From an uncultured virus (IMG/VR IMGVR_UViG_2585428076_000002) (taxonomy: Duplodnaviria; Heunggongvirae; Uroviricota; Caudoviricetes), in the IMG/VR virus record IMGVR_UViG_2585428076_000002: a DNA stretch of 64,000 nucleotides; one strand, given 5' to 3'. The notes under the pieces are model-generated. The model searched no databases. It was given only the letters and a program-made list of their open reading frames with translations, and had not been told where the DNA came from. The translations under genes and the position numbers were made by a program. Below are positions 1 through 64,000 of this stretch, piece by piece (within the stretch, counting starts at the first letter, position 1; each line of letters starts with the position of its first letter).

Positions 1-47
1 CTTTTGTCCTCCTTTCCTCAACGGGGTTCCTCTTTCTTTACATTCTC

Positions 48-76
48 ATTATAGCACTTTTAGTCGTAAAAGTCAA
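48..76 (-). promoter_or_regulatory. Sigma70/SigA promoter for a gene starting just left of the window
   Basis: Minus strand TTGACT-17bp-TATAAT with extended -10 TG; AGGAGG RBS at 8-13. Confidence 0.8.
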
Positions 77-118
77 GTTTTTTCCGAAAAAATTTTGCCA
101 AAAGGAACTTTAAGTCGC

Positions 119-151
119 AAAACGGCGAGGGTTGTCAGCCCTCGCCGTTTT
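119..151 (-). terminator. Intrinsic terminator hairpin ending the leftward early operon
   Basis: aaaacggcgaggg / ccctcgccgtttt inverted repeat just past the mazF-like gene. Confidence 0.7.
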
Positions 152-177
152 ATATTTTCACCGGTCGAGCATCTTGC

Positions 178-615
178 TCAACAGGCTATCATACATCTGC
201 CGCAGTTCCGCACACCGGGCTTCGGATTCAGCAAGGCGGGTTTCCAGCATGGGGGGGTCTCATCCCTCGGCTCGGCAGCCGCATGGGGCGCAAGTCCGAG
301 GGAAATCATCATCGCCTCCTCGATGTCCTCCATCTCCTCGGCGGTGACAGCCCCACGGTAGGAACCGAACCGCTCGGTAGACACAGAAGTGATCTGCTCG
401 CACAGAGCCGTGCTTTCACGGCTCAGACTGCTGATGGTGACGTGGGTGGGCAGGTCCCGCTTGGGCTGCGTGGTGAGGTACACAACCTCCACCGTGCCGC
501 TGTACTGATTGTTGCGGTTGTTGGACACCACGATGGCGGGACGCCCCGCCCGCTGCTCACTGCCCACGCTGTACCCGCTCTCGATGTACCAGATGTCTCC
601 GCGCTTAATATCCAT
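178..615 (-). CDS. PemK/MazF-family endoribonuclease; C-terminal tail frameshifted at a C7 tract
   Basis: MDIKRGDIWY..GSEQRAGRPAIVVSNN..ALCEQITSVSTERF motifs; GAGGAGG RBS upstream. Confidence 0.85.
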   Translation of the reverse strand: MDIKRGDIWYIESGYSVGSEQRAGRPAIVVSNNRNNQYSGTVEVVYLTTQPKRDLPTHVTISSLSRESTALCEQITSVSTERFGSYRGAVTAEEMEDIEEAMMISLGLAPHAAAEPRDETPPCWKPALLNPKPGVRNCGRCMIAC

Positions 616-628
616 TGTGCATTCCTCC

Positions 629-1363
629 TCACAAATTGAAGTCCACGTCCGCGTCATCATACTCGGTCCCGTGGGCGTGATTGTAGCTCTTGATGCTTTC
701 GCCGGGGATATAGCTCTCACCGTCAGGCTCAAAACGACCGGCGCGAAGCACACCACGAAGCGTGAGCGTAGAATTGTGCTTGTCCTCTCCCAAGATGGCG
801 TCTGCCTCGTCATCCGTAACGCGCAGTGTCACGCCGAGGCGCATCCACAGCTTATGGCTGGCTGCCGCAGGGACGGGAGGGTTGCGCCGGCAGCTATCGG
901 TTTCCCTGCTGTAATCGCAGTTGCCGGTTCCGCTGTGATGACACTCATCACAGAGCATCAGACGCTCGCCGCAGTAAGGGCAGAAAGCCTTGAACCCGTC
1001 CGTATCGGTGTTCCAGAACATTTCGACCTCGCTCTCACAGTGCGGGCAATACTCGGTGACGATGTTCGTCCGAGGGCCATCCTCGTCCAGATACGCCTTG
1101 CGCAACAGCTCTGCCGCTTGAAATACCGTGTCATCGCAGGCGGGGCAGTTGTCGCAGGTATCACCCTTTGCCCACCGTTCCAGCCGCTCGATGACACTCA
1201 TCGGGTCACTCGACACGACCTTTTCAGCGGTCATGTCGGTAATCTCCGAATCGAAGAAGTTGAATCCTGCGCGGGTGGCCTTGTTCTTTGCCTCCCGCTC
1301 GGACGCAGCTTCTACCTCGACTTCGCCGTAGCGAAGTTCGCTCACTCTGACTTTGTACTTCAT
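629..1363 (-). CDS. Hypothetical protein with CxxC zinc-ribbon motifs
   Basis: 244 aa ORF with CDNC, CPHC, CPYC, CDEC; overlapping start/stop with neighbours. Confidence 0.7.
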   Translation of the reverse strand: MKYKVRVSELRYGEVEVEAASEREAKNKATRAGFNFFDSEITDMTAEKVVSSDPMSVIERLERWAKGDTCDNCPACDDTVFQAAELLRKAYLDEDGPRTNIVTEYCPHCESEVEMFWNTDTDGFKAFCPYCGERLMLCDECHHSGTGNCDYSRETDSCRRNPPVPAAASHKLWMRLGVTLRVTDDEADAILGEDKHNSTLTLRGVLRAGRFEPDGESYIPGESIKSYNHAHGTEYDDADVDFNL

Positions 1364-1749
1364 CCGAATACTACCTCCCCAAACAAAGCATACTGGATAA
1401 TCATGTCGGCTCCGTCAGCATCTACTTCGGACGGGTCGATTGAGCCGCTTCCGGCGTCAATAGCCACAGGCACTCCGTCCTCTACCGCTTGGGCCAATCC
1501 TCGTAAGAACTTGTCCAGCGTCAGCTCCCACTTGTCGCTGCTCTCGGCATCGTAGAGCATAAGAGAGCCGTCACGCGCAATCTGCTCGTGGGCGTACTCC
1601 CCAAGCCTCTTTCCAACGGGCTTTGCGGCTCCGCACCAGCCAGTGATGCCGCCATCCAGTGCGGTACACATGATGTCGTCGATGTCCTGCATTGTGACAC
1701 GGGCCTTGAGTTTCAGTTCCACCTCGAACTCACGGGATTCGTTTTTCAT
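1360..1749 (-). CDS. Hypothetical phage protein
   Basis: 129 aa ORF, GGAGG RBS, operon packing. Confidence 0.7.
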   Translation of the reverse strand: MKNESREFEVELKLKARVTMQDIDDIMCTALDGGITGWCGAAKPVGKRLGEYAHEQIARDGSLMLYDAESSDKWELTLDKFLRGLAQAVEDGVPVAIDAGSGSIDPSEVDADGADMIIQYALFGEVVFG

Positions 1750-1764
1750 ACCTTGCGCACCTCC

Positions 1765-2172
1765 TTACCACGTGCGCAGCAGCCCTGCCGCGATGGAGCG
1801 GCGGGTTCCGATACAGCCAAACTCAGAGCAGTCAGGCATATCGTGGTTGTAGACATAAGCCATAGGCTCGCTGTTCGCCAGATCCTCGCGGTCCTGCGCC
1901 CACTCCTCCGGGTAATCGCTGACGTAAAGGTAGCAATCCATCTTGCCGAAATCCGTGTAGCTGCGGATGACGAGGTAGACGAGCGCGTTGTGCTTCTCCT
2001 CGAAGTCCCTGATGCGCTGCAAGTCCTCGCCCTCGGCCCAGAAGAACGCCCCCACCGGCGGCTCGCTGATGCTCACATAGCCGTCCTCCTCGAACTGCTT
2101 GATGGTCTGCGGGAAAATATCGGCCAGCTTCATGCGCTTGATGGCCTCGGCTTTCTTTTCGTCTCTTGTCAT
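1765..2172 (-). CDS. Hypothetical phage protein
   Basis: 135 aa ORF, AAGGAG RBS. Confidence 0.7.
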   Translation of the reverse strand: MTRDEKKAEAIKRMKLADIFPQTIKQFEEDGYVSISEPPVGAFFWAEGEDLQRIRDFEEKHNALVYLVIRSYTDFGKMDCYLYVSDYPEEWAQDREDLANSEPMAYVYNHDMPDCSEFGCIGTRRSIAAGLLRTW

Positions 2173-2187
2173 TTCAGGTATCTCCTT

Positions 2188-2355
2188 TCAGTCATCGTAA
2201 TCATCGGCGCCGCCCAGCAGGTTCTCTTTCCAATCACGGTATCTGGGAACTCTGCTGAGGGCTTTATCAAGGAGCCAGAGGACAAAGCCTCCGGCTCCGA
2301 AGTAGGCACCGAGCAAGCAAAGGATGAACAGCCCGGTAAACAGGTCTTCACTCAT
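2188..2355 (-). CDS. Small membrane protein (55 aa, not in ORF track)
   Basis: MSEDLFTGLFILCLLGAYFGAGGFVLWLLDK..., one hydrophobic helix; fills an operon gap. Confidence 0.55.
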   Translation of the reverse strand: MSEDLFTGLFILCLLGAYFGAGGFVLWLLDKALSRVPRYRDWKENLLGGADDYDD

Positions 2356-2479
2356 CACAGTCCACCTGCTTTCTCAGCATACGGGCGTACTCGTTGTACG
2401 CATGGACGCTCTCACGGTCATTCCAGTCGGTCTGCTTGTGCTTCTCTGCGAGGAGCGCATAGTATTCGTCTCTCGTCAT
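2348..2479 (-). CDS. Small hypothetical protein (43 aa, not in ORF track)
   Basis: MTRDEYYALLAEKHKQTDWNDRESV...; ATGA overlap with upstream peptidase stop, GAGGAGG RBS. Confidence 0.55.
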   Translation of the reverse strand: MTRDEYYALLAEKHKQTDWNDRESVHAYNEYARMLRKQVDCDE

Positions 2480-3441
2480 TTCAGTTCCTCCTCGTCGTAC
2501 ATATCGCCGTAATAATCGCCCAGCTCGCTTTCAAACAGCATGTGAATCACGTTGTCACCGTGCTCTTTGCGCAGGGCCTCAAGCTCGCCCTCGGTGTAGA
2601 AGTCAAGCAGGGCGGCGTATTCGTCCCGAATATCCTCCGGGACTTTCTTTAGGCTCGGAGCGTCCTCCAACACGAGCGGGTAAGTGCCTCGGCCCCAATC
2701 GCCCCAGCCGCCGTAACCGTATCGGCTGAAACGGTAGCTCTCGATGTACTCGTACTGCGGGAAGTCGGGCTTGGCCGCGTCCGCGACAATTTCCACCACT
2801 TTCTTCACCGTAGCGTTTAGATGCTTGCGGTCGATGTACTCGTGCTGGGTGTGGGCGTTGTAGTAACCGGACGAGAGGTTCACCGCCGCTACGCCGAGCG
2901 CGGGAGCGAGGAGAGAGATGTCGCTGAACGAACCCCATTCCGTTTCAAACCCCTTGCTCGTGATGTACTCCTCAAACTCCGGGTTATCGCAGTCGTAGTA
3001 AACGGCGTCGTTCCTGCCCTTGCGGTCAATCTCGACCAGCATTTTCAGGCTTTCCAGCTCTTTCTTTGGGAGTTTCCCTTTCTGGAAACGGGTGCAGAAC
3101 GCGCTCGCACCAACGCCCCCAACTTCCTCATCACAGGTGAACAGCAGCCACGGCTTTACCGCAGACTGCTCGTAGACCGTCACGAGGGCGTAAACGCCGC
3201 AGCGGTCATCGCCGCCGATTCCCTGCGGGGACATCAGGATGCCGCCGTTCTGCGTCTTGCAGATGTGCTTCACAGGGGTCTTGTGAACCGTGTCGAGGTG
3301 AGCCACCAGCATAATCGGGGCCTCTCCGCGAACAAGGATATAACTGTTCTTGCAAACCGTCGTGCGGCCTTTGAACCGGTCGCACAACTTGGAAAACAGT
3401 TCTTTCTGGGTGGGCATCAGGAAATCTTCTAACTTTTTCAT
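2476..3441 (-). CDS. M28/M20-like zinc peptidase
   Basis: LVAHLDTV, GGDDRCG, DEEVGG, EIDR, HT..E metal-binding motifs. Confidence 0.8.
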   Translation of the reverse strand: MKKLEDFLMPTQKELFSKLCDRFKGRTTVCKNSYILVRGEAPIMLVAHLDTVHKTPVKHICKTQNGGILMSPQGIGGDDRCGVYALVTVYEQSAVKPWLLFTCDEEVGGVGASAFCTRFQKGKLPKKELESLKMLVEIDRKGRNDAVYYDCDNPEFEEYITSKGFETEWGSFSDISLLAPALGVAAVNLSSGYYNAHTQHEYIDRKHLNATVKKVVEIVADAAKPDFPQYEYIESYRFSRYGYGGWGDWGRGTYPLVLEDAPSLKKVPEDIRDEYAALLDFYTEGELEALRKEHGDNVIHMLFESELGDYYGDMYDEEELK

Positions 3442-5114
3442 ACCGCTTCGTCCTCCTCTTTCTCGTCGATGACGGCTCCGCACTCAGGGCAGGTCCCGTC
3501 TTCACATCTCTCAATCATCGTGTCGCAGTGCGGGCAGATTTCGTAAGAATCCATGCAATCCTCACAGACGTAGGCGTGGTCGCCGTCACGCAAGGTAACG
3601 AACGTCATTTCCTCTCGGATGTGGTACTCACCGCAGCCCTCGCACTGCTCGTAATATCTGTCGCGGCAGTCCTCGCAGACAAGAACCTCATCGCCACGGG
3701 CGTTCACAACCTCCGTCATATTGTCCGTGTGGTGATAATCCTCACATTCGTAGCACTCACTGCAATACTCATCGCGGCAGCTGTCGCAGTAATATCGGTC
3801 GTCAATTTCTGTGATGCAGTCGTTCGGCCAATACTCCCCGCAGCACTCGCAGTAGGCAAAGTTCTCATCGCGGCAGTCCTCGCAGACCTCGATCCAATTA
3901 CCGCGTCTGTCTCTGACGGAATACAATTCCTCGTCAACATATCCCTCACAGCACTCGCAGTAATTACCGCCGCGACCGTCCTTGCAGTCCTCGCAATAAA
4001 CTCCGTAGCTTGTCTCGCAGCCGCAGGAAACGCAAAGGCCGTAGCTCCCGACAACGAGGCTTCTGAAATCCTCCTCGTGGTCGGCGCGGATGCTCACCTT
4101 GCCGTCGAAGTTCTCGTATTCCCAATCGGGATAGCCGCCGAACCCGTCTCCGCGCTCAACGCAGAAACTCTTTTCTCCAACCGTCGGATAGGTCTTCCAC
4201 AGGTTCGGAACATTTTCCAGCATCGAAATCTCGCGCTGAATGAGGTCGCGGTACAGCTTGGAATCCTCGCTGGCCCCGTAAACGCCCCCGGAGGTGTTAT
4301 ACATCCGGCTCTGCAAAAGCAGCCCGTTCCCCGGTTTGTATGCGAAAACCTGCCGTGTGGTCTTGCGGTTGTTCAGGGTTTCCTTGTCGGCGGGGTCTGC
4401 CACGGTGAACGCGATGAACGAAACCTTATCCCGCGCATAGCCCGTGCAGCCGTTGTTGTACTCGTACTCGGTCGAGTTGAACGAATGGCAGCTCGTCAGG
4501 GTCGTACCGCGATGGTCGCCTTTCGGATTGCTCATCGTGATGAAATGCGCCGGGTTGATGGAGACGTACAGCTTGAACCCGATTTTCTTCGAGGTCAGCT
4601 CGTCCGCAAACTGCGCGTACAGCCTCTGGAAATCGCTGCCCGCCGTTTCATCCGCAACGCCCAGCGCCTGACAAAGCGCCTTGAAAACGCGGCTCTTTTT
4701 CTTGTTCGGGGCGTAGGCTTTCGGGGCAAGCTGCTTGATGGCCGCGATACCCTGCTCCTCGTAATTGGGGTCATAGAAAAACCGAATAGCCTCATAAATG
4801 AGGTTTCGGTTGTCCGTGCGGTAAATCGCCTCGCTCAAGATGTCAGTCCCCAGCGAGTAGATCCGGTCGGGGTCAGGGTCGTGCGTTCTGGTCCCGTTGA
4901 TAACCAGAGCGTCAAGATTGGCGTCCCACACGGGAGACTTGCTGAACAGCTCTCGCAGCTCCTGCTTCGCATAGCAGCTGTCGGACGCAAGCTGATTCAC
5001 AAAGTTCGCTGTGCAATCGTCCATAACGCTCGTCTGGTCGGTGTGCTTGCCGTAATCGCTGATAGCCTGCCAGATATTCTGTTTCGTGCGCTCAATGAGT
5101 TCACTCATGTCCAT
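3438..5114 (-). CDS. Large protein with C-terminal tandem zinc-ribbon (CxxC) repeats
   Basis: 558 aa; more than ten CxxC pairs in repeated VCEDCRD..Y..CE.C units. Confidence 0.8.
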   Translation of the reverse strand: MDMSELIERTKQNIWQAISDYGKHTDQTSVMDDCTANFVNQLASDSCYAKQELRELFSKSPVWDANLDALVINGTRTHDPDPDRIYSLGTDILSEAIYRTDNRNLIYEAIRFFYDPNYEEQGIAAIKQLAPKAYAPNKKKSRVFKALCQALGVADETAGSDFQRLYAQFADELTSKKIGFKLYVSINPAHFITMSNPKGDHRGTTLTSCHSFNSTEYEYNNGCTGYARDKVSFIAFTVADPADKETLNNRKTTRQVFAYKPGNGLLLQSRMYNTSGGVYGASEDSKLYRDLIQREISMLENVPNLWKTYPTVGEKSFCVERGDGFGGYPDWEYENFDGKVSIRADHEEDFRSLVVGSYGLCVSCGCETSYGVYCEDCKDGRGGNYCECCEGYVDEELYSVRDRRGNWIEVCEDCRDENFAYCECCGEYWPNDCITEIDDRYYCDSCRDEYCSECYECEDYHHTDNMTEVVNARGDEVLVCEDCRDRYYEQCEGCGEYHIREEMTFVTLRDGDHAYVCEDCMDSYEICPHCDTMIERCEDGTCPECGAVIDEKEEDEAV

Positions 5115-5559
5115 TTTCTTTTAACCTCCTCAGCATTCCGTCGTTGATGTAATTCGCAAAGATCCAGTTGCGGCAGGTTCTCTGCCGGCGGGTGAAGTGT
5201 CCCGGCGGGTTCGGGACGTAGCTCTGGAAATCAACCCGCTTGGCGTCCGTAATCGTCAGCCGGATATTGGCGTTGTCCACGAACACCGTCTCGCCCGGAG
5301 CGGGAATGAACGCCACGTGTGTGTTCTGGTGGTAATTGAACCCCGCGCTCAACCCGCAGAGGTAATACGCGACCGCTTTGGGATTCTCTTTCACGTCGAT
5401 GTCGATGAGCGCGTGGGGCTGGTGCAGGGTCCCGTGATAGACCCTGCTGTCCCGATTGCCGATGAAACACTCGGCGCAGCATTTGTAGATGTTCACGGCC
5501 TGAATGTCCCTCAGCCAAAAGAACTCGTGGTATCGCTTAACTTCCAATGTCAGGTGCAT
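5101..5559 (-). CDS. Hypothetical protein, paralog 1 of a three-member family
   Basis: Shares FFWLR, CCAxCFIG, YYLCGLS, NTHVAF, CRNWIFANY with 19160-19594 and 52928-53398. Confidence 0.8.
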   Translation of the reverse strand: MHLTLEVKRYHEFFWLRDIQAVNIYKCCAECFIGNRDSRVYHGTLHQPHALIDIDVKENPKAVAYYLCGLSAGFNYHQNTHVAFIPAPGETVFVDNANIRLTITDAKRVDFQSYVPNPPGHFTRRQRTCRNWIFANYINDGMLRRLKENGHE

Positions 5560-5984
5560 TATTCAGCCTCCTTTTTCTTTCGCCCGCGCTTCTTCGGCGC
5601 GGGTTTTTCTTTGGTCTTTTTCGTAACCGGCTCGCTGACCGCCCAGCTCAACTGGACCTTGAAGCTGCCGTCGCCCATCCGCTCGATGGTGCAGTTCCAG
5701 CCGGCGCCATCGGCGACCATCTCGTCCTCCTCGCGGTTGGTGCTCGCCGCAGCGTCCTGGATTTTCGCCAGCATCTCGTCAGCGACGATTTGCAGCGCCT
5801 CCGCAGCCTTGAGATATTCGCCCAGCCAATAGGCGGCTTTCTTGTAGCTGCGGACGGTGTAGGTCGCCTCAGCTTGGAGGCGGCCCGTCCCGATCACGAT
5901 GTCCATGACGTTCTCGTGCTCGACGAAATTCGCCTGTCCGGGTTCGTGAACCTTGACCCAACGGCCCTGTTTCAACTCTGCCAT
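5559..5984 (-). CDS. Hypothetical protein with basic C-terminal tail
   Basis: 141 aa ORF, AAGGAGG RBS. Confidence 0.7.
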   Translation of the reverse strand: MAELKQGRWVKVHEPGQANFVEHENVMDIVIGTGRLQAEATYTVRSYKKAAYWLGEYLKAAEALQIVADEMLAKIQDAAASTNREEDEMVADGAGWNCTIERMGDGSFKVQLSWAVSEPVTKKTKEKPAPKKRGRKKKEAE

Positions 5985-6073
5985 GATTTTGTCCTCCTTG
6001 ATTTATGTACTTGCCCTGTCATCATCAGGCCGGGTGGGGCAGTTCCCGGCGACGCCCTTTCGGGCGTTTCGAC

Positions 6074-6220
6074 TTAGATTGCTTTCAGCCGCTTTATGTA
6101 CTCGCGCTCAGATTTGATGTATTCAATGTCGTCCTCACTGGGACCGTTCTCGGATTGAATCAGTTCTTCAATGAACCTGCGCAACGCGCCCTCCATGATG
6201 TCGATGATTTTCTTATCCAT
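6074..6220 (-). CDS. Small hypothetical protein; first gene of the currently promoterless leftward operon
   Basis: MDKKIIDIMEG... with AAAGGAG RBS about 45 bp from att site A. Confidence 0.6.
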   Translation of the reverse strand: MDKKIIDIMEGALRRFIEELIQSENGPSEDDIEYIKSEREYIKRLKAI

Positions 6221-6249
6221 CTCGAAGTCTCCTTTCTTGACTGTGAGTG

Positions 6250-6295
6250 TTTTGCTCAAATCCAGCAGACTATTGAGATAACAAAGATTGCAAAA
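6250..6295. other. att-like site A (left end of invertible segment), core GA at 6275-6276
   Basis: Left arm caaatccagcagac matches caaatgcggcagac of site B at the same distance from the core; lies at the strand switch. Confidence 0.75.
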
Positions 6296-6766
6296 ACCGT
6301 GATAATCCTTGCTATGGCGCCGCTATTGCTTACAGCCTGCGGAACAGACGCTGGCAGCCAAACGGTTTTGCCGAAACCCGAGATGGCGACCAGCCAGCCG
6401 GAGTATCCAGAGGTAAAAGAAACGCCCGTCCAGAATGTGTGGACGGACGAAGAACTTGAGGCTATGGTGCTCACCCTTGCGGGAGAGTGCTATGACGACA
6501 AGGAACACGATAAACGCCTTGTCTGTGAAGTGATTCTGAACCGTGTCAGTGATGGCCGGTTTGGAGATTCCGTTTTAGAAGTTGTCTCCGCGCCGAATCA
6601 GTTTTCGGGCTATTGGGAGCAGTCCCGTGAGATTACCGAGAACGACTACGACGTGGCGACCGAGGCTCTTGAAGACTGGTATGGAAGCGGATGTGAAGCC
6701 CTTTCCGATTACCTGTTCTTTGTGGCCGGTGACAACCGTGAGAACGTATTCCGTTGTGAATACTAA
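6277..6766 (+). pseudogene. SleB/Hydrolase_2-type cell wall hydrolase lipoprotein lacking its own RBS/start (start lies at 18151-18153 on the - strand)
   Basis: Lipobox LLLTAC; LAGEC..VCEVILNRV..VVSAPNQFS motifs; no RBS or ATG before the basic N-region of the signal peptide. Confidence 0.7.
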
Positions 6767-6794
6767 TCAATAAATTTCTAAGGAGGACAAAACC

Positions 6795-7241
6795 ATGCTC
6801 GAAATGAAACTCACCATCGAGGCGCCCGAACTGGCAAACGCGCTGAACAATCTCGCCGCTGCTCTGGGTGCAAGACCTTTCCCGACCGCACAGCAGGCCC
6901 CCGCAGCGGCCTCTACGCAGCCCCAGCCCGTTGTGCCTCAGCAGGCTCCCGCCGCACCTGTGCAGCAGCCTATGCCGGCTCCCGCTCCTGTGGCTCCTAT
7001 GCCTGCTCCTGCCACCACTGCGCAGCCTAATACGCCCGTGGCCGGCGTACCTCTCGCACAGCCGCCCAAGTACACGGTGGACCAGATTATGGCTGCCGGC
7101 GCTCAGCTGATGGACGCAGGCAAGGTGAACGACCTGATGAACCTGCTCCACTCCTTTGGCGTTCAGGCTGTCATGGATCTGAAACCTGAGCAGCTGGGCG
7201 CGTTCGCTACCGCTCTGCGTGATATGGGGGCGAAGATTTGA
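6795..7241 (+). CDS. Pro/Ala/Gln-rich hypothetical protein of the DUF2800 replication module
   Basis: 148 aa, AAGGAGG RBS, low-complexity linker. Confidence 0.75.
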   Translation: MLEMKLTIEAPELANALNNLAAALGARPFPTAQQAPAAASTQPQPVVPQQAPAAPVQQPMPAPAPVAPMPAPATTAQPNTPVAGVPLAQPPKYTVDQIMAAGAQLMDAGKVNDLMNLLHSFGVQAVMDLKPEQLGAFATALRDMGAKI

Positions 7242-8416
7242 GCGCCCATGCGCTCCTCTCGCCGTCCAGTGCGCACCGCTGGCTGAACTGCCCTCTGGCC
7301 CCACGGCTTGAGGCGCAGTTACCTGAAAAGCCAAGCGAGTATGCGAGAGAGGGAACGATTGCGCACAGCATCTGTGAGGTCAGCGCCAAGCTGCACTTCA
7401 AGAAAATCAAGAAGACCGAGTACAACAAGGTCGTAAAAAAGTACAAGGCCGATCCGCAGTGGGACGACGAGATGTTGCAGACTGCGGAAACCTATTCCGA
7501 GCACCTTGCTGAAAGAGCGATGGGATTCGACAACGAGCCATACATCGCTTTCGAGGTTAAGGTGGACATATCCGATGTGGTCCCCGAAGCCTTTGGCCGA
7601 TGCGACTGCATCATGTTCGGCGGTGATACTCTCGTCATTACCGACTATAAGCACGGGAAAGGCGTACCTGTTTCCGCGTCGGACAACCCGCAGCTGAAAC
7701 TCTACGCTCTCGGAGCGTTGAAGCTCTACCAGCCACTTTTCGGCAGCTCGCTGAAAAACGTGGAAATCACCATCGACCAGCCCCGTATCAATCTCTACGA
7801 CACGTGGGGATGTAGCGTCGAAGACCTGCTCGCTTGGGGCGAGGAAATCAAGCCGAAAGCGATGATGGCCTACATGGGCTTTGGCGAGTACCACGCAGGC
7901 AGCTGGTGTCAATTCTGCCGAGCCAACGGCATCTGCAAAGCTCAGGCCGCACAGCAGATTGGGGCGTTCGACGATTTCAAAGACGCGGTTGAGAACCGCA
8001 ACGTGGCACTTCTCTCCCCTGATGGCATGAGTGATGTGCTTGCACGGGGCAAGGACCTCGTGGCGTGGTATGAGGCCGTGAAGAAGCGGGCGCTTGAGGT
8101 CATGCTTAACGGCGAGAAAATCCCCGGCTGGAAAGTTGTCGAGGGCCGCAGCTCCCGTGTTTGGAGCAATCAGGATAAGGCTCTCGATACGCTCATCGAG
8201 AACGGTATTGACCGGGCAGTCATTTACGACAGTGTTCCCAAGACACTGGCGCAGCTCGAAAAGGTTCTGGGCAAGAAGAAGTTCGAGGAGCTGGTCGGCG
8301 AGTTTGTTGTGAAGCCGCAGGGCAGCCCGACCCTCGCTGATGAGAATGATTCCCGCAAGGAGTTCAGCAGTGCCGCCGCCGATTTTGCGGAGGTGGCTGA
8401 CAATGGCTCGAAATAA
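7238..8416 (+). CDS. DUF2800-family PD-(D/E)XK (Cas4-like) exonuclease
   Basis: HALLSPSSAHRWLNCP, FGRCDC, TDYKHGKG, QLKLYALG, WCQFC..C. Confidence 0.85.
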   Translation: MSAHALLSPSSAHRWLNCPLAPRLEAQLPEKPSEYAREGTIAHSICEVSAKLHFKKIKKTEYNKVVKKYKADPQWDDEMLQTAETYSEHLAERAMGFDNEPYIAFEVKVDISDVVPEAFGRCDCIMFGGDTLVITDYKHGKGVPVSASDNPQLKLYALGALKLYQPLFGSSLKNVEITIDQPRINLYDTWGCSVEDLLAWGEEIKPKAMMAYMGFGEYHAGSWCQFCRANGICKAQAAQQIGAFDDFKDAVENRNVALLSPDGMSDVLARGKDLVAWYEAVKKRALEVMLNGEKIPGWKVVEGRSSRVWSNQDKALDTLIENGIDRAVIYDSVPKTLAQLEKVLGKKKFEELVGEFVVKPQGSPTLADENDSRKEFSSAAADFAEVADNGSK

Positions 8417-9314
8417 ATACCCCGGCTACTGCTATTGCTGCGGCAGTTGGGTAGAACCCGGATATGGACACTTCGAGAGGCACAACGGCGGCTGGCGCAT
8501 TAAATGCGTGAAATGCGCCAGCGGTCGGGTCCTCACAGAAGATGACCCCGGAGTTAAGTGGGCAAGAAAAACAGTGCAGAGTGAAATCGAAAGGAGAAAA
8601 ACAGTTATGTATAACAATGTGCCTACGAAAGTTCTGACCGGCGAGGTTCGCCTGTCCTATGTCAATCTCGTGCAGCCGAGGGTGAATAACAACGACCCCA
8701 CGGCTACCCCCAAGTATTCCGTGACACTGCTTATCCCCAAGACTGACACGGCGGTCAAGCAGAACATCGACGCCAGCATCGAGGCTGCCGCTGCCGATGC
8801 GCAGGGCAAGATTTGGAACGGCGTTCGCCCTCCTGTCATGCCTATCCCCATCCATGACGGTGATGGCGTCCGCGAGAACGGTACGCCCTACGGTCCTGAG
8901 TGCAAGGGCTGCTGGGTCATTACGGCCAGCTCCAAGAACAAGCCGCAGGTAGTCCACCAGAGCGACATCAACACCGAGCTGCTCCCGCAGGACATTTACA
9001 GCGGTATGTACGCCCGCGTGACGATCAACTTCTTCGGCTACAACCGTGCGGGCAAGCGCGGTGTGGGCTGCGGGTTGGGCAACGTGATGAAGACCCGCGA
9101 CGGCGAGGCACTTGCCGGCGGCGCCAGCGCAGCAGCTGATTTTGCCGGTGTCGGTATGGAGGCCGGCGCTCCCGCTACTCCCGCCTATGGCGCGGCTATG
9201 CCAGCCACTCCGGGGCAGATGGCATATCCCAACACGGGTATGCAGCAGCCAAACCCGCTGGGCGTCCAGCCGGGGGCAATCAATCCCTTAACCGGCCAGC
9301 CGTACTTTGGATAA
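8403..9314 (+). CDS. DUF2815-family ssDNA-binding protein (internal start 8607) in frame with an upstream zinc-finger peptide
   Basis: VRLSYVNL..KYSVTLLIPK..IYSGMYARV..GVGCGLGNV..DGEAL motifs; second RBS before ATG 8607. Confidence 0.8.
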   Translation: MARNKYPGYCYCCGSWVEPGYGHFERHNGGWRIKCVKCASGRVLTEDDPGVKWARKTVQSEIERRKTVMYNNVPTKVLTGEVRLSYVNLVQPRVNNNDPTATPKYSVTLLIPKTDTAVKQNIDASIEAAAADAQGKIWNGVRPPVMPIPIHDGDGVRENGTPYGPECKGCWVITASSKNKPQVVHQSDINTELLPQDIYSGMYARVTINFFGYNRAGKRGVGCGLGNVMKTRDGEALAGGASAAADFAGVGMEAGAPATPAYGAAMPATPGQMAYPNTGMQQPNPLGVQPGAINPLTGQPYFG

Positions 9315-9321
9315 ATCGAGC

Positions 9322-9362
9322 AAAGGCGCACGGCCACCCATAAGTGGTCGTGCGCCTTTTTC
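9322..9362 (+). terminator. Intrinsic terminator-like hairpin after the SSB gene
   Basis: aaaggcgcacggccac / gtggtcgtgcgccttt followed by a T run. Confidence 0.6.
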
Positions 9363-9381
9363 ATTAAGGAGGATAAACGCT

Positions 9382-9612
9382 ATGAAGAAACTGACCTGTC
9401 CTGTGTGTGGGACCGAATTCATTCCGCAAATTGCGGATCACTACGTAGCTGTGACCGATAATGCCGGTTCCGGTCTGAGCCGTCTCGCTGGGAGCGCGAA
9501 GCCTGAAACCTATTACGACGCTTTTGACTGCCCGCAGTGCGGCTGCCAGCTGCGTCCGAACACTCGTCTGGTGGAGGTTCCTGAAAAGGAGGAAGACCAT
9601 GAAAAGAGCTGA
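9382..9612 (+). CDS. Small zinc-ribbon protein
   Basis: CPVC...CPQC, AAGGAGG RBS. Confidence 0.7.
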   Translation: MKKLTCPVCGTEFIPQIADHYVAVTDNAGSGLSRLAGSAKPETYYDAFDCPQCGCQLRPNTRLVEVPEKEEDHEKS

Positions 9613-9919
9613 GATTTTAGAGGCTGCTCGTATCTGCGTCTGCGGGGAACGCCAGCAGGACTACGGCACACCGGAGAACAACTTTGAAACCATCGGTCTG
9701 TTGTGGGGCGTCTACTTGCGGGCTGCTCATCCTGAGCTGGCTAAGGTCATGGCTATCAATCACATCAACGCCAAAGACGTGGCTACTATGATGGGGCTGC
9801 TAAAGGTAGCTCGAATTGCTACCGGGTACAAGGATGACAACTTTGTGGACCTCGCTGGTTACGCAGCCTGTGCCGGCGAGATTGCAGCCGCTGAGAGAGG
9901 AGGCGGCGACCATGACTAA
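9599..9919 (+). CDS. DUF6378-like phage protein
   Basis: R..DYGTPENNF..I..LW...LLKVAR...DNFVDLAGYAAC. Confidence 0.75.
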   Translation: MKRAEILEAARICVCGERQQDYGTPENNFETIGLLWGVYLRAAHPELAKVMAINHINAKDVATMMGLLKVARIATGYKDDNFVDLAGYAACAGEIAAAERGGGDHD

Positions 9920-10268
9920 CGGTGTATTCCGAATCGAATATCCGACAGGTTATATGGAGCTGAATGTCAGAGAGTTCTTCGCCAACGCGAATAAGAAGCG
10001 GATGACAAAGGTTCTCAAGCTGGCGAAGCAATATTGCAGCGACATCCGCAGGGAAGAACTTATCAGCACAATGCGGTCTGAGGTTGACCGGCTGAACGAA
10101 GTGGTTAAGAAGCTGGAAAGTCTGAGACTGTCCGAACAATATCATCTGCTGGCATTCTTCCCGCAGGCGCGGATTGAGCCGTCCAGTTATGAAAAAGCCT
10201 TGCGCCGGCAGAGGGATAAACTCGCAGAGAGCGTGGCTCTGATTAAGGACGAGAGGTGGGACGGATGA
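9912..10268 (+). CDS. Hypothetical protein
   Basis: GAGGAGG RBS, operon packing. Confidence 0.65.
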   Translation: MTNGVFRIEYPTGYMELNVREFFANANKKRMTKVLKLAKQYCSDIRREELISTMRSEVDRLNEVVKKLESLRLSEQYHLLAFFPQARIEPSSYEKALRRQRDKLAESVALIKDERWDG

Positions 10269-12253
10269 CGCATATCTCGATTGATATTGAAACATACAGC
10301 AGCGTCCCTATCGCAAAGGCCGGGGCGTACAAGTACGTGCAAAGCCCTGACTTTGAGGTTCTGCTGTTCGCATACAGCGTAGATGGTAGCCCTGTGGAAA
10401 TCGTGGATCTGGCGCAGGGAGAGCTGCTGCCGGAATGGTTGTTTGACGCTCTGAGTAATCCCGCTTACATCAAACACGCCTACAATGCGGCGTTCGAGTG
10501 GTACTGTCTCTCAAAGTTCTGTGGGCGTCTGCTGCCGGTGGACCAATGGCGGGACACGATGCTTCACGGCCTCTACTGCGGCTATACGGCGGGCTTGGAC
10601 GCAACCGGCAAGGCTCTGGGCCTCCCCGCCGAAAAGCAGAAGCTCTCGGTCGGCAAAGCGCTTATCCGCTATTTCTGCGTCCCCTGCGCCGCCACGCAAA
10701 GCAACGGCGGCAGGACACGGAATCTCCCCAAGCATGACCCTGATAAGTGGGAGCTGTTCAAGACTTACTGCAAGGGCGATGTTACGACCGAAATGGAGAT
10801 TGACCGCAGGCTGTCGAACTTCCCTGTCCCTGCGGACATCGAGAAGCAGTGGCAGACCGACCTCCTCATCAACGCGAGGGGCGTTGCGGTAGATATGCAG
10901 ATGGTGCGCGGGGCGTTGGAAATCGACGCCGCCTCCCGCGATAAGCTGACGGCAGAAGCTGTCTCCATCACCGGCCTTGAGAATCCGAACAGCGTGTCAC
11001 AGCTCAGCAAATGGCTTGAGACCAACACGAACCAGCCGGTGGGCGACCTGCGGAAAGACACGGTTGCGGCGATGCTTGACAGCAAAGTCGTGACCGGTCC
11101 CGCAGAGAGAATGTTGGAGATTCGTCAGGAGCTTGGCAAGACCAGCACGAAAAAGTATGACGCTATCGAGGCTGCTGTGTGCGGCGATGGGCGTGTCCGG
11201 GGGCTGCTTCAATTCTACGGAGCGAACCGCACCGGCAGATGGGCGGGACGGCTCGTGCAGGTGCAGAACCTACCGAGGACCTACATCGACATGAAAACGC
11301 TCCCGTGGGCGCGGAGCGCGGTTAAGGAGCGAAGCGCCGATAAGCTGCGGTGTATGTACGGCTCTGTGCCTGATACTCTCTCGCAGCTCATCAGGACATC
11401 GTTTATAGCGTCCAAAGGCAACACCTTAATCGACGCGGATTTCAGCGCCATCGAAGCACGGGTTATTTCGTGGCTGGCGGGAGAGCAGTGGCGGCTCGAA
11501 GTATTCAGGACGCACGGCAAAATTTACGAGGCGTCTGCCAGTCAGATGTTCGGGGTCCCGATTGACCGAATCAAAAAAGGGAATCCCGAATACGAGCTGC
11601 GGCAGAAAGGCAAGGTCGCTGAACTCGCCCTCGGCTATCAAGGCAGCACGGGCGCACTGATTGCGATGGGCGCTCTGCGAATGGGCATACCCGAAGATGA
11701 CCTACCGGACATCGTTTCTCGCTGGCGTGACGCAAACAGGCGCATTGTGGACCTGTGGTACGCTGTGGAGAACGCAGCGGTATCAGTCATTCAGACGGGA
11801 CGGCCTGCGGGCGTGAGGAACCTCATCTTCGCCCGCGAGATGGACATTGAACACGGGGTGGACTTCCTGACAATAACACTGCCGAGCCGCAGAAAGCTGT
11901 ACTACGCAAACCCGCAGCTCGGCGTAAACTCGTGGGACAAGCCCTCCATCTTATATAGCGGCGTGAACCAGACAACCAAGCAGTGGACGCAGCTTGAAAC
12001 CTACGGTGGCAAGCTGGTGGAGAACTGCATTCAGGCAATCGCTCGCGACTGTCTTGCGCTTGCGATTGAGCATTTGGAGGCCGCCGGGTATCAGGTGGTG
12101 TTCCATGTGCATGACGAAGTTGTGATAGATTGTCCTGCCGACCGAGCGGATCTGGACGATGTGGTGCGGCTGATGACGCAGCCCATTCCGTGGGCGCCGG
12201 ATTTGCCGCTGAACGCAGATGGCTGGGTTGGGGACTTCTTTAGAAAGGATTGA
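10265..12253 (+). CDS. Phage family A DNA polymerase
   Basis: Exo I DIET; motif A ADFSAIEAR; motif B RQKGKVAELALGY; motif C HVHDE. Confidence 0.95.
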   Translation: MTHISIDIETYSSVPIAKAGAYKYVQSPDFEVLLFAYSVDGSPVEIVDLAQGELLPEWLFDALSNPAYIKHAYNAAFEWYCLSKFCGRLLPVDQWRDTMLHGLYCGYTAGLDATGKALGLPAEKQKLSVGKALIRYFCVPCAATQSNGGRTRNLPKHDPDKWELFKTYCKGDVTTEMEIDRRLSNFPVPADIEKQWQTDLLINARGVAVDMQMVRGALEIDAASRDKLTAEAVSITGLENPNSVSQLSKWLETNTNQPVGDLRKDTVAAMLDSKVVTGPAERMLEIRQELGKTSTKKYDAIEAAVCGDGRVRGLLQFYGANRTGRWAGRLVQVQNLPRTYIDMKTLPWARSAVKERSADKLRCMYGSVPDTLSQLIRTSFIASKGNTLIDADFSAIEARVISWLAGEQWRLEVFRTHGKIYEASASQMFGVPIDRIKKGNPEYELRQKGKVAELALGYQGSTGALIAMGALRMGIPEDDLPDIVSRWRDANRRIVDLWYAVENAAVSVIQTGRPAGVRNLIFAREMDIEHGVDFLTITLPSRRKLYYANPQLGVNSWDKPSILYSGVNQTTKQWTQLETYGGKLVENCIQAIARDCLALAIEHLEAAGYQVVFHVHDEVVIDCPADRADLDDVVRLMTQPIPWAPDLPLNADGWVGDFFRKD

Positions 12254-12257
12254 CGAT

Positions 12258-12557
12258 ATGACAAGAAAAGACAGAGAGGAAAACCCCGGCGAATCCTTTG
12301 ACGGCGGTTATCACCTCTACGCAAAAGAGCAGCACGATGCGCGTGTTGCAAAGAACTCCGACCGGATTCAGTACGCCATAGATCAGTTCCAGCGGAACAA
12401 CATCGAGTTCGTGCTGAAAAACGCCCAGACCGGCCATTTCCACTGCCGCCGGCAGTCGGATGATAAGCTGTTTCAGTTCTGGGCGGGAACCGGCAAAATC
12501 AAGGGCTACGACTATGTTCGCGGCATCCACGCGCTGATTAAGCTGCTCAAAAGGTAG
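12258..12557 (+). CDS. Hypothetical protein
   Basis: ORF with RBS between the polymerase and primase genes. Confidence 0.65.
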   Translation: MTRKDREENPGESFDGGYHLYAKEQHDARVAKNSDRIQYAIDQFQRNNIEFVLKNAQTGHFHCRRQSDDKLFQFWAGTGKIKGYDYVRGIHALIKLLKR

Positions 12558-12565
12558 GTGAGATT

Positions 12566-12787
12566 ATGGCGCACGATAAGAAACCACATCTCTATAAGAA
12601 CTCGGAGGGCTACAACGACCCGACTGTGGGCGAGGCGATGAGCAACATCGAGGCCGAGGAGCGCCGGGTGCTTGAGCGGATAAGCGCACTCATCCCGATT
12701 ATGAAGAAGACCGCTGAACTCGTCGGTTTCGAGGTGGTCGGGCGCATAATCCTCATGGATAAGGAAACCGGCAAGAAGTACAAGTAA
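12566..12787 (+). CDS. Small conserved phage protein
   Basis: KNSEGYNDPT..A...GFEVVGRI.L.DK.TGK.Y pattern common in Clostridia phages. Confidence 0.7.
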   Translation: MAHDKKPHLYKNSEGYNDPTVGEAMSNIEAEERRVLERISALIPIMKKTAELVGFEVVGRIILMDKETGKKYK

Positions 12788-12803
12788 AGGAGGGCTGGGC
12801 TTA

Positions 12804-15218
12804 ATGCAATACGACAGAGAGATAACGATAACTGTCGGCAACAACCGAAAAAGTGTAAACTGGCAGCCCCAGTCCATCATGCTGTCAGAGTTCTACGAGA
12901 AGCTCAGGATTCCGAACCGCTCTACCGAGACTATGCAGGAATACCTGAACCTGAAAAAGTCGGAGCAGGACGATAAAAAGGACATCGGCGGGTTCGTCGC
13001 CGGTACGCTGTCCGGCCCGCGCCGCAGAGCGGGGGCCGTGACAGGGCGTGACATCATCACGCTGGATTTCGACACGATACCGCCGGGAGGCACAGATGAA
13101 ATCCTGAAACGGGTAGACGGGCTTGGGTGCGGCTACTGCATCTATTCCACACGCAAGCACTCGCCCGCAAGCCCCCGTCTCAGGATATTAGTCCCTTTTG
13201 ACCGGACGGTCACTGCGGACGAATATGAGCCGTCTGCGCGGTTTGTGGCGTCCCTTATCGGCATAGAGTTCGCGGACCCGACCACGTTTGAGGCCACACG
13301 CCTGATGTATTGGCCGAGCTGCTGCTATGACAGCGACTATGTGTTTACCTTTAGCGACAAGCCGCTGCTTGACGCTGACGGGCTGCTGCACATGATTGAC
13401 GAACGGCTTGGGGACTGGCGGGACGTGTCGAAATGGCCGCAGGTTCCGGGCGCGGATAACGCCTATAAGAAGCTGGCGATGAAGCAGAGCGATCCTCTGA
13501 GCAAGGCAGGCGTGGTGGGCGCATTCTGCCGCACATACGACATCTACGGTGCGATGGACACCTACCTCGACGGTATTTACGAGCCGGTGGACAATTCACG
13601 CGGGCGTTTTACCTACCTCGGAGGAACGACAACAGGCGGCGCTGTGGTGTACGACAACGGGATGTTCCTCTATTCCCACCACTCCACCGACCCCTGCTGC
13701 GGCAGGCTTGTGAATGCGTTCGATTTGGTGCGTATGCACAAGTTCGGGGAGATGGACGACGGGGCTGACCCGAATACGCCCACGAACCGGCTGCCATCGT
13801 ATGCGGCGATGTGCAACCTCGCCATTGAGGACCCAAAGGTCTCACGGCAGCTGGCAAAGGAACGGGCTGATTCTGCGGTCAGCGATTTTCAGGGACTGAA
13901 CGAGGCGCCGGCTGCCGAAGCCGAGAACTTCGACTGGACGATGGACTTGGAGCTGAACAAGCAGACCGGTACGATAAAGGCCACCATCGACAATATCTGG
14001 CTGATTCTTGAGAACGACCCGCTGCTCAAAGGCAAGTTCGCCTTAAATGAGTTTGCGGGGCGCGGAGAGATCCTCGGCGACCTGCCGTGGAGCGCCTTTG
14101 AGAAGCGGCGCGGCTGGACAGACAATGACAATCAGGGGCTGTACTGGTACTTCGAGAAAGTCTATAAAATCACAGGCAACGGGAAAATCGACGGCGCGCT
14201 GTCCCTGCACAGCGAGAAGCACAAGTTCAACGATGTGCGCAACTACCTCTCATCCCTGACGTGGGACGGCATTTCCCGCCTCGATTCCCTGCTGATTGAC
14301 TATCTCGGCGCGGAGGATAAGCCTTATGTGCGGGCGGTCACGAGAAAGGCTTTCACGGCGGCCGTGGCGCGGGCTATGGAGCCGGGGTGCAAATATGACA
14401 CCATGCTTATCCTTACGGGGCCGCAGGGCATCGGAAAGTCCACGCTGCTGGACCGGATGAGCAAGGGCTGGTTCAACGACGGCATCAGGACATTCGAGGG
14501 CAAGGAGGCAAGCGAGCTGCTGCAAGGCGTGTGGCTGGTGGAAATCGGCGAGCTGGACGCTTTCAGACGGACAGATGAAGCCCGCATCAAGCAGTTCCTC
14601 AGCCTGCGTTCTGACCGATTCAGGGCGGCCTACGGGCGGCACGTAAAGGATATACCGCGATGCTGTGTGTTCTTCGGCACGACGAATACCCCTGTGTTCC
14701 TGCGGGACAAGACGGGCAATCGCCGGTTCTGGCCTGTGGATGTGGGGGTGGTCCCACGCACGAAAACGGTATGGCGGGACCTCGATGACGAGCTGGACCA
14801 GATTTGGGCTGAGGCAGTTATGCGCTGGCGGCTGGGAGAAACGCTGTACCTGACAGGCGAGTTGGAGGAGCTGGCGAGAGCCGAGCAGGAAGATCACAGA
14901 GAGGTTAGCAGCAAGGAGGGCATCGTCCTTGACTTCGTTGAGAAGCTGGTCCCAGAGGACTGGCAGAAGTGGTCGCTGGACAAGAGGCGGCTGTTCCTCA
15001 ACGGCACAGTCGAGGGGTCTGCAAACCTTGTAAAGCGGGACCGCGTGTGTGCGCTGGAAGTCTGGTGCGAGGCGTTCGGCGGTCAGCCAAAGGATTTCAA
15101 GTATGCCGAGGCGACCGAGATAAACGACATTCTTCGGTCTATGCCGGGGTGGGAAAAGTCCTCGAACGGGCTGCGGTTTGGCTACTGCGGATACCAGCGT
15201 GGGTTCCTCCGTCGCTGA
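12804..15218 (+). CDS. VirE/VapE-family primase-helicase
   Basis: N-terminal LDFD..YSTRKH..PRLR primase motifs; Walker A GPQGIGKST; GTTN..FLRDKTGNRRF. Confidence 0.9.
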   Translation: MQYDREITITVGNNRKSVNWQPQSIMLSEFYEKLRIPNRSTETMQEYLNLKKSEQDDKKDIGGFVAGTLSGPRRRAGAVTGRDIITLDFDTIPPGGTDEILKRVDGLGCGYCIYSTRKHSPASPRLRILVPFDRTVTADEYEPSARFVASLIGIEFADPTTFEATRLMYWPSCCYDSDYVFTFSDKPLLDADGLLHMIDERLGDWRDVSKWPQVPGADNAYKKLAMKQSDPLSKAGVVGAFCRTYDIYGAMDTYLDGIYEPVDNSRGRFTYLGGTTTGGAVVYDNGMFLYSHHSTDPCCGRLVNAFDLVRMHKFGEMDDGADPNTPTNRLPSYAAMCNLAIEDPKVSRQLAKERADSAVSDFQGLNEAPAAEAENFDWTMDLELNKQTGTIKATIDNIWLILENDPLLKGKFALNEFAGRGEILGDLPWSAFEKRRGWTDNDNQGLYWYFEKVYKITGNGKIDGALSLHSEKHKFNDVRNYLSSLTWDGISRLDSLLIDYLGAEDKPYVRAVTRKAFTAAVARAMEPGCKYDTMLILTGPQGIGKSTLLDRMSKGWFNDGIRTFEGKEASELLQGVWLVEIGELDAFRRTDEARIKQFLSLRSDRFRAAYGRHVKDIPRCCVFFGTTNTPVFLRDKTGNRRFWPVDVGVVPRTKTVWRDLDDELDQIWAEAVMRWRLGETLYLTGELEELARAEQEDHREVSSKEGIVLDFVEKLVPEDWQKWSLDKRRLFLNGTVEGSANLVKRDRVCALEVWCEAFGGQPKDFKYAEATEINDILRSMPGWEKSSNGLRFGYCGYQRGFLRR

Positions 15219-15541
15219 AACATTGGGGATGAAACATCTGGGGCTGATTTCACCATAAGTCTAACATCAGGAAAAATTAGAGAAGTTTAGGCGGGAAATT
15301 CAACCCAATGTTTCACCCCTTGAATGTTTCAATGTATCGGCCAATGTTTCACCAATGTTTCGGCTAAAACCCGCACCGTTACTGGCTTTTTGAGCTTTTG
15401 AAACATTGAAACATTCATTCTTAATAGAGAGAGAAAATAGGGATATTAGAAAGGATTTAGAATTATAGTCGCACGACTTACGCGCCTAAAGCGCCTAACG
15501 CGCCTATACGCGCGTAAAGTATAGAAACACCAATGTTTCAG
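15214..15541 (+). repeat. Iteron-rich non-coding element copy 1 (probable replication origin)
   Basis: About ten TGAAACAT(T)/(A)ATGTTTCA repeats in both orientations directly after the primase-helicase gene; homologous to 37387-37680. Confidence 0.75.
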
Positions 15542-15550
15542 GAGGAAAAC

Positions 15551-15841
15551 ATGAATGAAAGTCGAATTGAACGCCGTCTTGTTGATGGCGTGAAGAAGTT
15601 GGGAGGTATGTGCCTAAAGTTCGTAAGTCCCGGCACACCGGGCGTTCCTGACAGGCTCATCATCACTCCAACTGGACGAATCATTTTCGCAGAGCTGAAA
15701 ACCGAAACCGGCCGCTTGGCGAAGATCCAGCGGTACACGATTGGAGAGATGCAAAAGCGCGGCGCCGATGTGCGCGTGGTAAAAGGCATCGACGAGGTTA
15801 TGCGGCTGCTTGCGGAAATTGAGGGAGGTGGGGGCCAATGA
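15551..15841 (+). CDS. VRR-NUC domain nuclease
   Basis: ESRIE..L...KFVSPG..GVPDR..FAELK. Confidence 0.9.
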   Translation: MNESRIERRLVDGVKKLGGMCLKFVSPGTPGVPDRLIITPTGRIIFAELKTETGRLAKIQRYTIGEMQKRGADVRVVKGIDEVMRLLAEIEGGGGQ

Positions 15842-17208
15842 AGTTTGTCCCTTATCCGTATCAGCAGTATTGCATTGACAGCATTATTTATAACAGGGCC
15901 GTCGGCTTATTCCTCGACATGGGCTTGGGCAAGACGGTTATTACCCTGACCGCCATTCACGACCTGCGGTATAACAGATGGGAGGTTTCAAAGCCCCTCA
16001 TCATCGCGCCGAAAAAGGTTGCCGAGGCCACGTGGACTACGGAGGCAAAGAAGTGGGAGCACCTGAAAATGATGAGGGTCGTCCCTGTTCTCGGTACAGC
16101 TCAGCAACGCATCCGTGCTTTGGCTACGCCTGCGGATGTCTATGTGGTGAATCGTGAGAACGTGCAGTGGCTGGTCGAGCATTTCAAAAATGCGTGGCCG
16201 TTTGACATGGTGGTACTGGATGAAAGTTCCAGTTTCAAGAACTCCCAGAGCAAGCGGTTCAAATCCTTGAAGCTGGTGCGCAGCCGAATAAAGCGCATCG
16301 TGGAGCTGACGGGTACTCCGTCCAGCAACGGGCTTGAGGATTTGTGGGCGCAGATTTATCTCTTGGACGGCGGCGCACGGTTGGGCAAGACCCTCGGCGC
16401 TTATCGGGACAAATACTTCGTCCCCGGCAGGAGAAACCGCACGACAATTTTCAATTACTCGCCAAAGGACGGCAGTTTCGAGATGATTAAGCAGGCCATC
16501 AGCGACATCTGCATCAGCATGAAAGCAGCGGACTACCTGACCTTGCCTGATATGCTGGTGAACAATGTGCCGGTAGCTCTTGACGCTGCGGCGGCAAAAG
16601 CCTACGCACAGCTTGAGACGGAGCTGCTTTTGCAGGTGGACGAGGACACGATAACCGCCGGCAGTGCGGGAGTTCTGACAGGAAAGCTCTTGCAGCTTTG
16701 CAACGGGGCGATCTACAACGAGAACAAAACGGCGGTCAAAGTCCACGACTGTAAAATCGACGCTTTCTTGGAGTTGATTGAGCAGCTGCACGGGCAACAC
16801 GCCCTTGTGTTCTACAACTTCCAGCACGACCGGGACAGGCTGGTCGAGGCTTTGGCAAAATACGACCTGCGCGTCAGGGTTTATTCTCAAGCGAAAGACG
16901 AGCAGGATTGGAACAACGGAGAAATCGACATCTTACTTGCGCACCCCGCGAGCTGCGGCTACGGCCTGAATTTACAGCGCGGCGGCCATCACGCCATCTG
17001 GTTCGGGCTGACGTGGAGCTTGGAGCAGTACGAGCAGGCAAACAAGCGCCTGCATCGTCAGGGGCAGGAGCATCCGGTCATCATCCACCACCTGATTGTG
17101 CAGGGCGGCATGGATGAGCAGGTAGTCGAGGCTCTCGAAAACAAGGGCGATATGCAAAACGCCCTGATGGACGCCTTGCGAGTGCGTATCAGTAAACTTC
17201 GCAGTTAA
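15838..17208 (+). CDS. SNF2-family helicase
   Basis: DMGLGKT, DESS, LTGTP, GLNLQ, QANKRLHRQGQ. Confidence 0.9.
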   Translation: MKFVPYPYQQYCIDSIIYNRAVGLFLDMGLGKTVITLTAIHDLRYNRWEVSKPLIIAPKKVAEATWTTEAKKWEHLKMMRVVPVLGTAQQRIRALATPADVYVVNRENVQWLVEHFKNAWPFDMVVLDESSSFKNSQSKRFKSLKLVRSRIKRIVELTGTPSSNGLEDLWAQIYLLDGGARLGKTLGAYRDKYFVPGRRNRTTIFNYSPKDGSFEMIKQAISDICISMKAADYLTLPDMLVNNVPVALDAAAAKAYAQLETELLLQVDEDTITAGSAGVLTGKLLQLCNGAIYNENKTAVKVHDCKIDAFLELIEQLHGQHALVFYNFQHDRDRLVEALAKYDLRVRVYSQAKDEQDWNNGEIDILLAHPASCGYGLNLQRGGHHAIWFGLTWSLEQYEQANKRLHRQGQEHPVIIHHLIVQGGMDEQVVEALENKGDMQNALMDALRVRISKLRS

Positions 17209-17220
17209 AAAAGGAGGTGC

Positions 17221-17700
17221 GTGGCGATGAACAAAGAGGAAATCGCTGAGGTGGCGCGGGTTGCGGCACAGGAAGTTCTTGCCAGAAAGGACGCTATCAT
17301 TGACGAGGAGTTTGACGCTCGGTATCACGACGTTAATCTCCTGATGAAGAACTACCGGAAGTTGCGGGCGCACTACGCCCATGTTTCCCCGGAGACATTG
17401 GAGGTAAGCTGCATCTGCTCCATGCGCCGGAAGACAGGGCTGATGATGAGCCATGTGGACAAGATGCTGGCAGCGTATGAGGCTCTGTGCAAAGAGGCGG
17501 TGAATCCCGATGAGGCCCGCCGGTGGGAGGCGCTCAATCTGCGGTACATCGACGAGGACAGGCTTAGCGTGGATGAAATCGCCGAGCGGCTGAACATCGA
17601 CAAGCGGACGTTCTACCGGGACATCAACCGTGCGATGGAGGACATGGCCGTTCTGCTGTTTGGCATCGAGGCCATTGGCTCGTGGAAACACAAGAAGTAA
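17221..17700 (+). CDS. Transcriptional regulator with C-terminal HTH (possible late activator)
   Basis: LRYI..LSVDEIAERLNIDKRTFYRD; last gene of the replication module. Confidence 0.7.
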   Translation: MAMNKEEIAEVARVAAQEVLARKDAIIDEEFDARYHDVNLLMKNYRKLRAHYAHVSPETLEVSCICSMRRKTGLMMSHVDKMLAAYEALCKEAVNPDEARRWEALNLRYIDEDRLSVDEIAERLNIDKRTFYRDINRAMEDMAVLLFGIEAIGSWKHKK

Positions 17701-17702
17701 CG

Positions 17703-17735
17703 AATCAGGGAGCTGACAAGGCTCCCTGATTTTTT
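17703..17735 (+). terminator. Intrinsic terminator of the replication module
   Basis: aatcagggagc / gctccctgatt followed by a T run. Confidence 0.8.
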
Positions 17736-17787
17736 ATTCTCCGTTGCTTTTCGAGAAAATTTTTCTGAAAAAATTTTAGGAAAAGCA

Positions 17788-17816
17788 TTGACGAAAACGA
17801 CTTAAAGTGCTATAAT
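17788..17816 (+). promoter_or_regulatory. Strong SigA promoter near the right end of the invertible segment
   Basis: TTGACG-17bp-TATAAT, extended -10, AT-rich UP region; near-identical context to the promoter at 48-76. Confidence 0.8.
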
Positions 17817-17853
17817 AAGAATGTAAAGAAAAAAGGAAAAGCCCGTAAGGAGG

Positions 17854-18126
17854 TTGAACAGAATGAATGACTGCATCAAAGCTGAAATGGAATACCGCGA
17901 ATGGCGTGAATGCCCGCTTTGGTATTGCGTGAAGACGCTGCTCAGAGCGGACGGCAAGATGGAAAGCGAGATTGTTTCCGACGAGAAAACCAAAATCCCC
18001 ATCGCCATTCAGAGCCTTGAGAAACCGCAGGATGGCGTGTTTGAGGACGCGAGCGGCACGACATATTACACCTACCATCAGGGATATGAGGCGGCAGCGA
18101 AGCAGGTAGCCGCCGCGAGCATATAG
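17854..18126 (+). CDS. Hypothetical protein; stop codon lies within the att site B arm
   Basis: ~90 aa ORF after the promoter and AAGGAGG RBS. Confidence 0.7.
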   Translation: MNRMNDCIKAEMEYREWRECPLWYCVKTLLRADGKMESEIVSDEKTKIPIAIQSLEKPQDGVFEDASGTTYYTYHQGYEAAAKQVAAASI

Positions 18127-18163
18127 GCAAATGCGGCAGACCTTTTCAGTCATTTGCAACTCC
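18121..18163. other. att-like site B (right end of invertible segment), core TC at 18146-18147; contains an orphan ATG with RBS on the - strand
   Basis: 31/43 ungapped identity to site C (57366-57408); - strand reads AGGAG-ttgcaa-ATG ACT GA. Confidence 0.75.
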
Positions 18164-18378
18164 TACTCCACCACCGCCTCCCGGCGGCTTTTTCTTTGCC
18201 TGAAATCGTATTGGCACAGGAATAACTTGTCTCCGAGGGATGTTTCGCGGTAATATACTCCGCTTTCGTACCACTCGCGCAGTATTCTTTCGCCCTCCCT
18301 CATTTCAGGCATACCGGACTTCGCCTGCTGTGCAAGCTCCGTCGCAACCGCGAGTAGAACAGAGGTGGCGGCGGTCAT
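18163..18378 (-). CDS. Small hypothetical protein downstream of cro (candidate recombination directionality factor)
   Basis: 71 aa, ATGA overlap with cro; function inferred from position only. Confidence 0.6.
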   Translation of the reverse strand: MTAATSVLLAVATELAQQAKSGMPEMREGERILREWYESGVYYRETSLGDKLFLCQYDFRQRKSRREAVVE

Positions 18379-18581
18379 TCTTCTTGCTCAGCGTCGTCGG
18401 CCAAAAGCTCCTCGATGGTGCAGCCGTACAGCTTTGCAAGAATGGGCAGCTTGTCCGCTCGCGGCTTAGCAAGACCGCGCTCCCACTTGCTTACAGCGGA
18501 TTCCTGCACACCGACGATCTTTGCGACCTCTCGCTGTGTGGGAATCGCCCCGCGAAGTCTACGCTCTCTCATAACATTCAT
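18375..18581 (-). CDS. Cro-like XRE HTH regulator
   Basis: TQREVAKIVGVQESAVSKWERG...LAKLYGCTIEELL; divergent from the repressor. Confidence 0.85.
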   Translation of the reverse strand: MNVMRERRLRGAIPTQREVAKIVGVQESAVSKWERGLAKPRADKLPILAKLYGCTIEELLADDAEQEE

Positions 18582-18632
18582 TGTTCCACCTCCTTTAGTG
18601 TCCTGCGGGTCGCTTTCTTTACTTACAGTCTT

Positions 18633-18661
18633 ATTATAGCACTTCATTTCCTCAATGTCAA
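18633..18661 (-). promoter_or_regulatory. Lytic (cro) promoter
   Basis: Perfect TTGACA-17bp-TATAAT with extended -10 on the - strand. Confidence 0.85.
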
Positions 18662-18697
18662 CTCCCATTCTTGAATTTTTCCCGAAAAAATCCTGCA

Positions 18698-18726
18698 TTG
18701 ACAACTTGAATTAAAAGACATATAAT
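18698..18726 (+). promoter_or_regulatory. Repressor/integrase operon promoter
   Basis: Perfect TTGACA-17bp-TATAAT; cttgaatt direct repeat at 18670 and 18706 may be an operator. Confidence 0.85.
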
Positions 18727-18752
18727 AGACTTACAGTAAAGGAGGTAGACCT

Positions 18753-19163
18753 ATGGACGGGTTCGGAGAACGACTTAGACGGTTGAGAAAAGACTGCGAC
18801 ATCACACAGAGCCAGTTGGCAGAAGTCATCGGCGTTGTGCCGTCCGCAATCGGGAAATACGAGCGCATACCGCAGGCGTTCCCGAGCGTGGAGGCGTTGA
18901 TAAAGATAGCCGACTACTTCAATGTGAGCATCGACTATCTGCTGAGAGGGACGCAAACCGTCCCTGCCGTTGAGAACAATATCAGCGGCCAGCTAACAAA
19001 CAGCCCATTCATCCAAGCCAACCACGGAGGCGTGGTGATTAACGGAGAGCAATCCATTTCGCCGGAGGCGATGGAGCTGCTGCATATCTACGAACAGCTG
19101 AGCGGCAGGGAGCGGTTAAAACTGCTTAACTTTGCCGTCGAGTTAGAGGAGGGTACAAAATGA
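18753..19163 (+). CDS. CI-like XRE repressor
   Basis: FGERLRRLRK..ITQSQLAE..IGKYE..IADYFNVSIDYLL. Confidence 0.85.
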   Translation: MDGFGERLRRLRKDCDITQSQLAEVIGVVPSAIGKYERIPQAFPSVEALIKIADYFNVSIDYLLRGTQTVPAVENNISGQLTNSPFIQANHGGVVINGEQSISPEAMELLHIYEQLSGRERLKLLNFAVELEEGTK

Positions 19164-19594
19164 AAGTATCACTGGACATTAAAAAGAAGTGCGCATTCTT
19201 CTGGCTGCGGGCAATCCGCTCCGCACGTATCGACAAATGCTGTGCGAAATGCTTTATTGGCGACGCCTTTCACGAGATATTCGAGGGGACGCGCTACAAA
19301 GACAAGGCTCATGTGGAGCTGGACATTGAACCGGACGCAAGGGTAAAAGCCTACTATCTCTGCGGGCTGAGCAACGGCTTTAAGTATGACGAGAATACGC
19401 ACGTGGCTTTCGTTCCGTGCGAGGGACAGAATATTGAGATTGAAAATGACCGGATTCGGCTGGTGATTACGGATGCTCGCCAGATTGACTTCCAAAGCTA
19501 CCAGCCCCACCCAGAGGGCGAATTTACCGAGGAGCAGCGCACCTGCCGTAACTGGATCTTCGCCAACTACCTGTTAGACGGGATGCCGCTGTGA
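19160..19594 (+). CDS. Hypothetical protein, paralog 2 of the three-member family
   Basis: Same motifs as 5101-5559; overlaps both the repressor and integrase genes. Confidence 0.8.
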   Translation: MKVSLDIKKKCAFFWLRAIRSARIDKCCAKCFIGDAFHEIFEGTRYKDKAHVELDIEPDARVKAYYLCGLSNGFKYDENTHVAFVPCEGQNIEIENDRIRLVITDARQIDFQSYQPHPEGEFTEEQRTCRNWIFANYLLDGMPL

Positions 19595-20994
19595 GACGGG
19601 CAGCCCTCTATATCCGCGTTTCCACGCTGGAACAGGCACAAGAGGGCTACTCCGTAGGAGAGCAACGGGAGCGCCTGATTGCGTACTGCAAGGCGCAGGA
19701 TTGGCTCATAGCGGACATATATGTGGATGGGGGCTACACAGGCAGCAACCTGAACCGCCCCGGCATCCAAAAGCTGATGAGCGAGACAGAGAAGTTCGAT
19801 GTGGTGCTGGTCTACAAGTTGGACCGGCTCTCCCGCTCGCAGCGGGACACACTGTATCTCATCGAGGAGATATTCAGGCCGAACAAGGTGGATTTCGTCT
19901 CCATGCAGGAGAGCTTCGATACCTCGTCCCCGTTCGGCAAAGCCATGATAGGTCTGCTTGCGGTATTCGCCCAGCTGGAACGTGAGCAGATAAAGGAGCG
20001 CACGTGGATGGGGCGAGTGGCTCGTGCCAAAACCGGGCTTCACCACGGAGGCGGGAACATCCCTATCGGGTATGACTACGAGGACGGCAAGCTCATCGTA
20101 AACCCATACGAGGCAGAACAGGTTCGGAAGATATATGAGTGGTATCTTTCCGGTTCGTCACTGAAAGCAATAACCGATAAATTGCAGGACGCGGGGTACA
20201 CGAACAAGTACAGCAGCTACAATTCGTGGTCGAGCGTGAGAAACATCTTGGAGAATGAAACCTATATCGGGCGTCTGCACTTCGGAGATGTCGTTGTGGA
20301 TCACGCGCATGAAGCGATAATAACGGAGGAACAATTCAATGCCGCACAGATATTGCGTGGAAAGCGCAGAGAGCAGTTCGGGAGCCACGCTTTCCAATCC
20401 AAGCACGTGCTGACCGGACTTCTGTTCTGCGGACACTGCGGAGGCCGGTACTACCTGCGCAACACGGGGAAATACTCTTATTATGCCTGCTACTCCCGAA
20501 CAAAGCAGATGAAGAACATGATAAAGGACCCGAACTGCCAGAATAAGATATGGCGGGCGCAGGACTTGGAGCCTATCATTGAGGAAAAGATACTGGCGCT
20601 GCTGCGCAATCCAAAGATTGCAGAGGAGCTTGCCGCCGGCAAGCCGAAAGCCGCAGCCCCGGTAAGCAAGAACACTGATATTGAGCGCCGCATCCGTGAG
20701 ATAGACCGTCAGATCGGAAAGCTGATGGAGCTTTATCAGCAGGATGATATACCGCCCGAGCTGCTCGGTGAGAAGATAAACCGGCTGTACGGCGAGAAAA
20801 CCGCATTGGAAAACTCCATCGCCCCGGTCGAGGAAACCAATGCTATGCCGCTCGATTTAGTGGCCGAGCTTATAACCAACGCTGCGGAAATATGGGACTT
20901 CGCCGATGAGAACCAGAAACGGCGCATCCTGCAAAGCCTCATATCCCGAATTGTCCTGACCGACGACCAAGTTGATATTGAGTGGGCGTTTTAG
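19591..20994 (+). CDS. Large serine recombinase (integrase)
   Basis: YIRVST catalytic Ser, DRLSR, recombinase domain, LLFCGHCG..YYAC zinc ribbon, coiled coil. Confidence 0.95.
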   Translation: MRRAALYIRVSTLEQAQEGYSVGEQRERLIAYCKAQDWLIADIYVDGGYTGSNLNRPGIQKLMSETEKFDVVLVYKLDRLSRSQRDTLYLIEEIFRPNKVDFVSMQESFDTSSPFGKAMIGLLAVFAQLEREQIKERTWMGRVARAKTGLHHGGGNIPIGYDYEDGKLIVNPYEAEQVRKIYEWYLSGSSLKAITDKLQDAGYTNKYSSYNSWSSVRNILENETYIGRLHFGDVVVDHAHEAIITEEQFNAAQILRGKRREQFGSHAFQSKHVLTGLLFCGHCGGRYYLRNTGKYSYYACYSRTKQMKNMIKDPNCQNKIWRAQDLEPIIEEKILALLRNPKIAEELAAGKPKAAAPVSKNTDIERRIREIDRQIGKLMELYQQDDIPPELLGEKINRLYGEKTALENSIAPVEETNAMPLDLVAELITNAAEIWDFADENQKRRILQSLISRIVLTDDQVDIEWAF

Positions 20995-21002
20995 CGCAAA
21001 AG

Positions 21003-21048
21003 AAAAAGCCCTCCCGCGCAGGAATAATCCTGCACGGGAGGGCTTTTT
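21003..21048. terminator. Bidirectional terminator between integrase and holin
   Basis: aaaaagccctcccg / cgggagggcttttt long hairpin between convergent stop codons. Confidence 0.85.
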
Positions 21049-21051
21049 GGC

Positions 21052-21540
21052 TCACTTAGTTTCGGTGCTCAGCTGAGATACCGCGATGGTAGCGGCGGTG
21101 GCAGCCGCAGTGCTGGCAGCCACTTCGGTGGCTCCGCTGGTGGAAGACGGGAGCGCAATCTTCTGGCGGCGCACCTCGGCTTCAATTTTAGTCGTCAGGT
21201 ACTCGGTGAGGTCGCCATACAGAGCCTCGATAAACGCCTGAGCAGCGGGGCTGATGGACGCCAGACAAGCGGTTAGCGCCTTTCGCGCTGCCTCTTTCTG
21301 GGCCTCCAAGTCAAACTTACCGGCCTGCTTCAAAGCGTCAACGTAGGTCTGGCTGGTGGCTGCTACGGCAGCGGAAACCGCATCAGCGATTTCCGTGATG
21401 TAGCCCTGCGCCTTGACATCATCCGTCTCGGCGGCCACATTTGCGGCAACCCGCTTGATGTAGGTGATGGCGAATGCGGTCAGCACAGGAACCGCAGCCG
21501 TGATTACGGCAATCAACAGGTCAGACAAAAGTTCGTTCAT
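21052..21540 (-). CDS. Holin-like protein
   Basis: N-terminal TM helix; AV.ATSQTYVD.LK..G.F...IEAEV pattern; follows the endolysin. Confidence 0.7.
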   Translation of the reverse strand: MNELLSDLLIAVITAAVPVLTAFAITYIKRVAANVAAETDDVKAQGYITEIADAVSAAVAATSQTYVDALKQAGKFDLEAQKEAARKALTACLASISPAAQAFIEALYGDLTEYLTTKIEAEVRRQKIALPSSTSGATEVAASTAAATAATIAVSQLSTETK

Positions 21541-21556
21541 GGTGATAACCTCCTAA

Positions 21557-23083
21557 TTACATTTTTTCGCAGTGGTCGAGGGAGATCCAGCCTGCACCGG
21601 ATTTCAGCTTGCCCCACTTCGAGGCTCCCGTGCCGGTGGCCTCCTGCACGATGGTGTAGACGCCCGGCTTGATTACACCTTTCTTGGCGTTGTTCGTGCC
21701 GGGGCCGCTGCGGATATTCAGGTCGGTGATTTTCACACGAACCATATAGTTGACCGCAGCAGAGCCGCCGGCCACCGAGACAGCGCTTGCGTCCACCCAT
21801 CCGTAGACGTTGCTTGTGCCGTTGGTGTGGATGACGTGATACGGATGCTTGGCGTTAGCGGACACAGCTGTGATTTTGGCGGGACCAGCCTTTGCAGCGG
21901 AGCCGCTGGCGGCGTTTGCACTGGTGTAGTGCTTACCGCCCGCAAAATTCACAACCGTGCCTACGCTCAGCCCAGAAGCAGGGGCGCTCGGCGTCGAGGG
22001 CTGTACAGTGGAGCCTCCAAGCTGCGCTGTTACCTTGCTGGCGAGGTCTCCCATACGGGCGAACATCCAGTTTCCGGGGCAGCTTTTGTTGGCGAACCAT
22101 CTGTGGACGGTCAAGACCATCTCATCCGACTTCGGAGAGTAGTTGAGCGTCTTGTTCTTGTCGCCCAGCCAAAGCAGCTTCTTCTTGCCGTTGCGCTTGC
22201 AGATGTCCACGCAGAGCGCGATGAGCTTCTGGTACACTACGTCCTTAAAAGCGTAAGGCTCAGTGGTGTCAGACGCGCACTCGATGGTTACGGCCCGCTG
22301 GTCGTTGGCGTTGGAAGAAGTACACCAAGAACGGTTGCCCTCGTCCACGCACAGAAGCACCCGCCCGTCCGGGCCGATGCCATAATTGCAGGACGCCTGA
22401 CGGGATGTGGGGGCAAAGATATTGCCCAGCGTCTCAACAGAGCACTGGCCCACCACACAATGCGGAGTGATGCGGTCAATGGCGTGGGTGCGCTTACCCG
22501 AATGGTTCGGGCTGAGTTTTGTGTAGTTTACAAGTGGGCTGTTTCCCATAAGATTTCCTCCATTTCCGGGCTTTGCTGCTGCGGCATACCTGTCAAAGTA
22601 GGTCTGCCCATAGCCGGCCCTTTTCACCTTTACCGCCTCGCTCTGGTCTGCGGGGCGCTCAAAATTGAGAAGAACGCTGTCGCTGGCAGCCCGCACGGTG
22701 GTGGCGGTTTTCAGCGTGGACAGAACCTGCTTGTAGCTGCCTGACAGCTCTTGAAAAAGAAAATCGAGCTGCATTTCCAAGTCCCCGATGGACTTTCCTG
22801 CGGCTCGTGCGAAGTCAAGCATATTCTGTTTTCTGCTCCAAAACGTCCACTGCGCGAGGCCATATCCGGCGCTGTCACGGACAAAGTTCTGATACGAGCC
22901 GCTATCCACAGCGGCGGTATAGCTGTCATCCGTAAAGCCCAGCTTCTTCTCGTAGGTGTTTTGCAGGTTCTTCGGGGAAAGCCCGCTCTCTGCGAACAGG
23001 TTTCCCATCAACCCTGCGGCGCCGGCTTTGCTCAGCCCTTTCCCGATGAGGTAGTTCCAGATCCTCTCCTCATTCGTGCTCAT
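21557..23083 (-). CDS. Endolysin: tail-lysozyme-like domain + N-acetylmuramoyl-L-alanine amidase + SH3-like domain
   Basis: GLMGNLFAES..YGLAQWT; ITPHC..ASCNYGIG..TIEC..HRWFANKSCPG; LNIRSGPG..GWISL. Confidence 0.85.
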   Translation of the reverse strand: MSTNEERIWNYLIGKGLSKAGAAGLMGNLFAESGLSPKNLQNTYEKKLGFTDDSYTAAVDSGSYQNFVRDSAGYGLAQWTFWSRKQNMLDFARAAGKSIGDLEMQLDFLFQELSGSYKQVLSTLKTATTVRAASDSVLLNFERPADQSEAVKVKRAGYGQTYFDRYAAAAKPGNGGNLMGNSPLVNYTKLSPNHSGKRTHAIDRITPHCVVGQCSVETLGNIFAPTSRQASCNYGIGPDGRVLLCVDEGNRSWCTSSNANDQRAVTIECASDTTEPYAFKDVVYQKLIALCVDICKRNGKKKLLWLGDKNKTLNYSPKSDEMVLTVHRWFANKSCPGNWMFARMGDLASKVTAQLGGSTVQPSTPSAPASGLSVGTVVNFAGGKHYTSANAASGSAAKAGPAKITAVSANAKHPYHVIHTNGTSNVYGWVDASAVSVAGGSAAVNYMVRVKITDLNIRSGPGTNNAKKGVIKPGVYTIVQEATGTGASKWGKLKSGAGWISLDHCEKM

Positions 23084-23095
23084 GCTTTACTCCTT

Positions 23096-23455
23096 TCAAC
23101 CGGTCCCGGAGTTTGTGTGTTCGTCAGAGGGCCTGTCCCTGTCCGGCCACCGGTTATTTTTACTCAGGTTTTCGACAGCGGATTTTATACAGTAGGCAAG
23201 CACCACACCGATAATCTCCGTAACTGCCACTTGGGACAGGCTCTCGGCAATCTGCATCTTATCGAGGTAGGCAAGGATATAGCTGCACCATACCCACGCA
23301 AACCCGTTTATCAGGCAGACCCAGATTACCTTTTTGGTAGTCTCCGCTTTCTGCTTCTTCGTCTTGCGGCTCTTTCCGCTGCTCAAGCGAATCAGCAAGA
23401 GAGAGCCTAAGACGCCGAGGAAAACGGATGCTACCGCAGTAAGAACAATTACCAC
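23096..23455 (-). CDS. Membrane protein (lysis cassette)
   Basis: Three hydrophobic segments. Confidence 0.65.
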   Translation of the reverse strand: MVIVLTAVASVFLGVLGSLLLIRLSSGKSRKTKKQKAETTKKVIWVCLINGFAWVWCSYILAYLDKMQIAESLSQVAVTEIIGVVLAYCIKSAVENLSKNNRWPDRDRPSDEHTNSGTG

Positions 23456-23471
23456 GGCATTCCTCCTCCTT

Positions 23472-23855
23472 TTACTTCACAGGCAGCTCCATGACTTCCT
23501 CCATGAGCTTGTCCAGATTCCCATTCCCGCCAAGCGCGTTATGATAAACGCCGTGCATATCAATCAGGTCTTGGCGGTCGTCAAAGTCGATCTTGCCGTC
23601 CCGAATGAATCGTCTGCCCAGATATTTGATGCGGTCGTGCAGAATCACACGCTCACCGACCCGCAAAGAAGCAAGGTCATCTTGGAGCCGTTTTGTCGTG
23701 TCCTTTTCCTGCTGCTCATCGGCAGCCTGCTTGTCAGCGTCCCTGTCCTCTTTGGCGGCCTTGCGGTTAAGATGCCACATGATTACCCCGTCAAGGGTCT
23801 TCATCGCGGCAGCCGCAACGCCGCCACTTAACAGGCAGAGCACAATTTCGTTCAT
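23472..23855 (-). CDS. Membrane-anchored phage protein (lysis cassette)
   Basis: N-terminal hydrophobic helix; C-terminal YH.ALGGNG....M..V..LP motif. Confidence 0.7.
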   Translation of the reverse strand: MNEIVLCLLSGGVAAAAMKTLDGVIMWHLNRKAAKEDRDADKQAADEQQEKDTTKRLQDDLASLRVGERVILHDRIKYLGRRFIRDGKIDFDDRQDLIDMHGVYHNALGGNGNLDKLMEEVMELPVK

Positions 23856-23874
23856 TTCAATCCCTCCTCTGAGA

Positions 23875-24537
23875 TTACAGCCCGTCAATTACCTCGACGG
23901 CATAGTCCAGGCAGCTTTTTGCCGTCTGGTTTTTCTCCCGCCAGTATTCTGCCGCCCCTCCCGAAAGGCTGTCTGCTACGGCCTTGATGATAAGGCACGG
24001 GACGCGGTTTCGGTCGCAGGTGAGCAGAATGGCTGCGGATTCCATGTCGCAGATGTCGGCTCCGAACTCGTTGTGCAGCCATAGCTTCTCTGCGGCGTCT
24101 CCCACAAACTTGTCACCGGATGCGCAAACCACCCGGCGAAGTTCGGGGGAGGCCAGCTCCGTGAAAGCAGTGCTTACCGGCAGCAGCCGGTCTGGGTATT
24201 CCAAATAGCGGCCAGCTGGCACATTATCAACGGCAAACAGGTCGTACTGATAATGCGCCACCTTTACCACGACGCACACCTCGCCGGGGTGCAAGTTATC
24301 AGTGCAGCCGCCCACAACGCCATAGTTGAGGACCGCCGCCACTTTGTACTTGTCGATGAGGTACTGCGTCGCTGCCGCCGCATAAATTTCGCCAGCTCCA
24401 CACCGTATGGCATAGAGCTGGCAATTCTTCGTCTGATAGAGGGTCACGCCCATTTTGTCTTTCGTGGGGCGGCCCTCTCCAAACCGTTGCCGCAGAGCGT
24501 CATCCTCCACGGCAACCACCAATCCTACTTTTCTCAC
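23875..24537 (-). CDS. mtnN: 5'-methylthioadenosine/S-adenosylhomocysteine nucleosidase (PNP_UDP family)
   Basis: CGAGEIYAAAATQ.LI, LNYGVVGG, ASGDKFV, DMESAAI, IKAVAD motifs. Confidence 0.8.
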   Translation of the reverse strand: MRKVGLVVAVEDDALRQRFGEGRPTKDKMGVTLYQTKNCQLYAIRCGAGEIYAAAATQYLIDKYKVAAVLNYGVVGGCTDNLHPGEVCVVVKVAHYQYDLFAVDNVPAGRYLEYPDRLLPVSTAFTELASPELRRVVCASGDKFVGDAAEKLWLHNEFGADICDMESAAILLTCDRNRVPCLIIKAVADSLSGGAAEYWREKNQTAKSCLDYAVEVIDGL

Positions 24538-24728
24538 GACTGTTCACTCGGCGCGGCAGACTTTGCCGCGTACTCCTCTCCGGTGATCTCCTTGTACTTT
24601 TCAGCGGTAATCTCGCCGTCCTCCACGCGGGACGCCAGCTCGGTCTTTACCCCGCTGCGGCGGTAATCGGGAACGGAATCCCAAACCTGTGTACCGGCAA
24701 TCAGTCTGTTAGCCCAAATTTTGTTCAT
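24534..24728 (-). CDS. Small XkdX-like tail-associated protein
   Basis: MNKIWANRLIAGT..W..VP...ITAEKYKEITGEEY; GGAGG RBS. Confidence 0.65.
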   Translation of the reverse strand: MNKIWANRLIAGTQVWDSVPDYRRSGVKTELASRVEDGEITAEKYKEITGEEYAAKSAAPSEQS

Positions 24729-25164
24729 TGATAGTACCTCCCTCACTAATTGTGCTGATGATAGCGTCAATTTCGCATACAGCGTCCTCAACGGCGCTGA
24801 TACGCACGTCGTTCGCGTCGTCCTGCTCGCACAGGGCGTCTTCGATTTCGCCCATCCGTGCGCCGGCAAGCTCGTCGTACTCGCACAGGGCGTCTTCCAA
24901 TGCGGCAGTGCTCTCCACAAGCTGCTGGGCGACGGGGCCGGTCTTATCGGTAAACCGGTAGTGCCGGTCAATCTCGTACCAGTCGTAGCAGTTTCCCTCG
25001 CCGTCCTCCAAGCTGTCCAGCTTGCGGACTACGCGGAAACAGTCTGTCACGGTCTGGTCGGGATAGCTCCGCTCGATCTGGTGAAACCCGGTCAAGTCGG
25101 AATGCTCACTGCCCTTTGTCTTGAGGACTTCGATGTCTTCCTGCGTTCCAAATACATACTCCAC
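24709..25164 (-). CDS. Hypothetical protein with EDALCE heptad-like repeats
   Basis: 151 aa; AGGAGG RBS lies inside the RT 3' end. Confidence 0.7.
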   Translation of the reverse strand: MEYVFGTQEDIEVLKTKGSEHSDLTGFHQIERSYPDQTVTDCFRVVRKLDSLEDGEGNCYDWYEIDRHYRFTDKTGPVAQQLVESTAALEDALCEYDELAGARMGEIEDALCEQDDANDVRISAVEDAVCEIDAIISTISEGGTINEQNLG

Positions 25165-26288
25165 GTCAGTTCCTCCTTTCGCTGCTTTTGACGGATGATT
25201 CTTTTCAGGTCACGCACAAGGCGTTCGCCTTTATACAGAAGCCGGTAAAGGTTGTAGTTATTGCAGTGTTTCAGCTGTCCGAGCCTTGAAATCAGGCTCG
25301 CAGCCGCTCCTGCCATGATGCGCTTGCCCTGTCTCTTTCTCTTGCGGTATCGGGCAATCGCCCGTTTGATGCGCAGGAGATTGTGCTTGCGCGGAATTGT
25401 GAAGCCTCGACCGTACCGATACCCTACGGCGTTTGGCAGACGGCTCTTTTGCCTCGCAAATCCGCGCCTCGGTGGTTCCAGCGGCGTCTTCGGGTTTACG
25501 CGGGCAATCGGAAATATCTGCCAGTCGCCTTTCAGCTCAAGCTGGTGCTCCGTCAGCCATTTCTCAACGAGAAGCCGGAGCTTTTTCAGCTTTCGCTTAT
25601 TCGGGCCGAACACCGTGAGGTTGTCCATGTACCGGACATAGTGGGCGCACAGCCCGCTATTACGGATCATCTGGTCCAGCGGCTGCAAAACGGTGTTTGC
25701 GAACCACTGCGAGGTATAGGAGCCGATACGGACGCCATCTTTCACAATGCGCCAAATCAGGTCGAGGACATGCCGGTCTTTAATCAGGCGGCGCATACGG
25801 TCCATTACGACCTCCGGTTTCAGGCTGTCATAGAAATGGCGCACATCGCCGCACAGCTCGTACCGAGTGCCTTTCAGGTCGTGATTCATCCAGCTTTCGA
25901 TTGCCGCCCGTGCTTGGTGCGGGCCTCTGTCCCTAATACTGCCGCAGCAGTAATGGTCCATGCCCCGCATGAAGATTGGCTGCAAAATCTGGATAAGCGC
26001 GTGATGGACATACTGGTCGGGCCACTGCGCGGGTTCGCTCACCGTTCTCCACTTCTGGGCGCTTGCGTCCCATCTGCGGGTCGTGTGAGGCGGTTTCTGT
26101 TCAAAGCCGTCGATGATAATTTGCCGCAGCTCCTTGATGCGCTCCTCTTTGGTCTCCTCCACCCAAGCAGTGCATTTATTCGGGCGGTGGTGGGTGCGCC
26201 AATGATGTGTGCGGTTTACTTCGTCGATGGCTCTTGATAAATTCTCATCTGAGATTAAAGGTTCAAATAGGTTCTTTGCTCTTTTCAC
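25092..26288 (-). CDS. DGR reverse transcriptase
   Basis: IGSYTSQWFAN (DGR-type IGxxxSQ), DVRHFYDS, YVRYMDN; GTG start after AGGAGG; adjacent TR/VR pair. Confidence 0.92.
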   Translation of the reverse strand: MKRAKNLFEPLISDENLSRAIDEVNRTHHWRTHHRPNKCTAWVEETKEERIKELRQIIIDGFEQKPPHTTRRWDASAQKWRTVSEPAQWPDQYVHHALIQILQPIFMRGMDHYCCGSIRDRGPHQARAAIESWMNHDLKGTRYELCGDVRHFYDSLKPEVVMDRMRRLIKDRHVLDLIWRIVKDGVRIGSYTSQWFANTVLQPLDQMIRNSGLCAHYVRYMDNLTVFGPNKRKLKKLRLLVEKWLTEHQLELKGDWQIFPIARVNPKTPLEPPRRGFARQKSRLPNAVGYRYGRGFTIPRKHNLLRIKRAIARYRKRKRQGKRIMAGAAASLISRLGQLKHCNNYNLYRLLYKGERLVRDLKRIIRQKQRKEELTWSMYLERRKTSKSSRQRAVSIPT

Positions 26289-26440
26289 AGGGACTGGTAT
26301 CCTCCTTTTAGCTGTACGAGCTTTCCAACGCCTCTTTCGAGGTGTACTAACCCGCTCCCTGAACTGCTTATCTTCACCGAGAGGTGCGCGACTACCTGTG
26401 CCGTGGTTTGGAGGTTTGTCAGCAAGACACATAAAAGGGT

Positions 26441-26577
26441 GCGGCAGCCGATGTTCGTGTTCGAGTTCGACACGCTGTTGTAGTTGACGTAGAACAAACC
26501 GTGGTTGGTGTTGCGGTTATAGTTGCCACCAACGTAGAGGCACGGGTTCGACGAGTTGAAGTTCCAGTTATCGCACG
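26441..26577 (-). repeat. DGR template repeat (TR), 137 bp
   Basis: AAC-rich; differs from VR at 17 positions, every one an A in TR on the coding strand. Confidence 0.97.
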
Positions 26578-26626
26578 TCACGCCGAACAGTTGACATCGG
26601 TACTGCACAGGTAGCCCCGGATGGTC

Positions 26627-26672
26627 CCCGCGCTCCGCGCGGGTCCCTTGTGAGGGGGCTTCGCCCCCTCAC
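26627..26672 (-). other. Two tandem GC-rich hairpins with GGA and GAA triloops downstream of VR (retrohoming signal)
   Basis: cccgcgc-tcc-gcgcggg (26627-26643) and gtgagggggc-ttc-gccccctcac (26650-26672). Confidence 0.8.
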
Positions 26673-26681
26673 GCTCCCCCA

Positions 26682-28538
26682 TTAAGGGAGTTCTTGGAGG
26701 CGGCAGCCGATGCTCGAGTGCGAGTACGACACGCCGTTGCAGTAGACGCAGAACAAACCGCGGTTGGTGTTGCGGCTATAGTAGCCACCAACGAAGAGGC
26801 ACGGGTACGACGAGCCGAAGTACCAGTAATCGCACGAGTACGTGGAATCACTGCCGCTTGCAGCAGTCGGATAGAACATCGGGAACCCGCCAGCCGTAGC
26901 GACATTGAATGCGGACGGATAACCGCTCGACGGCGTACCGACGCTCGTGCCGCCGCTGCTGTCGCTGAAATTGTTGGGATTCAGGATGAGATTCAGCCCG
27001 TTGCCGTTATAGTAACAGCCGTCCATCCAATCCAGCACGTTATCCCACAGGCCCTCTATGTTGCGGTACTGCACACCCACGCCGTAGGTCGTGCGGGAGG
27101 TCTGCATCGTGCCGGTGTGGTAAGGCATACTGTCAGACGCTCCCATATTCTGCACATCGCTGTTGTTGCCGCAGCCGTAGCCGATTTTCGCCTGAGAATT
27201 CCAGTCAGCAAACTCCACGATGTAGAGCAGCCAGATGGTGAACCGCATGGCGAAGTCCATCTGCCAGAAGTTCGCACCGAGGCCGTGAATGCCGGACCTT
27301 GCCGCGCTTCGGGTGATGTTGTTCTTCGGCGACACACCGGTCTTGCTCTTGTAGTCGCTGGCGCAGTGATACCTGCCGATGTAAACAACGTCCCGCTCGC
27401 CACGGCCGTCGCCCCTGTTCATGTGGGCGGGGGAAACCGAGAAGCCAGCGGTCGCTTGGTCTGCGATCTGGATTTTGATGCTGCTGCCGCTCTTGGTGAG
27501 CTTGTACCAGAACTTCGGGATAGCGACCATCGAGTTACCGGAGCGCGTGGTCTTTGTCATTCCTGCCCACGGCTGCAAATTGTCAAACGGCGAGCTGTAA
27601 CTGCCCGCGCCGGCCACATAAGGAACTGGGTCAATAAAGCCGGCGGCTTTATCGGTTCTCGTCCATTTTGTGGTACTCGTGCCGTCCCAGCTTGCGCCGT
27701 AGATATTTACGAAGTTCACCTCGACCCTGCAAGTTTTATCCGTAGGGGCCGTGTGGTTTGTGCCGGCGGCTACCTTTACCGTGATGGTAGCCACACCGGA
27801 GCTTTTTCCTGTGACCGTGATTTTGTTTCCGCTGACGCTGACTTGGGCAATCCCGGAGCTGCCGGAAACGGCAGAAATCGCGCCATCGCCCGCACGGGTT
27901 ACGGTGATTGTCCCGGTCTTCGTTGTGTTGTTCAGCGTCATATTGGTCGGGTTAAGGCTGAGGGAGCCTGCCGCCTTTCCAATCGTCCAGTTCACCGTCT
28001 TCGCGGTCGTAGTCCCGTCTGCCCACTTGTAGTTAGACCCCGGCGTGAAGATTGCGCCGTAGGTTCCCGCATTGGTAGCGGAGTTCGTGCCGCTGATGGA
28101 CATTTTGCCGGTGTCGTAGTCTGTCCATGTAGGAGACTGCGGAGAGCCTGTGTAGGTCAGGCTGCCGTTCGGCGTGGGCGTTGCGATGGACGCTCGGTTG
28201 ATAGTCCACTGAACGGTCTTAGCAGTCTCCGTATCGTCAGACCACTTAAGCCCGGACTTCGGCGTGAACGTCGCCTCATAAGTACCGGCATTCGTGGCCT
28301 GCGTTGTGCCGCCGAGGGTGAGCTTGCTTTCATCGTAATTCAGCCATGTAGGGGACTGCTGGCGGCCCGTAAAGGTCAGCGTCCCGCTTGGGGACGGAAC
28401 GACGTTGATTGTGTTCGTGAGGTCTGTGATGGCCTCAGATGCGGATTCCGCAAGTTCTTTTGCGTCCTGCGCAAGCGCCCTGACCGTTTCCAGCTCAGAC
28501 GCGCTCACGCCGAGGATATTTACAGATCCATACGCCAT
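26682..28538 (-). CDS. DGR target: tail fibre/adhesin with Ig-like repeats and C-terminal C-type-lectin-like variable domain
   Basis: Two ~70 aa repeats (LT.TG..QSPTW...ATNAGTY...WTI); IEGLWDNV.DW and terminal GCRL motif; follows baseplate genes. Confidence 0.9.
   Translation of the reverse strand: MAYGSVNILGVSASELETVRALAQDAKELAESASEAITDLTNTINVVPSPSGTLTFTGRQQSPTWLNYDESKLTLGGTTQATNAGTYEATFTPKSGLKWSDDTETAKTVQWTINRASIATPTPNGSLTYTGSPQSPTWTDYDTGKMSISGTNSATNAGTYGAIFTPGSNYKWADGTTTAKTVNWTIGKAAGSLSLNPTNMTLNNTTKTGTITVTRAGDGAISAVSGSSGIAQVSVSGNKITVTGKSSGVATITVKVAAGTNHTAPTDKTCRVEVNFVNIYGASWDGTSTTKWTRTDKAAGFIDPVPYVAGAGSYSSPFDNLQPWAGMTKTTRSGNSMVAIPKFWYKLTKSGSSIKIQIADQATAGFSVSPAHMNRGDGRGERDVVYIGRYHCASDYKSKTGVSPKNNITRSAARSGIHGLGANFWQMDFAMRFTIWLLYIVEFADWNSQAKIGYGCGNNSDVQNMGASDSMPYHTGTMQTSRTTYGVGVQYRNIEGLWDNVLDWMDGCYYNGNGLNLILNPNNFSDSSGGTSVGTPSSGYPSAFNVATAGGFPMFYPTAASGSDSTYSCDYWYFGSSYPCLFVGGYYSRNTNRGLFCVYCNGVSYSHSSIGCRLQELP
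26700..26836 (-). repeat. DGR variable repeat (VR)
   Basis: Ungapped 137-bp match to TR at the 3' end of the target gene. Confidence 0.97.
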
Positions 28539-28555
28539 GAGTGTTTCCTCCTCTT

Positions 28556-29365
28556 TTAGTTTTCAGGCTCTTTCATAAGAACCACCGTTGCTGTGATTTC
28601 GCTCTCCGGGGCCTTTTCCGCGTAGAGACGGATTCCACCGGAGAGGGTGCGGCACACAGGGTACAGCCCGCACTTCTTCGCCGTTGCAAGCTGTTTCGGC
28701 TGGACGTTGACAATCGGAATCAGTGCCTCCGTCACACTGTCGAGCGGGATGTCCACGTAGTAGACGCCCGCAGGAGCCTCGGACGCCCCGATGTCCCATC
28801 CGGTTTTTGGGATAGTAAGCGACCGCTCCTCAATACTCGAAAGCCCGCCATGCGCAGCAGGGTCGTTGTTGTGCTCTAAAATGGCCTGCTCGACCTCGCC
28901 GATGGTGGCGATGGCCTCCGGGTCAATCACAGCCGTAACCGTGTCCACATCGCCCACCGCAGCGATCAAATCAAATGTTGCGAGTTTCCCCACGACAGAG
29001 CTTGCGGGGCGAATCCACTCAGGCTCATTCTCCAAGCACAGATAGGTGTAGGGGACTTCGCCATCGTCGGGATCTTCCGCGAACAGGACGATGTTCGTCA
29101 GGTAAAAGCCGGATTCAACACTCTCGCTCTTGATGCGGACCGTGACCTGACACTCGCCGTCCACAGGGTTCGATACCGCCGCAATCTGCGCGTCCATCAC
29201 ATACCCGGCAGGGCCTGTCATGGTCTTCGGTGTCAGCCCCTCCGGGATTGTCCCGTTTCCAACGGCGGCTTTTGTGTAGTGCATTTGGCAGCGTCCGGCG
29301 AGGACTTTTCCGATAAGAGCGATACCGGTCAAAGAGCCGTAGCTGCCGTCCTCAAACTTCGACAT
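28556..29365 (-). CDS. Proximal tail fibre / baseplate attachment protein
   Basis: GFYL..I.LFAEDPD.GEV.Y.Y and HNND..AH motifs; position. Confidence 0.7.
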   Translation of the reverse strand: MSKFEDGSYGSLTGIALIGKVLAGRCQMHYTKAAVGNGTIPEGLTPKTMTGPAGYVMDAQIAAVSNPVDGECQVTVRIKSESVESGFYLTNIVLFAEDPDDGEVPYTYLCLENEPEWIRPASSVVGKLATFDLIAAVGDVDTVTAVIDPEAIATIGEVEQAILEHNNDPAAHGGLSSIEERSLTIPKTGWDIGASEAPAGVYYVDIPLDSVTEALIPIVNVQPKQLATAKKCGLYPVCRTLSGGIRLYAEKAPESEITATVVLMKEPEN

Positions 29366-29367
29366 TC

Positions 29368-30138
29368 TTATTCCTCCTTGTCAACTCGTTTGGATTTGAT
29401 TCTGGTGTGGTACACAGCGCCCCCAGCGCCCTCCTGCGTGGCCGTATGCGCCCGGTTCTGCGGCGGGTGGGCCGCAGATACCTCCGTGGGCTGGAACGTG
29501 CCGTAGAGCGTTTTCAGGGTCATTCTGGCGCCCCTGTCCTCTGTAAACGGAGGGGCGCTCTGCTCGGTCGCCGCATATCCGCAGTGCCGCACGACAAGCT
29601 CGTGGCGGTAGGTGCTGTGGGTCCGCAGGTAAAGGCGCAGCCCCACGCCCGCCGCGAGGATTCGCTTGATGGCCTCAGCAATCAAATCCAGCATTTCAAT
29701 GCGCTCCGGGGATAGGAGCTTCTGGTCTACGAACAGCTCGATTTTGGCAGGATAGACCTCATCAAGCATGACTTCGGACACATCCACTTCCAGCAGGGCG
29801 CTTGCCGCCTCGATAACAGTGTTGATGTCGCCGCCGGAAAGCTGCGCCATCAGCTTCACCTTAATCGCCATGCGGTAGAACCTGTCATCAGGGCTGATAC
29901 GAGCAACGCCGAAATTGGCCCCGTACCGGTCGAGGACCGCGCCCTCCGCATAGTCGATGTCCTCCCACAGCTTTATCAGCTCGGTCTGCTCCTCGACGGA
30001 ATCCAGCCCCCATGCGAGGATGGCGAACAGCTTTCCGATGTTCGTCTCAATGGGGAGGTCACGGCGGCGGTTATTGTAGTCTTTTCTCGTGTATGCGCTT
30101 GTCAGCGCGTACAGCATTTCAGAAAGATAGTTCCTCAT
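29368..30138 (-). CDS. Baseplate wedge protein (gpI-like)
   Basis: DIDYAEGAVLDRYG motif; follows baseplate J. Confidence 0.7.
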   Translation of the reverse strand: MRNYLSEMLYALTSAYTRKDYNNRRRDLPIETNIGKLFAILAWGLDSVEEQTELIKLWEDIDYAEGAVLDRYGANFGVARISPDDRFYRMAIKVKLMAQLSGGDINTVIEAASALLEVDVSEVMLDEVYPAKIELFVDQKLLSPERIEMLDLIAEAIKRILAAGVGLRLYLRTHSTYRHELVVRHCGYAATEQSAPPFTEDRGARMTLKTLYGTFQPTEVSAAHPPQNRAHTATQEGAGGAVYHTRIKSKRVDKEE

Positions 30139-31313
30139 TCGACCGTCACCTTGCTTTCGTCAGTGACCGCCTTTTCACGGGCCGCAATCGTGATGTTCTC
30201 ACGGCTGAACACAGAGCCGTTTGAGCTGATTTGCAGGTCGAAGTCAACAACCCCCGGCACTTTAAGCACCTCGGTCGGAAGAGTGACGCAAATCACGTCC
30301 TGCCCGATAGCCATACCGCCTCTCGTGTTGGAGCCGATATACTCAACGATGTTCTGCTTGATACGGTCAATCCCGTCAAGCGGGAACACGCTGTCGGTTT
30401 TCAGGCCGGTGATTTTCACCCAGACGTTCACGGGCGTCGGGCGGCTGAACTTGATTTTGTGCGTCGTGCCGGCAGAGCTTACGACAGAAACGGAAGTGTT
30501 TCCGTAGGTCTGGATGCCCGCCGCCTTTCTGCGGAAGATTGCCCCCGCCACATCTTCATCAAGGCCGCCATAGGCGATAATCTCGATGGAGTGGGGAGGC
30601 AGCCCGCTCTCGCTCTGGACATCGGTATCGTTCTCCTCGCCAGCCACCGCTATGACAGCCTCAACGCTCTCGTAGATCTCAGCGACGATGGCGTCAATAT
30701 TCACGCCGCCCGCAAAGTCCACGGACAGATAGTACCGCTCACGGAACTCCGCATCGGTTTCCGTATTTCTGCCGCCCTCGAACGCAGAGGCGTTCGTGAC
30801 GGCTTCGATGCCGCTCATGGGGTTTACGATATTGGTGATGGTGTTCTTCTCCGTATTCCCGTCAGGCCCCGGCACAACAGCGGTCGCGGAAAGAGTGACG
30901 CTCCCACTGGTTATCACGCCGGATTGCAGGGTAATGTACTGCTCGCCGGCAGTCGTTTCAGCAAGGTAGCCCTCCGGGACCTCCACGCCGTCCTCGCCGG
31001 TAAAGGTCAGGTAGCCGACCGCTTTCTGCGCTCCGAGGAGCTTCAAGCCGATTGCTCGCCCGAGGTTATAGAGGCTCGTCCCGACAGCCGTGTCAATGAA
31101 CCGGCTGTTATACACATCTTCCAGCGTGGAGAACAAGAGGTTCAGCATCCAAGCGTAGATGCGCAGGAACACGCCGAGCGGGGAGCGAACAGTCAGGTTT
31201 GCCCGCGACCCGTACAGCTCGCGAGCTTTGTATTCCAGAGCGTCCAGCAGCTCCGCGTATGTGGGGCGTCTGAAACCAGCGTCCGTCAAGCCCCAATCTG
31301 TGGTCTTCGCCAT
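30135..31313 (-). CDS. Baseplate J-like protein
   Basis: GGRNTETDAEFRER, LPPHSI, AAGIQTYG. Confidence 0.9.
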   Translation of the reverse strand: MAKTTDWGLTDAGFRRPTYAELLDALEYKARELYGSRANLTVRSPLGVFLRIYAWMLNLLFSTLEDVYNSRFIDTAVGTSLYNLGRAIGLKLLGAQKAVGYLTFTGEDGVEVPEGYLAETTAGEQYITLQSGVITSGSVTLSATAVVPGPDGNTEKNTITNIVNPMSGIEAVTNASAFEGGRNTETDAEFRERYYLSVDFAGGVNIDAIVAEIYESVEAVIAVAGEENDTDVQSESGLPPHSIEIIAYGGLDEDVAGAIFRRKAAGIQTYGNTSVSVVSSAGTTHKIKFSRPTPVNVWVKITGLKTDSVFPLDGIDRIKQNIVEYIGSNTRGGMAIGQDVICVTLPTEVLKVPGVVDFDLQISSNGSVFSRENITIAAREKAVTDESKVTVE

Positions 31314-31681
31314 TATGCCGTCACCTCCAATGCTATTTTCTCGCCATCCGACAGGGTGGCGGTGAGTTCAACAGTTATTGTCCGTCCCTCGTAGGAGACG
31401 GAGATTGAATCAATCTGAGACACATCGGGGTCCTGAAACACAGCCTCCCGAATGACCTCTTTTATCTCGTCATCGTCAACGTCGTTCATGCTCTGGCCGA
31501 CGATGCTCTCATAATCAGTGCCGTGCGTCTCATCAGCGAAGAACTCCGCTTTCCACGCAAGGAGCGTGTGACGCACGTTTTGGACGGTGGTGTCGTCCCC
31601 GTATATCTTCTTGAACGACCCGTCGGTGTCAAACACCAAATCCCTTGATTCCGGGTCGATAAGCAGTGTCATGTTATCCAT
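31313..31681 (-). CDS. Baseplate/sheath initiator (gp25/W-like)
   Basis: EFFADETHGTDY motif; size and position. Confidence 0.7.
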   Translation of the reverse strand: MDNMTLLIDPESRDLVFDTDGSFKKIYGDDTTVQNVRHTLLAWKAEFFADETHGTDYESIVGQSMNDVDDDEIKEVIREAVFQDPDVSQIDSISVSYEGRTITVELTATLSDGEKIALEVTA

Positions 31682-31690
31682 ACTGCCTCC

Positions 31691-32323
31691 TTATCCGGGC
31701 TGCCCCGTTCTACCTCCCGAATCTCCGGGGTGCGTGTGGTGGGCGCCGCTTATGCTGCTCTCGGCAAGGACATCGCCGGCAGCGGTCATGTTGCCAGCCG
31801 CGCTTATGTTGCCCGAGCTGTCCACGTTCCCCGTCACGGTCAGGTCCCCTTTTATCGCAACCCCTGCCGCAGATACCGCCACGTAGACGCTGCCGTTTTC
31901 AGCGGCGAGGACAAGGCTGTCTGACGGAAGACCGGAGGACGAGTAGCTGCCAGCCACGATTGCGCCGATGAAAATAGCGTCCGTCGTGGCATGGTTGCGC
32001 TCCGTGAGGGGCTTGGCCTCCTTGCCACCCGTAACGGTGCTGTCCATGTCGTGGTCGAGGTAGACCACCACGCCGGTATCTCCCGCCTTTATCCACGGCC
32101 TTGTGATAAACCCGCCGCAGCGGGTACACGCCACAGGTACGCCCAAAATAGGCGGCTGGCTTTCATACTTCCCGTTCTGCAAATGCTTCGAGAGCGGCTG
32201 AACGTCCACCGTCATCTTCGCGGGGTCAAACGCCACGACCTTGACGGTAGCCGCCACGCAGATGGATTCCGCAAGCCGCTTGTCGTGGATCTGCTGGTAT
32301 TCGTATTCGTTGATAGCGGACAT
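31691..32323 (-). CDS. Baseplate spike (Gp138/gpV-like)
   Basis: TVDVQPL..VPV, beta-helix repeats, terminal HHTHPG metal motif. Confidence 0.85.
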   Translation of the reverse strand: MSAINEYEYQQIHDKRLAESICVAATVKVVAFDPAKMTVDVQPLSKHLQNGKYESQPPILGVPVACTRCGGFITRPWIKAGDTGVVVYLDHDMDSTVTGGKEAKPLTERNHATTDAIFIGAIVAGSYSSSGLPSDSLVLAAENGSVYVAVSAAGVAIKGDLTVTGNVDSSGNISAAGNMTAAGDVLAESSISGAHHTHPGDSGGRTGQPG

Positions 32324-32338
32324 TCCGCAGCTCCTTTC

Positions 32339-33181
32339 TCAATAAGGTTTCAGCTCCATCGAAGTTTCCCAATCGCCCGTTCTGCCGCCCTTGTGGGAGC
32401 CTTTCACCACGATGAAACGGCCATTCAGGTTGCTCGACTGGATTTTCACCACCTCGGCGGTGGCTATCCGATAATTGAGCAGGCAGGAGCGGGAGATGGT
32501 GTCATCGTCCCGGTCCTCGCCGGTTTTCTGGGAGTTCAGGTCAGTCTCATACGGTATCGCCACTTTCTCCTCATCAGCCCTCAGCAGGCCGGTAGCGGAG
32601 GTGAGGGTCACGCCGTTGTTGATGCCGTCGTCCGCTTTGGTGATGTAGATTTGCCCTGTCGCCCGGATGATGAACCGGCTCTTGCACTCGTTCACCACAA
32701 TCTCTGTCAGAACCTGCTTCAAATTTCCCCGGCACACCCGCCCTCGCGGGTAGCTGATGTCCTCGGTCAGCTCGCACTTGGACACCTCCACGCCGAAGAT
32801 GTTCAGCAGGTCGCGCACGATGGCAGACGCCTTTATCCCTTTTGCATAGGTCTTGTTTATCAGGCTGCCGAGTATCTCGTCAGCGCACGGCTGTACCGTC
32901 AGGGTTGAGGTCCAGTCGGTGTTGGCCTGCTTGTGTTTCAGGCCGACCACTTTCCCGATGAGGATGCAGCCGACATCGCCCTCATATCCGGCGTTCAGCA
33001 CAACAGGGTCGTTTTTCTTGATGCCAGCTCTCGTGGCTGCGGAAAGGTTTGTGACCTTTACCGTCGCCACAGGCGGCTCGTCGCTGTCCTCAAACGGGAT
33101 TTCAAAGGTGAAATTCAGGCCGCCGAGGGAATACTGCTTGTTGCCGATGGTAAGCGTTGCGTCCCTGATCCAGAATGCCAT
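32339..33181 (-). CDS. Baseplate hub protein
   Basis: VTNLS...VVLNAGYEG motif; position. Confidence 0.75.
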   Translation of the reverse strand: MAFWIRDATLTIGNKQYSLGGLNFTFEIPFEDSDEPPVATVKVTNLSAATRAGIKKNDPVVLNAGYEGDVGCILIGKVVGLKHKQANTDWTSTLTVQPCADEILGSLINKTYAKGIKASAIVRDLLNIFGVEVSKCELTEDISYPRGRVCRGNLKQVLTEIVVNECKSRFIIRATGQIYITKADDGINNGVTLTSATGLLRADEEKVAIPYETDLNSQKTGEDRDDDTISRSCLLNYRIATAEVVKIQSSNLNGRFIVVKGSHKGGRTGDWETSMELKPY

Positions 33182-33182
33182 G

Positions 33183-33539
33183 TTACTGCACCGTCCTTTC
33201 CCTGAGATACAGCTTCACGTCTTTCCCGAAGTTCTCTTTTGTGACTTCCGAAATGCTGTCTCCCGTAATGCACAAGGGGATGATAACCGGTATCGGGAAC
33301 CGCTCGTCCTCCACCACGTTGAACAGCGGGCGGGCATAGCGGACGATTTCACCGAACACGAGGACATTCCCGTTTGCGTCAAGCAGGTCTATCGTATAGA
33401 ACCCACCGGTGTCATTGTACTTGACCGTAAAACTGAACGTCTTGTCGGTCAGCTTGATGGAGAATGAGTACGGCACTTTCGATGCGTCGATGTTGATGTA
33501 CTCAATATCTTCATTCAGGTCAATCAGTTGCAGCGCCAT
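33183..33539 (-). CDS. Baseplate plug-like protein
   Basis: 118 aa; synteny in contractile-tail modules. Confidence 0.6.
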   Translation of the reverse strand: MALQLIDLNEDIEYINIDASKVPYSFSIKLTDKTFSFTVKYNDTGGFYTIDLLDANGNVLVFGEIVRYARPLFNVVEDERFPIPVIIPLCITGDSISEVTKENFGKDVKLYLRERTVQ

Positions 33540-33552
33540 ACCTCACACCTCC

Positions 33553-34149
33553 TCAACGCCGCACCAGACCGTCGTATCCGCCGGTGAGCCGCGTGAGCGG
33601 GGCGGCGCTGCCGCCCGATACGTTCACGGACCTCAGCGCCGCCGCAGCGGTAGAGCTTACGGACTGGATAGCCAAAATCGCCATGCCCGTGCTCACCGTT
33701 CTGGCAAGCTGCGGGTTCTGGCTTTTCCCCGCGTCTTGGCTCGTCATAGCAAGCTCGGCGTCCATCGGAACAAACTCCGATGAAGTCATCTGCACCTGCT
33801 TGAGCGTGGCCGAAAAAGACGCGCCGTGCCGGTTTTTATAAGACCGGTCAAACTTTAAGCTGGTGAAAACGAGATTGTTCATCCGCGTTACGCCGATGTA
33901 TGTGATAACGTCCCGGCGGTCACGCATGGACTTTAGGGCGTTGATTGCCCCGTCGCCCCCGATAATCGTGCCGGAGATGTTCAGCGTACCAGCCGCATTG
34001 TTCACATGGTCGTCGATGTCAGCCCCGTCCTCCACGGGGTTGGAGGTGACGGAGCTGCTGTAACTCTCGCTTTCCTTTTCAATTACGCCGTTTTCGAGCG
34101 GGATGAAACGGACCGTGCCGCCTTTTCTCCCTCTCAGCACATACGCCAT
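33553..34149 (-). CDS. Tail tube initiator / Dit-like protein
   Basis: SSVTSNPVEDGADIDDHV motif after the tape measure gene. Confidence 0.7.
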   Translation of the reverse strand: MAYVLRGRKGGTVRFIPLENGVIEKESESYSSSVTSNPVEDGADIDDHVNNAAGTLNISGTIIGGDGAINALKSMRDRRDVITYIGVTRMNNLVFTSLKFDRSYKNRHGASFSATLKQVQMTSSEFVPMDAELAMTSQDAGKSQNPQLARTVSTGMAILAIQSVSSTAAAALRSVNVSGGSAAPLTRLTGGYDGLVRR

Positions 34150-34164
34150 TCTCAATCCCTCCTA

Positions 34165-36912
34165 TCAGTAAGCGTATTGGTTTTTAAGCACCATTCGCTC
34201 GCGCTCCTCCTCCCGGAACTCGTTATACAGCTCACGGACGGTATCGCGCAGCGAGGTTTTCAGGTTCTCCGTGGATTCCTCATCCGCGTTGCCCTGAACG
34301 ATGACGGTAATCTGCGGAGCAAACGCAGGACTGCTGCCGCCACCGCCGCCGGGAACCGGATCTGGGTCTGGGACATCGACGTGCGTACCGTCACCGTCTC
34401 CGTCCTCCGTATTCGGGTCGGGCGGGTCAAAGTCGCCCACCACCGGCGTGACAGAATATGTGGCGTCAGCCACCACAGGAGCGGGAGCGTCGCCTACAAT
34501 CGGGTTCACCTTGAAAGCGGCGTTTGCGGGACCGTTGATTGCGGGCATATCGAACTTGGTCGGAATGGCGTTCTCAATGTCTTTTGTCACGCCACCCATT
34601 GTGTTCTCAAAGCCCTGCCCAAGACCAGCGGCCATGTTGTTGCCGATGCCGGCGAACACACGGGACGGGCTGTGGATTCCCAAAAAGCCCTTAACGCCGT
34701 CAACGATTCCACTAAAGAACCCTGTTACCTTGTCTTTAATCCATCCTGCCATAGCCGTGATACCGTCCCAGATACCTCGCACGATATTCTTACCGACTTC
34801 AACGATAGAGCCAATCAGCGCCCCGATGCCATTTACGATGGCAGAAATAATCTGCGGCAGCTGCGCCACCAGCTGCGGGATGGCCTGAATGATACCTGCT
34901 GCCAGCTGGATGAGGACGTTCACACCGGTTTCAAGAATGGCCGGCAGATTCCCGCTGATGAACTCCACGATGGATGTGATGATAATGGGTAACTGTTCAA
35001 CCAGAATCGGGATTGCGTTGATGATACCGTTCACGAGCATCAGGATAATCTGCGCGCCCTGTTCCAAGAGGATTGGCAGGCTCTCCGTCAGGAACGTCAG
35101 GATGCCCTCAATAAGCAGCGGGAGCTGCTCAATGAGCATCGGTATTGCCTCGATGATACCCTGCGCCAGCCCCATCAGGAGCTGCATACCCGCCTCCATG
35201 AGCAGAGGGGCGTTCTCTATCAGGGTGTTCACCGCAGACATCAAGCCCTCGATGATGGTCGGAATCAACGTCGGCAGGGAATCGCCGAGGCCAGTCGCCA
35301 GATTAGCCACAATCTGAACCGCTGCCTCTGCAAACATGGGCAGCAGATCACCGATTGCTCCGATAAGGCTGTCCACCAGATTAACCGCCGCATCCACAAT
35401 CAGCGGGACGTTTTCAAGCAGCGTCTCCGCAATAAGGGAAATAGCGTCTACCGCCACGGGAATAAGCTGCGGCAGCAGGGCGATAATGGACGTAAGCACC
35501 TGACCGAACACGCTGCCCGCCGTGCTCACAAGGGTGGGCAAAAGCGAACCTATCGCCGGTATAACCTTGCTTATTGCGTCAGGCAGGGCAGCAGCAAGGT
35601 TTTCAACTACGGGCGTGACATTTTTCACCACGTTCCCGAAGCTGTCCACCACATTATCGACGAGCATTCCGATGTCGGCATTTGCGTTACCGAGGCCGGC
35701 AAGCAGGTTCCCGATTGCCGACTTTGTACTGGAAATAGAACCGGCAATCGTTTCCGACGCCTCTAACGCCGTCGTGCCGGCAATCCCCATATCCTCTTGG
35801 ATAATGTGAATGGCCTCGGTTATATCTGCGAAATTGGAGATGTCGAACTTCTTACCGGACAGCTTCTCCGCGTCACTCAGCAGCCGCTCCATTTCCTCTT
35901 GCGTACCGCTGTAACCGAGCTTGAGGTTGTCCAGCATGGTGAAGTTCTGCATGGAGAATCCACGGTACGCGTTCTGGATAAGCTCAAGGTCTGTACCCAT
36001 TTTGTTCGCGTTGTCGGACATATCCACAATCGCGCTGTTCGCATAGGATGCAGCCTTGTCAGTGTCGTTGCCGAGAGACTTAATCAGGCTGGCAGAAAAG
36101 CTCGTGGTGAGTTCCATGTACTGGTTCGCTGACATACCAGCGGTAGCGTAGGCATTCGCCGCATTTGCCTGTACCGTCTGAGAGGCTTTGCCGAACAGAG
36201 TATCAATACCGCCGACAAGCTGCTCATAATCGGAATAGGCAGACACGACCTGCACACCGAGCGCCACAGCTCCTGCGGCGGCAGCTGCGGAAACACCCGC
36301 GATAGCAGCCCCCGCACCTTTCAGAACGCCGCCGAGCTTTTCAAACTTGCCGCCGGATTCCTCGGCAGCCTCGCCGAGATTGGAAACATCCTGTCTGGCG
36401 CCGCCGGCAGAACCGCCCATGTCGTCTGTTGCGGTGGCGGCCCGTTCTGCGTTTCTGATGTAGTCAGTGAACCTGTCCTTTGCGGACTGAATCGCGTTGC
36501 CCAGCCCGTTTCGGATTGTAGAAATCGGGTGCGCAAAACCATTTGCGATGTTCTGCGCACCCGATACAACATTTTCTCTAAAGGCGTTTGCTTGCCCCAT
36601 TACATAGGAGAAAGCCCCGCCGACGCCGGAACGCAGGGAGGAGGAAAAGGTATTTCCTCCATCCACGCCGGCAAGGAAAGAACTGCGGAACGCCGAGCCT
36701 ACGCTGCTGGCCTGCGACTGCAAACCGCCGAGATTGCTCGTGACATTTCGGATGCTCGAATCAGCCTGAGAGCTATCCGCACTGATATTGATTCTGCCGC
36801 CGCTGCCCTGCAAGCCACCAAGACTGCTCGTGACGTTGCGAATGCTGGCTTCTGCCTGCGACGTGTTTGCGCGTACATTTATGCTGTACGATACACTGCG
36901 GGCTTCATCCAC
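34165..36912 (-). CDS. Tail tape measure protein
   Basis: 915 aa, Ala/Gly-rich, amphipathic repeats, GIHSPSRVF motif. Confidence 0.9.
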   Translation of the reverse strand: MDEARSVSYSINVRANTSQAEASIRNVTSSLGGLQGSGGRINISADSSQADSSIRNVTSNLGGLQSQASSVGSAFRSSFLAGVDGGNTFSSSLRSGVGGAFSYVMGQANAFRENVVSGAQNIANGFAHPISTIRNGLGNAIQSAKDRFTDYIRNAERAATATDDMGGSAGGARQDVSNLGEAAEESGGKFEKLGGVLKGAGAAIAGVSAAAAAGAVALGVQVVSAYSDYEQLVGGIDTLFGKASQTVQANAANAYATAGMSANQYMELTTSFSASLIKSLGNDTDKAASYANSAIVDMSDNANKMGTDLELIQNAYRGFSMQNFTMLDNLKLGYSGTQEEMERLLSDAEKLSGKKFDISNFADITEAIHIIQEDMGIAGTTALEASETIAGSISSTKSAIGNLLAGLGNANADIGMLVDNVVDSFGNVVKNVTPVVENLAAALPDAISKVIPAIGSLLPTLVSTAGSVFGQVLTSIIALLPQLIPVAVDAISLIAETLLENVPLIVDAAVNLVDSLIGAIGDLLPMFAEAAVQIVANLATGLGDSLPTLIPTIIEGLMSAVNTLIENAPLLMEAGMQLLMGLAQGIIEAIPMLIEQLPLLIEGILTFLTESLPILLEQGAQIILMLVNGIINAIPILVEQLPIIITSIVEFISGNLPAILETGVNVLIQLAAGIIQAIPQLVAQLPQIISAIVNGIGALIGSIVEVGKNIVRGIWDGITAMAGWIKDKVTGFFSGIVDGVKGFLGIHSPSRVFAGIGNNMAAGLGQGFENTMGGVTKDIENAIPTKFDMPAINGPANAAFKVNPIVGDAPAPVVADATYSVTPVVGDFDPPDPNTEDGDGDGTHVDVPDPDPVPGGGGGSSPAFAPQITVIVQGNADEESTENLKTSLRDTVRELYNEFREEERERMVLKNQYAY

Positions 36913-36927
36913 AGTTCATCCCTCCTC

Positions 36928-37120
36928 TCAATCTTTCTTGTTCCATTCGTCCTGCCAGAGCAGGCGGGCCTGTTCGGTCTCGGAGAACTCATACAGATCC
37001 ATCTCTTTAAGCTCCGAATAGGTCACGCCGCCCATGCAGAACACAAGCCGCCAAAACCGCTCGTTTTTACGAGCGCGGCTTTTAGCGGCCTTGCAGTTTA
37101 GTTCGTTCGCTAAGAAAGGA
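36928..37120 (-). CDS. Probable frameshift extension of the tail assembly chaperone (gpT-like)
   Basis: Overlapping +1 frame ORF ending just before the tape measure RBS; no clear start of its own. Confidence 0.5.
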
Positions 37121-37372
37121 TTCGATCTCGCGCACCAGCTCACCCGGCGTAGCGAGGTCGTCCTGTTCGTCAAAGTATTTCAGACCGGCCTTAGCCACCT
37201 CAGCGGGGGCGGTCACACAGCCCTTGATAAGAGCGTCGGCGTACTTCGCCGTGTTCTTCCTGCCGTTGGCAGGGTTGATGTAGAGGTCGGTCAGGTTGGA
37301 ATACCACGTGAAATTTACACTTTGCAGCTGGTACTCAACGTCGTTGACGACGACGGTTTTTGTTCTTGCCAT
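37082..37372 (-). CDS. Tail assembly chaperone
   Basis: 96 aa between tube and tape measure genes; GAGGAGG RBS. Confidence 0.7.
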   Translation of the reverse strand: MARTKTVVVNDVEYQLQSVNFTWYSNLTDLYINPANGRKNTAKYADALIKGCVTAPAEVAKAGLKYFDEQDDLATPGELVREIESFLSERTKLQGR

Positions 37373-37386
37373 AGGTCAATCCTCCT

Positions 37387-37680
37387 CTGAAACATTGGCG
37401 TTTTATACATTACGCGCGCATAGGCGCGTTAGGGAGACGGAGATATACATTACTCTCTATTCTCCCTATTTACACACTCTATTAAGAATGAATGTTTCAA
37501 TGTTTCAAATACCTGCAAAAGCCAGTAACGGTGCGGGTTTGAGACGAAACATTGGCGATACATTGGCCGAAACATTGAAACATTCGGGGCTGAAACATCT
37601 GGTTGAATTTCCCGCCTAAACTTAGACTTTCGCGCCTAATACTTGAATTCGGGCGGGATGTTTCAACTCAATGTTTCAGC
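37387..37680 (-). repeat. Iteron-rich non-coding element copy 2
   Basis: Reverse-complement homolog of 15214-15541 with identical blocks of 23, 24 and 33 bp. Confidence 0.85.
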
Positions 37681-37682
37681 AA

Positions 37683-38072
37683 TTACAGCTGGATGTCGGG
37701 GATGAGGAACACGATGGAGACATCAGCGGCCTCCTTGCCTCTCGCCCTGTCAGGCAGCTTCTCCACCATGCAGTTCTGGGCGAAGAAAACGGAGCCGCTG
37801 TCGTTGGCATCCGTGATAGCAAGGTTCGCCATCACGTTCTTCTCGGCGCACTGCTCAAGGTACGCCACGTCAGGAGAATCCTGCAACAGCGTGATGGTGA
37901 GCTTGCCCGCCTTGTTCGCATTCAGGATGTAGGTGCTGTCGCCCTTTACACCCTTTTTCAGCGTGACGTTGGCCTCGTCACGGGCCAGCGTGAACATACT
38001 CTCGCCGAACATACGGAGCTGCCGGTTGTTGAAAGACACATTGACTTTCATCGGGTCAAACGTAGCTAACAT
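37683..38072 (-). CDS. Tail tube protein (DUF3277-like)
   Basis: TFDP..V...G.LTITLLQDSP motif; follows the sheath gene. Confidence 0.8.
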   Translation of the reverse strand: MLATFDPMKVNVSFNNRQLRMFGESMFTLARDEANVTLKKGVKGDSTYILNANKAGKLTITLLQDSPDVAYLEQCAEKNVMANLAITDANDSGSVFFAQNCMVEKLPDRARGKEAADVSIVFLIPDIQL

Positions 38073-38086
38073 GGTCTATCCCTCCT

Positions 38087-39562
38087 TTACAGCGTCGCAC
38101 GGAGGACGCCTTTGGTTTTTACCTGATGGACCGCGCCTGCCAGCTGAGCCTCCCACGTGATGTCCGGCATCACACGGTTGCGGCGCTGGTCTTCGGTGCT
38201 CTCCGCATACTTCGGGATGACAACGGTGAACACGCCGGTCTTGCTCTCCGGGTCGCGGGCGATGATATTGAGGTCTGTGGCCTCTGCCAGAGCCTGCAAC
38301 ACTGCCGTGCCAATCATGCCGAACCCGTCATCACCATAGTTGATGTTAGCGTTTTCAAGCAGGATGTCGTAGAGCAGGTCGCGCATACGTTTGGCGATCC
38401 AGTCCCCGCCGAGAACCACGTCGATGAACTCACCGTTGAGGCAAGTGCCGTCCTTGACGTACTGGCGCTTGTACTCCTCGGTCAAGAAGTTCACGTGGTT
38501 TTCAAGCAGGGTCTCCCGCTCGCCGTCGGTGAGCAGGGGGAGCGTGATGAGCTTGGTCGTGGAGGCGTTGCCGTCCTGCGGACGCTTGAACTTCCACGTT
38601 ACGCTTGTGGGATAGAACGGCCCCACGTTGCCCGTATAGGAGGCGTCAGGCTCCTCATTCAGATTGTCTGCATCGGCGTAGATGACAGCGGCGCGGGCGG
38701 TGTTGCACACGAACGCCTTGTTGCTGGTCTGGCCCATGTAGAACTTGCGGTGGTCTTCCACGCCCGCGCCCAGCTCTGCCTCGCTTGGCTCGCTGGCCTC
38801 TGCAAACTTCGCCAGAGCGATGACATACTCGTCCTCGTCCTTGTCGGTCAGGAGATAGTACCAGTCGTTGTCAACCTCGGACTGGAACTTCTTAATCTGC
38901 TCGATGAAGCTCTCCGCAGCGGTTTTCGCGTCCTTGCCGTTGGTGAACTTGGCGGTAGGAGCGGTACACTCGGTAGTCACGGGCTTGGACAGGTGCTCAT
39001 CGGTGAACACGTCCACGGTTTCGGGAATAGTGTCTGCTTCGCCCTCCTCGGTGGCGGTAAAGGTCACGGTCGCATCGGACACCGCAGCGGAATAGGTCTT
39101 GCCGCCTTTGGTGAAACTTGTGCTGTTGAACAGTGCGGCGAGGTCGTTTGCAGAGGACACAGCGGAAGACGTGGTGATCTTTACAACGGCCTTGCTGTCC
39201 CCGCCAAAACGGAACCAGAGGCTCTTTTTTGTGGCGATGTCAATAGACCCGCTAAAAGTGCAGACGAGCTTTGCGGCCGCAGCCACAACGGGGCTGGCGG
39301 GGTCAAAGCTGACGATTTTGAACTTGCTCACGAGGCTGGTAGCCAGCGTGGTCTTGCCCTGATTAAGCAGGGTGGTAGCCTTGCGCACGACCTTTGCGTT
39401 AGGGCAAGCACCCTCCGGGCCGTACACGGCTTTTACGCTCTCAACATCTCTGTACGTTCCGACCGGATAATCCCCGGTGGTAGATACAAGGAGAATGTCG
39501 AGGCTTTCTTTCTCGCTGGGCAGCGCGTCCCGCTGCACAACGACAATTACGTCTTTTGCCAT
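38087..39562 (-). CDS. Tail sheath protein (DUF3383-like)
   Basis: TWKFK, GEFIDVVLGGDW, AGAVHQV motifs. Confidence 0.85.
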   Translation of the reverse strand: MAKDVIVVVQRDALPSEKESLDILLVSTTGDYPVGTYRDVESVKAVYGPEGACPNAKVVRKATTLLNQGKTTLATSLVSKFKIVSFDPASPVVAAAAKLVCTFSGSIDIATKKSLWFRFGGDSKAVVKITTSSAVSSANDLAALFNSTSFTKGGKTYSAAVSDATVTFTATEEGEADTIPETVDVFTDEHLSKPVTTECTAPTAKFTNGKDAKTAAESFIEQIKKFQSEVDNDWYYLLTDKDEDEYVIALAKFAEASEPSEAELGAGVEDHRKFYMGQTSNKAFVCNTARAAVIYADADNLNEEPDASYTGNVGPFYPTSVTWKFKRPQDGNASTTKLITLPLLTDGERETLLENHVNFLTEEYKRQYVKDGTCLNGEFIDVVLGGDWIAKRMRDLLYDILLENANINYGDDGFGMIGTAVLQALAEATDLNIIARDPESKTGVFTVVIPKYAESTEDQRRNRVMPDITWEAQLAGAVHQVKTKGVLRATL

Positions 39563-39577
39563 TTGGCGATTCCTCCT

Positions 39578-40108
39578 TTATTGCTTAATATCCCCTATGG
39601 GGTTTCCCGGACGCTCCACCAGAGTGGCGGGCATCGTGTCGGTTCGTACATAGGAGAAGCGAATATCGAACCCGTACCTGCGTATCGTGTCCTCCACGAA
39701 AAAGCTGGATCGGCTTGCGACTGACCCCACATTGACTATCACGACCTCGCCTTGCTCGGTTTGGATATTGTGGGCGTTGAGCAGGAAAAAACCGTTTGCC
39801 TTTTCCGCGAGTTCAAGTGCCTCGTCCTCGCCAAAGATGTAGCCGTCCTCGGTTTCCCGATTCGTGCTGCAAAAGGTGAACGACATGGTAGCCGACACCT
39901 GTTCGGAACGGACGAGCAGCGGCCCGTCGGGAGTTTCAATAATCTCCCGCAAGCCGAACGAATACTCCGGTATTCTCGGAGCGAGAACGCTGTAATAGCA
40001 GTACGGGTATTCGGGCATATCTGCGATTTGCTCTGACAGGTTGACAGGACAGCCGATGTGGGCCTCCAACCCAGACACAATCGCGTTACGGGCCTGAGCG
40101 AACGTCAC
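39578..40108 (-). CDS. Neck/tail terminator protein
   Basis: P.YPYC.Y..L motif; precedes the sheath gene. Confidence 0.65.
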   Translation of the reverse strand: MTFAQARNAIVSGLEAHIGCPVNLSEQIADMPEYPYCYYSVLAPRIPEYSFGLREIIETPDGPLLVRSEQVSATMSFTFCSTNRETEDGYIFGEDEALELAEKANGFFLLNAHNIQTEQGEVVIVNVGSVASRSSFFVEDTIRRYGFDIRFSYVRTDTMPATLVERPGNPIGDIKQ

Positions 40109-40458
40109 TTTTTCACCCCCTCCACGATATAGCGGACCATCGGGTGGATGGAATTGTGGGAGAGTTCCTGCGTGACGGTGTATTTCTGCCCGTCGTAGGT
40201 GTCCAGAATGATTTGCCCCGGCTTAATTTCCACGGGGTCATCGGTGTAGAGCTTCTGAGAATTGTACGTGTACGACCCCTCCGGCAAGCGTTTCAAGTCC
40301 AAGTTGGAAAGCGGCATCACAATCCCCCAAAAGGACGTTACCGGCTCGTCAACAGGTCTGGACTGCCCGCCGGCTGCGGGGTCGCGCACGAACGTCCTGT
40401 TGGAAACTGTCAGTATGTGCAGTAGCGCCCTCGGCAGTTTTGGAGTTGCGAAAAACAT
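40105..40458 (-). CDS. Head closure protein
   Basis: DLKRLPEG motif; synteny. Confidence 0.6.
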   Translation of the reverse strand: MFFATPKLPRALLHILTVSNRTFVRDPAAGGQSRPVDEPVTSFWGIVMPLSNLDLKRLPEGSYTYNSQKLYTDDPVEIKPGQIILDTYDGQKYTVTQELSHNSIHPMVRYIVEGVKK

Positions 40459-40461
40459 GGG

Positions 40462-40893
40462 TCATACCTCCTCAACCTTGTATGTGATACGGTCGCGGAT
40501 ATGCGTACCGGTCTCATACAGCGTCGTGTGCTGCGTTTTCTTGGTGAAATCCGACTGCGGCTTTACCCGATTGTCGTCAATGAAGTTCTGCACCATCTGG
40601 GCCGCCTGAGCGCCAATGGCGTTGGCGGCGGCATCTGCGGAGGTCTGTCCAGACAGCACCTTTCCGATTGCGCCCGACACGATTTCACCCAGCTTGGCTT
40701 GGTCTGCATCAAAGCTCGCCCGGATAAAGGACCGTTCCGGCAGTTTCTCTGTGCCGTACTCGTGGGCGATGGCGATTTTTAGAACTTCGGAATCTACGCC
40801 GCCGACAAGACCCACGAGGATCTTCTTGCCGGCCATATCGTCGCAGGCTTTTTTCAGCCGCTCGAAATCGTTCAGGATAACATTGACATCCAT
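40462..40893 (-). CDS. Neck/morphogenesis protein
   Basis: HEYGT..LPERSFIR...TLYETG. Confidence 0.7.
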   Translation of the reverse strand: MDVNVILNDFERLKKACDDMAGKKILVGLVGGVDSEVLKIAIAHEYGTEKLPERSFIRASFDADQAKLGEIVSGAIGKVLSGQTSADAAANAIGAQAAQMVQNFIDDNRVKPQSDFTKKTQHTTLYETGTHIRDRITYKVEEV

Positions 40894-40895
40894 AA

Positions 40896-41519
40896 TCAAT
40901 ACCTCCGATACAGGTTTACGAGCTGCATCCACTCCGATTTCTGTGTCTTGTCAAAGTTCCACGTCACATCGGAGATGGAGAACGAGCTGAGGCCCTGCGA
41001 CCCGTTTTGCAGGTTCGTGTACGCCTGCGACACCATATCCCACACAAGCCCCTCAAGGTCTGCGGGGAGGGTCTGCGGCTCGTCATCGGTGGCGTCTTTC
41101 GGCAGGACGTACCCAGCCGTGTAGCTCACCTCGATAACGCGCTTCGGCGCAACGATGTCGTACGCCAGACCTTTTCGATACCCGGCTTTCATCCATCCCT
41201 CGTCACGGTAGATAACTCCCACATCTCCGGTTTGAGAATAGTCATAGCGGTTCGGGTTTACCAATCGGCCCTCCTCCTTGACATACTCAACGCTGATGAT
41301 GGGGTATTCTACCGTGACGAGTTCCTGCTGCCCATCCGCATCGTACCACTGACGGTACGAGCGTTTGCCCAAATGTCTGCCGGTCTGACGCTCAATCCAC
41401 GAAGAAGCCTTATTTATCAGCAGTTCGACAATTAGGTTGACCTTTTCGTCCTCGATGTCGGATAAGCCGAGCATTAGCTTCATTCGTTCAAGGGTAGTCA
41501 ATGCGTTCTCTGCAAGCAT
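40896..41519 (-). CDS. Head-tail connector protein
   Basis: LTTLERMK..L...AS.WIE..TGR; V.YTAGY...LPADL. Confidence 0.75.
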   Translation of the reverse strand: MLAENALTTLERMKLMLGLSDIEDEKVNLIVELLINKASSWIERQTGRHLGKRSYRQWYDADGQQELVTVEYPIISVEYVKEEGRLVNPNRYDYSQTGDVGVIYRDEGWMKAGYRKGLAYDIVAPKRVIEVSYTAGYVLPKDATDDEPQTLPADLEGLVWDMVSQAYTNLQNGSQGLSSFSISDVTWNFDKTQKSEWMQLVNLYRRY

Positions 41520-41547
41520 AAGGGCCTCCTAAATGGGGCAACGACGG

Positions 41548-41685
41548 CTATTCGCCGTCGTCGCTGTCTTCTTTCGGCTCGTCCTTTTCGACGGGCTTGG
41601 TGGTTCTGGTGCGCTTAGTCTCCTTTGCGGGGACCTCAGCCTTGTTGTCGGTAGGACCCGGCTGCTGTTTATACACGCGAGACAT
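41548..41685 (-). CDS. Small charged protein (45 aa, not in ORF track)
   Basis: MSRVYKQQPGPTDNK...; AAGGAGG RBS. Confidence 0.5.
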   Translation of the reverse strand: MSRVYKQQPGPTDNKAEVPAKETKRTRTTKPVEKDEPKEDSDDGE

Positions 41686-41697
41686 AATCAGCCCTCC

Positions 41698-42111
41698 TTA
41701 CACGGGCTGGACGGCATTGTCGCCCAGCGCAATCGCACAGGTGGCTTCGCACTTGGGAGACGTGCCGCCGGTGCAGTTCACGGTGACGGTAATCTTGATG
41801 AACTTCTTACAGCCCGCAAGGTCAAGGTCGAGGTTGTGCAGCTCGTTGCCGGACTTGTCGACGGTGAGGGTGATAGCGCCCTCGCCATCGGCAGTGTGGT
41901 CAACGAACACATCTTTGTCCTCGACAGCGGTATAGCTGCCGCTCTGAGTGTCGCACTCAGTAACGGCAATCTTCACGGTGATTCCGGTAGGATCGCCTGT
42001 GGGTGCGCCGAGGGACACAGCGAGAACCCCCGAAAGGAATCTCTCGCGGTCGATGGCGTCCCCGCTCTTATAAGGAATCACTTTGGTGTTTTGGATGAGT
42101 TCTCTTTTCAT
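41698..42111 (-). CDS. Putative capsid decoration protein
   Basis: 137 aa beta-rich ORF directly after the major capsid gene. Confidence 0.55.
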   Translation of the reverse strand: MKRELIQNTKVIPYKSGDAIDRERFLSGVLAVSLGAPTGDPTGITVKIAVTECDTQSGSYTAVEDKDVFVDHTADGEGAITLTVDKSGNELHNLDLDLAGCKKFIKITVTVNCTGGTSPKCEATCAIALGDNAVQPV

Positions 42112-42130
42112 GTTCAGTTACCTCCTCACT

Positions 42131-43660
42131 TTACACAGGGACGGAGACCTTAGTAGCCACGGCAAAGCTCTCGTCGTGGCGCAGGCCGGTGTCCACGTTG
42201 TTGATAGCACGGATGAGGGTCTGGTCGTTCTCGAAAGCGGAAACGAGGTTGCCCGCGTCATCCGTCCAAGAACCCTCGCGGCTGGTTTCGATTTCCAGTG
42301 CGCCCTGCTCGCCGATAACGAGGTCGTTCCAGTTGCCGAACACAATCTGGGTCTTGCCGCCGGTGGTTTCGAGCAGGTTGGTGGTCTTGTAGGGGTAGCC
42401 CACCAGAGTACCGTTCTCATTCATCTCCTTAGCGAAGATGAAACCGCCGACCTCATCGCGCAGGGACTTGAAGAACTGCTCCACGCTGGTGTTGAACACG
42501 AAGCCCAGACCATCAGCATAAACATTGTTCTTCAAAACGGACGCCACCAGATAGTTCGGGAACGCAGCAGTCAGGACGCCCTGATTGCTGGAATACTCGG
42601 TATCAATGCTGGTAACGTCGATGTTGAGCACACCCTTGTTCTTGGTGATGCCCAAAGGCTGGAACTCGCCGCCGGTGCCGAGCAGTGCGCCGTAGTCAAC
42701 ACCCAGAGCCATCTGCTTGGTAACGTCCTGACCGACGATGACATCATTGTCAAAGTTGGTGGAGCGGAGCAGGTCGTTGCTCATGGGGATGAGGGCGGTC
42801 AGCTTCTTGGCAGACAGCTTGAGGTTGCCGAACTTGGGTGCGCTGCGGGAAATAGCGCGGTTCTCACCGGCAAACAGAGCACGGGAGCCGGTCTTAATCT
42901 TGGGGATGTTCAGGTTGCCGTTCGCCATCCCCAGACGGCGGGCGCCGAGGCTGTAAATGACGGTGGACGGATAGAGCAGCTCGATGATCTCGTTGGCGTA
43001 CACCTCGGGAACGAGGTAGCCGCCGTCAGCGGGAACAGTAGCGGACAGCGCCTTGAACTCGTGCGCCATATCCGCATCGCCGAACTTGCGCTCGGCGGTG
43101 AAAGCCGCTCTCTCGATGTCGCCGCCAGAGGCGTGGATGCACTTCACAGCGCGGCCAAACATACCGTATACAGTCTTGCGGCGCTCAGGCGCGGACATGG
43201 ACGCGATACGGGTCTGGAAAGAGTTCTGCTTCACGCCGTCGGGACCGGAGCCGGTAGAAAGAAACAGGTTGGCATACTTGCGCTCGGGCTGCTTCTGAAC
43301 ACCGGGGCCGCCGGACTTCTTCTCGCCAGCGCCAGTGGCGCTCTTGACGCCCTGACCCTCAAGGGCCGCGATGATGGCGGCGATGAGTTCAGGGGAAACG
43401 CCCTCGCCCTCTCCCTTATCACCACCAACAGGGTCGGCAGTAGGAGCGGGAGCGGGATTGGCAGCGGGGTCATTGGTGGCGGTGGGGTCAGCCACGCCGC
43501 CCTCACCCTCAAGGATAGCGGTCACTTCCGCAAGGATCTCCTCGGTAGAAATGCCGTCAGACACGGCCTCGCCTTTCTCCTTGCAAGCCTTTCGCTTCTC
43601 GTCGAGGTTGGTAAACACTTTGGCAATCAGCTCAGCGAGCTGTTCCTGAGTAAGTTTCAT
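42131..43660 (-). CDS. Major capsid protein (HK97 fold)
   Basis: DGGYLVPE, AKKL.ALIPMSNDLL, FGNW; N-terminal delta-domain-like region. Confidence 0.92.
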   Translation of the reverse strand: MKLTQEQLAELIAKVFTNLDEKRKACKEKGEAVSDGISTEEILAEVTAILEGEGGVADPTATNDPAANPAPAPTADPVGGDKGEGEGVSPELIAAIIAALEGQGVKSATGAGEKKSGGPGVQKQPERKYANLFLSTGSGPDGVKQNSFQTRIASMSAPERRKTVYGMFGRAVKCIHASGGDIERAAFTAERKFGDADMAHEFKALSATVPADGGYLVPEVYANEIIELLYPSTVIYSLGARRLGMANGNLNIPKIKTGSRALFAGENRAISRSAPKFGNLKLSAKKLTALIPMSNDLLRSTNFDNDVIVGQDVTKQMALGVDYGALLGTGGEFQPLGITKNKGVLNIDVTSIDTEYSSNQGVLTAAFPNYLVASVLKNNVYADGLGFVFNTSVEQFFKSLRDEVGGFIFAKEMNENGTLVGYPYKTTNLLETTGGKTQIVFGNWNDLVIGEQGALEIETSREGSWTDDAGNLVSAFENDQTLIRAINNVDTGLRHDESFAVATKVSVPV

Positions 43661-43678
43661 TTCAAATTCCTCCTTGTG

Positions 43679-44404
43679 TTACGGGATAATCTCGAAGACA
43701 ATCTCCGATTTCTTGGTTTGCTTGACGGGGTTGTTGGACTTCACGATGTTGTTCTGCACAGGCGGGTCATCAGGTGCGGTGGGTTCCAGAAACGGGCCGA
43801 GAATGTCAGCCAGCTCACGGACTACCGCGATGAAAGGCTTCAAAGCGTCCAGTCTTGCGCGGGTGATTTTGCCCGTTTTGACTTCGGTTCTAAGGCCCTC
43901 CACCAAAGACTTGACCTCATCAATTTTAGCTTGGTCGTTCATCGCCCAAGTGACGATGGAAACTTCCCAGAGCTTGATTTCTTTCAGCCGGCGCACACCC
44001 TGCTCGCTGTCGTAATCGAACTCAACAGCGTCATAGCCAATGGACAGCTCATTTAGAACGCCGTCTTTCATAAGCGTCTGAATATCGCGGCCTTTGGCGG
44101 TGTCGCTGATTTTGCCCCGGATGAAAAGACCCTTATCATCTTCACGCAATTCCAGCGGCTTGCCGATGGGCAGTTCGCAATCGGTGTGTTGCGACAAGAT
44201 TTTGATGCGGTCAAAATCCTCCCTGATGGTCTTGGAGAATGCGCCTTTTTCGATGATGTCGCCGCCGCTGTCCTTGTTCCCAAACACAGCTGCGTACCCG
44301 GAGAACTCGCCGCTCTCGTCCGCGCTTTCCAGCTCGAACTTAAACGACTTATACTCGCGGGTTGCCGGCGCTTTTCCAGCAGTACGTTTTCCCTTGCTTG
44401 CCAT
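43679..44404 (-). CDS. HK97-family prohead protease
   Basis: FSGYAAVFGNKD..GDII.KGAF, LSIGY, LWEVSIVTW. Confidence 0.92.
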   Translation of the reverse strand: MASKGKRTAGKAPATREYKSFKFELESADESGEFSGYAAVFGNKDSGGDIIEKGAFSKTIREDFDRIKILSQHTDCELPIGKPLELREDDKGLFIRGKISDTAKGRDIQTLMKDGVLNELSIGYDAVEFDYDSEQGVRRLKEIKLWEVSIVTWAMNDQAKIDEVKSLVEGLRTEVKTGKITRARLDALKPFIAVVRELADILGPFLEPTAPDDPPVQNNIVKSNNPVKQTKKSEIVFEIIP

Positions 44405-44439
44405 ACGGTTTTCCTCCTTTCCTCAGAGTTTAGGGCATC

Positions 44440-46557
44440 TTAAAAACCGCCGTATGTCAGATAACACCGGCAGTTGATAAGCTCCTCGGGGCGAGGGTCA
44501 TTCGGGTCACGCGGATAGCGCAGCCCGTTTGAGAACTTGGCGTCAATCGCCACCGTCTCGCCGTCCAATATGACGTGGTTCGGTCCGTGAGAGCCATCAC
44601 GAGGATTTTTCTGCGGCCTGTGATGCCACGTCTTTGTCTTAGCACCGGCGGCTTTCATTGTGTCAAATTGACCTGTCGCCAGTGCGGTCATGGTTTCCTG
44701 TCGGGCAATCAGCTTTGCCCGTGCTTTGGTTGCGCCCATCGTGTCCTGAATGGATTCACGCAGGCTGATTTGGCTGAGACCCTCAGAGACACCACGAACG
44801 ATGATGTCCGCAATCTTGTCCCGTGTGGTGCGCTCGATACCAACAATGCGCTTGCCGCCATTGATTTTGGCAGACGATACGAACTCTGGGCGGTCAAGGC
44901 TTGTCAAGCCGTAGTTTTCCTCGCTGAGCGCAGCCCCGTCGTCGTAGGTCTTGCGCCACAGAGGATTGAACAGGCCCATCAGCTTTTCAGCTTCTTTGTT
45001 CCAGTCGAGCAGCCCTGCCGCTATTGCGTCGGCAAGCCGCTGCTGTTCAATCTCGGGCAGCTGCGCCCACAGGTCGGGGTCAAATGTGCCGTCTGGGAGC
45101 AGATATTCGGACAGCTCCGAGAACACGTCAGAGGCATCGGCCTTTACCGTGTTGCCGAGGGCTGCTGCTATCGCGGCCTGCTGGTCAGCAAAGTGTTTGG
45201 ACACCGCTGCCTCAAACAGCCGCTCGTTTTTCTGTACTGCCACAGCTTCACGCCGCAGCATGGCTGCGACGTTCATGCGGCGGGATTTCTCGCCATACAC
45301 AGGACCGTCAGACAGCGCTGCCAGATCCTCCTGCATCATGGACTGCGACAGCTCTGCGGGGTCGTCTGTTTCGTTCAGGAACAGGTCGTTGATGGAAACC
45401 TTGTAGACATCCCCGCCGTCAACGTCAGGCAGGTCGAGCAGCTCTCTTGCCTCGTTCTTGGTGATGAGGCCGGCGTTGTAGGCGTCAAGTGCTTTACCTT
45501 TGTCAAACTCCTTATCGTAGGGGATAACAGGGTCAAAGCGCCACACAAGCCCGCTCCCAAACATCGGGAGAAGCTGCGTGTTGATTGCCTCCTCACGCAT
45601 CCGAATCCTCGATGTCAGGACGTTCTTGGCGTAAATGTACTGCGCTGCGTCAGCGGTGGAGCGGTTGCTGTTCTCGGTAATGCCCATGATTTCACGAGGA
45701 ACACCGAAGTGTTCGAGAACTGCGTCTCGCATGGCAATACGGCTCTCAATGAAGCCGAGGTTCTTACCATCGGTGCTGCCAAGCTCCTTTACATCGACGT
45801 TGCCGGAGAGGGCTGCCGCACGGTGGCTGTTCTCTACGCCCCGGTGCTTCTGATTCCAGCGGGCCAGAAAAGCGTTCCGCTGCTCATCAGTAGCGTCAGG
45901 CATGAGGAATACCACGGGCGGTGTAGCGTCGTTATAGAAGAACCGCTTTTGGAACTTGGCGGCATATTCGTCGATTTCCACCTCGTCCGCGATGCTTTCC
46001 GCAATACCCAGACCGCGCAGGAAAGGGTCGAGCGGGTTCAGCTGCTTCATCACGAACATATCGTCAACCGGCACGGTCATTGTCAGCCCGCCCGACGAGA
46101 CGATTTGGTACGTGGGGTTGCCGAGGTACGGCGTCAGCTTCACCCAATGCGGAGGCACGTTCCACAACTCTACCGGCCTGCCGCGTTCATCCCGCTCGAT
46201 GAGGAAGAAACTCTCACCCACGAGCATGAGATAGATTTCATGCAGCCGCCAGATCGCCGAACTCGTCATCTCGTACAGCGGGTTCGGGTGGTTCATAAAG
46301 TCAAGGAACGGGTGGCTTGTCACCTCAACCTCTGTCCCGTCCTCCTCAACACGCATCAGCTTTCCGCTGATGTTTGCGAGGTCGCTTGCGATACGGTCAA
46401 CGACCGCAAGGCGGGGACTGGTTGAAAACATATTCAGCCATTCGGCTGTGTTCATAGAGGGCGGTCTTGCCCAGCGCGAGACGAAACTGTCGCTGCCGCC
46501 CTGATAAGCGTCTCGCACCTGTTTTCGTCTGGTTATTTCGATATTGAATATTCTCAT
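44440..46557 (-). CDS. Portal protein fused to a Mu gpF-like minor head domain
   Basis: HK97-type portal (PNPL, FFYNDATP, FGVP, ITKNEARE) plus C-terminal RAKLIARQET..H..LDGE..INCRC. Confidence 0.88.
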   Translation of the reverse strand: MRIFNIEITRRKQVRDAYQGGSDSFVSRWARPPSMNTAEWLNMFSTSPRLAVVDRIASDLANISGKLMRVEEDGTEVEVTSHPFLDFMNHPNPLYEMTSSAIWRLHEIYLMLVGESFFLIERDERGRPVELWNVPPHWVKLTPYLGNPTYQIVSSGGLTMTVPVDDMFVMKQLNPLDPFLRGLGIAESIADEVEIDEYAAKFQKRFFYNDATPPVVFLMPDATDEQRNAFLARWNQKHRGVENSHRAAALSGNVDVKELGSTDGKNLGFIESRIAMRDAVLEHFGVPREIMGITENSNRSTADAAQYIYAKNVLTSRIRMREEAINTQLLPMFGSGLVWRFDPVIPYDKEFDKGKALDAYNAGLITKNEARELLDLPDVDGGDVYKVSINDLFLNETDDPAELSQSMMQEDLAALSDGPVYGEKSRRMNVAAMLRREAVAVQKNERLFEAAVSKHFADQQAAIAAALGNTVKADASDVFSELSEYLLPDGTFDPDLWAQLPEIEQQRLADAIAAGLLDWNKEAEKLMGLFNPLWRKTYDDGAALSEENYGLTSLDRPEFVSSAKINGGKRIVGIERTTRDKIADIIVRGVSEGLSQISLRESIQDTMGATKARAKLIARQETMTALATGQFDTMKAAGAKTKTWHHRPQKNPRDGSHGPNHVILDGETVAIDAKFSNGLRYPRDPNDPRPEELINCRCYLTYGGF

Positions 46558-46565
46558 TTCACACC

Positions 46566-48035
46566 TCATCCAAAAGAGAAGCCGAACTCCGGTTTCCCGT
46601 TTTCTAACTCCAAATAGGCGTTCGCCGAGGCGTCCACCATATCTTTCAGCTTGCCGACGGGGAAGTTTTCAAGCTGCCTGAAATAGTCATCGTTCCAGTC
46701 AGCCATCTTCACGTCCACGTTACCGGCAAGCCATTGAGAGGAGAAAGGCTCGGCGCGGGTCACTTTGTCCCCGCTTTCCAGTGAGGTTGTCACGGTATAG
46801 CCGCCGAGCATCCGAACAAAGCTCTGTGCTTGGTCTTTGCCTGCCTGTCCGGGGTCCTGCGGCAGCCGAACTGTGACGTTGCCATAAAGCGCATTGTCGC
46901 TGGCAGCGGTATTCAGAATGAGCTGACGCACATCAGCGCCATTCTCACGGACGTTGATGACATCAGCAACGAATACACGCCCATTCTTCCGTTTGCCAAG
47001 CAAAACACCGGCGGTATAGGCGCTTTCGTCGCCCCGCCGGTTGGTGCGCATGGCCTGCGGCATACCCTCCAACTCGTCCATCTCGCCGGGGGCTGTGGCA
47101 GCCAAGTCCCATGCTCGCACCCACTTGACAACATCGGTCGGGGTGGAGCGGAACATCTGTCCGACTTTGGAGCGTTTGAAGTAGTGGCCCGCAGACCGCC
47201 TGATTTTCCAGTTACCATTGAGCAGCTGTTCTTGGTCGAACTCGGACATGGCTTTCAGTGCGCCGATGTAGCCGGGGTCGTGTTTCATCATGGCCGCGTT
47301 GTCCGTCAGCTTTGCGCTGATGAACGACACGGATTTTACTTCCTCCATTTCCTCTGGGCTGTATAGATGAAACTCCTCATACAGCTGTTGCGGTGTGTCA
47401 GCCCAATGGATGATGTTGTTCCTGCGGATGAAGTAGCGCAGCTTTCCGCATCTGCTTTCATCGGCGTACCCTGTTTCCGGGTCGATCCACCAGTCGATGA
47501 ACCGAGCCACCCAGCTTTCGCCGTCGGGGTTGCAGGTCGCTCGAATGTAGGGGCGGACCCCACAAGTCGAACGGTTACGGGAGAACATATAAAAGAACTG
47601 GCTCTCCGTGAAATGGACAAGTTCGTCAAACATTAGGAGCGGTATCTGGGAACCTTGCCAGTTGTATTTCTCCTTTTCGTAGAACATGTGAGCGAATGTG
47701 ACCTTTGCGCCAGACTGAAATCTCCACTGGACGTTCGGCGTGAGAACGCTGGACGCCCCCAGATGCGGGTATATTTCTTGGCTCGTGGCGTAAAGACCAC
47801 CGGCGCTCATAATTTGCGGACGGGACTGCCGGAAAATGACTGCCTCGAACAGCTTGTTGTCGATGTGTCTCAGGCACTCAAGCAGGAGGGCGTAGGTCTT
47901 GCCGCCGCCAGCCGCGCCGCCGTAAATGCAAATATCAGCGGGGGAGCGCAGAAACATTTCCTGCTTGCCCTGCTGAGGCCGAATAATAATTGGTTTGTTA
48001 CTGGTTTTTTCCGTCTTTTTTCTCACGTGCGTCAC
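46566..48035 (-). CDS. terL: Terminase large subunit
   Basis: YGGAAGGGKT, FDEL, RATCNP, WDLAAT, DMVDA. Confidence 0.93.
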   Translation of the reverse strand: MTHVRKKTEKTSNKPIIIRPQQGKQEMFLRSPADICIYGGAAGGGKTYALLLECLRHIDNKLFEAVIFRQSRPQIMSAGGLYATSQEIYPHLGASSVLTPNVQWRFQSGAKVTFAHMFYEKEKYNWQGSQIPLLMFDELVHFTESQFFYMFSRNRSTCGVRPYIRATCNPDGESWVARFIDWWIDPETGYADESRCGKLRYFIRRNNIIHWADTPQQLYEEFHLYSPEEMEEVKSVSFISAKLTDNAAMMKHDPGYIGALKAMSEFDQEQLLNGNWKIRRSAGHYFKRSKVGQMFRSTPTDVVKWVRAWDLAATAPGEMDELEGMPQAMRTNRRGDESAYTAGVLLGKRKNGRVFVADVINVRENGADVRQLILNTAASDNALYGNVTVRLPQDPGQAGKDQAQSFVRMLGGYTVTTSLESGDKVTRAEPFSSQWLAGNVDVKMADWNDDYFRQLENFPVGKLKDMVDASANAYLELENGKPEFGFSFG

Positions 48036-48447
48036 CTACCTCCGAATCTCTCTCAGGCAGGTAGATCTGAACTTGCGGCTGAACAGAAACCGGTGTGCCG
48101 GTTATCTTCGCCTCGACCGCTTTTCGGTCGTTGAAGAAATCACCGCCGTAGACTTTGAGCGCATAAATGATAGCGGTCGTGTCCCCACTGGACACCCGCT
48201 CCATTAACTTGTTTTGGCACATCGCCACAACAGACAGGCGCCCCGCTTTGATTGCCTTTTCCAAAGCGGGGTGCTCCTTTTGGAGTTTTTGCAGCGTCCG
48301 TCGCGTGATGTCAAATACGTCGGCAATCTCCTCCATAGACTTGCCCTGCATAGACAGAGACTGGATGATGGCGAGATTGTTTTCTACCTCACCGGCTTCT
48401 ACCCACTGTTCAAACAAGTCCTTTCTCTGACGCTTGGCATCAGACAT
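47998..48447 (-). CDS. terS: Terminase small subunit-like HTH protein
   Basis: EIADVFDITRRTL HTH, GDTTAIIYALK; immediately upstream of terL. Confidence 0.7.
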   Translation of the reverse strand: MSDAKRQRKDLFEQWVEAGEVENNLAIIQSLSMQGKSMEEIADVFDITRRTLQKLQKEHPALEKAIKAGRLSVVAMCQNKLMERVSSGDTTAIIYALKVYGGDFFNDRKAVEAKITGTPVSVQPQVQIYLPERDSEVGDAREKKDGKNQ

Positions 48448-49834
48448 ACCTCTCCGCTACCTTTTCGAGCAGCTCGCGCATCAGACCACCGTGCTTGTTG
48501 TGCTTAAAGCCGCCGGGGTACTCGATGTTCAGCTCTTTTTCCAGATACTCCTCGTAAACTTCCGTCGGCAACTGCTTGGGTAGCGAGCAGGCGCAGTAGA
48601 TGTAGCCAGCGTTGCAGGCGAGTACCGCTACACTGTCGAAGTAGTTTTCGAGGAGGGCGACAAAGCTCTCACGGGTGTGGAACTTCTGCTTGAAAACGAT
48701 GCCGTTTGTCACGCCGAGGGTGTAATTCTTGTCGTCCAGATACCAGAGACAGTCACCAGCCCCGGCAGACAGCTTCGTCTTGTCGTATGCCTTTTCAACG
48801 TAGGCAAGGTTGCGGGTGCAGGTAATCAGCGTACCCGTGGATTTCAAGACGGCGTTGCAGGTCGTAAGCACGGCCTTTTCAAACTCATCGTCCACTACGG
48901 AGTTGATAACCGCCTCCAACACGCAGTAGTCAAACAGCCCGTGGGCCTTGACCTGCTTCTCGGCGTTGAGGATGTTGGCGATGATGCCTTTCATATCCAG
49001 CTTGTTCGCGCCTTTCACCATCAGGGACGGCTCGTAGGCGTGGATATTGTAGCCCTTAGACTTGAGCATCTTCGGGTAAGCCATTCGGCCCGCGCCGATG
49101 TCGATAAGGCTGTCCGACTTCTGCAAGCGGGGGATGACATACTTCTCATACAGAACAGAGGCGTTGGATTGCCGGCCATCGGTACTCAGGCGCTTAGGCT
49201 GCGCCAAGAACTGGTGGTAGGTCTTAACGCCGAGGTTGTCGAAGTTGTACTTGCCGTACTCTATGCCCATGCACTCAAGGAACTCGGCAACGTCCTCGTT
49301 CGGGATAGCATAGCTCAGAACGCCGTAGCCCAGCTTCTTGGAGCAGTAGGCGTATTCAGCGTTAAGAATGACATTCCCATCCCCGTCGGTCACGACGCTG
49401 CCCCATTCTCCGTAGCGGGACATCAACTTCGTGATTTCGGAGCAGATGAGCACATTCTTCGGCTCGCTCTCAATGTGTACCTTGTCGGACGGGCAGTAGT
49501 GGTAGCCGCCCACCGTGAACTCCTCAAGGCGAACGGAAGTCTTGCTCGTCTCGATGGAGTTGTGCATGAGGTTGAACAGGATCTCGTCCTGCAAATTCGG
49601 GCTATTGATTCTGATGCACGGCAGATATTCCAGCCCAATCGCCGTCGCAGCTTTCTTTCGCTGATGGCCGGCGGTAATCACGTTATTGGTGGCGTTGACG
49701 ATGAGCGGCTTCACCATACCGAAACGGCGAATGCTGTGCTGCAACGCCTCTAACGCCTCCGGGGTAATGGAGCGGGGGTTGTACTCAGACCCCGTGACCT
49801 CCCCGATAGGCACTTTCTCTACGAAATCAATCAC
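48440..49834 (-). CDS. ParB-like domain fused to a class I SAM-dependent methyltransferase
   Basis: YNPR..SIRRFG.VKPLIV..AGHQR; LIDIGAG, AYEP, LEAVINSV. Confidence 0.8.
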   Translation of the reverse strand: MIDFVEKVPIGEVTGSEYNPRSITPEALEALQHSIRRFGMVKPLIVNATNNVITAGHQRKKAATAIGLEYLPCIRINSPNLQDEILFNLMHNSIETSKTSVRLEEFTVGGYHYCPSDKVHIESEPKNVLICSEITKLMSRYGEWGSVVTDGDGNVILNAEYAYCSKKLGYGVLSYAIPNEDVAEFLECMGIEYGKYNFDNLGVKTYHQFLAQPKRLSTDGRQSNASVLYEKYVIPRLQKSDSLIDIGAGRMAYPKMLKSKGYNIHAYEPSLMVKGANKLDMKGIIANILNAEKQVKAHGLFDYCVLEAVINSVVDDEFEKAVLTTCNAVLKSTGTLITCTRNLAYVEKAYDKTKLSAGAGDCLWYLDDKNYTLGVTNGIVFKQKFHTRESFVALLENYFDSVAVLACNAGYIYCACSLPKQLPTEVYEEYLEKELNIEYPGGFKHNKHGGLMRELLEKVAERYV

Positions 49835-50690
49835 GGTTCTCCACTCCTTTCAGAAGATAGTCGGCAAAGCTGCCGCTCAGGATTGCACCGGAATCAATGT
49901 ACTCCTGATACTTGGCGTTCATGCGGTCAAGCTCCACCTGAGAGATGAAGAACGACACGTCGCCAAAGCGGAACTGGCAGAACGGCAGGACCGCCTTAGA
50001 TTCTTTTTTCTTAGGCTCGCCGTCGTCAGCAGCGGGAGCCACGCTCTCCACAGCAGGAGCAGCGGGGCTGTCGGCAGTCGCAGGCGCGGGAGCAGGGGTG
50101 TCGGCATGGCTCACAGGTTCGTGGTACGAAACCTCCGGTGCGCCAATTTCATCATCACCGCCCTCAACTGCATCATTTTCCGCACTGATGATGGAGTTGC
50201 TGTCGATTGTGTGGACGGTAGGTTTCTTGGGCTTTGGCCTTTCGTTGACGCCCATAAAGTTGAACGCGGGGATTTTGATTTCGGCCTGCTCAGGCTCGAT
50301 GTCAAATACCTCCGTAGTCAGCTCAAAGCGTTCCAGCAAGAGCTGGTTTTCGTCGAGCGTCAGGTCAACGAGGGAAAGTTCCTCCTTGAGCTTCTCGAAG
50401 TCCCAATCGCTGTATTCGCTGGTCTTGTTGTCCACCAGACGGAACAGGTTGATCTGCTCATCAGTCAGCTCGTCCGCTACGATACAGGGGACAGTCTGAA
50501 TACCCATCTCGCGGCAGGCGCGCACACGAGTGTGGCCGGCGACGATGGTGTAATTCATGTCCACAACAACAGGGAACAGGAAACCGAACCGCTCGATACT
50601 GTACTTGACCTTTTCAACCGCGAGGTCGTTGTTGCGCGGGTTGTTTTCGTAATCTCTCAGTCGAGAGACGGAAATCTCTCTGATATTCAT
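49827..50690 (-). CDS. ParB/Srx N-terminal domain protein
   Basis: YENNPRNND..SIERFGF..IVAGHTR..DNKTSE. Confidence 0.85.
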   Translation of the reverse strand: MNIREISVSRLRDYENNPRNNDLAVEKVKYSIERFGFLFPVVVDMNYTIVAGHTRVRACREMGIQTVPCIVADELTDEQINLFRLVDNKTSEYSDWDFEKLKEELSLVDLTLDENQLLLERFELTTEVFDIEPEQAEIKIPAFNFMGVNERPKPKKPTVHTIDSNSIISAENDAVEGGDDEIGAPEVSYHEPVSHADTPAPAPATADSPAAPAVESVAPAADDGEPKKKESKAVLPFCQFRFGDVSFFISQVELDRMNAKYQEYIDSGAILSGSFADYLLKGVENRD

Positions 50691-51214
50691 TCTGCCTCAC
50701 CTCCTGTCAGGAACATGACAAAGCCCAGATAGGTTTTGTTCTTGCTGATGTAGTCGTCGTAAACCGCTTTCAGGCGGGCGTACTCGTCCTCGGTGATAGG
50801 CAGCTCATTGTTGCCGAAAATGAGGAACTTGTTGTCCTTGAAGAACTTGCGGTCACGGTTCGGGGTAAAGAACGTGGTCTTGAAGTCAAGGCCGATGCCG
50901 CTCAGCTCCTGATGCAGCTTGCCGACATCCCACGTAGAATACTCGTGGCTCTTATTGTCGATGATACGAGCCAGCTTTGCGTCCTCCTCGGACAGATTCT
51001 GAACGATGCAGGGTACTTCCTCCATCCCCAGCTGCTTGGCAGCTTTCAGGCGGGTATGCCCCGCGATGATGACGTTGTTCGGGTCAATCGTGATGGGGTT
51101 CAGGAACCCAAACTCACGGATACTCTCGGCGACTTTTGCCACGCCCGCGTCATTCCGTCGGGCGTTTCCCTCATACTCGATGAGGTCGTCAACCCTCTTG
51201 TAGACAATCTCCAT
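50687..51214 (-). CDS. ParB/Srx N-terminal domain protein
   Basis: YEGNARRND..SIREFGF..IIAGHTRLKAA..DNK. Confidence 0.85.
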   Translation of the reverse strand: MEIVYKRVDDLIEYEGNARRNDAGVAKVAESIREFGFLNPITIDPNNVIIAGHTRLKAAKQLGMEEVPCIVQNLSEEDAKLARIIDNKSHEYSTWDVGKLHQELSGIGLDFKTTFFTPNRDRKFFKDNKFLIFGNNELPITEDEYARLKAVYDDYISKNKTYLGFVMFLTGGEAE

Positions 51215-51240
51215 GTTTCGTCCTCCTTGTAACTGAGCAT

Positions 51241-51275
51241 AAAAAAAGGGAGCTGCACACACTCGTACAGCTCCC
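51241..51275 (-). terminator. Intrinsic terminator after metK
   Basis: gggagctg / cagctccc stem with a T7 tail on the - strand. Confidence 0.7.
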
Positions 51276-51295
51276 ATGTTTTACTGTATTAGGTT

Positions 51296-52090
51296 TTAGA
51301 ACAGGCCCCACTCGGCGAACGCCTCGAAGCCTCCCGCGTCCTTGATGAACTTGCGGGCGATTTCCACGATTTCGTGGTAGGGCTTTCCGTCAATCTCATC
51401 GTCTCCGATGGCGCAGCACAGCTCCACCGGCTTGCCGGTTTCCTGTGCCTTGAGAAAAGCGTAGATGTTGACGGACACATCAGCTTTGGACAGGTCCTTG
51501 CCATGCAGCCCACCACCGGTCACAGAATCAGCCATATCGGAGCCGAGCTTGCGGTTGGTGGCGCCTGTGTCCACGTCCGTACCGCCAGTCCAATCGCCGA
51601 GCGGGTTGATTTCGGCGGTGGGGTACAGCTGCTCGATGTCAGCCCTCGCAGCGTTGCTCTGGCAGATGATGAGCTTATCCCCGCTCAGAATGTATTTTCC
51701 GTCGCAGGGGTACTTCTGGTAAATGTCGCGGGCAATCGCGGAGAGCGTCTTCTGCTCGTCCGTGAGCGGCATTCCCTTGAAGATGCCGTTATCGCCACAG
51801 CGGAAACCGGCCTGCTGGTTATCAGCGAGGTGGGTGTCCTGCGGAACGATGCAGAGGTCGATTTGCACGAACCCCGCAATACGGTGGATGGCATTGTGGA
51901 TCGCCCTCAGCACCTCTGGCCGGAGCATGGGGGCGGAAGTCTCAACGATGGCGTGGCACACACCATGCCCGATGAGAACCTCAACTGCAACTTTGGGGTC
52001 ATCCTGAACCTGATAGGCCAAGTCCACGATAGCGCCGGCAATCCTGTCGGCGATTTTGTCCGGGTGGGACGGGTTTACTTTCTCAATCAT
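51296..52090 (-). CDS. metK: Short phage-type S-adenosylmethionine synthetase
   Basis: EKVNPSHPDKIADRI, GDNG, INPLG.W.GG..VDTGATNRK, GGGLHGKDLSKAD. Confidence 0.85.
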   Translation of the reverse strand: MIEKVNPSHPDKIADRIAGAIVDLAYQVQDDPKVAVEVLIGHGVCHAIVETSAPMLRPEVLRAIHNAIHRIAGFVQIDLCIVPQDTHLADNQQAGFRCGDNGIFKGMPLTDEQKTLSAIARDIYQKYPCDGKYILSGDKLIICQSNAARADIEQLYPTAEINPLGDWTGGTDVDTGATNRKLGSDMADSVTGGGLHGKDLSKADVSVNIYAFLKAQETGKPVELCCAIGDDEIDGKPYHEIVEIARKFIKDAGGFEAFAEWGLF

Positions 52091-52094
52091 GGTA

Positions 52095-52931
52095 TCAATT
52101 CCTTTGCTTGATTTTTTCGTTGCCGTTCAGCGGAGGCCCAAGCAGGTCACAGTCCGCGTCAGGCGGGTCCTGAACGTAGCCGTAGTGGTTTGCGTAACAA
52201 TAGGCGCAACCGTTGCGGCAGGTGCTGTATGCGCCAATATCGACGCTCTCAACGCACTGGCACAGCCCGCGCTGATTGCGGTCTTTCGGTTTGTCAACGC
52301 CGAACATCTTGCCGTCTACGCAGCTGGAATGGGGCAGCCCCAGTTCCTCCGCACAGGAGGAGAGGACAATCCCGTGCTGGGCGGCTATCTCGGATAGCTG
52401 CTGCGCCAGCTCTGTCTGCTGCTCTGTTGTGAGCGGCTGGATATTCAGCGGTCTGAGGTCTACCGTGCGGTACGAATCCACGAAACTCATAACGGCCTTT
52501 GAGGTGTAGCCCTCCAATTCCTCCGCGATTTTCGTGAACGCCCGAATGTGGTAGTCCCAAGTGTAGCGGTCATTCAGGAATACCGGGTCATATCGCCAGA
52601 TGGCTTTATCAGCCCCGATTCTCTTGAACGCCGGTATCACGACCTCATGCTTGTCGGGGATGTTCTTCTCAACGTCCCGACCATAGGGTGTGATGGTGTA
52701 CTGGAAATAATATTTGAATGCGTCCAGCTCGTGAATCCTGTTGAGCATAGGCGCGGCATTCTTAGTCCAAAAAACGAACCCGTCTACTTTGTCGGGCGTG
52801 AGTGAAACACGCCCGACTTGTAGAGGGTTGTATGGGTTTCTAAGGAGGACAAATCCTTTCCCAACACGGTTGTAAAACCACTCGGAAAACAGTGCCGGGA
52901 TGTCAGTCCGCCTGCTTGCGCTAACGATCAT
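52095..52931 (-). CDS. DUF1848-family (radical SAM-related) protein
   Basis: MIVSASRRTDIPA, FWTKN, WRYDP, C.C..S.DIG.Y.TC..GC.YCYAN. Confidence 0.85.
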   Translation of the reverse strand: MIVSASRRTDIPALFSEWFYNRVGKGFVLLRNPYNPLQVGRVSLTPDKVDGFVFWTKNAAPMLNRIHELDAFKYYFQYTITPYGRDVEKNIPDKHEVVIPAFKRIGADKAIWRYDPVFLNDRYTWDYHIRAFTKIAEELEGYTSKAVMSFVDSYRTVDLRPLNIQPLTTEQQTELAQQLSEIAAQHGIVLSSCAEELGLPHSSCVDGKMFGVDKPKDRNQRGLCQCVESVDIGAYSTCRNGCAYCYANHYGYVQDPPDADCDLLGPPLNGNEKIKQRN

Positions 52932-53398
52932 AACGGCATCCCATCCTTTAGGTAGTTTGCGAATATCCAGTTGCGGCAGGACCGCTGCTCTTTGGTGTAG
53001 TTCCCCGGAGGGTTCGGCACGTAATCCCAGAAGTGGATGCGGCGGGCATTCGTGATGTGCAGCTTGATTCTGTCGTTCTCAACTCTGACTTCGGAATTGC
53101 TGTCAGGCACGAATGCCACATGGGTGTTCAGCTCCCACACAAAGCCGTCGCTCAAACCGCAAAGGTAGTATGCTTTGGCGTGTGGGTGCTGCTTGACGAT
53201 GATGTCAACGACGGCGTTGGACTTGTGCAGCGTTCCGTAATAGACGCGGTTGTCCTTGTCGCCGATGAAACATTTTGCGCAGCACTGCGATATATCCACG
53301 TTGCGGATGTCTCGGAGCCAGAAGAAGTTGCACTTCTTCAAAATCTCCAAGTGCAAGTGCATGGGCGCGTGCTTAATTATAAAATCCGACGGTATCAT
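52928..53398 (-). CDS. Hypothetical protein, paralog 3 of the three-member family
   Basis: Same motifs as 5101-5559 and 19160-19594. Confidence 0.8.
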   Translation of the reverse strand: MIPSDFIIKHAPMHLHLEILKKCNFFWLRDIRNVDISQCCAKCFIGDKDNRVYYGTLHKSNAVVDIIVKQHPHAKAYYLCGLSDGFVWELNTHVAFVPDSNSEVRVENDRIKLHITNARRIHFWDYVPNPPGNYTKEQRSCRNWIFANYLKDGMPL

Positions 53399-53422
53399 TT
53401 TATCACTCTCCTATATGACGGG

Positions 53423-53830
53423 TCAATGACAGCTTTGTGACACGACGGCCACCTCCGCTATCTCGGGGTTTTGCGCCTGAAAAAACTCCCCAAGCGCGTA
53501 AAGTATCGTCTCACAAGCCCCCGGCAGAGCAGGGTGGAATGCAAAGCCACACCCGGACATCGCGCTCTTGACCGCGACAAACTCACGGTCAAAGCCGCTC
53601 ACACGGGTTCTGGTGGCTTTCATTCTGCGCCCGTGGTCATCAAAGCTCTCAAACAGGGCGTGGGAGAGCGGGTTGCCCGCGCTCACTGATTCGCCCACCG
53701 TCAGCTTTGCGAGGGTGATTTCATAGCCGCCCGGAATCGAACCGGTCAGTGTGAACGATGAGACGTTCGTTACATAACTCGGCAGCGGATTCAGCCCGTC
53801 GTAGGGCTGCGGCTCAAAGTTTTTAATCAT
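53423..53830 (-). CDS. Hypothetical protein
   Basis: 135 aa, AAGGAGG RBS. Confidence 0.65.
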   Translation of the reverse strand: MIKNFEPQPYDGLNPLPSYVTNVSSFTLTGSIPGGYEITLAKLTVGESVSAGNPLSHALFESFDDHGRRMKATRTRVSGFDREFVAVKSAMSGCGFAFHPALPGACETILYALGEFFQAQNPEIAEVAVVSQSCH

Positions 53831-54104
53831 TTTGTTCTACCTCCTTATCTTTCAACTGCTCACGCAGATGTTCACGCAATTCCTGACGGACCATCGCGGC
53901 CTCAACGTCATTGTGCGTAGCGTTCTCAACAAGTACCTGCCAACTGCCGTCGCTCGTCTTGAATGTGTGAACTTTCCGCTTTGCGCGGAGAGCACTCACC
54001 AGATCCACCGTGTATTTCAGAACACAGCAGACCAAAATCAAAAAGCCAAGCCAAGCCAAATCCACGGGCTGGAAAAGATAAACTTCAAAAACTCCATTAC
54101 TCAT
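53823..54104 (-). CDS. Hypothetical membrane protein
   Basis: N-terminal hydrophobic helix. Confidence 0.6.
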   Translation of the reverse strand: MSNGVFEVYLFQPVDLAWLGFLILVCCVLKYTVDLVSALRAKRKVHTFKTSDGSWQVLVENATHNDVEAAMVRQELREHLREQLKDKEVEQND

Positions 54105-54384
54105 CTTCCTCCAATTTCAGCCGAGCTTCAAGCTCGGTGATGCTCTGCAAAAACGCCATGCGGCAGGACAGCTCGCTTTCCTCGACCGCCACGCGCAGAC
54201 TTTTCAGAGCCTCCGCTACCGGCGTGTCAAAACTGTACTTCTGGAAGACCACGCCTCTCCGGTCCTCTGTGGTAAAAATCTCAAACGCATCACCCTCTCG
54301 AATGCCGAGGCTCCTGCGAACTTCGCGCGGGATGACAACCCTGCCGAGGTCGTCAATTCTGCGGATTATACCTGTTGCTTTCAT
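54097..54384 (-). CDS. AbrB/SpoVT-family DNA-binding protein
   Basis: MKATGIIRRIDDLGRVVIPREVRRSLGIREGD. Confidence 0.9.
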   Translation of the reverse strand: MKATGIIRRIDDLGRVVIPREVRRSLGIREGDAFEIFTTEDRRGVVFQKYSFDTPVAEALKSLRVAVEESELSCRMAFLQSITELEARLKLEEDE

Positions 54385-54400
54385 CGCACTGTTCCTCCTG

Positions 54401-55102
54401 TCATAATTCGTATTCTTTGTGGTGGGCAGTCTTGCCCTTATATTTGACCGAGGGCTTGACCCAAACCACCTTGCCGGACTTGTACCGGCGCAGGTGGCCT
54501 CGGACGTTGACCTCGTGGTCGGGTTTGGTGTAGCCGCGCTTCGCCTGTTCGGGCTTTACCAGTGCCGTGCTGTCGAAGTCAGTCACGGTGTAAATGCGGC
54601 GAATGAGCGGCTGCCGCACCTGCGCTGTGCGCTTTTTCTTCTTGTGCTTGGCAGGGCGGCGCTCAATGCGCTGCTCAACTTTGACCTCCTCCCGGTAGTA
54701 AGCCATGAACAGCATGAGCGCATGGTACTTCCGGGCCTCTTTCCTGCACGTGTCATCCATCGAGAGGAGAACACTGAGCAGTTCCTGATCCACAACCGGC
54801 TGACTGCCCATCGGGGCGATACGGCGGTTCCTGATTTCCGTAGTGGCAGGGTCATAGTCAAACATCACAACCGGCGGGAGGTTCGGCTTCACGGTGATGT
54901 AGACCGCCATCTCCACCCAGCTGCCCTTGCTCTCGAACGTGAATTCGATTTGCTCCTCGCAAAGCTCCACCACACCCGATTCCATCGGAGCCAGAAACTT
55001 CTCGCGGTCGAGCCATTTGAAGTTGTCAAAATACCAATCCAGCACCCGCTCCATGCGAGCGTTGCTCGTGACGATAATGCGGTCAGCTGTGTTGCGGTTC
55101 AT
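54401..55102 (-). CDS. Hypothetical protein
   Basis: 233 aa; C-terminal VRGHLRRYKSGKVVWVKP motif seen in phage early proteins. Confidence 0.7.
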   Translation of the reverse strand: MNRNTADRIIVTSNARMERVLDWYFDNFKWLDREKFLAPMESGVVELCEEQIEFTFESKGSWVEMAVYITVKPNLPPVVMFDYDPATTEIRNRRIAPMGSQPVVDQELLSVLLSMDDTCRKEARKYHALMLFMAYYREEVKVEQRIERRPAKHKKKKRTAQVRQPLIRRIYTVTDFDSTALVKPEQAKRGYTKPDHEVNVRGHLRRYKSGKVVWVKPSVKYKGKTAHHKEYEL

Positions 55103-55104
55103 CG

Positions 55105-55281
55105 TCAGCCCTCCTTTCCCTCGAACTGCCTGTGGTAGAAATCTGATAGAATGCTTTTTGCTGCGAGAATTCCCTGCTTGTAGCCCTCCTCGTACTTGAA
55201 ATTACCGCTCCGACCATACGGGTTGTTCTCGGCTTTCCGGGTGAGCAGGTCTTGCAGCATTTCGTATTGCCACTTAGTCAT
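55105..55281 (-). CDS. Small hypothetical protein
   Basis: GAGGAGG RBS, operon packing. Confidence 0.55.
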   Translation of the reverse strand: MTKWQYEMLQDLLTRKAENNPYGRSGNFKYEEGYKQGILAAKSILSDFYHRQFEGKEG

Positions 55282-55912
55282 GCCATACCTCCTCAACGAA
55301 AGCGCCGTTCTTATCGACCCACACATTCCTGCCGCCGAGCTTCGCAATCCGGCAGTCCTTACTGCGCATCTCCTCAGCTTTTTCTGCGGCGGGGTCGTGC
55401 CACTGCAATCCGCGACTTTTGTAGAGCGGAATCCAATGCTCGCTGTAAAAATCGTACCCTGCGCCGTCGATGCCGAAGAAATAGCCCCACTCCTCGTGCT
55501 GGTAAATGCGGAACCCGCAGTCGGACATCACCCGAATACCATCCGCATACCCAAGCCAGTAGTCGTCGCAGGAATCGCCAAAGCTCCACATCGTTCCCCA
55601 CATTGGGAGCGTGTCTTCGTCCACGACTTCCAAATTGTCAGGCTCCACGAGAATGGACGGGCCGCCGTCCAGATCCACCCGATACTTGTTGAGGTCTGCG
55701 GCATACGCCACGATTTCGCCGAGGTGTTCCAGCGTGTCGCAGCTGTCAGGCAGGTCAAAAACGTGAACTCTGCTGCCGGCGTGAGGGAGGGTGAGTTCCT
55801 CCCACTCGTCGGGAGCCGCCCGCATGAGCCGCTCAATCATGCTCTGCGGGATAGCGTTGAACTCGCTGACCCACTTGTGGGCGGCATCGCTAATCGTCAT
55901 GCCTTTAATCAT
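55274..55912 (-). CDS. Hypothetical protein
   Basis: 212 aa; FGIDGAGYDFY..HWIPLY motif. Confidence 0.7.
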   Translation of the reverse strand: MIKGMTISDAAHKWVSEFNAIPQSMIERLMRAAPDEWEELTLPHAGSRVHVFDLPDSCDTLEHLGEIVAYAADLNKYRVDLDGGPSILVEPDNLEVVDEDTLPMWGTMWSFGDSCDDYWLGYADGIRVMSDCGFRIYQHEEWGYFFGIDGAGYDFYSEHWIPLYKSRGLQWHDPAAEKAEEMRSKDCRIAKLGGRNVWVDKNGAFVEEVWHD

Positions 55913-56138
55913 TCTTCTGCACCTCCTCGTAACAGGCCGGACAATATATCAAATCACTGCCCTGCATCATCTTCATGTACTCTTTTCGCCCATGCCGGTC
56001 TATGAAACACTTGGAGCAAAATGTGTCTCCGCATTTTTCGCAGCCCCACATCTCGCCGTGAACGAGATCGCTGGCGTCCCATTCCATCTCAAACCCGCAT
56101 AGGTCGCAGGTGTAGGTATCCTTTATGCAGTTATACAT
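55905..56138 (-). CDS. Small zinc-finger protein
   Basis: Four CxxC pairs. Confidence 0.7.
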   Translation of the reverse strand: MYNCIKDTYTCDLCGFEMEWDASDLVHGEMWGCEKCGDTFCSKCFIDRHGRKEYMKMMQGSDLIYCPACYEEVQKND

Positions 56139-56139
56139 A

Positions 56140-56511
56140 TCACCCGAACCTCCTCATTCGCATTTTGGAAAGGGCCTCACCGAGTTCCGGCCAGCTACAC
56201 CAGCAGTTGTAGCCGCCCGTCCAGTCTTTGTCATGCGCCATTGTGCGGTACAAAACGTGGTGATACCACTCGGACGAGCAGAACCGCACATCGCTGATGG
56301 CAACGTATACGAACTCGCCGGTTGTCTCGTCCCGCAGCACTGCCGAGAACTCATAATGTCCGGGGATGAATCTGTGCAGCGCAAACCCCGCCGCCTTTGC
56401 CTGTTTCCGCAGGTCCGCTCTTGCCTCCCGCTGGAAAGCGTCGTAGTCGCTCCCGGTTTCACAACCGAAAGAAAATGTGTGGTGCAGCCACTTACCCATT
56501 CTGTTCGCCAT
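56140..56511 (-). CDS. Hypothetical protein
   Basis: HYEFS...YVAISDVR...LYRT...KDWTGG.N motif; GGAGG RBS. Confidence 0.65.
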   Translation of the reverse strand: MANRMGKWLHHTFSFGCETGSDYDAFQREARADLRKQAKAAGFALHRFIPGHYEFSAVLRDETTGEFVYVAISDVRFCSSEWYHHVLYRTMAHDKDWTGGYNCWCSWPELGEALSKMRMRRFG

Positions 56512-56670
56512 TTTGGTCCACCTCCGCACCCGAATTTAACTTGACCGACCGGAGTATCAGCAGCAAGTCGTCTCGGGTTATGTTTTTCTCCACCAGCAAG
56601 GCGGTGAATTTGTCCATATCTTCCGTAGTTCCAATAGGGATGAATCTCCTGAAAATTACGTCGCTCATTT

Positions 56671-57309
56671 TTAATCGTCAACCTCCAATCTCATGGACCA
56701 CCGAGCGGCTTTCTCTCTGATAAACCGCTCAACTTCTTCACGGTCAAGCCCCAGCGCTGCCGCACAAAGAACAACGTCGGCGAACTCCTCGTTCAGCCTG
56801 TGCGACGCCTCGCTTGTGCTCACTGGCGTGGGGTTGCTCTTGTCTATCGTCCTGCGCAGTTTCAGCGCCGCTTGGGACAGCTCCGCTGCCTCCTCTGCCA
56901 TGCCTGCCAACAACTCGCAGCAGCCAAGCAGGGTGTGAATTTCTGTGAGTTCATGCCCCCAATCTTCAAGAGCCTTTTCGATAGAGCTGCCAAACGCAAG
57001 CTGCTCAGGAATCACATCAACCCTGATGTCGCCCAGAAATGTGTCATCGCAGCAATCTCCGGGTTCGACGGGGTAGAAGTCTGTCAGCATGATCTTTCGT
57101 TTCAGGTCTCTCGACGGGATAAAGCAATTTTGAACCGACGGCACAGTGCCATACCCGGTATCGGCGGGCCAGCCGACAGAGAAGTCTCTGCCGCTCTGCC
57201 GAAGAACATAACAAAGCTCGTTCAGCGAGAGAGGATTGCTCTTTGCAATCAACGGGTACTGGCTGATTTCGTTGCTGAACCACGCTTTGAATTCCGTGAT
57301 GTCTTTCAT
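56671..57309 (-). CDS. Protein with C-terminal MazG-like NTP pyrophosphatase domain
   Basis: AEEAAELSQAALK...EEFADV motif; AAGGAG RBS. Confidence 0.65.
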   Translation of the reverse strand: MKDITEFKAWFSNEISQYPLIAKSNPLSLNELCYVLRQSGRDFSVGWPADTGYGTVPSVQNCFIPSRDLKRKIMLTDFYPVEPGDCCDDTFLGDIRVDVIPEQLAFGSSIEKALEDWGHELTEIHTLLGCCELLAGMAEEAAELSQAALKLRRTIDKSNPTPVSTSEASHRLNEEFADVVLCAAALGLDREEVERFIREKAARWSMRLEVDD

Positions 57310-57335
57310 AAGTACCAACTCCTTTGCAAAATAGA

Positions 57336-57363
57336 AGAAACCCGCCATTTCTGGCGGGTTTCT
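57336..57363 (-). terminator. Terminator hairpin just inside the prophage A right end
   Basis: agaaacccgcca / tggcgggtttct. Confidence 0.7.
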
Positions 57364-57365
57364 GT

Positions 57366-57408
57366 ATATAGGCAAATTCGGCTATCCATCAATTTCATGT
57401 GCAATTCC
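57366..57408. other. att-like site C (prophage A/immA junction), core AA at 57391-57392
   Basis: 31/43 ungapped identity to site B; predicted core falls in the Ile codon of immA HEI. Confidence 0.75.
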
Positions 57409-57696
57409 CCAATGCGTACGACAAGGATTATCCTCTTGCTCATCAAAAAGAATGACAGAACAGCGAGGATAATCTACCACGCAAGCCCCGTTGAACTGCT
57501 CGCAGGTAAAATTACTTAGTGGACGATTGGTTATCTGCGCAAAGTTCTGCACAGAATCAATCACAATCGGACGATTAAATTGGAGATCGGTAACATTCAC
57601 ATGTAAGGTGGAAATAGTCTGTGCCAACAATAGATCAGTTGCAACATTTTGCGCTTTGTCAAAATCAGGTCTCCGAGTGTCTGCTTCGAGTTTCAT
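57382..57696 (-). pseudogene. immA: ImmA/IrrE-family metallopeptidase truncated within HExxH
   Basis: Follows an XRE repressor; ends RTHWGIAHEI|DG-stop where HExxH is expected. Confidence 0.75.
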
Positions 57697-58364
57697 TAGT
57701 CCTCCTTGGGAATTCCAATAGCGTCAAGATAAATATCAATAGCATCATGGAAGTTTTCGATCAATCGAGTACGTTGTTGTCCGGGTATTTTTTCTAGATG
57801 TCTAGCGAGTAATTTTATATTGTTATCATTTTCAACTTCTACATCATGATTATTATTTTGGTGAAGTTGTGAAGCCTCGTCATTACATTTAAGGTCCATG
57901 TTTGCTGGTTTATAAGGGCTGTGATAGATTTCATCTATTTTAATATTCAAGTAAGAAGCGATTTTTTCAGCTAATTTATATCGAACAGGATATAAGCCGG
58001 ATTCAAGGTTTATCAGATCTTCCTCGGTGAGAGCAAGATCACAACTCATTTTTTGTGCAGATATATTTAGATCTTCTCGGATTTGTTTAATAGTGCGACC
58101 ATATAGTAACTTTGTGTCGCAAGACGATGAATTGTCATGTGGTGTTTCGAGGAAGTCTTGCATGTTTTTAAAAGAAGTTTTTCCCAGTAGATAATCTACG
58201 CTTACCTGAAAAAAATTAGCTACTTTTGCTAATTTGTCGCCAGATGGAATGGTATTATCCCATTTTCTGATAGTTCCATTACCAAAATCCATCTTCCGCT
58301 CGAGAGAGGCCAATGTTTCGCCTCGTTCGGAACACATGTTTTTAATCTTTTCAACAAGAGTCAC
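57696..58364 (-). CDS. XRE repressor with two HTH domains (ImmR-like)
   Basis: LASLERKMDFGNGTIRKW..VSVDYLLG and IKQIRE..LINLESG..KIASYL. Confidence 0.8.
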   Translation of the reverse strand: MTLVEKIKNMCSERGETLASLERKMDFGNGTIRKWDNTIPSGDKLAKVANFFQVSVDYLLGKTSFKNMQDFLETPHDNSSSCDTKLLYGRTIKQIREDLNISAQKMSCDLALTEEDLINLESGLYPVRYKLAEKIASYLNIKIDEIYHSPYKPANMDLKCNDEASQLHQNNNHDVEVENDNNIKLLARHLEKIPGQQRTRLIENFHDAIDIYLDAIGIPKED

Positions 58365-58620
58365 GATAATCCCTCCTGCATTCCTGGAAGAAATTCGTCT
58401 ACAGACTATTGACTTTTAAAAAGAAGCATGGTAATATTAGCCTATAGACGAAAGTTCTTAGAGGATATGCACAAATGTGTAGTGTGTATGATATGTAGTA
58501 TGTAATATATAGAAGAATTATAGAGCAATCGTCTGGCATCGAAAGGATTGCTATACCCTTATAATAGCTTATAAGCTAATCAAAGTCAATAGCAAATTTT
58601 CTATTACTGGAGGTGAGTCA

Positions 58621-58917
58621 ATGAAATTGGATAAAATCATAGCACTGTGTTCGGCAGAAGGATCAAATCTTTCCCGTTTGGAAAGAGAATGCGGGCTTTC
58701 GAATGCAGCGATCCGTCGCTGGGAGAACAGTTCGCCCAGTGCAGAGAACCTGCAAAAGGTCGCAGATCATTTTGGGGTGTCTGTGGATTACCTGCTTGGA
58801 CGCGACGACTATGATATTTCGCAGGAAGCATTGGAGTGTGCTAAGCAGTACAGTGAACTCTCCAAGGAAAAACAGCAGCTGGTACAGATCTACATGAGCG
58901 TGATCTCAAAGCAATAA
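58621..58917 (+). CDS. XRE HTH regulator (cro position)
   Basis: LSRLERECGLSNAAIRRW..VADHFGVSVDYLLG. Confidence 0.8.
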   Translation: MKLDKIIALCSAEGSNLSRLERECGLSNAAIRRWENSSPSAENLQKVADHFGVSVDYLLGRDDYDISQEALECAKQYSELSKEKQQLVQIYMSVISKQ

Positions 58918-58922
58918 GGAGT

Positions 58923-59564
58923 GTGATGTCTATGAATCATCTGGTATTTCTTACCCCGAACACGCAGGAGCCGTTTACCACTTCAGATGTGATCGCTGCG
59001 TTTGCCGGAATCCAACACCATACGGTGACGCGCCTGATTCAGCAGCATGAGGCCGACTTCAAAGAGTTTGGAATACTTCGATTTGAAATCGAAGAAATCA
59101 AGGGACGAGGACAACCTGCAAAGCGCTACCAGCTGAACGAAGAGCAGGCAACTTTGCTGATGACCTATCTCAAAAACACAGCACAGGTCAGGGCGTTCAA
59201 GAAAGAGCTGGTTCGCCAGTTCTACGCTATGCGTTTTGAGCTGTATAAAGTGCAGGCGGCCAAGATGGAGCGCCGGCCGGTGCGGGTCAGTATGACCGAT
59301 GCCATTAAGGCGCTGCCCGATAGTCCGCATAAGGCTATGAAGTACGGACAGTACACAGACCTCGCGTATAAGTTGGCACTCGGCCGGACAGCAAGACAGC
59401 TGCGCAAAGACCGTGGTGCAGATAAGCACGCTGTTGCAAGCGACTACATGACCGCTGAAGAAATCTCGCTAGTTTCCGATGTCGAAAACAAGATTGGCGT
59501 ACTGATCGGCATCGGCATGGGCTATCAGGAAATCAAAGCTAAGCTGACGCGACGCATCATGTAG
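58923..59564 (+). CDS. Rha-family phage regulatory protein
   Basis: FTTSDVIA....H..V.RLI; LNEEQATLLMTYLKNT..V..FK..LV.QF. Confidence 0.85.
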   Translation: MMSMNHLVFLTPNTQEPFTTSDVIAAFAGIQHHTVTRLIQQHEADFKEFGILRFEIEEIKGRGQPAKRYQLNEEQATLLMTYLKNTAQVRAFKKELVRQFYAMRFELYKVQAAKMERRPVRVSMTDAIKALPDSPHKAMKYGQYTDLAYKLALGRTARQLRKDRGADKHAVASDYMTAEEISLVSDVENKIGVLIGIGMGYQEIKAKLTRRIM

Positions 59565-59589
59565 TAAAGCTTAGAAGGGAGGAATCCAT

Positions 59590-59781
59590 ATGCCTTGCGA
59601 GCCGCAAGCCTACCGTGCCAATTTGGAACGGATCAAAGCGACCTATCCGGACAAGGAGATGTTAAACATAGGAGAGGTCAAGCGGTTTCTGGGAATTGAC
59701 CGCGAGGTAGTTAAGCGGCGATTCCCATTTCGAGAAAATTATATTTCAGTTGCCACACTGGCGTGGGAACTGAGCATTTAG
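59590..59781 (+). CDS. Small DNA-binding (excisionase-like) protein
   Basis: EMLNIGEVKRFLGID pattern; position. Confidence 0.55.
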   Translation: MPCEPQAYRANLERIKATYPDKEMLNIGEVKRFLGIDREVVKRRFPFRENYISVATLAWELSI

Positions 59782-59792
59782 AGGAGGATATT

Positions 59793-60092
59793 ATGAGTCA
59801 AAAAAGTGCAAAAGCTCTTCGGCGCATTGACCGGAGTAACGTCAACCTGGGCCTGCGCCTGGCGCGGCTGGAGGCCGATGTCCATGAGCTGAGAGCAAGC
59901 TGCAACGCGCTGGAGCATCAGACTAGAATGGACCGCGCGAGCAGCCAGAGCATCGGCCGGGAGCTGTCAATCGTATCGCGTGAGCAGCGCAAGCGGATGG
60001 TTAGCCGCCGCCGTATGGGCCTGCTGGTCGGATCGGCTGCGGTCATCATCTGCCTGATCGGCCTGTCGTTGAAGATCTTCGGGGTGCTGTGA
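59793..60092 (+). CDS. Hypothetical protein with C-terminal TM helix
   Basis: GAGGAGG RBS; hydrophobic C-terminus. Confidence 0.6.
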   Translation: MSQKSAKALRRIDRSNVNLGLRLARLEADVHELRASCNALEHQTRMDRASSQSIGRELSIVSREQRKRMVSRRRMGLLVGSAAVIICLIGLSLKIFGVL

Positions 60093-60559
60093 TGATGAAT
60101 TTATCTGCGGAAGACATCGCTTTTATTCAATCGTCCTACCGGGATGCTAAGTGTAAGTCTTCGCAGCGTAATAAGCTGCGTGAGCTGTATCCAGACATTG
60201 CACCAGCAAAGTTTGCTGAGCTGACTGGTACGTTGGTTTCAGATTGGGTGAAGGGTAAGAAGCTTGATACAGTAGACAAGCCCGCGCACGATCCGGTGCT
60301 GGACTGTTTGATCTTCCGCTCGTTCGACTTGATGGTTGAGCTTGCGCGAGACAAAGGGATTCCCATTGAAACCTGTTGGCGTGATGCGCTGAGCATGCTT
60401 GAGCGCCGGATAGCCAGCAAGCGTAAACAGATCGAGAACCATCCGGCGACTGAAGAATATGAGTTGATGATCGCGGCGATCCTGACCGCGGACGATCTGG
60501 ACACAAAGAAAAAGTGCCCTGCGGGAGTGCCATCCCAACAGAGCACAGATAGTAAGTGA
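60089..60559 (+). CDS. Hypothetical protein
   Basis: 156 aa, operon packing. Confidence 0.55.
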   Translation: MMMNLSAEDIAFIQSSYRDAKCKSSQRNKLRELYPDIAPAKFAELTGTLVSDWVKGKKLDTVDKPAHDPVLDCLIFRSFDLMVELARDKGIPIETCWRDALSMLERRIASKRKQIENHPATEEYELMIAAILTADDLDTKKKCPAGVPSQQSTDSK

Positions 60560-60596
60560 TTCACCTGTATGATACCCCGAAGGAGGGGGATTGTCA

Positions 60597-60785
60597 ATGG
60601 AACGTAAGATTTTAATCTCGGAATATTCCGACGGCACATTTCGCGCGATTGTCGATCAGGAAGAGAGTCAGGCAGAGATTCGGTACTGCGTAGAACCGAA
60701 CAATGAGATCGCGTTGGCCATTTCCGACCTCAAGCTGTTTGCTGATTTCGTGGCGGATCTGGCGCGAGAGGAGGCAACCGAATGA
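60597..60785 (+). CDS. Small hypothetical protein
   Basis: AGGAGG RBS; overlaps the ATPase start. Confidence 0.55.
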   Translation: MERKILISEYSDGTFRAIVDQEESQAEIRYCVEPNNEIALAISDLKLFADFVADLAREEATE

Positions 60786-62692
60786 ACACCATCATTTTGA
60801 AGTCCCTTGATCTGGACCATTTCAAGGGCATTCGCTCGCTGCACATTGATTTTGACGGCGGTCTAACCTCGATCTATGGCGACAACGCCACGGGCAAGAC
60901 TACAGTATACGATGCATTGACTTGGCTACTGTTCGGCAAGGACTCGAGCGGGAGCGCCAAGTTTTCCATCAAGCCGACCGGCATTCCCGGTGTTACGCCG
61001 ACGGTCACCGCCATCCTTGAGATCAACGGCGAACCTATGAAGCTGCGCAAGACGCTGCGTGAGAAGTGGTCGAAGCCCCGCGGCTGCGCGATCGCTCAGT
61101 ACGACGGCGATACGACCGAGTACACCATCGACGATGTGCCGCGCAAGGAAGGCGAGTACAAGCGCATGATCTCCGCTATCATCGACGAAGGCGTTTTCAA
61201 GATGCTGACCAATGTGCACGCTTTTGCGCGGGATTTGCCTTGGAAGGAACGTCGCAAGCAGCTGGCTGAGGTGTGTGGGTTGCCGGATGACAAAGCGATC
61301 CTTACCAGTGCGCCGCAGTTTGCCGAGCTGGCCGCGGCACTGGGTCGCCGGACGGTGGATGAGTACAAGTCCGTTCTGATGGCCGAGCGTAAGGGCGCAA
61401 ACAAGACGCTGGACAGTCTGCCCATCCGCATTGACGAGTGCGAGCGCCGCGCCCGCGAGCTGGATGTGTTGGACTATGACAAGGCGCAGGTAGACAAGGC
61501 CGACCTGGAACTGCGTAAGGGCGCTATCTTGGCTGACCTGTCCCGGTTGGATGGCGGCACGCTGCTGACCGCTGCGGAGGCTGATGTCAAGCATTATGAG
61601 GCGGAGTTGAAAGCACTGGACGCAGAGAATGCCGCGCACCGGGCAAGTCAGAATGTGCCTGTACAGGATGAACGGCCGGCTATTCAACGTAAGTTGGGAG
61701 AACTCTCTTGGACGTTTAACAACCTGAACAAGATGATGGATGACTGCGAGGAGAACGTCCTCAAGGCCGAAGAACAACTGGAGGAATACCGGGCGGTATG
61801 GCGCAGCATTCAGGCAGAGACCTTTACCGGCGATGTTTGCCCGACTTGTGGTCAGAAACTCCCGGCTGTCGAGGCGGCACAGGCCAAGGCTAAGTTTGAA
61901 CAGGACAAGGCTGGGCGGGAAGCGCGACTGGTAAAGGACAGCGATCTGGTTAAGCAGAATCAAGCCGCGCAGAAGGCGCAGTACGCGGAGCTGAAAGAAA
62001 AGGCCGCGCAGGTGCGCGACGAATATGAGCAGATCAAGGCACAGCTGGATGCCTATATTCCGCCGGAAGCACCGGTCATTGAGGATTTACCCGGTTACGC
62101 GGAACGCCGCGCAAAGGTAATGCAGTACATCGAAGAGGCCCGCGAAAAGATCGGTCGTATCCAGTCCGATCAGCAGGCCGAGCGTGACCGGCTGAACAGC
62201 CAGCTGTCCCAGCTGAATATAGAACTGACGCGCGTGTCTCAGGTGTTGGCAGCCAAGGCGCAGCTGGACGAGACCCGCGCTCGTGTGGATGAACTCAAGG
62301 CCGAGCAGCGCACACAGGCGGCAGCTCTTGAGGAAATCGACCGCAAACTTGCAATGTGTGAGGACTTCACCCGCTACCGTTGCCAATTTATCACCGATTC
62401 CGTGAATAGCCGGTTTAAGCTCGCCCGATTCCGACTGTTTGTCGAGCAGGTCAACGGCGGTGTGGCTGACTGCTGCGACGTGATGGTGGACGGCGTACCC
62501 TATGCCGATCTCAACAACGCTATGCAGATCAATGTCGGCCTGGACATCATCGGCACACTGTCCGAGCACTATGGCTTGCGTGTACCGCTGGTCGTGGATA
62601 ACGCTGAATCGGTCACCAGATTACAGGAAATCAACACGCAGGTGATTCGCCTGGTCGTGTCTGAACAGGATAAGGAGCTGAGAGTCGTATGA
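60782..62692 (+). CDS. SbcC/Rad50-like AAA ATPase with coiled coil
   Basis: FKG, Walker A GDNATGKTT, CPTCGQ zinc hook, VDNAES. Confidence 0.88.
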   Translation: MNTIILKSLDLDHFKGIRSLHIDFDGGLTSIYGDNATGKTTVYDALTWLLFGKDSSGSAKFSIKPTGIPGVTPTVTAILEINGEPMKLRKTLREKWSKPRGCAIAQYDGDTTEYTIDDVPRKEGEYKRMISAIIDEGVFKMLTNVHAFARDLPWKERRKQLAEVCGLPDDKAILTSAPQFAELAAALGRRTVDEYKSVLMAERKGANKTLDSLPIRIDECERRARELDVLDYDKAQVDKADLELRKGAILADLSRLDGGTLLTAAEADVKHYEAELKALDAENAAHRASQNVPVQDERPAIQRKLGELSWTFNNLNKMMDDCEENVLKAEEQLEEYRAVWRSIQAETFTGDVCPTCGQKLPAVEAAQAKAKFEQDKAGREARLVKDSDLVKQNQAAQKAQYAELKEKAAQVRDEYEQIKAQLDAYIPPEAPVIEDLPGYAERRAKVMQYIEEAREKIGRIQSDQQAERDRLNSQLSQLNIELTRVSQVLAAKAQLDETRARVDELKAEQRTQAAALEEIDRKLAMCEDFTRYRCQFITDSVNSRFKLARFRLFVEQVNGGVADCCDVMVDGVPYADLNNAMQINVGLDIIGTLSEHYGLRVPLVVDNAESVTRLQEINTQVIRLVVSEQDKELRVV

Positions 62693-63291
62693 AGTTAAAG
62701 GACAAGGTAAAGCCTGCTATCCCGCCGCTCGAAGCTGGCGTGTATATGGCGGTGTGCGTCGTGGTTGCCGATCTTGGCGATCAGTACAGTGAAAAGTTCA
62801 AGAAATCCAGTCGCAAGGTGGTTTTCTCGTTCGATATTCCCACGGAAACGGTTGAGGTCGACGGCGAGCAGAAGCCCCGCCAGCTGTCCAAACGCTGCAC
62901 CTTTTCCGTGAGCAAGAAGGGCAACTTGAATAAGATGCTGAATGCTTGGATGAATGCCAACATGAGTGAGCAGGAGCTTGGAGAACTCGACCTGTTTTCC
63001 CTGATCGGTCGGGGTTGCCAGATCCGCGTGACGGTCTCCGAGGATGGCGCACACAACAACATCGAGGATGTGATGGCATTGCCCAAGGGGATGCCTGCGC
63101 CGCAGTCCGATACCGCTCCCATTACTTATGACATTGACGAAGATGGATTTACCGGTGAGAAATGGGACGCGCTGCCGGCATGGATGCGTGAGGCCATTGA
63201 AAAGAGCGACCAGTATCAGCAGGACCCGCCGGACAAGCCGTTGGATATGCCCGCTGAATCCGCCGCACAGGAAGGGGCGTGCCCGATTTGA
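62689..63291 (+). CDS. Phage replication/recombination protein (putative ssDNA-binding)
   Basis: G.Y.AVC..V.DLG.Q motif; acidic C-terminus; position between ATPase and MBL nuclease. Confidence 0.6.
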   Translation: MKLKDKVKPAIPPLEAGVYMAVCVVVADLGDQYSEKFKKSSRKVVFSFDIPTETVEVDGEQKPRQLSKRCTFSVSKKGNLNKMLNAWMNANMSEQELGELDLFSLIGRGCQIRVTVSEDGAHNNIEDVMALPKGMPAPQSDTAPITYDIDEDGFTGEKWDALPAWMREAIEKSDQYQQDPPDKPLDMPAESAAQEGACPI

Positions 63292-63983
63292 CCTTTCGCA
63301 GTCTGGCCAGCAGCTCCAAGGGCAACGCCTATCTGGTGAGTGACGGCGAAACCGTCTTGCTCTTGGAATGCGGCCTGCCGTATAAGAAGCTGGCCGAAAA
63401 GTCTGGGTTTACCCTCATGGACACCGCCGCTTGCTTTGTGACCCACGAGCACAAGGATCATAGTCATGCAGCGGAACAGCTTGTAAAGCGCGGTATTCCG
63501 GTATTCATGTCTGAGGGCACCGCACGGGCGCTGGAACTGTGGGATGCTGAGATTATCGAACCCAATGTTCCGATCATGGTCGGGGCGTTTCGAGTGATGG
63601 CTTTCCGTGTGGCGCATGATGCAGCCGATCCGGTCGGTTATCTGATTGATGACACACGCACCGGCGAGCGCCTGATGTTCGCAGCAGATACTCGCAGCCT
63701 GTCGTATATCGTCCCGCACCTGACCTATATTGCCGTCGAGTGCAATTACGAAGAAAGCCTTCTGGCTGCATCCCAGCGCATCCCGGAGAGCCTGAAGAAT
63801 CGCATCCGGCACAGCCATTTTGAGGTCGAGGACGTGATCCGGTGGCTAAAAAAGCAGGACTTGTCTCACGTCCTGACCATCTACTTACTGCACCTGTCTG
63901 CTGGGAATAGCCGTGCTGCGGCATGGCAGACACGTTTCGTCCGGGAGTTTCCGGGCGTTGACATTCAGATTTGCAAGGAGTAA
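63279..63983 (+). CDS. Metallo-beta-lactamase-fold hydrolase/nuclease
   Basis: LASSSKGN, THEHKDH, HDA, ECNY, LLHLS. Confidence 0.9.
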   Translation: MPDLTFRSLASSSKGNAYLVSDGETVLLLECGLPYKKLAEKSGFTLMDTAACFVTHEHKDHSHAAEQLVKRGIPVFMSEGTARALELWDAEIIEPNVPIMVGAFRVMAFRVAHDAADPVGYLIDDTRTGERLMFAADTRSLSYIVPHLTYIAVECNYEESLLAASQRIPESLKNRIRHSHFEVEDVIRWLKKQDLSHVLTIYLLHLSAGNSRAAAWQTRFVREFPGVDIQICKE

Positions 63984-64000
63984 AAGACCATGAACGAAAA

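Follow-up and report, generated by a model that had tools for sequence, protein, structure and literature searches.

A candidate inversion switch based on a second, internal pair of att sites in a temperate gut phage

Why does a prophage carry its replication genes on the strand opposite to the operons on both sides, with a hydrolase gene that lacks a start at one border and an orphan start codon at the other? This question was addressed in a window of 64,000 nt (the whole stretch of DNA analyzed), which carries a 57.6-kb prophage. A preliminary description had placed a + strand block (6277–18126) between − strand operons and explained it by a site-specific inversion; the features do sit at these positions.

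Prophage ends, integrase, and regulatory region

The element is a temperate myovirus-type prophage spanning from just left of the window to position 57392, and its insertion target was an immA-like gene belonging to another element. The prophage flanks are two halves of one Peptidase_M78 frame, which is undivided in G098 with a protein identity to the flanking halves of only 41–48%. The prophage ends were located as follows:

L002:19814-19840 (G000:C33:121298-121324), just left of the window: attL of the prophage, partner of the attR below
57365–57410: attR of the prophage, consisting of the P arm TATATAGGCAAATTCGGCTATCCATC (57365–57390), the core AA (57391–57392), and then the host B′ arm

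At the true ends, 24-nt arms (TATAGGCAAATnCrGC...ATC) flank the core AA: attL reads …GATGTCC-AA-GATGGTCTGCTGAATTTGCCTATAT and attR reads TATATAGGCAAATTCGGCTATCCATC-AA-TTTCATG…, and both positions coincide with the end of homology to relatives. Each end is a hybrid of one P arm and one B arm with only the core in common, and the target is rebuilt when the phage is removed. The contigs of relatives G004 and G010 start and end in att arms and give an attP-type site on circularization, none being intact in them, and an intact palindromic attP with 24-nt arms around AA was present in G006 and G008. In G003, the 2 nt after the arm are AT, i.e., palindromic. In an attP of serine integrases, a non-palindromic 2-nt core is expected, and the expected half-site size is about 25 bp, according to the available part of PMC3783163. 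The true attP is intergenic, lying between the stop codon of a 52-aa gene and a terminator.

The protein encoded by 19591–20994 is a 467-aa large serine integrase of the TP901-1/A118 type, as the preliminary description had broadly proposed. It matched PF00239 (resolvase catalytic domain, 2.7e-38), PF07508 (recombinase domain, 1.8e-17), and PF13408 (zinc ribbon with coiled coil, 1.6e-13) in Pfam, and the TP901-1 integrase (6.6e-40) and the A118 integrase C-terminal domain (1.9e-20 over residues 136–466) in the PDB; it was the sole recombinase among the 82 window ORFs scanned. Apparently it is this enzyme of the phage that put the prophage into the immA-like gene. Its gene lies in the following regulatory region:

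18753–20994, + strand: lysogeny operon, with a repressor gene (18753–19163), p144 (19160–19594), and the integrase gene (19591–20994)
18375–18581, − strand: gene for a Cro-like HTH protein (HTH_3, 2.4e-11), with a promoter at 18661–18633
18166–18378, − strand: p71, encoding a 71-aa protein, which closes the two-gene cro operon in the present (OFF) state
18174–18197, + strand only: hairpin plus T-run forming a terminator within the 3′-terminal part of p71
17788–18126, + strand: promoter P17788 (TTGACG-17-TATAAT) and an 87-aa gene (17863–18126), facing junction J2 in the OFF state

Near-consensus promoters were found only at 18661–18633 (−, 12/12), 18698–18726 (+, 12/12), and 17788–17816 (+, 11/12). 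The lysogeny operon, whose genes overlap by 4 nt, lies downstream of the second. P17788, the cro promoter, and a third copy at window positions 75–45 are homologous. The p71 protein has 72 homologous clusters, none with a name, and its gene always adjoins a B-type arm of the kind described below. No PHROG family was matched by p71, the 87-aa protein, p144, p152, or the 52-aa protein, and no Pfam family by p71.

Two internal junctions with a core of their own

The borders of the + strand block were defined by the following features:

6277–18145, + strand: invertible segment, with genes assigned by Pfam; its orientation relative to the rest of the genome is opposite in the circular relative G006:C186
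6275–6766, + strand: SleB-like cell-wall hydrolase lipoprotein (PF07486, Hydrolase_2, 2e-11), with no start of its own in the present orientation
178–6220, − strand: 6220 operon, with no promoter of its own at J1
6250–6296: J1, attR-type hybrid site, with a P-type arm (6250–6274, TTTTGCTCAAATCCAGCAGACTATT), core GA (6275–6276), and a B-type arm (6277–6296)
18122–18166: J2, attL-type hybrid site, inverted, with a P-type arm (18122–18145, TATAGGCAAATGCGGCAGACCTTT on the + strand), core TC (18146–18147, GA on the − strand), and a B-type arm (18148–18166)

The segment contains the hydrolase body, genes for a 148-aa protein, a DUF2800 nuclease, an Enc34-type SSB, PolA, a VapE primase-helicase, VRR-NUC, an SNF2 helicase, and a 159-aa HTH/sigma-like protein, a terminator, P17788, and the 87-aa gene. 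The 6220 operon encodes a 48-aa protein, p141, p152 (a paralogue of p144 of the lysogeny operon), a 558-aa protein, a peptidase-like protein, and others, the last being a PemK-like protein.

The junction near 6220–6280 had been described as devoid of a recognizable promoter, and no near-consensus promoter was found near 6276, where the best score was 9/12. The lack of a ribosome-binding site and start in front of the hydrolase was likewise borne out. The frame opens with GAG ATA ACA AAG..., reads through a signal peptide and lipobox, and has neither an ATG nor a Shine-Dalgarno sequence; upstream, it stays open only via read-through of the antisense gene, and the in-frame GTG at 6248 and ATT at 6272 both lack a ribosome-binding site. 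The − strand gene on the left starts with an ATG at 6220 preceded by an AAGGAG ribosome-binding site, only about 55 nt from the hydrolase body.

At the other border, the J2 B-type arm contains the orphan ATG (18153–18151) and AGGAG (18164–18160) on the − strand that the preliminary description had reported behind cro and the 71-aa ORF (18151–18164). They come after the stop of the 71-aa gene, and the ATG reads into the antisense of the real 87-aa gene (17863–18126). J2 is kept in relatives with varying letters, the start before the core being ATG or TTG and the ribosome-binding site AGGAG, GGTGA, or GGAGG. The frame behind the orphan start after the core is not kept among relatives and is interrupted by a stop codon in L028. 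The J1 B-type arm forms the 5′ end of the hydrolase frame. At J1, the arm and GA are kept in 27 of 32 hydrolase loci (≤4 mismatches in 20 nt), with 3 more at 6–7 mismatches.

The core position was set by arm symmetry as the 2 nt after ...AT(C/T). The cores are thus AA at both prophage ends, GA at J1, and TC, the reverse complement of GA, at J2. A mismatch of the central dinucleotide blocks recombination by serine integrases. Since GA at J1 faces TC at J2, inverted pairing is required, in agreement with the crossover proposed previously. The internal arms match those of the true attP, attL, and attR, which had not been known when the recombinase was proposed. The 14-mers at 6257–6270 and 18128–18141 are identical at 12 of 14 positions, and the J2 arm equals the attL arm at 24 of 32 positions in register. 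Two copies of the pattern CAAATNCNGCAGAC were found in the window (0.01 expected), a number reached in none of 100 shuffles; when one mismatch was permitted, 9 of 100 shuffles reached it, which makes this a weak statistic. Because the pattern was drawn from J1 and J2 themselves, independent support comes from a further copy located precisely at the end of the prophage: in 3.27 Mb it occurs four times (0.39 expected), and three of these are J1, J2, and attL. Aligned in the same register, the J2 B-type arm and the host attB arm share 12 of 16 positions (counted by eye).

Two comparisons count against this reading of the arms. Between the B-type arm on the hydrolase side and the other host arm, only 6 of 17 positions agree (manual count). 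The GCAAAT hexamer lies 14–19 nt from the core in the P arms and 5–10 nt in the left B arms, a 9-nt offset, versus the 5-nt offset predicted by the A118 model as given in the available part of PMC3783163.

J1 and J2 are hybrids of attP-type and attB-type sites with their own common core, and the parental forms were seen in G006, L108, L115, L121, and L023. The pseudo-palindromic attP build was seen in the true attP of G006 and G008 and in the internal attP-like site of G006, whose core is TC. Since each junction has one arm like the true att sites and one attB-like arm, with GA instead of AA as the core, J1 and J2 resemble an inverted attL/attR pair within the phage.

ON and OFF orientations in public data

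Both recombinant (ON) junctions of this phage were found in public runs exactly at the GA crossover (6275–6276/18146–18147) put forward in the preliminary description. In run X16, 6277 is joined to 18146 on opposite strands in one 3475-nt contig with a depth of 32.5. The joint of 6276 to 18145, also on opposite strands, was found in X16 (depth 2.6) and X19 (depth 3), which places the breakpoints at 6276/6277 and 18145/18146; two of the three ON joints of this phage thus have depths of ≤3 and a short side of 27–33 nt. X16 and X19 are metatranscriptome runs from two different studies, and RNA libraries may contain DNA. The OFF junctions were bridged by a DNA run (X10) and an RNA run (X15).

The co-oriented form predicted from the exchange was present in a relative, G006:C186, a 57.5-kb genome that is circular as judged from a 141-bp terminal overlap. 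Here attP and the symmetric attP-like site are both intact, and the hydrolase is complete with its in-frame start. Reading from the unit equivalent to P17788 crosses the attP-like site and enters the 6220-gene homologue. All genes are on one strand except the lysogeny operon, so the expected co-orientation of nearly all lytic genes was seen in a free phage. Relatives are not confined to the present orientation, the ON form also being carried by the metagenome contigs L108, L115, and L121 and the viral fragment L023; in ON relatives, the hydrolase is joined in frame to a ribosome-binding site and start codon. For the L108-type phage, OFF contigs were also found.

The phage group is widespread across metagenomes of gut and rumen origin, with 32 hydrolase loci, 67 metagenome and 33 IMG/VR p71 loci, and the 72 p71 protein clusters. 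The ON form was rare and accounted for 2 of the 32 hydrolase loci, 3 clean cases of the 67 metagenome p71 loci, and 0 of the 33 IMG/VR p71 loci. G002, G003, and G004 are collinear with the window across both junctions (69–94% nucleotide identity over aligned blocks), and the junctions of most related contigs are hybrid. Therefore, the OFF arrangement is the ancestral, standard state of the whole phage group and not a strain-specific event. The L148 contig ends exactly at the core, and L113 is chimeric at the junction.

G008 carries an intact attP in mid-contig together with both internal junctions in the OFF form, so that OFF also occurs on non-integrated or tandem DNA, and the rule of integrated OFF and free ON is not strict. 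G006 is the only ON sequence with enough context to show non-integration, and no contig with an ON junction was seen to show integration as well. The testable predictions of the preliminary description were all borne out. Of the earlier claim that the prophage state is an OFF lock written by the phage's own integrase, the sites and the two orientations stood, strict coupling to integration did not, and the integrase is the presumed enzyme. The site anatomy, the conservation of the sites, the two orientations with a GA crossover, and the ON state of one free circular relative are directly evidenced.

Proposed switch, alternatives, and significance

We consider it likely that one serine integrase serves two orthogonal att-site pairs and acts as a lysogeny switch by segment inversion. 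In this model we infer the enzyme, the directionality factor, the packaged state, the timing, and the regulatory consequence. According to the available part of PMC3783163, a serine integrase alone recombines only attP with attB, and attL × attR recombination needs a directionality factor. The pair with core AA is the ordinary attP × attB pair that put the phage into the immA-like gene. The pair with core GA is wholly internal and inverted, with the attP-like site between the 87-aa gene and the 6220 operon and the attB-like site overlapping the hydrolase start codon directly behind cro and p71. Because the integrase recombines attP-type with attB-type sites, its action alone would, in a lysogenizing cell, not only integrate the genome but also flip the 11.9-kb segment. 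Inversion would cut off the replication operon from the cro promoter, remove the hydrolase start, and separate the 6220 operon from P17788, which in the ON state would lead into that operon. In the OFF state, the hairpin at 18174–18197 would stop P17788 transcripts just past J2; in relatives, its stem has changes on both sides with pairing maintained (by eye). The products would be attL/attR-type sites that the integrase does not recombine without a directionality factor, and co-transcription of the integrase with the repressor would leave the OFF state locked. After de-repression, a directionality factor, most likely p71, would let the integrase reverse the segment and excise the phage. We infer that p71 is probably the best candidate, since in the OFF state the cro promoter is followed by just two genes, of which p71 is one. 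We lean slightly toward the broader proposal that the DNA itself records the choice between lysis and lysogeny in this group of gut temperate phages, with an AA channel for integration, a GA channel for inversion, and a p71-type early protein that replugs the operons.

The inversion by the integrase might be real and yet serve as a stochastic phase switch in lysogens, setting for example the rate of spontaneous induction, without a tie to integration and excision. The OFF junctions of G008 beside its intact attP, the coexistence of ON and OFF contigs of one phage type in metagenomes, and the mixed populations within single samples suggested by L148 and L113 would fit this idea. We regard it as unlikely, since attL/attR-type sites are irreversible for the integrase alone (available part of PMC3783163), so that the return needs a regulated factor, the sole ON genome with context is free and circular, and no ON contig also shows integration. 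It is very improbable that the present orientation is a fixed working order with an unrecognized promoter and a non-ATG start, the ON form being a functionless by-product of look-alike sites or an artifact. In favor of this view, OFF greatly outnumbers ON, an ATG immediately follows the core in some relatives, and L051 carries, downstream of the site, a ribosome-binding site and ATG of its own. Against it, the promoters facing the module score ≤9/12, and the orphan ribosome-binding site and start are kept though the frame behind them is not. In G003-type phages, moreover, no gene follows the strong promoter that is directed at J2. A complete circular genome has the ON form and retains both parental sites in intact form, and in X16 no other piece of this region reaches the depth of the contig with the ON junction, although little weight can be placed on depth.

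Inversion of the segment by another recombinase is the least probable of these alternatives. The tyrosine integrase of the neighboring island (L002:13978-15150) and the 20 serine-recombinase-like matches in the genome offer candidates, but the internal arms copy those of the phage's own attP, the switch moves with the phage into MAGs labeled as different families, and the free circular genome G006:C186 has the switch and no other recombinase match. Genome-wide, no other serine recombinase was more than 45% identical to the phage integrase.

A full-text literature search found no description of such a switch. In Mu (G/Gin) and P1 (C/Cin), small invertases act on two like sites and switch freely in both directions to swap tail-fiber genes. 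The proposed switch shares with them a phage-encoded serine recombinase that inverts phage DNA, but differs in its unlike sites (hybrid versus parental), the presumed use of an integrase, controlled direction, and a replication module as cargo. A Hin/Gin/Cin-type switch was rejected for the window: the only recombinase among the 82 ORFs scanned is the 467-aa integrase, and the arms common to J1 and J2 form direct and not inverted repeats, with unlike remaining halves. In the integration-dependent immunity of mycobacteriophages, reportedly described by Broussard in 2013, the gene split at a single attP is said to be unavoidable. In the Roseburia phage Shimadzu, attP lies inside the integrase gene, according to the available part of 10.1101/575076. 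As far as these accounts go, the likeness is that integration rewrites a phage gene and that prophage and free genome differ in coding capacity; here, unlike there, a second, separate site pair inverts a whole module, and the true attP is intergenic. Such immunity with attP in a regulatory gene was rejected on this position of attP and the intact repressor and integrase genes. The skin, SPbeta, and C. difficile sigK elements are developmentally controlled and moved by large serine recombinases, which with a small directionality factor rewire expression in DNA, as outlined in the available parts of PMC5025042 and PMC8270828; there excision restores a host gene, whereas here inversion would rewire the early operons of the phage. 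A comparable design is the synthetic phiC31 "latch", an inversion memory in which, according to the available part of PMC6511857, the integrase alone sets a segment between inverted attP and attB, integrase plus directionality factor resets it, and the state is held in DNA. Unlike that engineered device, the present one is apparently natural, lies in the phage's own genome with 11.9 kb of essential genes, and shares its integrase with the normal integration sites via a different central dinucleotide.

If the model is true, physical rearrangement as well as the repressor holds lysogeny, as a second immunity layer independent of the repressor. It would be a natural counterpart of engineered integrase/directionality-factor memory, of which the Bxb1 rewritable data module is reportedly another example, and a natural case of one integrase with two non-cross-reacting site pairs; these pairs and a compact candidate directionality factor would be useful for DNA-writing tools. 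It would account for contigs that break or are chimeric at the junctions (L148 and L113). Within this phage group, a gene without a start and a replication module opposed to its promoter would belong to the normal state and would not indicate decay, which would change the view of prophage stability, spontaneous induction, and "defective-looking" prophages.

Gene layout and recombination sites at the two junctions

The preliminary description had the replication module lying between two junctions (J1 on the left, J2 on the right), with a hydrolase gene split from its start at J1 and an orphan start at J2. The window sequence bore out this account, with the following features.

6277–18126 (+): replication-module genes, flanked by − strand operons; Hydrolase_2 lipoprotein, DUF2800, Enc34-type SSB, PolA, VapE, VRR-NUC, SNF2, an HTH/sigma-like protein and an 87-aa protein
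ATG at 6220 (−): left neighbour gene, with AAGGAG in front of the start
18164–18151 (−): orphan AGGAG and ATG, overlapping the stop codon of the gene for a 71-aa protein (p71)

The 6220 start was separated by about 55 nt from the hydrolase frame, which began with GAG ATA ACA AAG followed by a lipobox; as read in the window sequence, this frame had neither an ATG nor a Shine–Dalgarno sequence. From the orphan start at J2 the frame ran antisense into the 87-aa gene, which, judged by third-position G+C, is the real gene of this overlapping pair.

J2 carried TATAGGCAAATGCGGCAGACCTTT, which agreed with the arm of the left prophage end (attL) at 24 of 32 positions in register, and J1 carried TTTTGCTCAAATCCAGCAGACTATT. 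The 14-mer CAAATNCNGCAGAC occurred four times in the 3.27-Mb genome, compared with 0.39 copies expected, and three of the copies were those at J1, J2, and attL. The fourth (C20:516732) lay within an unrelated gene start (LLDL codons) and was taken as a chance match. The core, placed by arm symmetry at the two bases following ...AT(C/T), was AA at both prophage ends, GA at J1 (6275–6276), and TC at J2 (18146–18147), indicating that the internal pair is inverted; this core position coincided with the GA/TC crossover proposed in the preliminary description. The half of J2 outside the attP-type (P) arm, read from the core as AGTCATTTGCAACTCC, agreed with the host attB arm TTTCATGTGCAATTCC at 12 of 16 positions in the same register by manual count, and the hydrolase-side arm matched the other host arm poorly (6 of 17). 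From the arm matches and core placement, J1 and J2 are predicted to be attR- and attL-type hybrids, respectively, of an internal attP-like and attB-like pair, whose central dinucleotide (GA) is unlike that of the integration pair (AA). From P arms to attB-like (B-type) arms, the GCAAAT hexamer shifted by 9 nt; the A118 model (PMC3783163) predicts a shift of 5 nt, which counts against this reading.

A one-off inversion or an assembly error was rejected as the origin of this arrangement, because three IMG/VR relatives (G002, G003, and G004) with 69–94% nucleotide identity in aligned blocks were collinear with the window over both junctions. G003 was also considered as a circular permutation, and this was rejected: its 9-kb tail was unlike late genes and carried Abi_2 and Toprim cargo, indicating a truncated prophage contig. 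Among 32 hydrolase-relative loci (20 from IMG/VR and 12 from GTDB genomes), the arm plus GA was found within 4 mismatches of 20 at 27 loci and within 6–7 at three more, in each case directly preceding the signal peptide. At J2, the ribosome-binding site, start codon, and ...GA were retained with varying letters (ATG or TTG; AGGAG, GGTGA, or GGAGG), while the frame behind them was unconserved, having a stop in locus L028 and crossing a promoter in G003-type phages. This retention of start signals ahead of a varying frame argues that the orphan start resembles a detached gene head, not a small gene.

Integrase, prophage ends, and cargo

The window corresponds to G000:C33:121485-185484 in the host genome. 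The following features define the prophage (L002, contig covering the left flank).

57375 to 21052 (−): late block with ParB/methyltransferase genes, terminase, portal, capsid, contractile tail, reverse transcriptase, and lysin
19591–20994: large serine integrase, 467 aa, the sole recombinase among 82 scanned window ORFs
L002:19807–19840: left end, GATGTCC-AA-GATGGTCTGCTGAATTTGCCTATAT
57365–57399: right end, TATATAGGCAAATTCGGCTATCCATC-AA-TTTCATG

The integrase matched that of TP901-1 at 6.6e-40 and the C-terminal domain of the A118 integrase at 1.9e-20, and all of the at least 120 matches listed in a protein search were at least 90% identical, too uniform for an alignment of diverse sequences. 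Its gene is the last in a repressor–p144–integrase operon with gene overlaps of 4 nt. A paralogue of p144 (19160–19594, +), the middle gene of this operon, is p152 (5101–5559, −), and tblastn in relatives put their identity at about 55%; neither protein had a Pfam family.

Homology to G002, G003, and G004 broke off shortly before the left edge of the window and, on the right, near 57,000. The end sequences there form two 24-nt outward-pointing arms, each with AA next to it. Such arms were present at the contig start and end in two relatives (G004 and G010) and were fused into a palindromic attP in two others (G006 and G008). PMC3783163 gives A118-family attP half-sites as about 25 bp, consistent with these arms. 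A hairpin with a T-run (57335–57364, read on the − strand) directly followed the attP arm, ahead of the first late-region gene, and was kept in G004.

The prophage flanks were halves of a single Peptidase_M78 (ImmA/IrrE-like) frame (57394–57696, −, and L002:19511–19813, −), cut at the HE..GH motif and adjoined by an XRE repressor gene (57702–58364); in a family relative, G098, the Peptidase_M78 gene was uninterrupted. The end arms, the two halves, and the undivided gene indicate that the prophage extends from L002:19816 to window position 57390 and that its insertion into a second mobile element, within that element's immA-like gene, was the work of a serine integrase. At the DNA level, one of 150 family genomes gave a match to the right flank, a weak one; since the target sits within another mobile element, the empty site was obtained at the protein level only. 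The interrupted element had a tyrosine integrase gene (L002:13978–15150) and Rha/AAA_23 genes from 58923 onward. By this insertion, a phage may inactivate the other element's induction protease.

Ends defined by direct repeats of at least 12 nt or by a tRNA target were rejected; the direct-repeat search between the prophage ends gave five exact 12-nt matches and none longer. A motif at window +71189 was rejected as the right end, being a chance match in coding-like DNA; the true right arm, found by reading the sequence, differed from the 14-nt arm motif at 5 of 14 positions.

A reverse transcriptase gene (RVT_1, 1.9e-11; 25092–28538, −) adjoined a 618-aa tail-region gene, and the two probably form a diversity-generating retroelement. 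Genes for a 211-aa PemK/MazF-domain protein (178–813, −) and a MazE/AbrB-like protein (54097–54384, −) were 53 kb apart in the prophage and would be about 4 kb apart once the genome is circular.

Orientation of the module in relatives and public data

The orientation in the window, with hybrid junctions, is referred to as OFF, and the flipped one, with the replication genes behind the cro promoter, as ON. The preliminary description had called for reads of the flipped form and for a co-oriented free relative with an intact hydrolase; the flipped form was found in contigs of public runs, and such a relative was found as well. Contigs from two metatranscriptome runs (X16 and X19), each of a separate study, contained recombinant junctions at the proposed crossover: 6276 was joined to 18145 on opposite strands at depths of 2.6 and 3, respectively, and in X16, 6277 was joined to 18146 in a 3475-nt contig (depth 32.5) consisting of 434 nt of cro-p71 followed by 6277–9317. 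Three letters at each joint fit either side. X16 had zero cover at 19036–19500. OFF junctions were bridged as in the window in a DNA metagenome (X10) and an RNA run (X15), and no ON joint was found among the X10 contigs mapped to the window. The ON joints of the window phage stem from contigs of RNA libraries, which can contain DNA. One X10 contig (depth 4.8, short side 31 nt) joined 6279 to 17820 on opposite strands, which is not the att crossover.

The free relative, a contig from a rumen MAG (G006:C186), is 57,656 nt long, and its 141-nt terminal overlap indicates a circular molecule. It was in the ON orientation, with attP intact, an intact attP-like site between the homologues of the 87-aa and 6220 genes, and the hydrolase start restored by in-frame fusion to a ribosome-binding site and start behind cro-p71; all genes except the lysogeny operon were on one strand. 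An IMG/VR fragment (L023) also had the ON gene order.

ON forms were rare among assemblies. The locus sets overlap and are not independent: of 67 metagenome p71 loci, 54 were OFF by script and six by eye, three were cleanly ON (L108, 63,988 nt; L115; L121), one was a junction chimera (L113), and three were unclear; of 33 IMG/VR p71 loci, 31 were OFF by script, one (L168) was OFF-like by eye, and none was ON. The phage type of L108 was also represented by OFF contigs (L110 and L117). The viral contig L148 stopped precisely at the J2 core (GA), and in L113 (2181–2260) the p71 terminator abutted the left flank of J1; the two cases look like breaks that mixed orientations caused in assembly. In G008, attP was intact mid-contig (C1:49731–49770), yet both internal junctions (C1:7266 and 59563) were hybrid, as in OFF; the contig ends lay 3.3 kb apart inside the invertible module. 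This may represent a tandem lysogen, an intermediate, or a sign that integration and inversion are uncoupled. Among 50,697 cultured-phage records, p71 had no match, and the best integrase match was 44.6% identical, so these comparisons yielded no genome of the group derived from virions, which would display the packaged orientation.

Promoters and the proposed switch

The control region contained these elements.

18661–18633 (−): cro promoter, near-consensus
18698–18726 (+): repressor promoter, near-consensus
17788–17816 (+): P17788, the last of the three near-consensus promoters
18174–18197 (+): hairpin and T-run just past J2 in the OFF state, a one-directional terminator inside the p71 3′ end

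No promoter facing the replication module scored above 9/12 in the promoter scan. The cro promoter, P17788, and a third copy at 75–45 (−) were homologous, having in common TTGAC..AAGTGCTATAAT.AGA.TGTAA and an upstream T-run/A-run element, which is likely a common operator. The surrounding regions (18600–18700, −; 17740–17840, +; 10–110, −) had the −35/−10, the first transcribed bases, and a palindrome-like upstream element in common. Each promoter drives one or more small genes terminating at an arm: cro-p71 at the B-type arm, the 87-aa gene at the internal P arm, and a gene for a 52-aa Cys-rich protein at attL.

According to PMC3783163, integrase alone recombines attP with attB, and the sites so formed do not recombine again unless a directionality factor is present. 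On entering lysogeny, the integrase, made together with the repressor, would integrate the genome via the AA sites and would additionally invert the module via the GA sites, a change that would leave the replication operon without the cro promoter, sever the hydrolase frame from its start, and disconnect the 6220 operon from P17788. The p152 operon has a promoter connection in the ON state only. After de-repression, OFF DNA would yield only cro, p71, the 87-aa protein, and the 52-aa protein, and the directionality factor should be among these. p71 was present in all relatives examined, and the 87-aa gene was absent from G003-type phages; p71 is a tentative candidate for the factor, with somewhat less than an even chance of being correct. 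No PHROG family was found for p71, p144, p152, or the 87- and 52-aa proteins.

The phage switch would work like the engineered integrase/directionality-factor inversion memories (PMC6511857). It is reminiscent of both integration-dependent immunity and the Shimadzu integrase, yet is none of the three, nor is it an invertase switch of the Gin/Cin type. A search of full-text literature, comprising papers outside subscription and without supplements, returned serine-integrase reviews and mechanistic papers and no report of an internal attP/attB pair inverting a phage module; the components are known already, and their natural use is apparently undescribed.

Both sides of the 18174–18197 stem varied in four relatives with pairing retained, as read by eye. 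This terminator would keep transcription from P17788 from reaching cro in the antisense direction, and such protection of cro suggests that OFF is a selected state, not an accident.

Follow-up and report, generated by a model that had tools for sequence, protein, structure and literature searches.

A temperate phage in a gut bacterium carries two inverted sites with a common GA core, A and B, that bracket its replication module, and junctions of both orientations of that module, joined at the core dinucleotide, occur in natural DNA. The explanation that we judge probable, taken as a whole, is that this phage was inserted by its large serine integrase into the HEIGH-coding stretch of a resident prophage's immA gene, and that an integrase-type A/B pair (core GA) exists beside an integration pair (core AA/TT), the inversion of the replication module being set and reset with integration and excision. 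A first-pass annotation of the 64,000 nucleotides of DNA analyzed here (the window) had proposed one integrase acting on two such pairs; that proposal is partly supported, by the left prophage junction that it predicted, by inversion at the GA pair and by the separateness of the two kinds of core, whereas three contigs described below speak against a strict coupling of the two reactions.

The integrase and its insertion into immA

Three features in the window define the insertion:

19591..20994, + strand: large serine integrase, 467 aa (PF00239 2.7e-38, PF07508 1.8e-17, PF13408 1.6e-13)
57366..57412, + strand: site C (attR), with phage arm 57366-57390, core AA 57391-57392 and then the immA arm
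57382..57696, - strand: 5' part of immA of the surrounding prophage, right of site C, cut within the HEIGH codons; its translation ends ...WGIAHEIDG and a stop

The prophage is ~57.6 kb long, and the window covers most of it. The integrase is the sole Resolvase-domain ORF among the 85 window ORFs scanned and ends 36.4 kb from site C, in agreement with the earlier remark that the only visible recombinase lies ~36 kb from that site. Its Resolvase domain (PF00239) covers residues 4-149, and R9, V10, S11 and T12 are invariant in 10 homologues, in keeping with a serine nucleophile; the Recombinase and then the zinc-ribbon (Zn_ribbon_recom) domain follow, which is the arrangement of a large serine recombinase. 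It is 37-40% identical to the integrases of A118, U153 and phiFC1, and this phage has in common with these and TP901-1-type systems the domain set, a ~50-bp palindromic attP and an attB within a gene. No relative above 45% identity was found in GenBank phages, so the packaged orientation is not visible from any sequenced virion genome. The ORF at 21557-23083 is by Pfam an endolysin and not a recombinase.

The left prophage end lies about 185 bp outside the window's left edge (contig C33:121282-121324, equivalent to window -202..-160). Its parts are a phage-type arm in inverted orientation, the same core as at site C (+ strand AA, immA strand TT) and the remainder of immA, just as had been predicted, down to the resumption of the gene at G-H. 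This C-terminal remainder begins GHLYLGH and matches Peptidase_M78 (PF06114, 9.7e-10); the N-terminal fragment alone gave no match in a Pfam search. The two fragments join between HEI and GH, and an intact homologue of 207 aa in G090 reads WGIAHELGHLYLEH, containing HELGH. An HTH gene (57696-58364) adjoins the 5' fragment, and the target gene has both marks of the ImmA/IrrE (Peptidase_M78) family, an M78 domain with HEXXH and an adjacent HTH repressor gene. We take immA to be the anti-repressor protease gene of the surrounding prophage, and the insertion would then mean that the incoming phage disabled the resident one. When an integrase outside the window was sought that might account for site C, the nearest proved by profile search to be a tyrosine integrase belonging to the surrounding element, itself a second prophage; the genome holds 15 other Resolvase-domain genes (16 counting the integrase) and no close paralog of the serine integrase.

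A matrix was made from the att arms of relatives, for which the maximum score over 30 shuffles was 17.7; the phage arm of site C scores 39.0. Natural intact attP sites of 25+2+25 bp are present in loci L041, L044 and L050, flanked by the genes predicted from joining both prophage ends, and that of L041 uses site C's phage arm. At their centre attL and attR have CAA alone in common. The sites are those of a large serine recombinase: the ~50-bp attP has two inverted arms that resemble each other, attB is unlike it, and only the centre is identical. Passages of the A118 work give 3 bp in common between its attP and attB, and in both the A118 type and this phage the 3 common bp are central and a non-palindromic core sets orientation (PMC3556126). 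Unlike the A118-type phages, this family inserts at many different attB sites. The integration cores of relatives are TT in 8, AA in 6 and AT in 3 of 17 arms and GA or TC in none, which agrees with the earlier proposal that inversion and integration cores are distinct. The stretch from B to C was also considered as a separate 39-kb element; this was ruled out, since its left end has no attL-type arm and the intact-attP contigs link the site C arm to the far left end.

Sites A and B and their conservation

The second pair and the segment between its members are as follows:

6250..6301, + strand: site A, with a phage-type left arm (6250-6274), core GA (6275-6276) and a right arm (6277-6301) within the 5' end of the hydrolase gene
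18121..18172, + strand: site B, with a phage-type left arm (18121-18145), core TC (18146-18147; GA on the - strand) and a bacterial-type right arm
6277..18145, no strand assigned: invertible segment, 11.9 kb, from Pfam matches and the flipped junction in contig G170

The + strand sites B (18121-18163) and C (57366-57408) match ungapped at 31 of 43 positions as first reported, and the conservation does extend over both arms (left 19/25, right 12/16). A search of both strands of the 3.27-Mb genome, allowing up to 14 substitutions, returned, besides B and C, a single third site immediately beyond the left edge of the window; the likeness of B and C is therefore not due to chance. A and B have the GA core in common, in inverted orientation, and bracket a module that encodes a lipoprotein cell-wall hydrolase, a DUF2800 nuclease, an ssDNA-binding protein, a family A DNA polymerase, a VapE primase-helicase, VRR-NUC, an SNF2 helicase and a sigma/RinA-like regulator, and that also includes a promoter (17788-17816) and a 90-aa ORF. 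In the window this module is oriented opposite to the remaining phage genome. A matches B at 16/25 positions in the left arms and 4/16 in the right arms, and the right arm of A shows no resemblance to bacterial-type arms (4-5/16).

Both sites are retained in relatives: 22 of 24 Hydro-centred relatives have site A, always with GA (22/22), and 25 of 37 Int-centred relatives have site B, always with TC (25/25). Mean column identity at A is 0.89 in the left arm against 0.49 in the flank; at B it is 0.83 in the left arm and 1.00 in the core, with 0.52 in the flanks. On the matrix the left arm of B scores 26.0, exceeding all 30 shuffles, and the left arm of A scores 8.6, the fourth-best match in the prophage, which is below the shuffle maximum and alone is not significant. 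The central dinucleotides agree within each pair (AA in attL and attR; GA in A and B, on opposite strands), and GA is constant at A and B across relatives while the integration cores vary (AA, TT, AT). Serine integrase sites recombine productively only with matching central dinucleotides, a rule that has been exploited synthetically with Bxb1 and phiC31.

It is quite unlikely, in our estimation, that a true, reversible inversion is the work of another recombinase, of the host or of some other mobile element, with the likeness of the A and B arms being incidental or serving integrase binding only. The 16 Resolvase-domain genes of the genome and the weak matrix match of A's left arm would speak for such an enzyme. 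However, the site-bearing viral contigs carry this integrase and no other recombinase among their matched genes, the sites persist in phages of MAGs labelled Oscillospiraceae, Schwartzia and Anaerovibrio, which are quite different hosts, and the B left arm scores far above chance; the attP-like build of the flipped junction (below) and the lack of a close integrase paralog in the genome argue in the same direction.

Both orientations of the module in natural contigs

Of 17 informative occurrences in viral contigs, 3 have the flipped junction predicted from A and B, and they represent two phage lineages and two datasets; the suggestion that the GA-core att-like pair marks an inversion is thus upheld by natural contigs. 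The left arm and core of A occur 18 times in viral contigs: 14 of these occurrences show the window state and 3 the flipped one, and in the remaining case the contig stops precisely at the core. Contig G170 (L196/L200; 9,702 nt) is 96% identical to window 8544-18157 and runs from o90 through the B left arm, TC and the reverse complement of the A left arm to the start of o53, so that window position 18147 is joined to 6276 on the opposite strand. The flipped junctions of lineage 2 are in G171 and G172, each of which has an intact attP 9.2-9.6 kb off and matched genes all on one strand (short-read linkage over 6-10 kb being unreliable either way); G172 is of mixed state, with a window-type A junction at one end and a flipped junction at the other. 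The flipped junction is a 25+2+25 site of attP-like build, joined at the core dinucleotide. Locus L063, from a third dataset and with an integrase 76% identical, has the reciprocal arrangement: cro, a small ORF and the hydrolase gene are directly adjacent, the hydrolase starts at an ATG homologous to the B-arm ATG, and homology to other phages ends at the B right arm. A search for loci related to the L063 hydrolase matched L063 alone, and viral-contig scans with the exact B right arm and exact A right arm gave no reciprocal flipped junction of lineage 1.

That the flipped junctions are assembly artefacts of short similar arms seems to us very improbable, even with G172 following a visibly mixed path and most flipped contigs coming from one large dataset. 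The arms share at most ~8 consecutive identical bases (read by eye, not a tool count), which is too few to mislead a k-mer assembler, and the joins are at the core and not at shared bases. In addition, a second dataset (3300029782) has the junction too, as does the second lineage with different arm sequences, and the L063 arrangement comes from a third dataset.

The window state predominates. It was found in 18 of the 19 contigs that contain the B right arm, in 10/10 contigs of a metagenome scan with that arm, in 8 of 9 contigs with the B left arm, in 6/6 with the A right arm, in 16/16 o141-centred loci and in all three close relatives in the genome collection (L083, L084 and L109); the 37 integrase-centred loci comprise 26 in the window state, 0 flipped and 11 uninformative. 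Three contigs with an intact attP (_081059, _033494 and _028045) also have A and B unflipped, which is evidence against strict inversion-excision coupling, although short-read assemblies are a poor guide to linkage over 6-10 kb, whichever way it points. Contig _019996 spans the B core to the C core and ends at the cores. Within single runs, the Logan contigs of X15 have 30-nt contig overlaps that start at the A core and the B core, with a flat depth of 32-39, and we regard these as a weak hint of inversion; no strand-changing joint is present among the joints listed for Logan contigs, and those of runs X9 and X14 cross A and B without a break.

We had considered the window orientation to be an ancient fixed scar and dropped this idea after flipped junctions turned up in two lineages. 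It is also unlikely, if less so than the alternatives above, that the orientations are fixed strain differences which arose by rare accidental inversions (by the integrase or otherwise) and have no switching or regulatory role, the replication genes using unrecognised promoters in both arrangements. The near-universal window state in assemblies favors such a history, as do the conserved terminator that this state has of its own, the non-consensus regulatory regions of the phage (for example the repeated TGAAACAT element) and the fact that the data on joins within single runs are contigs only. Yet both states are found in two lineages (integrases ~80% identical) and, with near-identical flanks, within one dataset, contig ends coincide with the cores, the phage-type arms and GA core are retained across deep divergence while integration cores drift, and the inversion parts the hydrolase gene from its start codon.

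Promoters and the proposed consequences of inversion

Transcription around the sites is laid out as follows:

18633..18661, - strand: consensus promoter, 12/12 positions plus upstream TG, reading via cro and the 71-aa ORF toward site B
18375-18581, - strand: cro, downstream of that promoter
18163-18378, - strand: 71-aa ORF, conserved in 9 sequences, between cro and site B
17788..17816, + strand: promoter inside the invertible segment, 11/12 positions with TG, reading via the 90-aa ORF into site B
17854-18126, + strand: 90-aa ORF, downstream of promoter 17788-17816
18174-18195, + strand: terminator, conserved after site B, which stops promoter 17788-17816 in the window state
18698..18726, + strand: promoter, 12/12 positions, of the operon of CI-like repressor, 144-aa ORF and integrase
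18753-19163, + strand: CI-like repressor (HTH_3 1.3e-13)
48..76, - strand: fourth strong promoter, 11/12 positions with TG (L002 560-532), reading via a 52-aa Cys-rich ORF into the left att arm outside the window
L002 326-505: 52-aa Cys-rich ORF, between promoter 48-76 and the left att arm

No other promoter in the left 20 kb matches the consensus at 11-12 of 12 positions. Three of the four point toward a recombination site, and the replication module is preceded by none of them. The window state, too, is a functional arrangement, as the conserved + strand terminator after site B shows. In lineage 2 the in-segment promoter stands directly before site B with no ORF between, and in flipped contigs it is immediately upstream of the o558 operon. 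Flipping gives a colinear genome in which two strong promoters are upstream of promoter-less operons. The virtual flipped junction has an in-frame ATG or TTG two codons ahead of the core in 15 of 16 phage pairs; the B-arm ribosome-binding site and ATG overlap the motif of real attB arms, so their conservation may reflect integrase binding and not translation.

A and B in the window state are hybrid sites of the attL/attR kind, each with a phage-type arm and another arm. Recombination between them would flip the module and create an attP-like palindrome of two phage-type arms and an attB-like site; the cro promoter would then read into the replication genes, the hydrolase gene would acquire a ribosome-binding site and ATG from the B arm, and the in-segment promoter would read into the next operon. 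If one integrase serves both pairs, as we think probable, it alone would drive and hold the hybrid, disconnected state along with integration, and the integrase with a directionality factor would restore the colinear state along with excision, the differing cores keeping the two reactions from crossing. The acting enzyme, the need for a directionality factor, the coupling to excision and the on/off role are inferred. Parts of two published accounts state that integrase is sufficient for attP x attB recombination and that the reverse reaction requires a directionality factor (PMC5737554, PMC12286644). None was identified in the prophage by a search with A118 gp44, which has no detectable homologue there, or by PHROGs on small ORFs; the 71-aa, 90-aa, 52-aa, 144-aa and 152-aa ORFs gave no matches in Pfam or PHROGs.

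More tentatively, and a little short of evenly balanced in our judgment, commitment between lysis and lysogeny may be made through DNA topology: in the lysogen the integrase would insert the genome and also invert the replication module, and induction would reverse both at once. Integration would split one long operon at attP, inversion would leave two further operons without their promoters and one gene without its start codon, and on induction the integrase and a small early protein would rebuild a colinear, fully promoter-connected genome. The gene for that protein would lie next to site B or attL, with one of the three look-alike promoters upstream of it, and the cores GA versus AA/TT/AT would let one enzyme run both reactions in one molecule without scrambling. 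If true, this would be a new layer of lysogeny control in which, beyond repression, the prophage's lytic replication genes are physically cut off.

Phages Mu, P1 and P7 switch tail-fibre genes by means of small serine invertases (Gin/Cin), with an enhancer and inverted crossover sites that are nearly identical, and inversion there is free to go either way. The system proposed here would resemble them in using a serine recombinase of the phage's own to invert part of the phage genome. It differs in that Gin/Hin/Cin recombinases are ~190 aa with a C-terminal helix-turn-helix, whereas the only recombinase found in this prophage is the 467-aa integrase, and in that A and B (16/25 left, 4/16 right) are not near-identical; attL/attR-type hybrids would be converted to attP/attB-type sites around a replication module, and dependence on a directionality factor is expected. 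The logic is that of synthetic memory switches, in which a segment lies between inverted attP and attB sites, integrase sets the switch, integrase with the factor resets it, and different cores make the pairs orthogonal. Those Bxb1 and phiC31 designs are engineered, whereas here a natural phage would apply the same logic to its own genome.

The developmentally regulated excision of skin and SPbeta-type elements, as passages of one account describe it, relies on a large serine recombinase with a directionality factor to restore an interrupted gene at a fixed time; that reaction is excision from a host gene, whereas here it would be inversion within the element, rebuilding phage operons and a phage gene start (PMC5025042). 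Anabaena cyanophages likewise have a large segment, a ~30-kb invertible region, in two isomers in populations, but it is flanked by true inverted repeats, and the portions of that report at hand describe no att-type sites and show no link to lysogeny (bioRxiv 10.64898/2026.02.14.705889). A118-type phages are described with one attP, whereas this phage family keeps a second internal site pair with its own core. In the full-text literature searched, a second internal att pair was reported for no natural phage, though papers beyond it may describe one, and its integrase-driven inversion switches were synthetic examples only. If one natural integrase does serve both pairs, nature already uses the synthetic design for rewritable DNA memory and multiplexed integration. 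The family supplies as parts the integrase, two attP-type and two attB-type sites, the core variants AA, TT, AT and GA, and many natural attB sites.

Prophage ends and the interrupted immA gene

The first-pass annotation had quoted sites B and C and reported 31 of 43 positions identical between them, and alignment bears this out: B (18121-18163) and C (57366-57408, the right prophage end) are direct repeats with that identity in an ungapped comparison. It had also predicted a left junction carrying the remainder of immA outside the window. When the whole 3.27-Mb assembly was searched with up to 14 substitutions allowed, only B, C and a third site on the minus strand of the source contig, C33, were found. 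Read on the plus strand, this third site runs from a bacterial arm through AA into an inverted copy of the site C left arm. The minus-strand frame to its left continues GHLYLGHQKDEDPEEIEAHFFAAQLLMPE... and matches Peptidase_M78 (9.7e-10); on the other side, beyond site C, a minus-strand frame of 104 residues closes with WGIAHEIDG*. A genome belonging to the same family has an intact 207-aa immA homologue with the sequence WGIAHELGHLYLEH. The predicted junction is thus present, with a core of AA (TT on the immA strand), and the phage is inserted within the HEIGH codons of immA. The inserted element is about 57.6 kb long, and the bases common to both prophage junctions at the join are CAA only.

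Layout of the prophage and its surroundings (window coordinates unless stated; genes from Pfam annotation of 85 ORFs)
C33:121282-121324, minus strand, 160-202 bp left of the window: third att-like site (substitution-tolerant whole-assembly search)
left end to 6232, minus strand: further gene block
about 6299-18126, plus strand: replication module
18163-20994: lysogeny region (minus strand: cro, 71-aa ORF; plus strand: CI-like HTH gene, 144-aa ORF, integrase)
21052-57375, minus strand: lysis, tail, head and packaging genes
57382-64000, and 5981-11816 of retrieved locus L001: outer prophage, G+C lower (0.40-0.43 at 57-59 kb)

An intact attP of 25+2+25 bp is found in three IMG/VR relatives (L041, L044 and L050); its arms are the two prophage-end arms, and its flanking genes are those expected if the prophage ends were joined. 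Other relatives have the same phage arm with very different flanks, and the enzyme family therefore uses many attB sites. The integration cores of relatives are TT in eight, AA in six and AT in three of 17 arms, and neither GA nor TC serves as an integration core in any of the 17.

Near-identical phages can differ in both integration core (AA, TT or palindromic AT) and attB site (L041 3108-3153, L044 3081-3126, L048 3038, L054 370); a symmetric AT core should permit both orientations according to an A118 study (PMC3556126). At L047 2900-2950 the attB arm looks like the beginning of a gene, with a ribosome-binding site and an ATG, in close resemblance to the B right arm; this hints at an ancestral target for the family similar to the cro-operon/hydrolase junction.

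The DNA around the phage is itself another prophage. Pfam annotation of its right-hand part shows an HTH repressor, a cro-like gene and Rha, and on the left, at a distance of 4.4 kb, there is a tyrosine integrase. The split immA is this outer prophage's anti-repressor protease gene, and the outer prophage may no longer be capable of induction.

A second att-like pair around the replication module

Site arms were scored with a matrix built from relatives' att arms only, against a null of 30 shuffles. The left arm of B is of phage type, scoring 26.0 against a shuffle maximum of 17.7 (the true att arms score 41.9 and 39.0), and its right arm is bacterial-like, with 12 of 16 positions identical to the immA arm. 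The fourth-best match in the prophage is the left arm of site A (6250-6274), whose score of 8.6 is not by itself significant against the shuffle maximum of 17.7. This arm lies within the roughly 70-bp gap between the divergent genes for o53 and a lipoprotein cell-wall hydrolase. The next two bases are GA, complementary to the B core TC, so that the replication module lies between two inverted sites, A and B, that share a core. Site A is present in 22 of 24 hydrolase-centred loci and site B in 25 of 37 integrase-centred loci, with the core invariant in each set (GA in 22/22, TC in 25/25). In ungapped comparisons the mean column identity of the left arms is 0.89 for A and 0.83 for B, with flanks at about 0.5, and the arms of both sites are kept even where neighbouring genes differ.

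Natural contigs carry the module in both orientations. The B left arm plus core matched nine viral contigs, eight in the window state and one flipped. The flipped contig (G170, 9,702 nt, retrieved as L196/L200) carries PolA, VapE, VRR-NUC, SNF2, a sigma-like regulator and o90; beyond o90 come the B left arm, TC, the A left arm in reverse complement and then the o53 start, and the contig's match to the window jumps from 18147 to 6276 on the opposite strand. The A left arm plus core occurs 18 times in 17 contigs: 14 occurrences show the window state and three the flipped one, and in the remaining case the contig breaks off exactly at the core. Two of these three flipped contigs belong to a second lineage, with an integrase about 80% identical, and both have an intact attP 9.2-9.6 kb further on, with all matched genes on one strand. 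The reciprocal arrangement is found in L063, whose integrase is 76% identical: integrase, 144-aa ORF and CI are followed by cro, a small ORF and the hydrolase, directly adjacent to one another. The homology of L063 to other phages stops at the B right arm. One end of contig _019996 (38,412 nt) is exactly the B core, and the other is the C core with one shared base beyond. Logan contigs of sequencing run X15 have 30-nt overlaps starting exactly at the A and B cores, at flat depth, which is a weak hint of inversion.

Transcription across the sites and a possible mechanism

Site B lies between two convergent consensus promoters in the window state.

Transcription signals
17788-17816, plus strand: inner promoter before o90, 11/12 consensus
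18633-18661, minus strand: promoter before cro and the 71-aa ORF, 12/12 consensus
18174-18195, plus strand: conserved terminator after site B, lying in the 3' end of the 71-aa ORF in antisense orientation
48-76, minus strand: fourth strong promoter, directed at the left att arm across a 52-aa Cys-rich ORF

A consensus scan found no comparable promoter before either the o53 block or the replication module. Flipping turns the module so that the cro promoter reads into it and the inner promoter into o53 and further; in the real flipped contigs of the second lineage the inner promoter stands directly before the o558 operon. After excision, the fourth promoter would face the genes beyond attP, and a terminator-like hairpin, read by eye from the sequence, lies between. 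By eye, aligned flanks show compensatory changes among relatives in the stem of the 18174-18195 terminator, the encoded protein tail being variable.

On its minus strand the B right arm reads GGAG, six bases, ATG, one codon and then the core, in the hydrolase reading frame. Of 16 phage pairs, 15 have an ATG or TTG in frame at this position of the virtual flipped junction, with a lipoprotein signal peptide after it; the window's hydrolase is without an ATG of its own near the core, and some 98%-identical relatives have one. Since real attB arms show a similar GG...ATG pattern, its conservation in the B right arm may serve integrase binding.

Large serine integrases need only the enzyme for attP x attB and a directionality factor as well for attL x attR (PMC5737554, PMC12286644), and identical central dinucleotides are required for recombination and alone set orientation (PMC3556126). 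By their arms, A would be attR-like and B attL-like, and the flipped sites attP-like and attB-like. If so, integrase alone should drive both integration and the window orientation, which fits the dominance of the window state; integrase with a directionality factor would give excision and the colinear state, and the two pairs would be kept from recombining with each other by their different cores. Three contigs with an intact attP that are unflipped, and one that mixes both states, argue against strict coupling; sites 6-10 kb apart cannot be linked in short-read assemblies. No directionality factor was identified by a PHROGs search of small ORFs or a search for A118 gp44 homologues in the prophage; the 71-aa, 90-aa, 52-aa Cys-rich and 144-aa ORFs are candidates. 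The integrase is the sole Resolvase-domain ORF found in the prophage (Pfam annotation of 85 ORFs); elsewhere in the genome there are 15 more such genes, none close to it.

The full-text literature searched describes no natural phage with a second internal att pair. What it does describe are synthetic integrase inversion switches, Gin/Cin-type invertases and a cyanophage isomerism based on inverted repeats (bioRxiv 10.64898/2026.02.14.705889).

Other elements of the prophage

The prophage also carries a diversity-generating retroelement, whose template and variable repeats differ at 17 positions, all 17 at template adenines.

Diversity-generating retroelement
25092-28538, minus strand: whole element
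25092-26432, minus strand: reverse transcriptase
26302-26386: RT-18 RNA, 72.7 bits
26441-26577: template repeat
26700-26836: variable repeat, at the 3' end of a 618-aa tail-region gene

The integrase gene is immediately preceded by the 144-aa ORF (19160-19594), which has a 52%-identical paralog at 5101-5559 in the operon adjoining site A. Pfam and PHROG matches are lacking for both, and the 144-aa ORF is absent from some relatives. A MazF/PemK-like toxin gene (178-813, close to the phage's left end) and a MazE-like antitoxin gene (54097-54384) are about 54 kb apart on the prophage map and only about 4 kb apart across attP in the circular phage. A G-run near position 250 differs by 1-2 bases in other samples. 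Finally, a repeat of about 240 nt, rich in TGAAACAT / ATGTTTCA motifs, occurs as 88-92% complementary copies at 15283-15526, within the invertible module before VRR-NUC, and at 37401-37623, before tail genes; both are oriented alike relative to local gene direction, and the repeat may be a regulatory or origin element.

Follow-up and report, generated by a model that had tools for sequence, protein, structure and literature searches.

A prophage of 57,575 bp, referred to as phage A, is inserted in an immA-like gene of a second prophage, phage B, and the break lies within the codons of the HExxH motif. Very probably, this represents a chance hit in immA by a phage with a promiscuous serine integrase, which likely blocks the induction of phage B until phage A excises. 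The DNA analysed is a 64,000-nt stretch from an uncultured member of the Caudoviricetes (IMG/VR IMGVR_UViG_2585428076_000002), hereafter the window, which corresponds to positions 121485-185484 of contig C33 in the genome G000. Coordinates given without a contig name refer to the window, and the main features are collected in Table 1.

Results

Phage A splits the immA-like gene of phage B

The ORF at 57382-57696 on the minus strand is located directly behind the repressor gene of phage B (57696-58364) and ends in GIAHEI, followed by DG and a stop codon, as stated in the initial annotation; the break coincides, as also noted there, with the core dinucleotide of its site C. Three junction look-alikes are present in the genome, at 57366, 18121 and G000:C33:121305. 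The outer two share the TT of the minus strand and a 25-bp arm, which is inverted in one relative to the other; the second copy of dinucleotide and arm is located at G000:C33:121298-121324, 160-186 bp to the left of the window. Removal of the 57,575 bp and one core yields a 203-aa frame with the sequence HEIGH and a downstream E-x-EA-x-x-FAA motif, that is, precise excision of phage A on paper restores the immA reading frame exactly, in agreement with what had been proposed from the junction. The same core and inverted arm at both ends, together with the exact rejoining of the frame, confirm that prophage A lies inside the immA-like gene of phage B, within the HExxH codons.

The 5' ORF continues into the attachment arm, where it meets the stop at 57382. 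No fused start was seen for the 3' half, whose sole in-frame ORF starts 24 codons past the break, behind both histidines. Of the motif, the 5' piece retains H and E only, and translation of the 3' piece cannot start before the second histidine for want of a start codon there. No complete zinc site is therefore predicted in either piece. The 3' half alone matches PF06114 (Peptidase_M78; E 4.6e-9, above the cut-off). The terminator-like hairpin inside the right end of phage A, placed 30-55 bp from the junction in the initial annotation, was located by a consensus scan at 27-54 bp and is predicted to cut the repressor transcript of phage B. At the left end of phage A, an outward sigma-70-like promoter could serve the downstream genes of phage B; in the consensus scan, no terminator-like site was found on the same strand between this promoter and the junction.

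Table 1. Features of phages A and B around the nested insertion
Feature	Position	Strand	Remarks
Prophage A, part in window	1..57390		whole element of 57,575 bp, G000:C33:121300-178874; begins 185 bp left of window
Outward sigma-70-like promoter, left end of A	48..76	-	11/12 consensus; consensus scan only
Internal att-like site of A with GA core	6250..6300	+	P-arm/core/B-arm; pairs in geometry with 18121..18165
Internal att-like site B of A	18121..18165	+	P-type arm, TC core, B-type arm
Large serine recombinase of A, 467 aa	19591..20994	+	about 20 kb from nearer (left) end
Terminator-like hairpin, right end of A	57336..57363	-	consensus scan only
Right attP-derived arm of A (25 bp)	57366..57390		site C of the initial annotation; supplies DG-stop
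Crossover core	57391..57392		AA on +, TT on -; repeat at left end of A, G000:C33:121298-121299, outside window
Left attP-derived arm of A	G000:C33:121300-121324		outside window
immA 5' half, residues 1-102	57393..57696	-	up to H, E and I of HExxH
immA 3' half	G000:C33:120992-121297	-	second His, downstream Glu motif, HTH; outside window
Phage B, part in window	57393..64000		
Repressor of B, ImmR-like, 222 aa	57696..58364	-	two XRE-type HTH stretches; Pfam, PHROG
Divergent Cro-like gene and Rha-family gene of B	58621..59564	+	Pfam, PHROG
Tyrosine integrase of B	C33:115462-116634	-	outside window

Junctions and empty site in metagenome contigs

Eight of 24 metagenome runs were compared with the junctions, four of them being possible sources of the DNA. 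Each junction is spanned in two of two possible-source runs by one contig without differences, the right one in X1 and X5 and the left one in X3 and X4. In all four other runs (X6, X7, X15 and X16, from three studies) the site is empty and one contig joins the immA halves; X6 and X7 also contain an A-like end that leads into other DNA, the gene of phage B being intact there. No excised form of phage A was seen in the four contig sets of the source strain, contigs being known to drop rare variants. The chance that the arrangement is an assembly chimera or a natural truncation, both considered in the initial annotation, is negligible. We found no support for it, although the spanning runs are not fully independent insofar as the DNA may derive from them. 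Against it stand both junctions in single contigs at a depth of 164-268 in runs of four studies, the matching arms and core at both ends of phage A and a length of phage A that is typical of its family (57-58 kb). In addition, uninterrupted homologues were found, and they do not end at HEIDG.

The intact gene belongs to the ImmA/IrrE family by sequence

The intact protein has twice the length of the half-ORF product, so that a search with the latter among proteins of similar length gave no matches; a search for longer proteins recovered the intact family. Six members of a protein cluster of ten are 203 aa long and 95.6-98.0% identical to the rejoined frame, and the same cluster holds 104-aa and 75-aa pieces identical to the two halves in the host genome of phage A. 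One intact 203-aa homologue is present on 52 contigs, and all 15 homologues from 163 family genomes are stop-free open frames of at least 198 aa. At the DNA level, a search of 60 relatives gave only matches to the Rha region or of terminator size. PF06114 is also annotated in two intact proteins (P0001 and P0002), and residues H100, E101, H104 and E119 are invariant in 9/9 aligned intact sequences. The AlphaFold model is weak (pLDDT 58); its best five Foldseek rows, for a possible IrrE/CapP fold, were PprI, IrrE and CapP with E values of at least 0.02, and a PDB sequence search gave no meaningful match. From sequence, the split gene of phage B is assigned to the ImmA/IrrE (Peptidase M78) family, with a predicted protease activity.

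Phage B has an ImmR/ImmA-type control region

Phage B extends over G000:C33:115357-214049 between 46-bp tRNA-Pro repeats and is 41.1 kb long without phage A. In addition to its integrase, it has genes coding for terminase, portal, capsid, sheath, tape measure, baseplate, holin and amidase; no break is obvious among them. No match to the S24 autoprotease domain (PF00717) was found in phage A or B. The control region of phage B has the ImmR/ImmA layout, in which the protease gene is located behind an XRE repressor gene without S24 domain and divergent from a Cro-like gene, and this gene order is repeated in L156 and L157.

Between immA and the integrase (L006:14736-18969), phage B carries cargo genes for three proteins with a copper-amine-oxidase N-domain and one DUF4041/T5orf172 protein. 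One of the former has a metallo-beta-lactamase fold and is presumably ComEC-like. The cargo at the right end (L008:6228-8819) includes a Panacea/SocA antitoxin and, next to it, a possible partner.

Phage A carries a single serine integrase and two internal att-like sites

Phage A codes for head, contractile tail and lysis proteins, DNA polymerase A and a diversity-generating element (DGR). The 467-aa serine recombinase is the only integrase found in it and has resolvase, recombinase and zinc-ribbon domains; DUF4368 gave no match at E <= 0.01. Its best named relatives are the integrases of phages phiFC1 and U153 (38-45%), and a search among representative proteins gave only relatives without names. 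The attP of phage A is symmetric, with two 25-bp arms round TT. Given that it is the only integrase in phage A and that the same arms occur at two internal sites, the recombinase most likely acts on these arms. The internal sites have different cores, GA and TC, and would thereby remain separate from the TT attP. No flipped form of the segment between them was found, with no exact match in viral contigs and the form seen here at 20/20 integrase-neighbour loci readable with both arms (32 examined), among them two contigs that carry a free attP. No directionality factor was recognised in phage A.

Several further features of phage A were observed. The TC site is kept about 1.45 kb upstream of the integrase gene in relatives of 76-100% identity. 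Similar strong promoter-like blocks are located at 31-104, 17746-17820 and 18616-18702; two of them precede a short ORF that ends at an att arm, and in the free form a terminator-like hairpin comes next. The DGR (25092-26836) comprises a reverse transcriptase, a template (26441-26577) and a variable repeat (26700-26836) at the end of a tail protein, and 17/17 of the differences between template and target are at A. No ImmA was found in phage A. Three paralogous Cys-rich proteins of 144-156 aa are encoded at 5101-5559, 19160-19594 and 52928-53398, one of them directly behind the repressor gene of phage A, the usual position of ImmA. Two of the paralogues were scanned and had no PHROG match, and no usable Atlas family was available for the gene behind the repressor, whose product is a candidate anti-repressor.

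Relatives of phage A insert into many unrelated genes

Exact scans for the arm yielded 106 loci (viral, 6 + 14; metagenome, 55; genome, 31) with 110 arm rows; as the exact arm pattern was required, these numbers leave aside diverged relatives, which are possibly more specific. From the 110 rows, 12 with free attP (six contigs), two with fewer than 25 outside bases and 19 removed by hand were dropped, the latter being without homology to the ends of phage A or belonging to multi-copy intergenic repeats in Lachnospiraceae and Catonella genomes. The remaining 77 rows reduce to 72 different host flanks. Of these, 53 adjoin right ends and 19 adjoin left ends, which sets the number of other insertions at 53 or more. 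All 72 flanks have an AA or TT core, and only two weak pairs of similar flanks were found among them. Ends at least 90% identical to those of phage A adjoin 22 of the flanks. On six contigs both ends are present at a distance of 57-58 kb, and each of these contigs has a different attB. Named hosts of arm-bearing loci include Angelakisella, Scatomorpha, Pararuminococcus and Intestinimonas.

The suggestion that phage A targets a conserved motif in the induction gene of a competitor is not supported by this survey, in which 0/72 other flanks match ImmA (tblastn) and integrases at least 99% identical to that of phage A are found at three other unrelated sites. These integrases share contigs with other flanks at L121, L126 and L148 (99-100% identity), and a 93% identical one does so at L125. 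PF06114 was not found in any of the 70 junction-touching fragments scanned (86 found), 25 of which match Pfam; the targets named in this way include HsdS, HsdR, a methylase, RloB, ParA, ParB, Mob, two SLH and two FtsX proteins, AraC, MaoC and a sortase. Judged from these flanks, the integrase of phage A is multi-targeting.

Besides these insertions, one free attP has an AT core in place of TT (L012:1498-1527), and the core orientation is opposite in six of 34 close flanks. The multi-copy intergenic repeats with the same arm in Lachnospiraceae and Catonella are found at L074, L077-L081, L085-L087, L090, L092 and L095-L099, some of them in tandem about 67 bp apart. Another arm repeat, in L044, lies between genes which we take to resemble cas4 and cas1. 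A relative of phage A in L042:2-1498 interrupts a DnaE gene that bears an intein and likely belongs to another mobile element.

The HExxH codons resemble the loose target consensus

To score target sites, a matrix was built from the 72 half-sites, with the immA site left out. The immA site has a score of 10.3 and ranks 264th among 388,593 TT sites in the genome (top 0.07%); about 260 sites in the genome, nine of them in phage B, are as good. Six held-out paired attB rank from 0.007% to 9%. The codons for I-A-H-E-I-G-H supply preferred bases, namely CAT at four bases from the TT on either side and TGCAAT at a greater distance. The immA site thus fits the loose consensus because the codons of IAHEIGH mimic it, and since they form a pseudo-palindrome with the TT in the second isoleucine codon, the break falls at the centre of the motif. 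The motif DNA of 11/11 ImmA homologues (from 18 loci) lies within about the top 20% of site scores, above background, indicating that the hit in immA is not wholly random, but the required TT core is present in only one of the 11. Eight HE[ILVF]xH TT sites in G000 average -2.1, compared with -10.2 for all TT sites.

Discussion

In accordance with these scores, we propose that the integrase would join attP to any site loosely fitting G-A-T-x-R-T-x-T-G-C-A-W-T on each side of a TT, that the IAHEIGH codons may simply happen to offer such a pseudo-palindromic site, and that phage A most likely landed in the HExxH codons of phage B by chance. Of the interpretation put forward in the initial annotation, the insertion in these codons and the restoration of the frame on excision stand, whereas the targeting of the motif does not. 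It is very unlikely that phage A evolved to target the HExxH motif in the immA genes of competitors and thereby constitutes a reversible phage-on-phage switch. The break falls exactly in the motif, ImmA motif DNA scores high in all 11 homologues, HE[ILVF]xH TT sites score above the genome average, and elements which target other elements do exist, such as IME_oriT and the IMEs found in traG of ICEs (PMC5704250). However, none of at least 53 other events is in immA (95% upper bound 5.5%), 10 of the 11 homologues lack the TT core, all 15 homologues in the 163 family genomes are uninterrupted, and X6 and X7 contain the intact gene of phage B with an A-like end elsewhere. One might also speculate that the consensus of the A family has been shaped to favour AHExxH and mobile-element DNA, and that phage A gates phage B in such a way that B wakes only after A has exited and is re-armed by a non-lytic excision of A, but we regard this as quite improbable.

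Insertion could also be loose but enriched, by preference or later selection, in mobile or defence genes, in which case immA would be one example of disabling co-residents. We are doubtful about this explanation. Among the Pfam-annotated target fragments, 13/25 are of mobile or defence type compared with 7/27 score-matched control sites, a sorting done by hand after the labels had been seen and with a control from one genome; the difference gives a Fisher p of 0.09, or 0.15 with four essential genes removed from the control, survival alone favours dispensable genes as targets, and the low GC of the real flanks (0.47) is matched by the control. Finally, the insertion could be real and have little effect on the induction of phage B because another ImmA or an anti-repressor substitutes for the split protein, phage B then being no more than an overloaded prophage too long for packaging as a whole. 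An intact second ImmA-like gene beside an HTH repressor gene at C20:104 kb, the Rha/anti-repressor-like gene of phage B and the action of MpaR in trans on several Listeria prophages (PMC6872733) argue for it. The second ImmA is distant, though, with 22% identity as compared to 39% for MpaR and its phage counterpart (PMC6872733), and phage B has no S24 domain; overall, this explanation appears rather unlikely.

In the reading that we favour, the split immA would give no complete protease and the repressor of phage B, being without a self-cleaving domain, would stay intact, so that phage B is likely silent until phage A excises. Proteases of the ImmA type act by cleaving the repressor encoded next to them, and in Listeria, where MpaR induces several prophages in trans and shares 39% with its phage counterpart, induction no longer occurs once MpaR is lost (PMC6872733). 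Similarly, disruption of immA abolished excision of a pneumococcal prophage, in which an ImmA-independent route also exists (PMC12637031). A second repressor and ImmA-like pair (L116:922-1977, C20:104 kb) was observed near tyrosine integrases. This is the one other intact immR-immA pair in the genome, and its ImmA is 22% identical in the alignment; phage B is likely locked unless this distant second ImmA stands in for the split one. The state may persist because silencing phage B protects both the host and phage A. Excision of phage A would restore immA exactly. In principle the insertion could be reversed, the arms and integrase of phage A being close matches to those found on contigs with free attP. 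Excision probably belongs to the lytic start of phage A, which would make it no benign toggle. Even on induction of phage B, the two phages together would measure 98.7 kb, far over the length of phage B itself.

Multi-targeting large serine recombinases with TT cores have been described (PMC10083194, Durrant et al. 2022; PMC13137831), and are defined by the presence of one 90%-identity cluster in more than three unrelated target genes (PMC10083194). With the immA site and the 99-100% (L121, L126, L148) and 93% (L125) identical integrases, that of phage A falls under this definition, and it shares with these enzymes the use of more than three unrelated genes by its relatives, the conserved TT core and the weak flanking consensus. 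Unlike them, it lacks DUF4368, which is common but not required in the main multi-targeting clade (63%; PMC10083194), belongs to a complete tailed phage and has its attP about 20 kb from the gene. In supplement file 3 of PMC10083194, cluster7947 corresponds by eye to the integrase of phage A (400 of the 467 residues compared). This entry gives the target genes as 'NA' and, as att sites, the tRNA-Pro site of phage B, a pairing that is apparently a nesting error in the published table. The names ImmA and IrrE were not seen in the text of these supplements, where the 'irre' strings viewed (four of eight) lie inside protein sequences; picture pages, which are outside this text check, may bear on the clade and target-enrichment claims.

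With its order of divergent cro, repressor and M78 protease genes, phage B resembles ICEBs1 with ImmR/ImmA, ImmAR-type prophages and the MpaR system of Listeria, and shares with ImmR/ImmA and MpaR systems the HExxH motif with a downstream Glu and a repressor without autoprotease (PMC6872733, PMC12637031, PMC11318856). It differs from ImmR/ImmA systems in that its protease gene is split by a prophage, its repressor has two HTH stretches and cleavage is predicted only. In the literature searched, whose coverage leaves out most subscription journals, no prophage inserted in immA was found. Like phi10403S in comK (PMC6872733) and gin in gerE (PMC5595907), phage A splits a gene that precise excision restores. 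Those elements are confined to one conserved site and excise under regulation without lysis, whereas the family of phage A uses many sites, and the conserved single target gene of active lysogeny was not found in it. Similar to IMEs in the oriT or genes of ICEs, phage A is nested in a functional part of a second mobile element, but it is a phage and not a mobilisable element. ICE-targeting IMEs recur at one site, with 53/64 in the origin of transfer (PMC5704250, PMC7563843), whereas the immA hit of phage A is single, and the recurrent use of the same gene that marks element-targeting elements was not seen (0/72 flanks in immA). Tn4451 is an example of a low-specificity serine-recombinase element (PMC5704250). 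Further background is given in PMC5883640, PMC12823448, PMC11318856 and bioRxiv 2022.05.11.491493.

Taken together, the attractive story of a targeted phage-on-phage switch is removed as unsupported, and a gut phage family emerges as a near-random insertional mutagen which uses a serine integrase without DUF4368. Its attP and target matrix are now defined from 72 natural flanks. The apparent nesting error represents a failure mode that may affect other entries of the public recombinase table. In addition, phage B, residing in a gut Clostridia host, is an otherwise intact prophage with a natural knock-out of immA. Intact alleles of the gene are known, and this makes ImmA dependence and rescue in trans directly testable.
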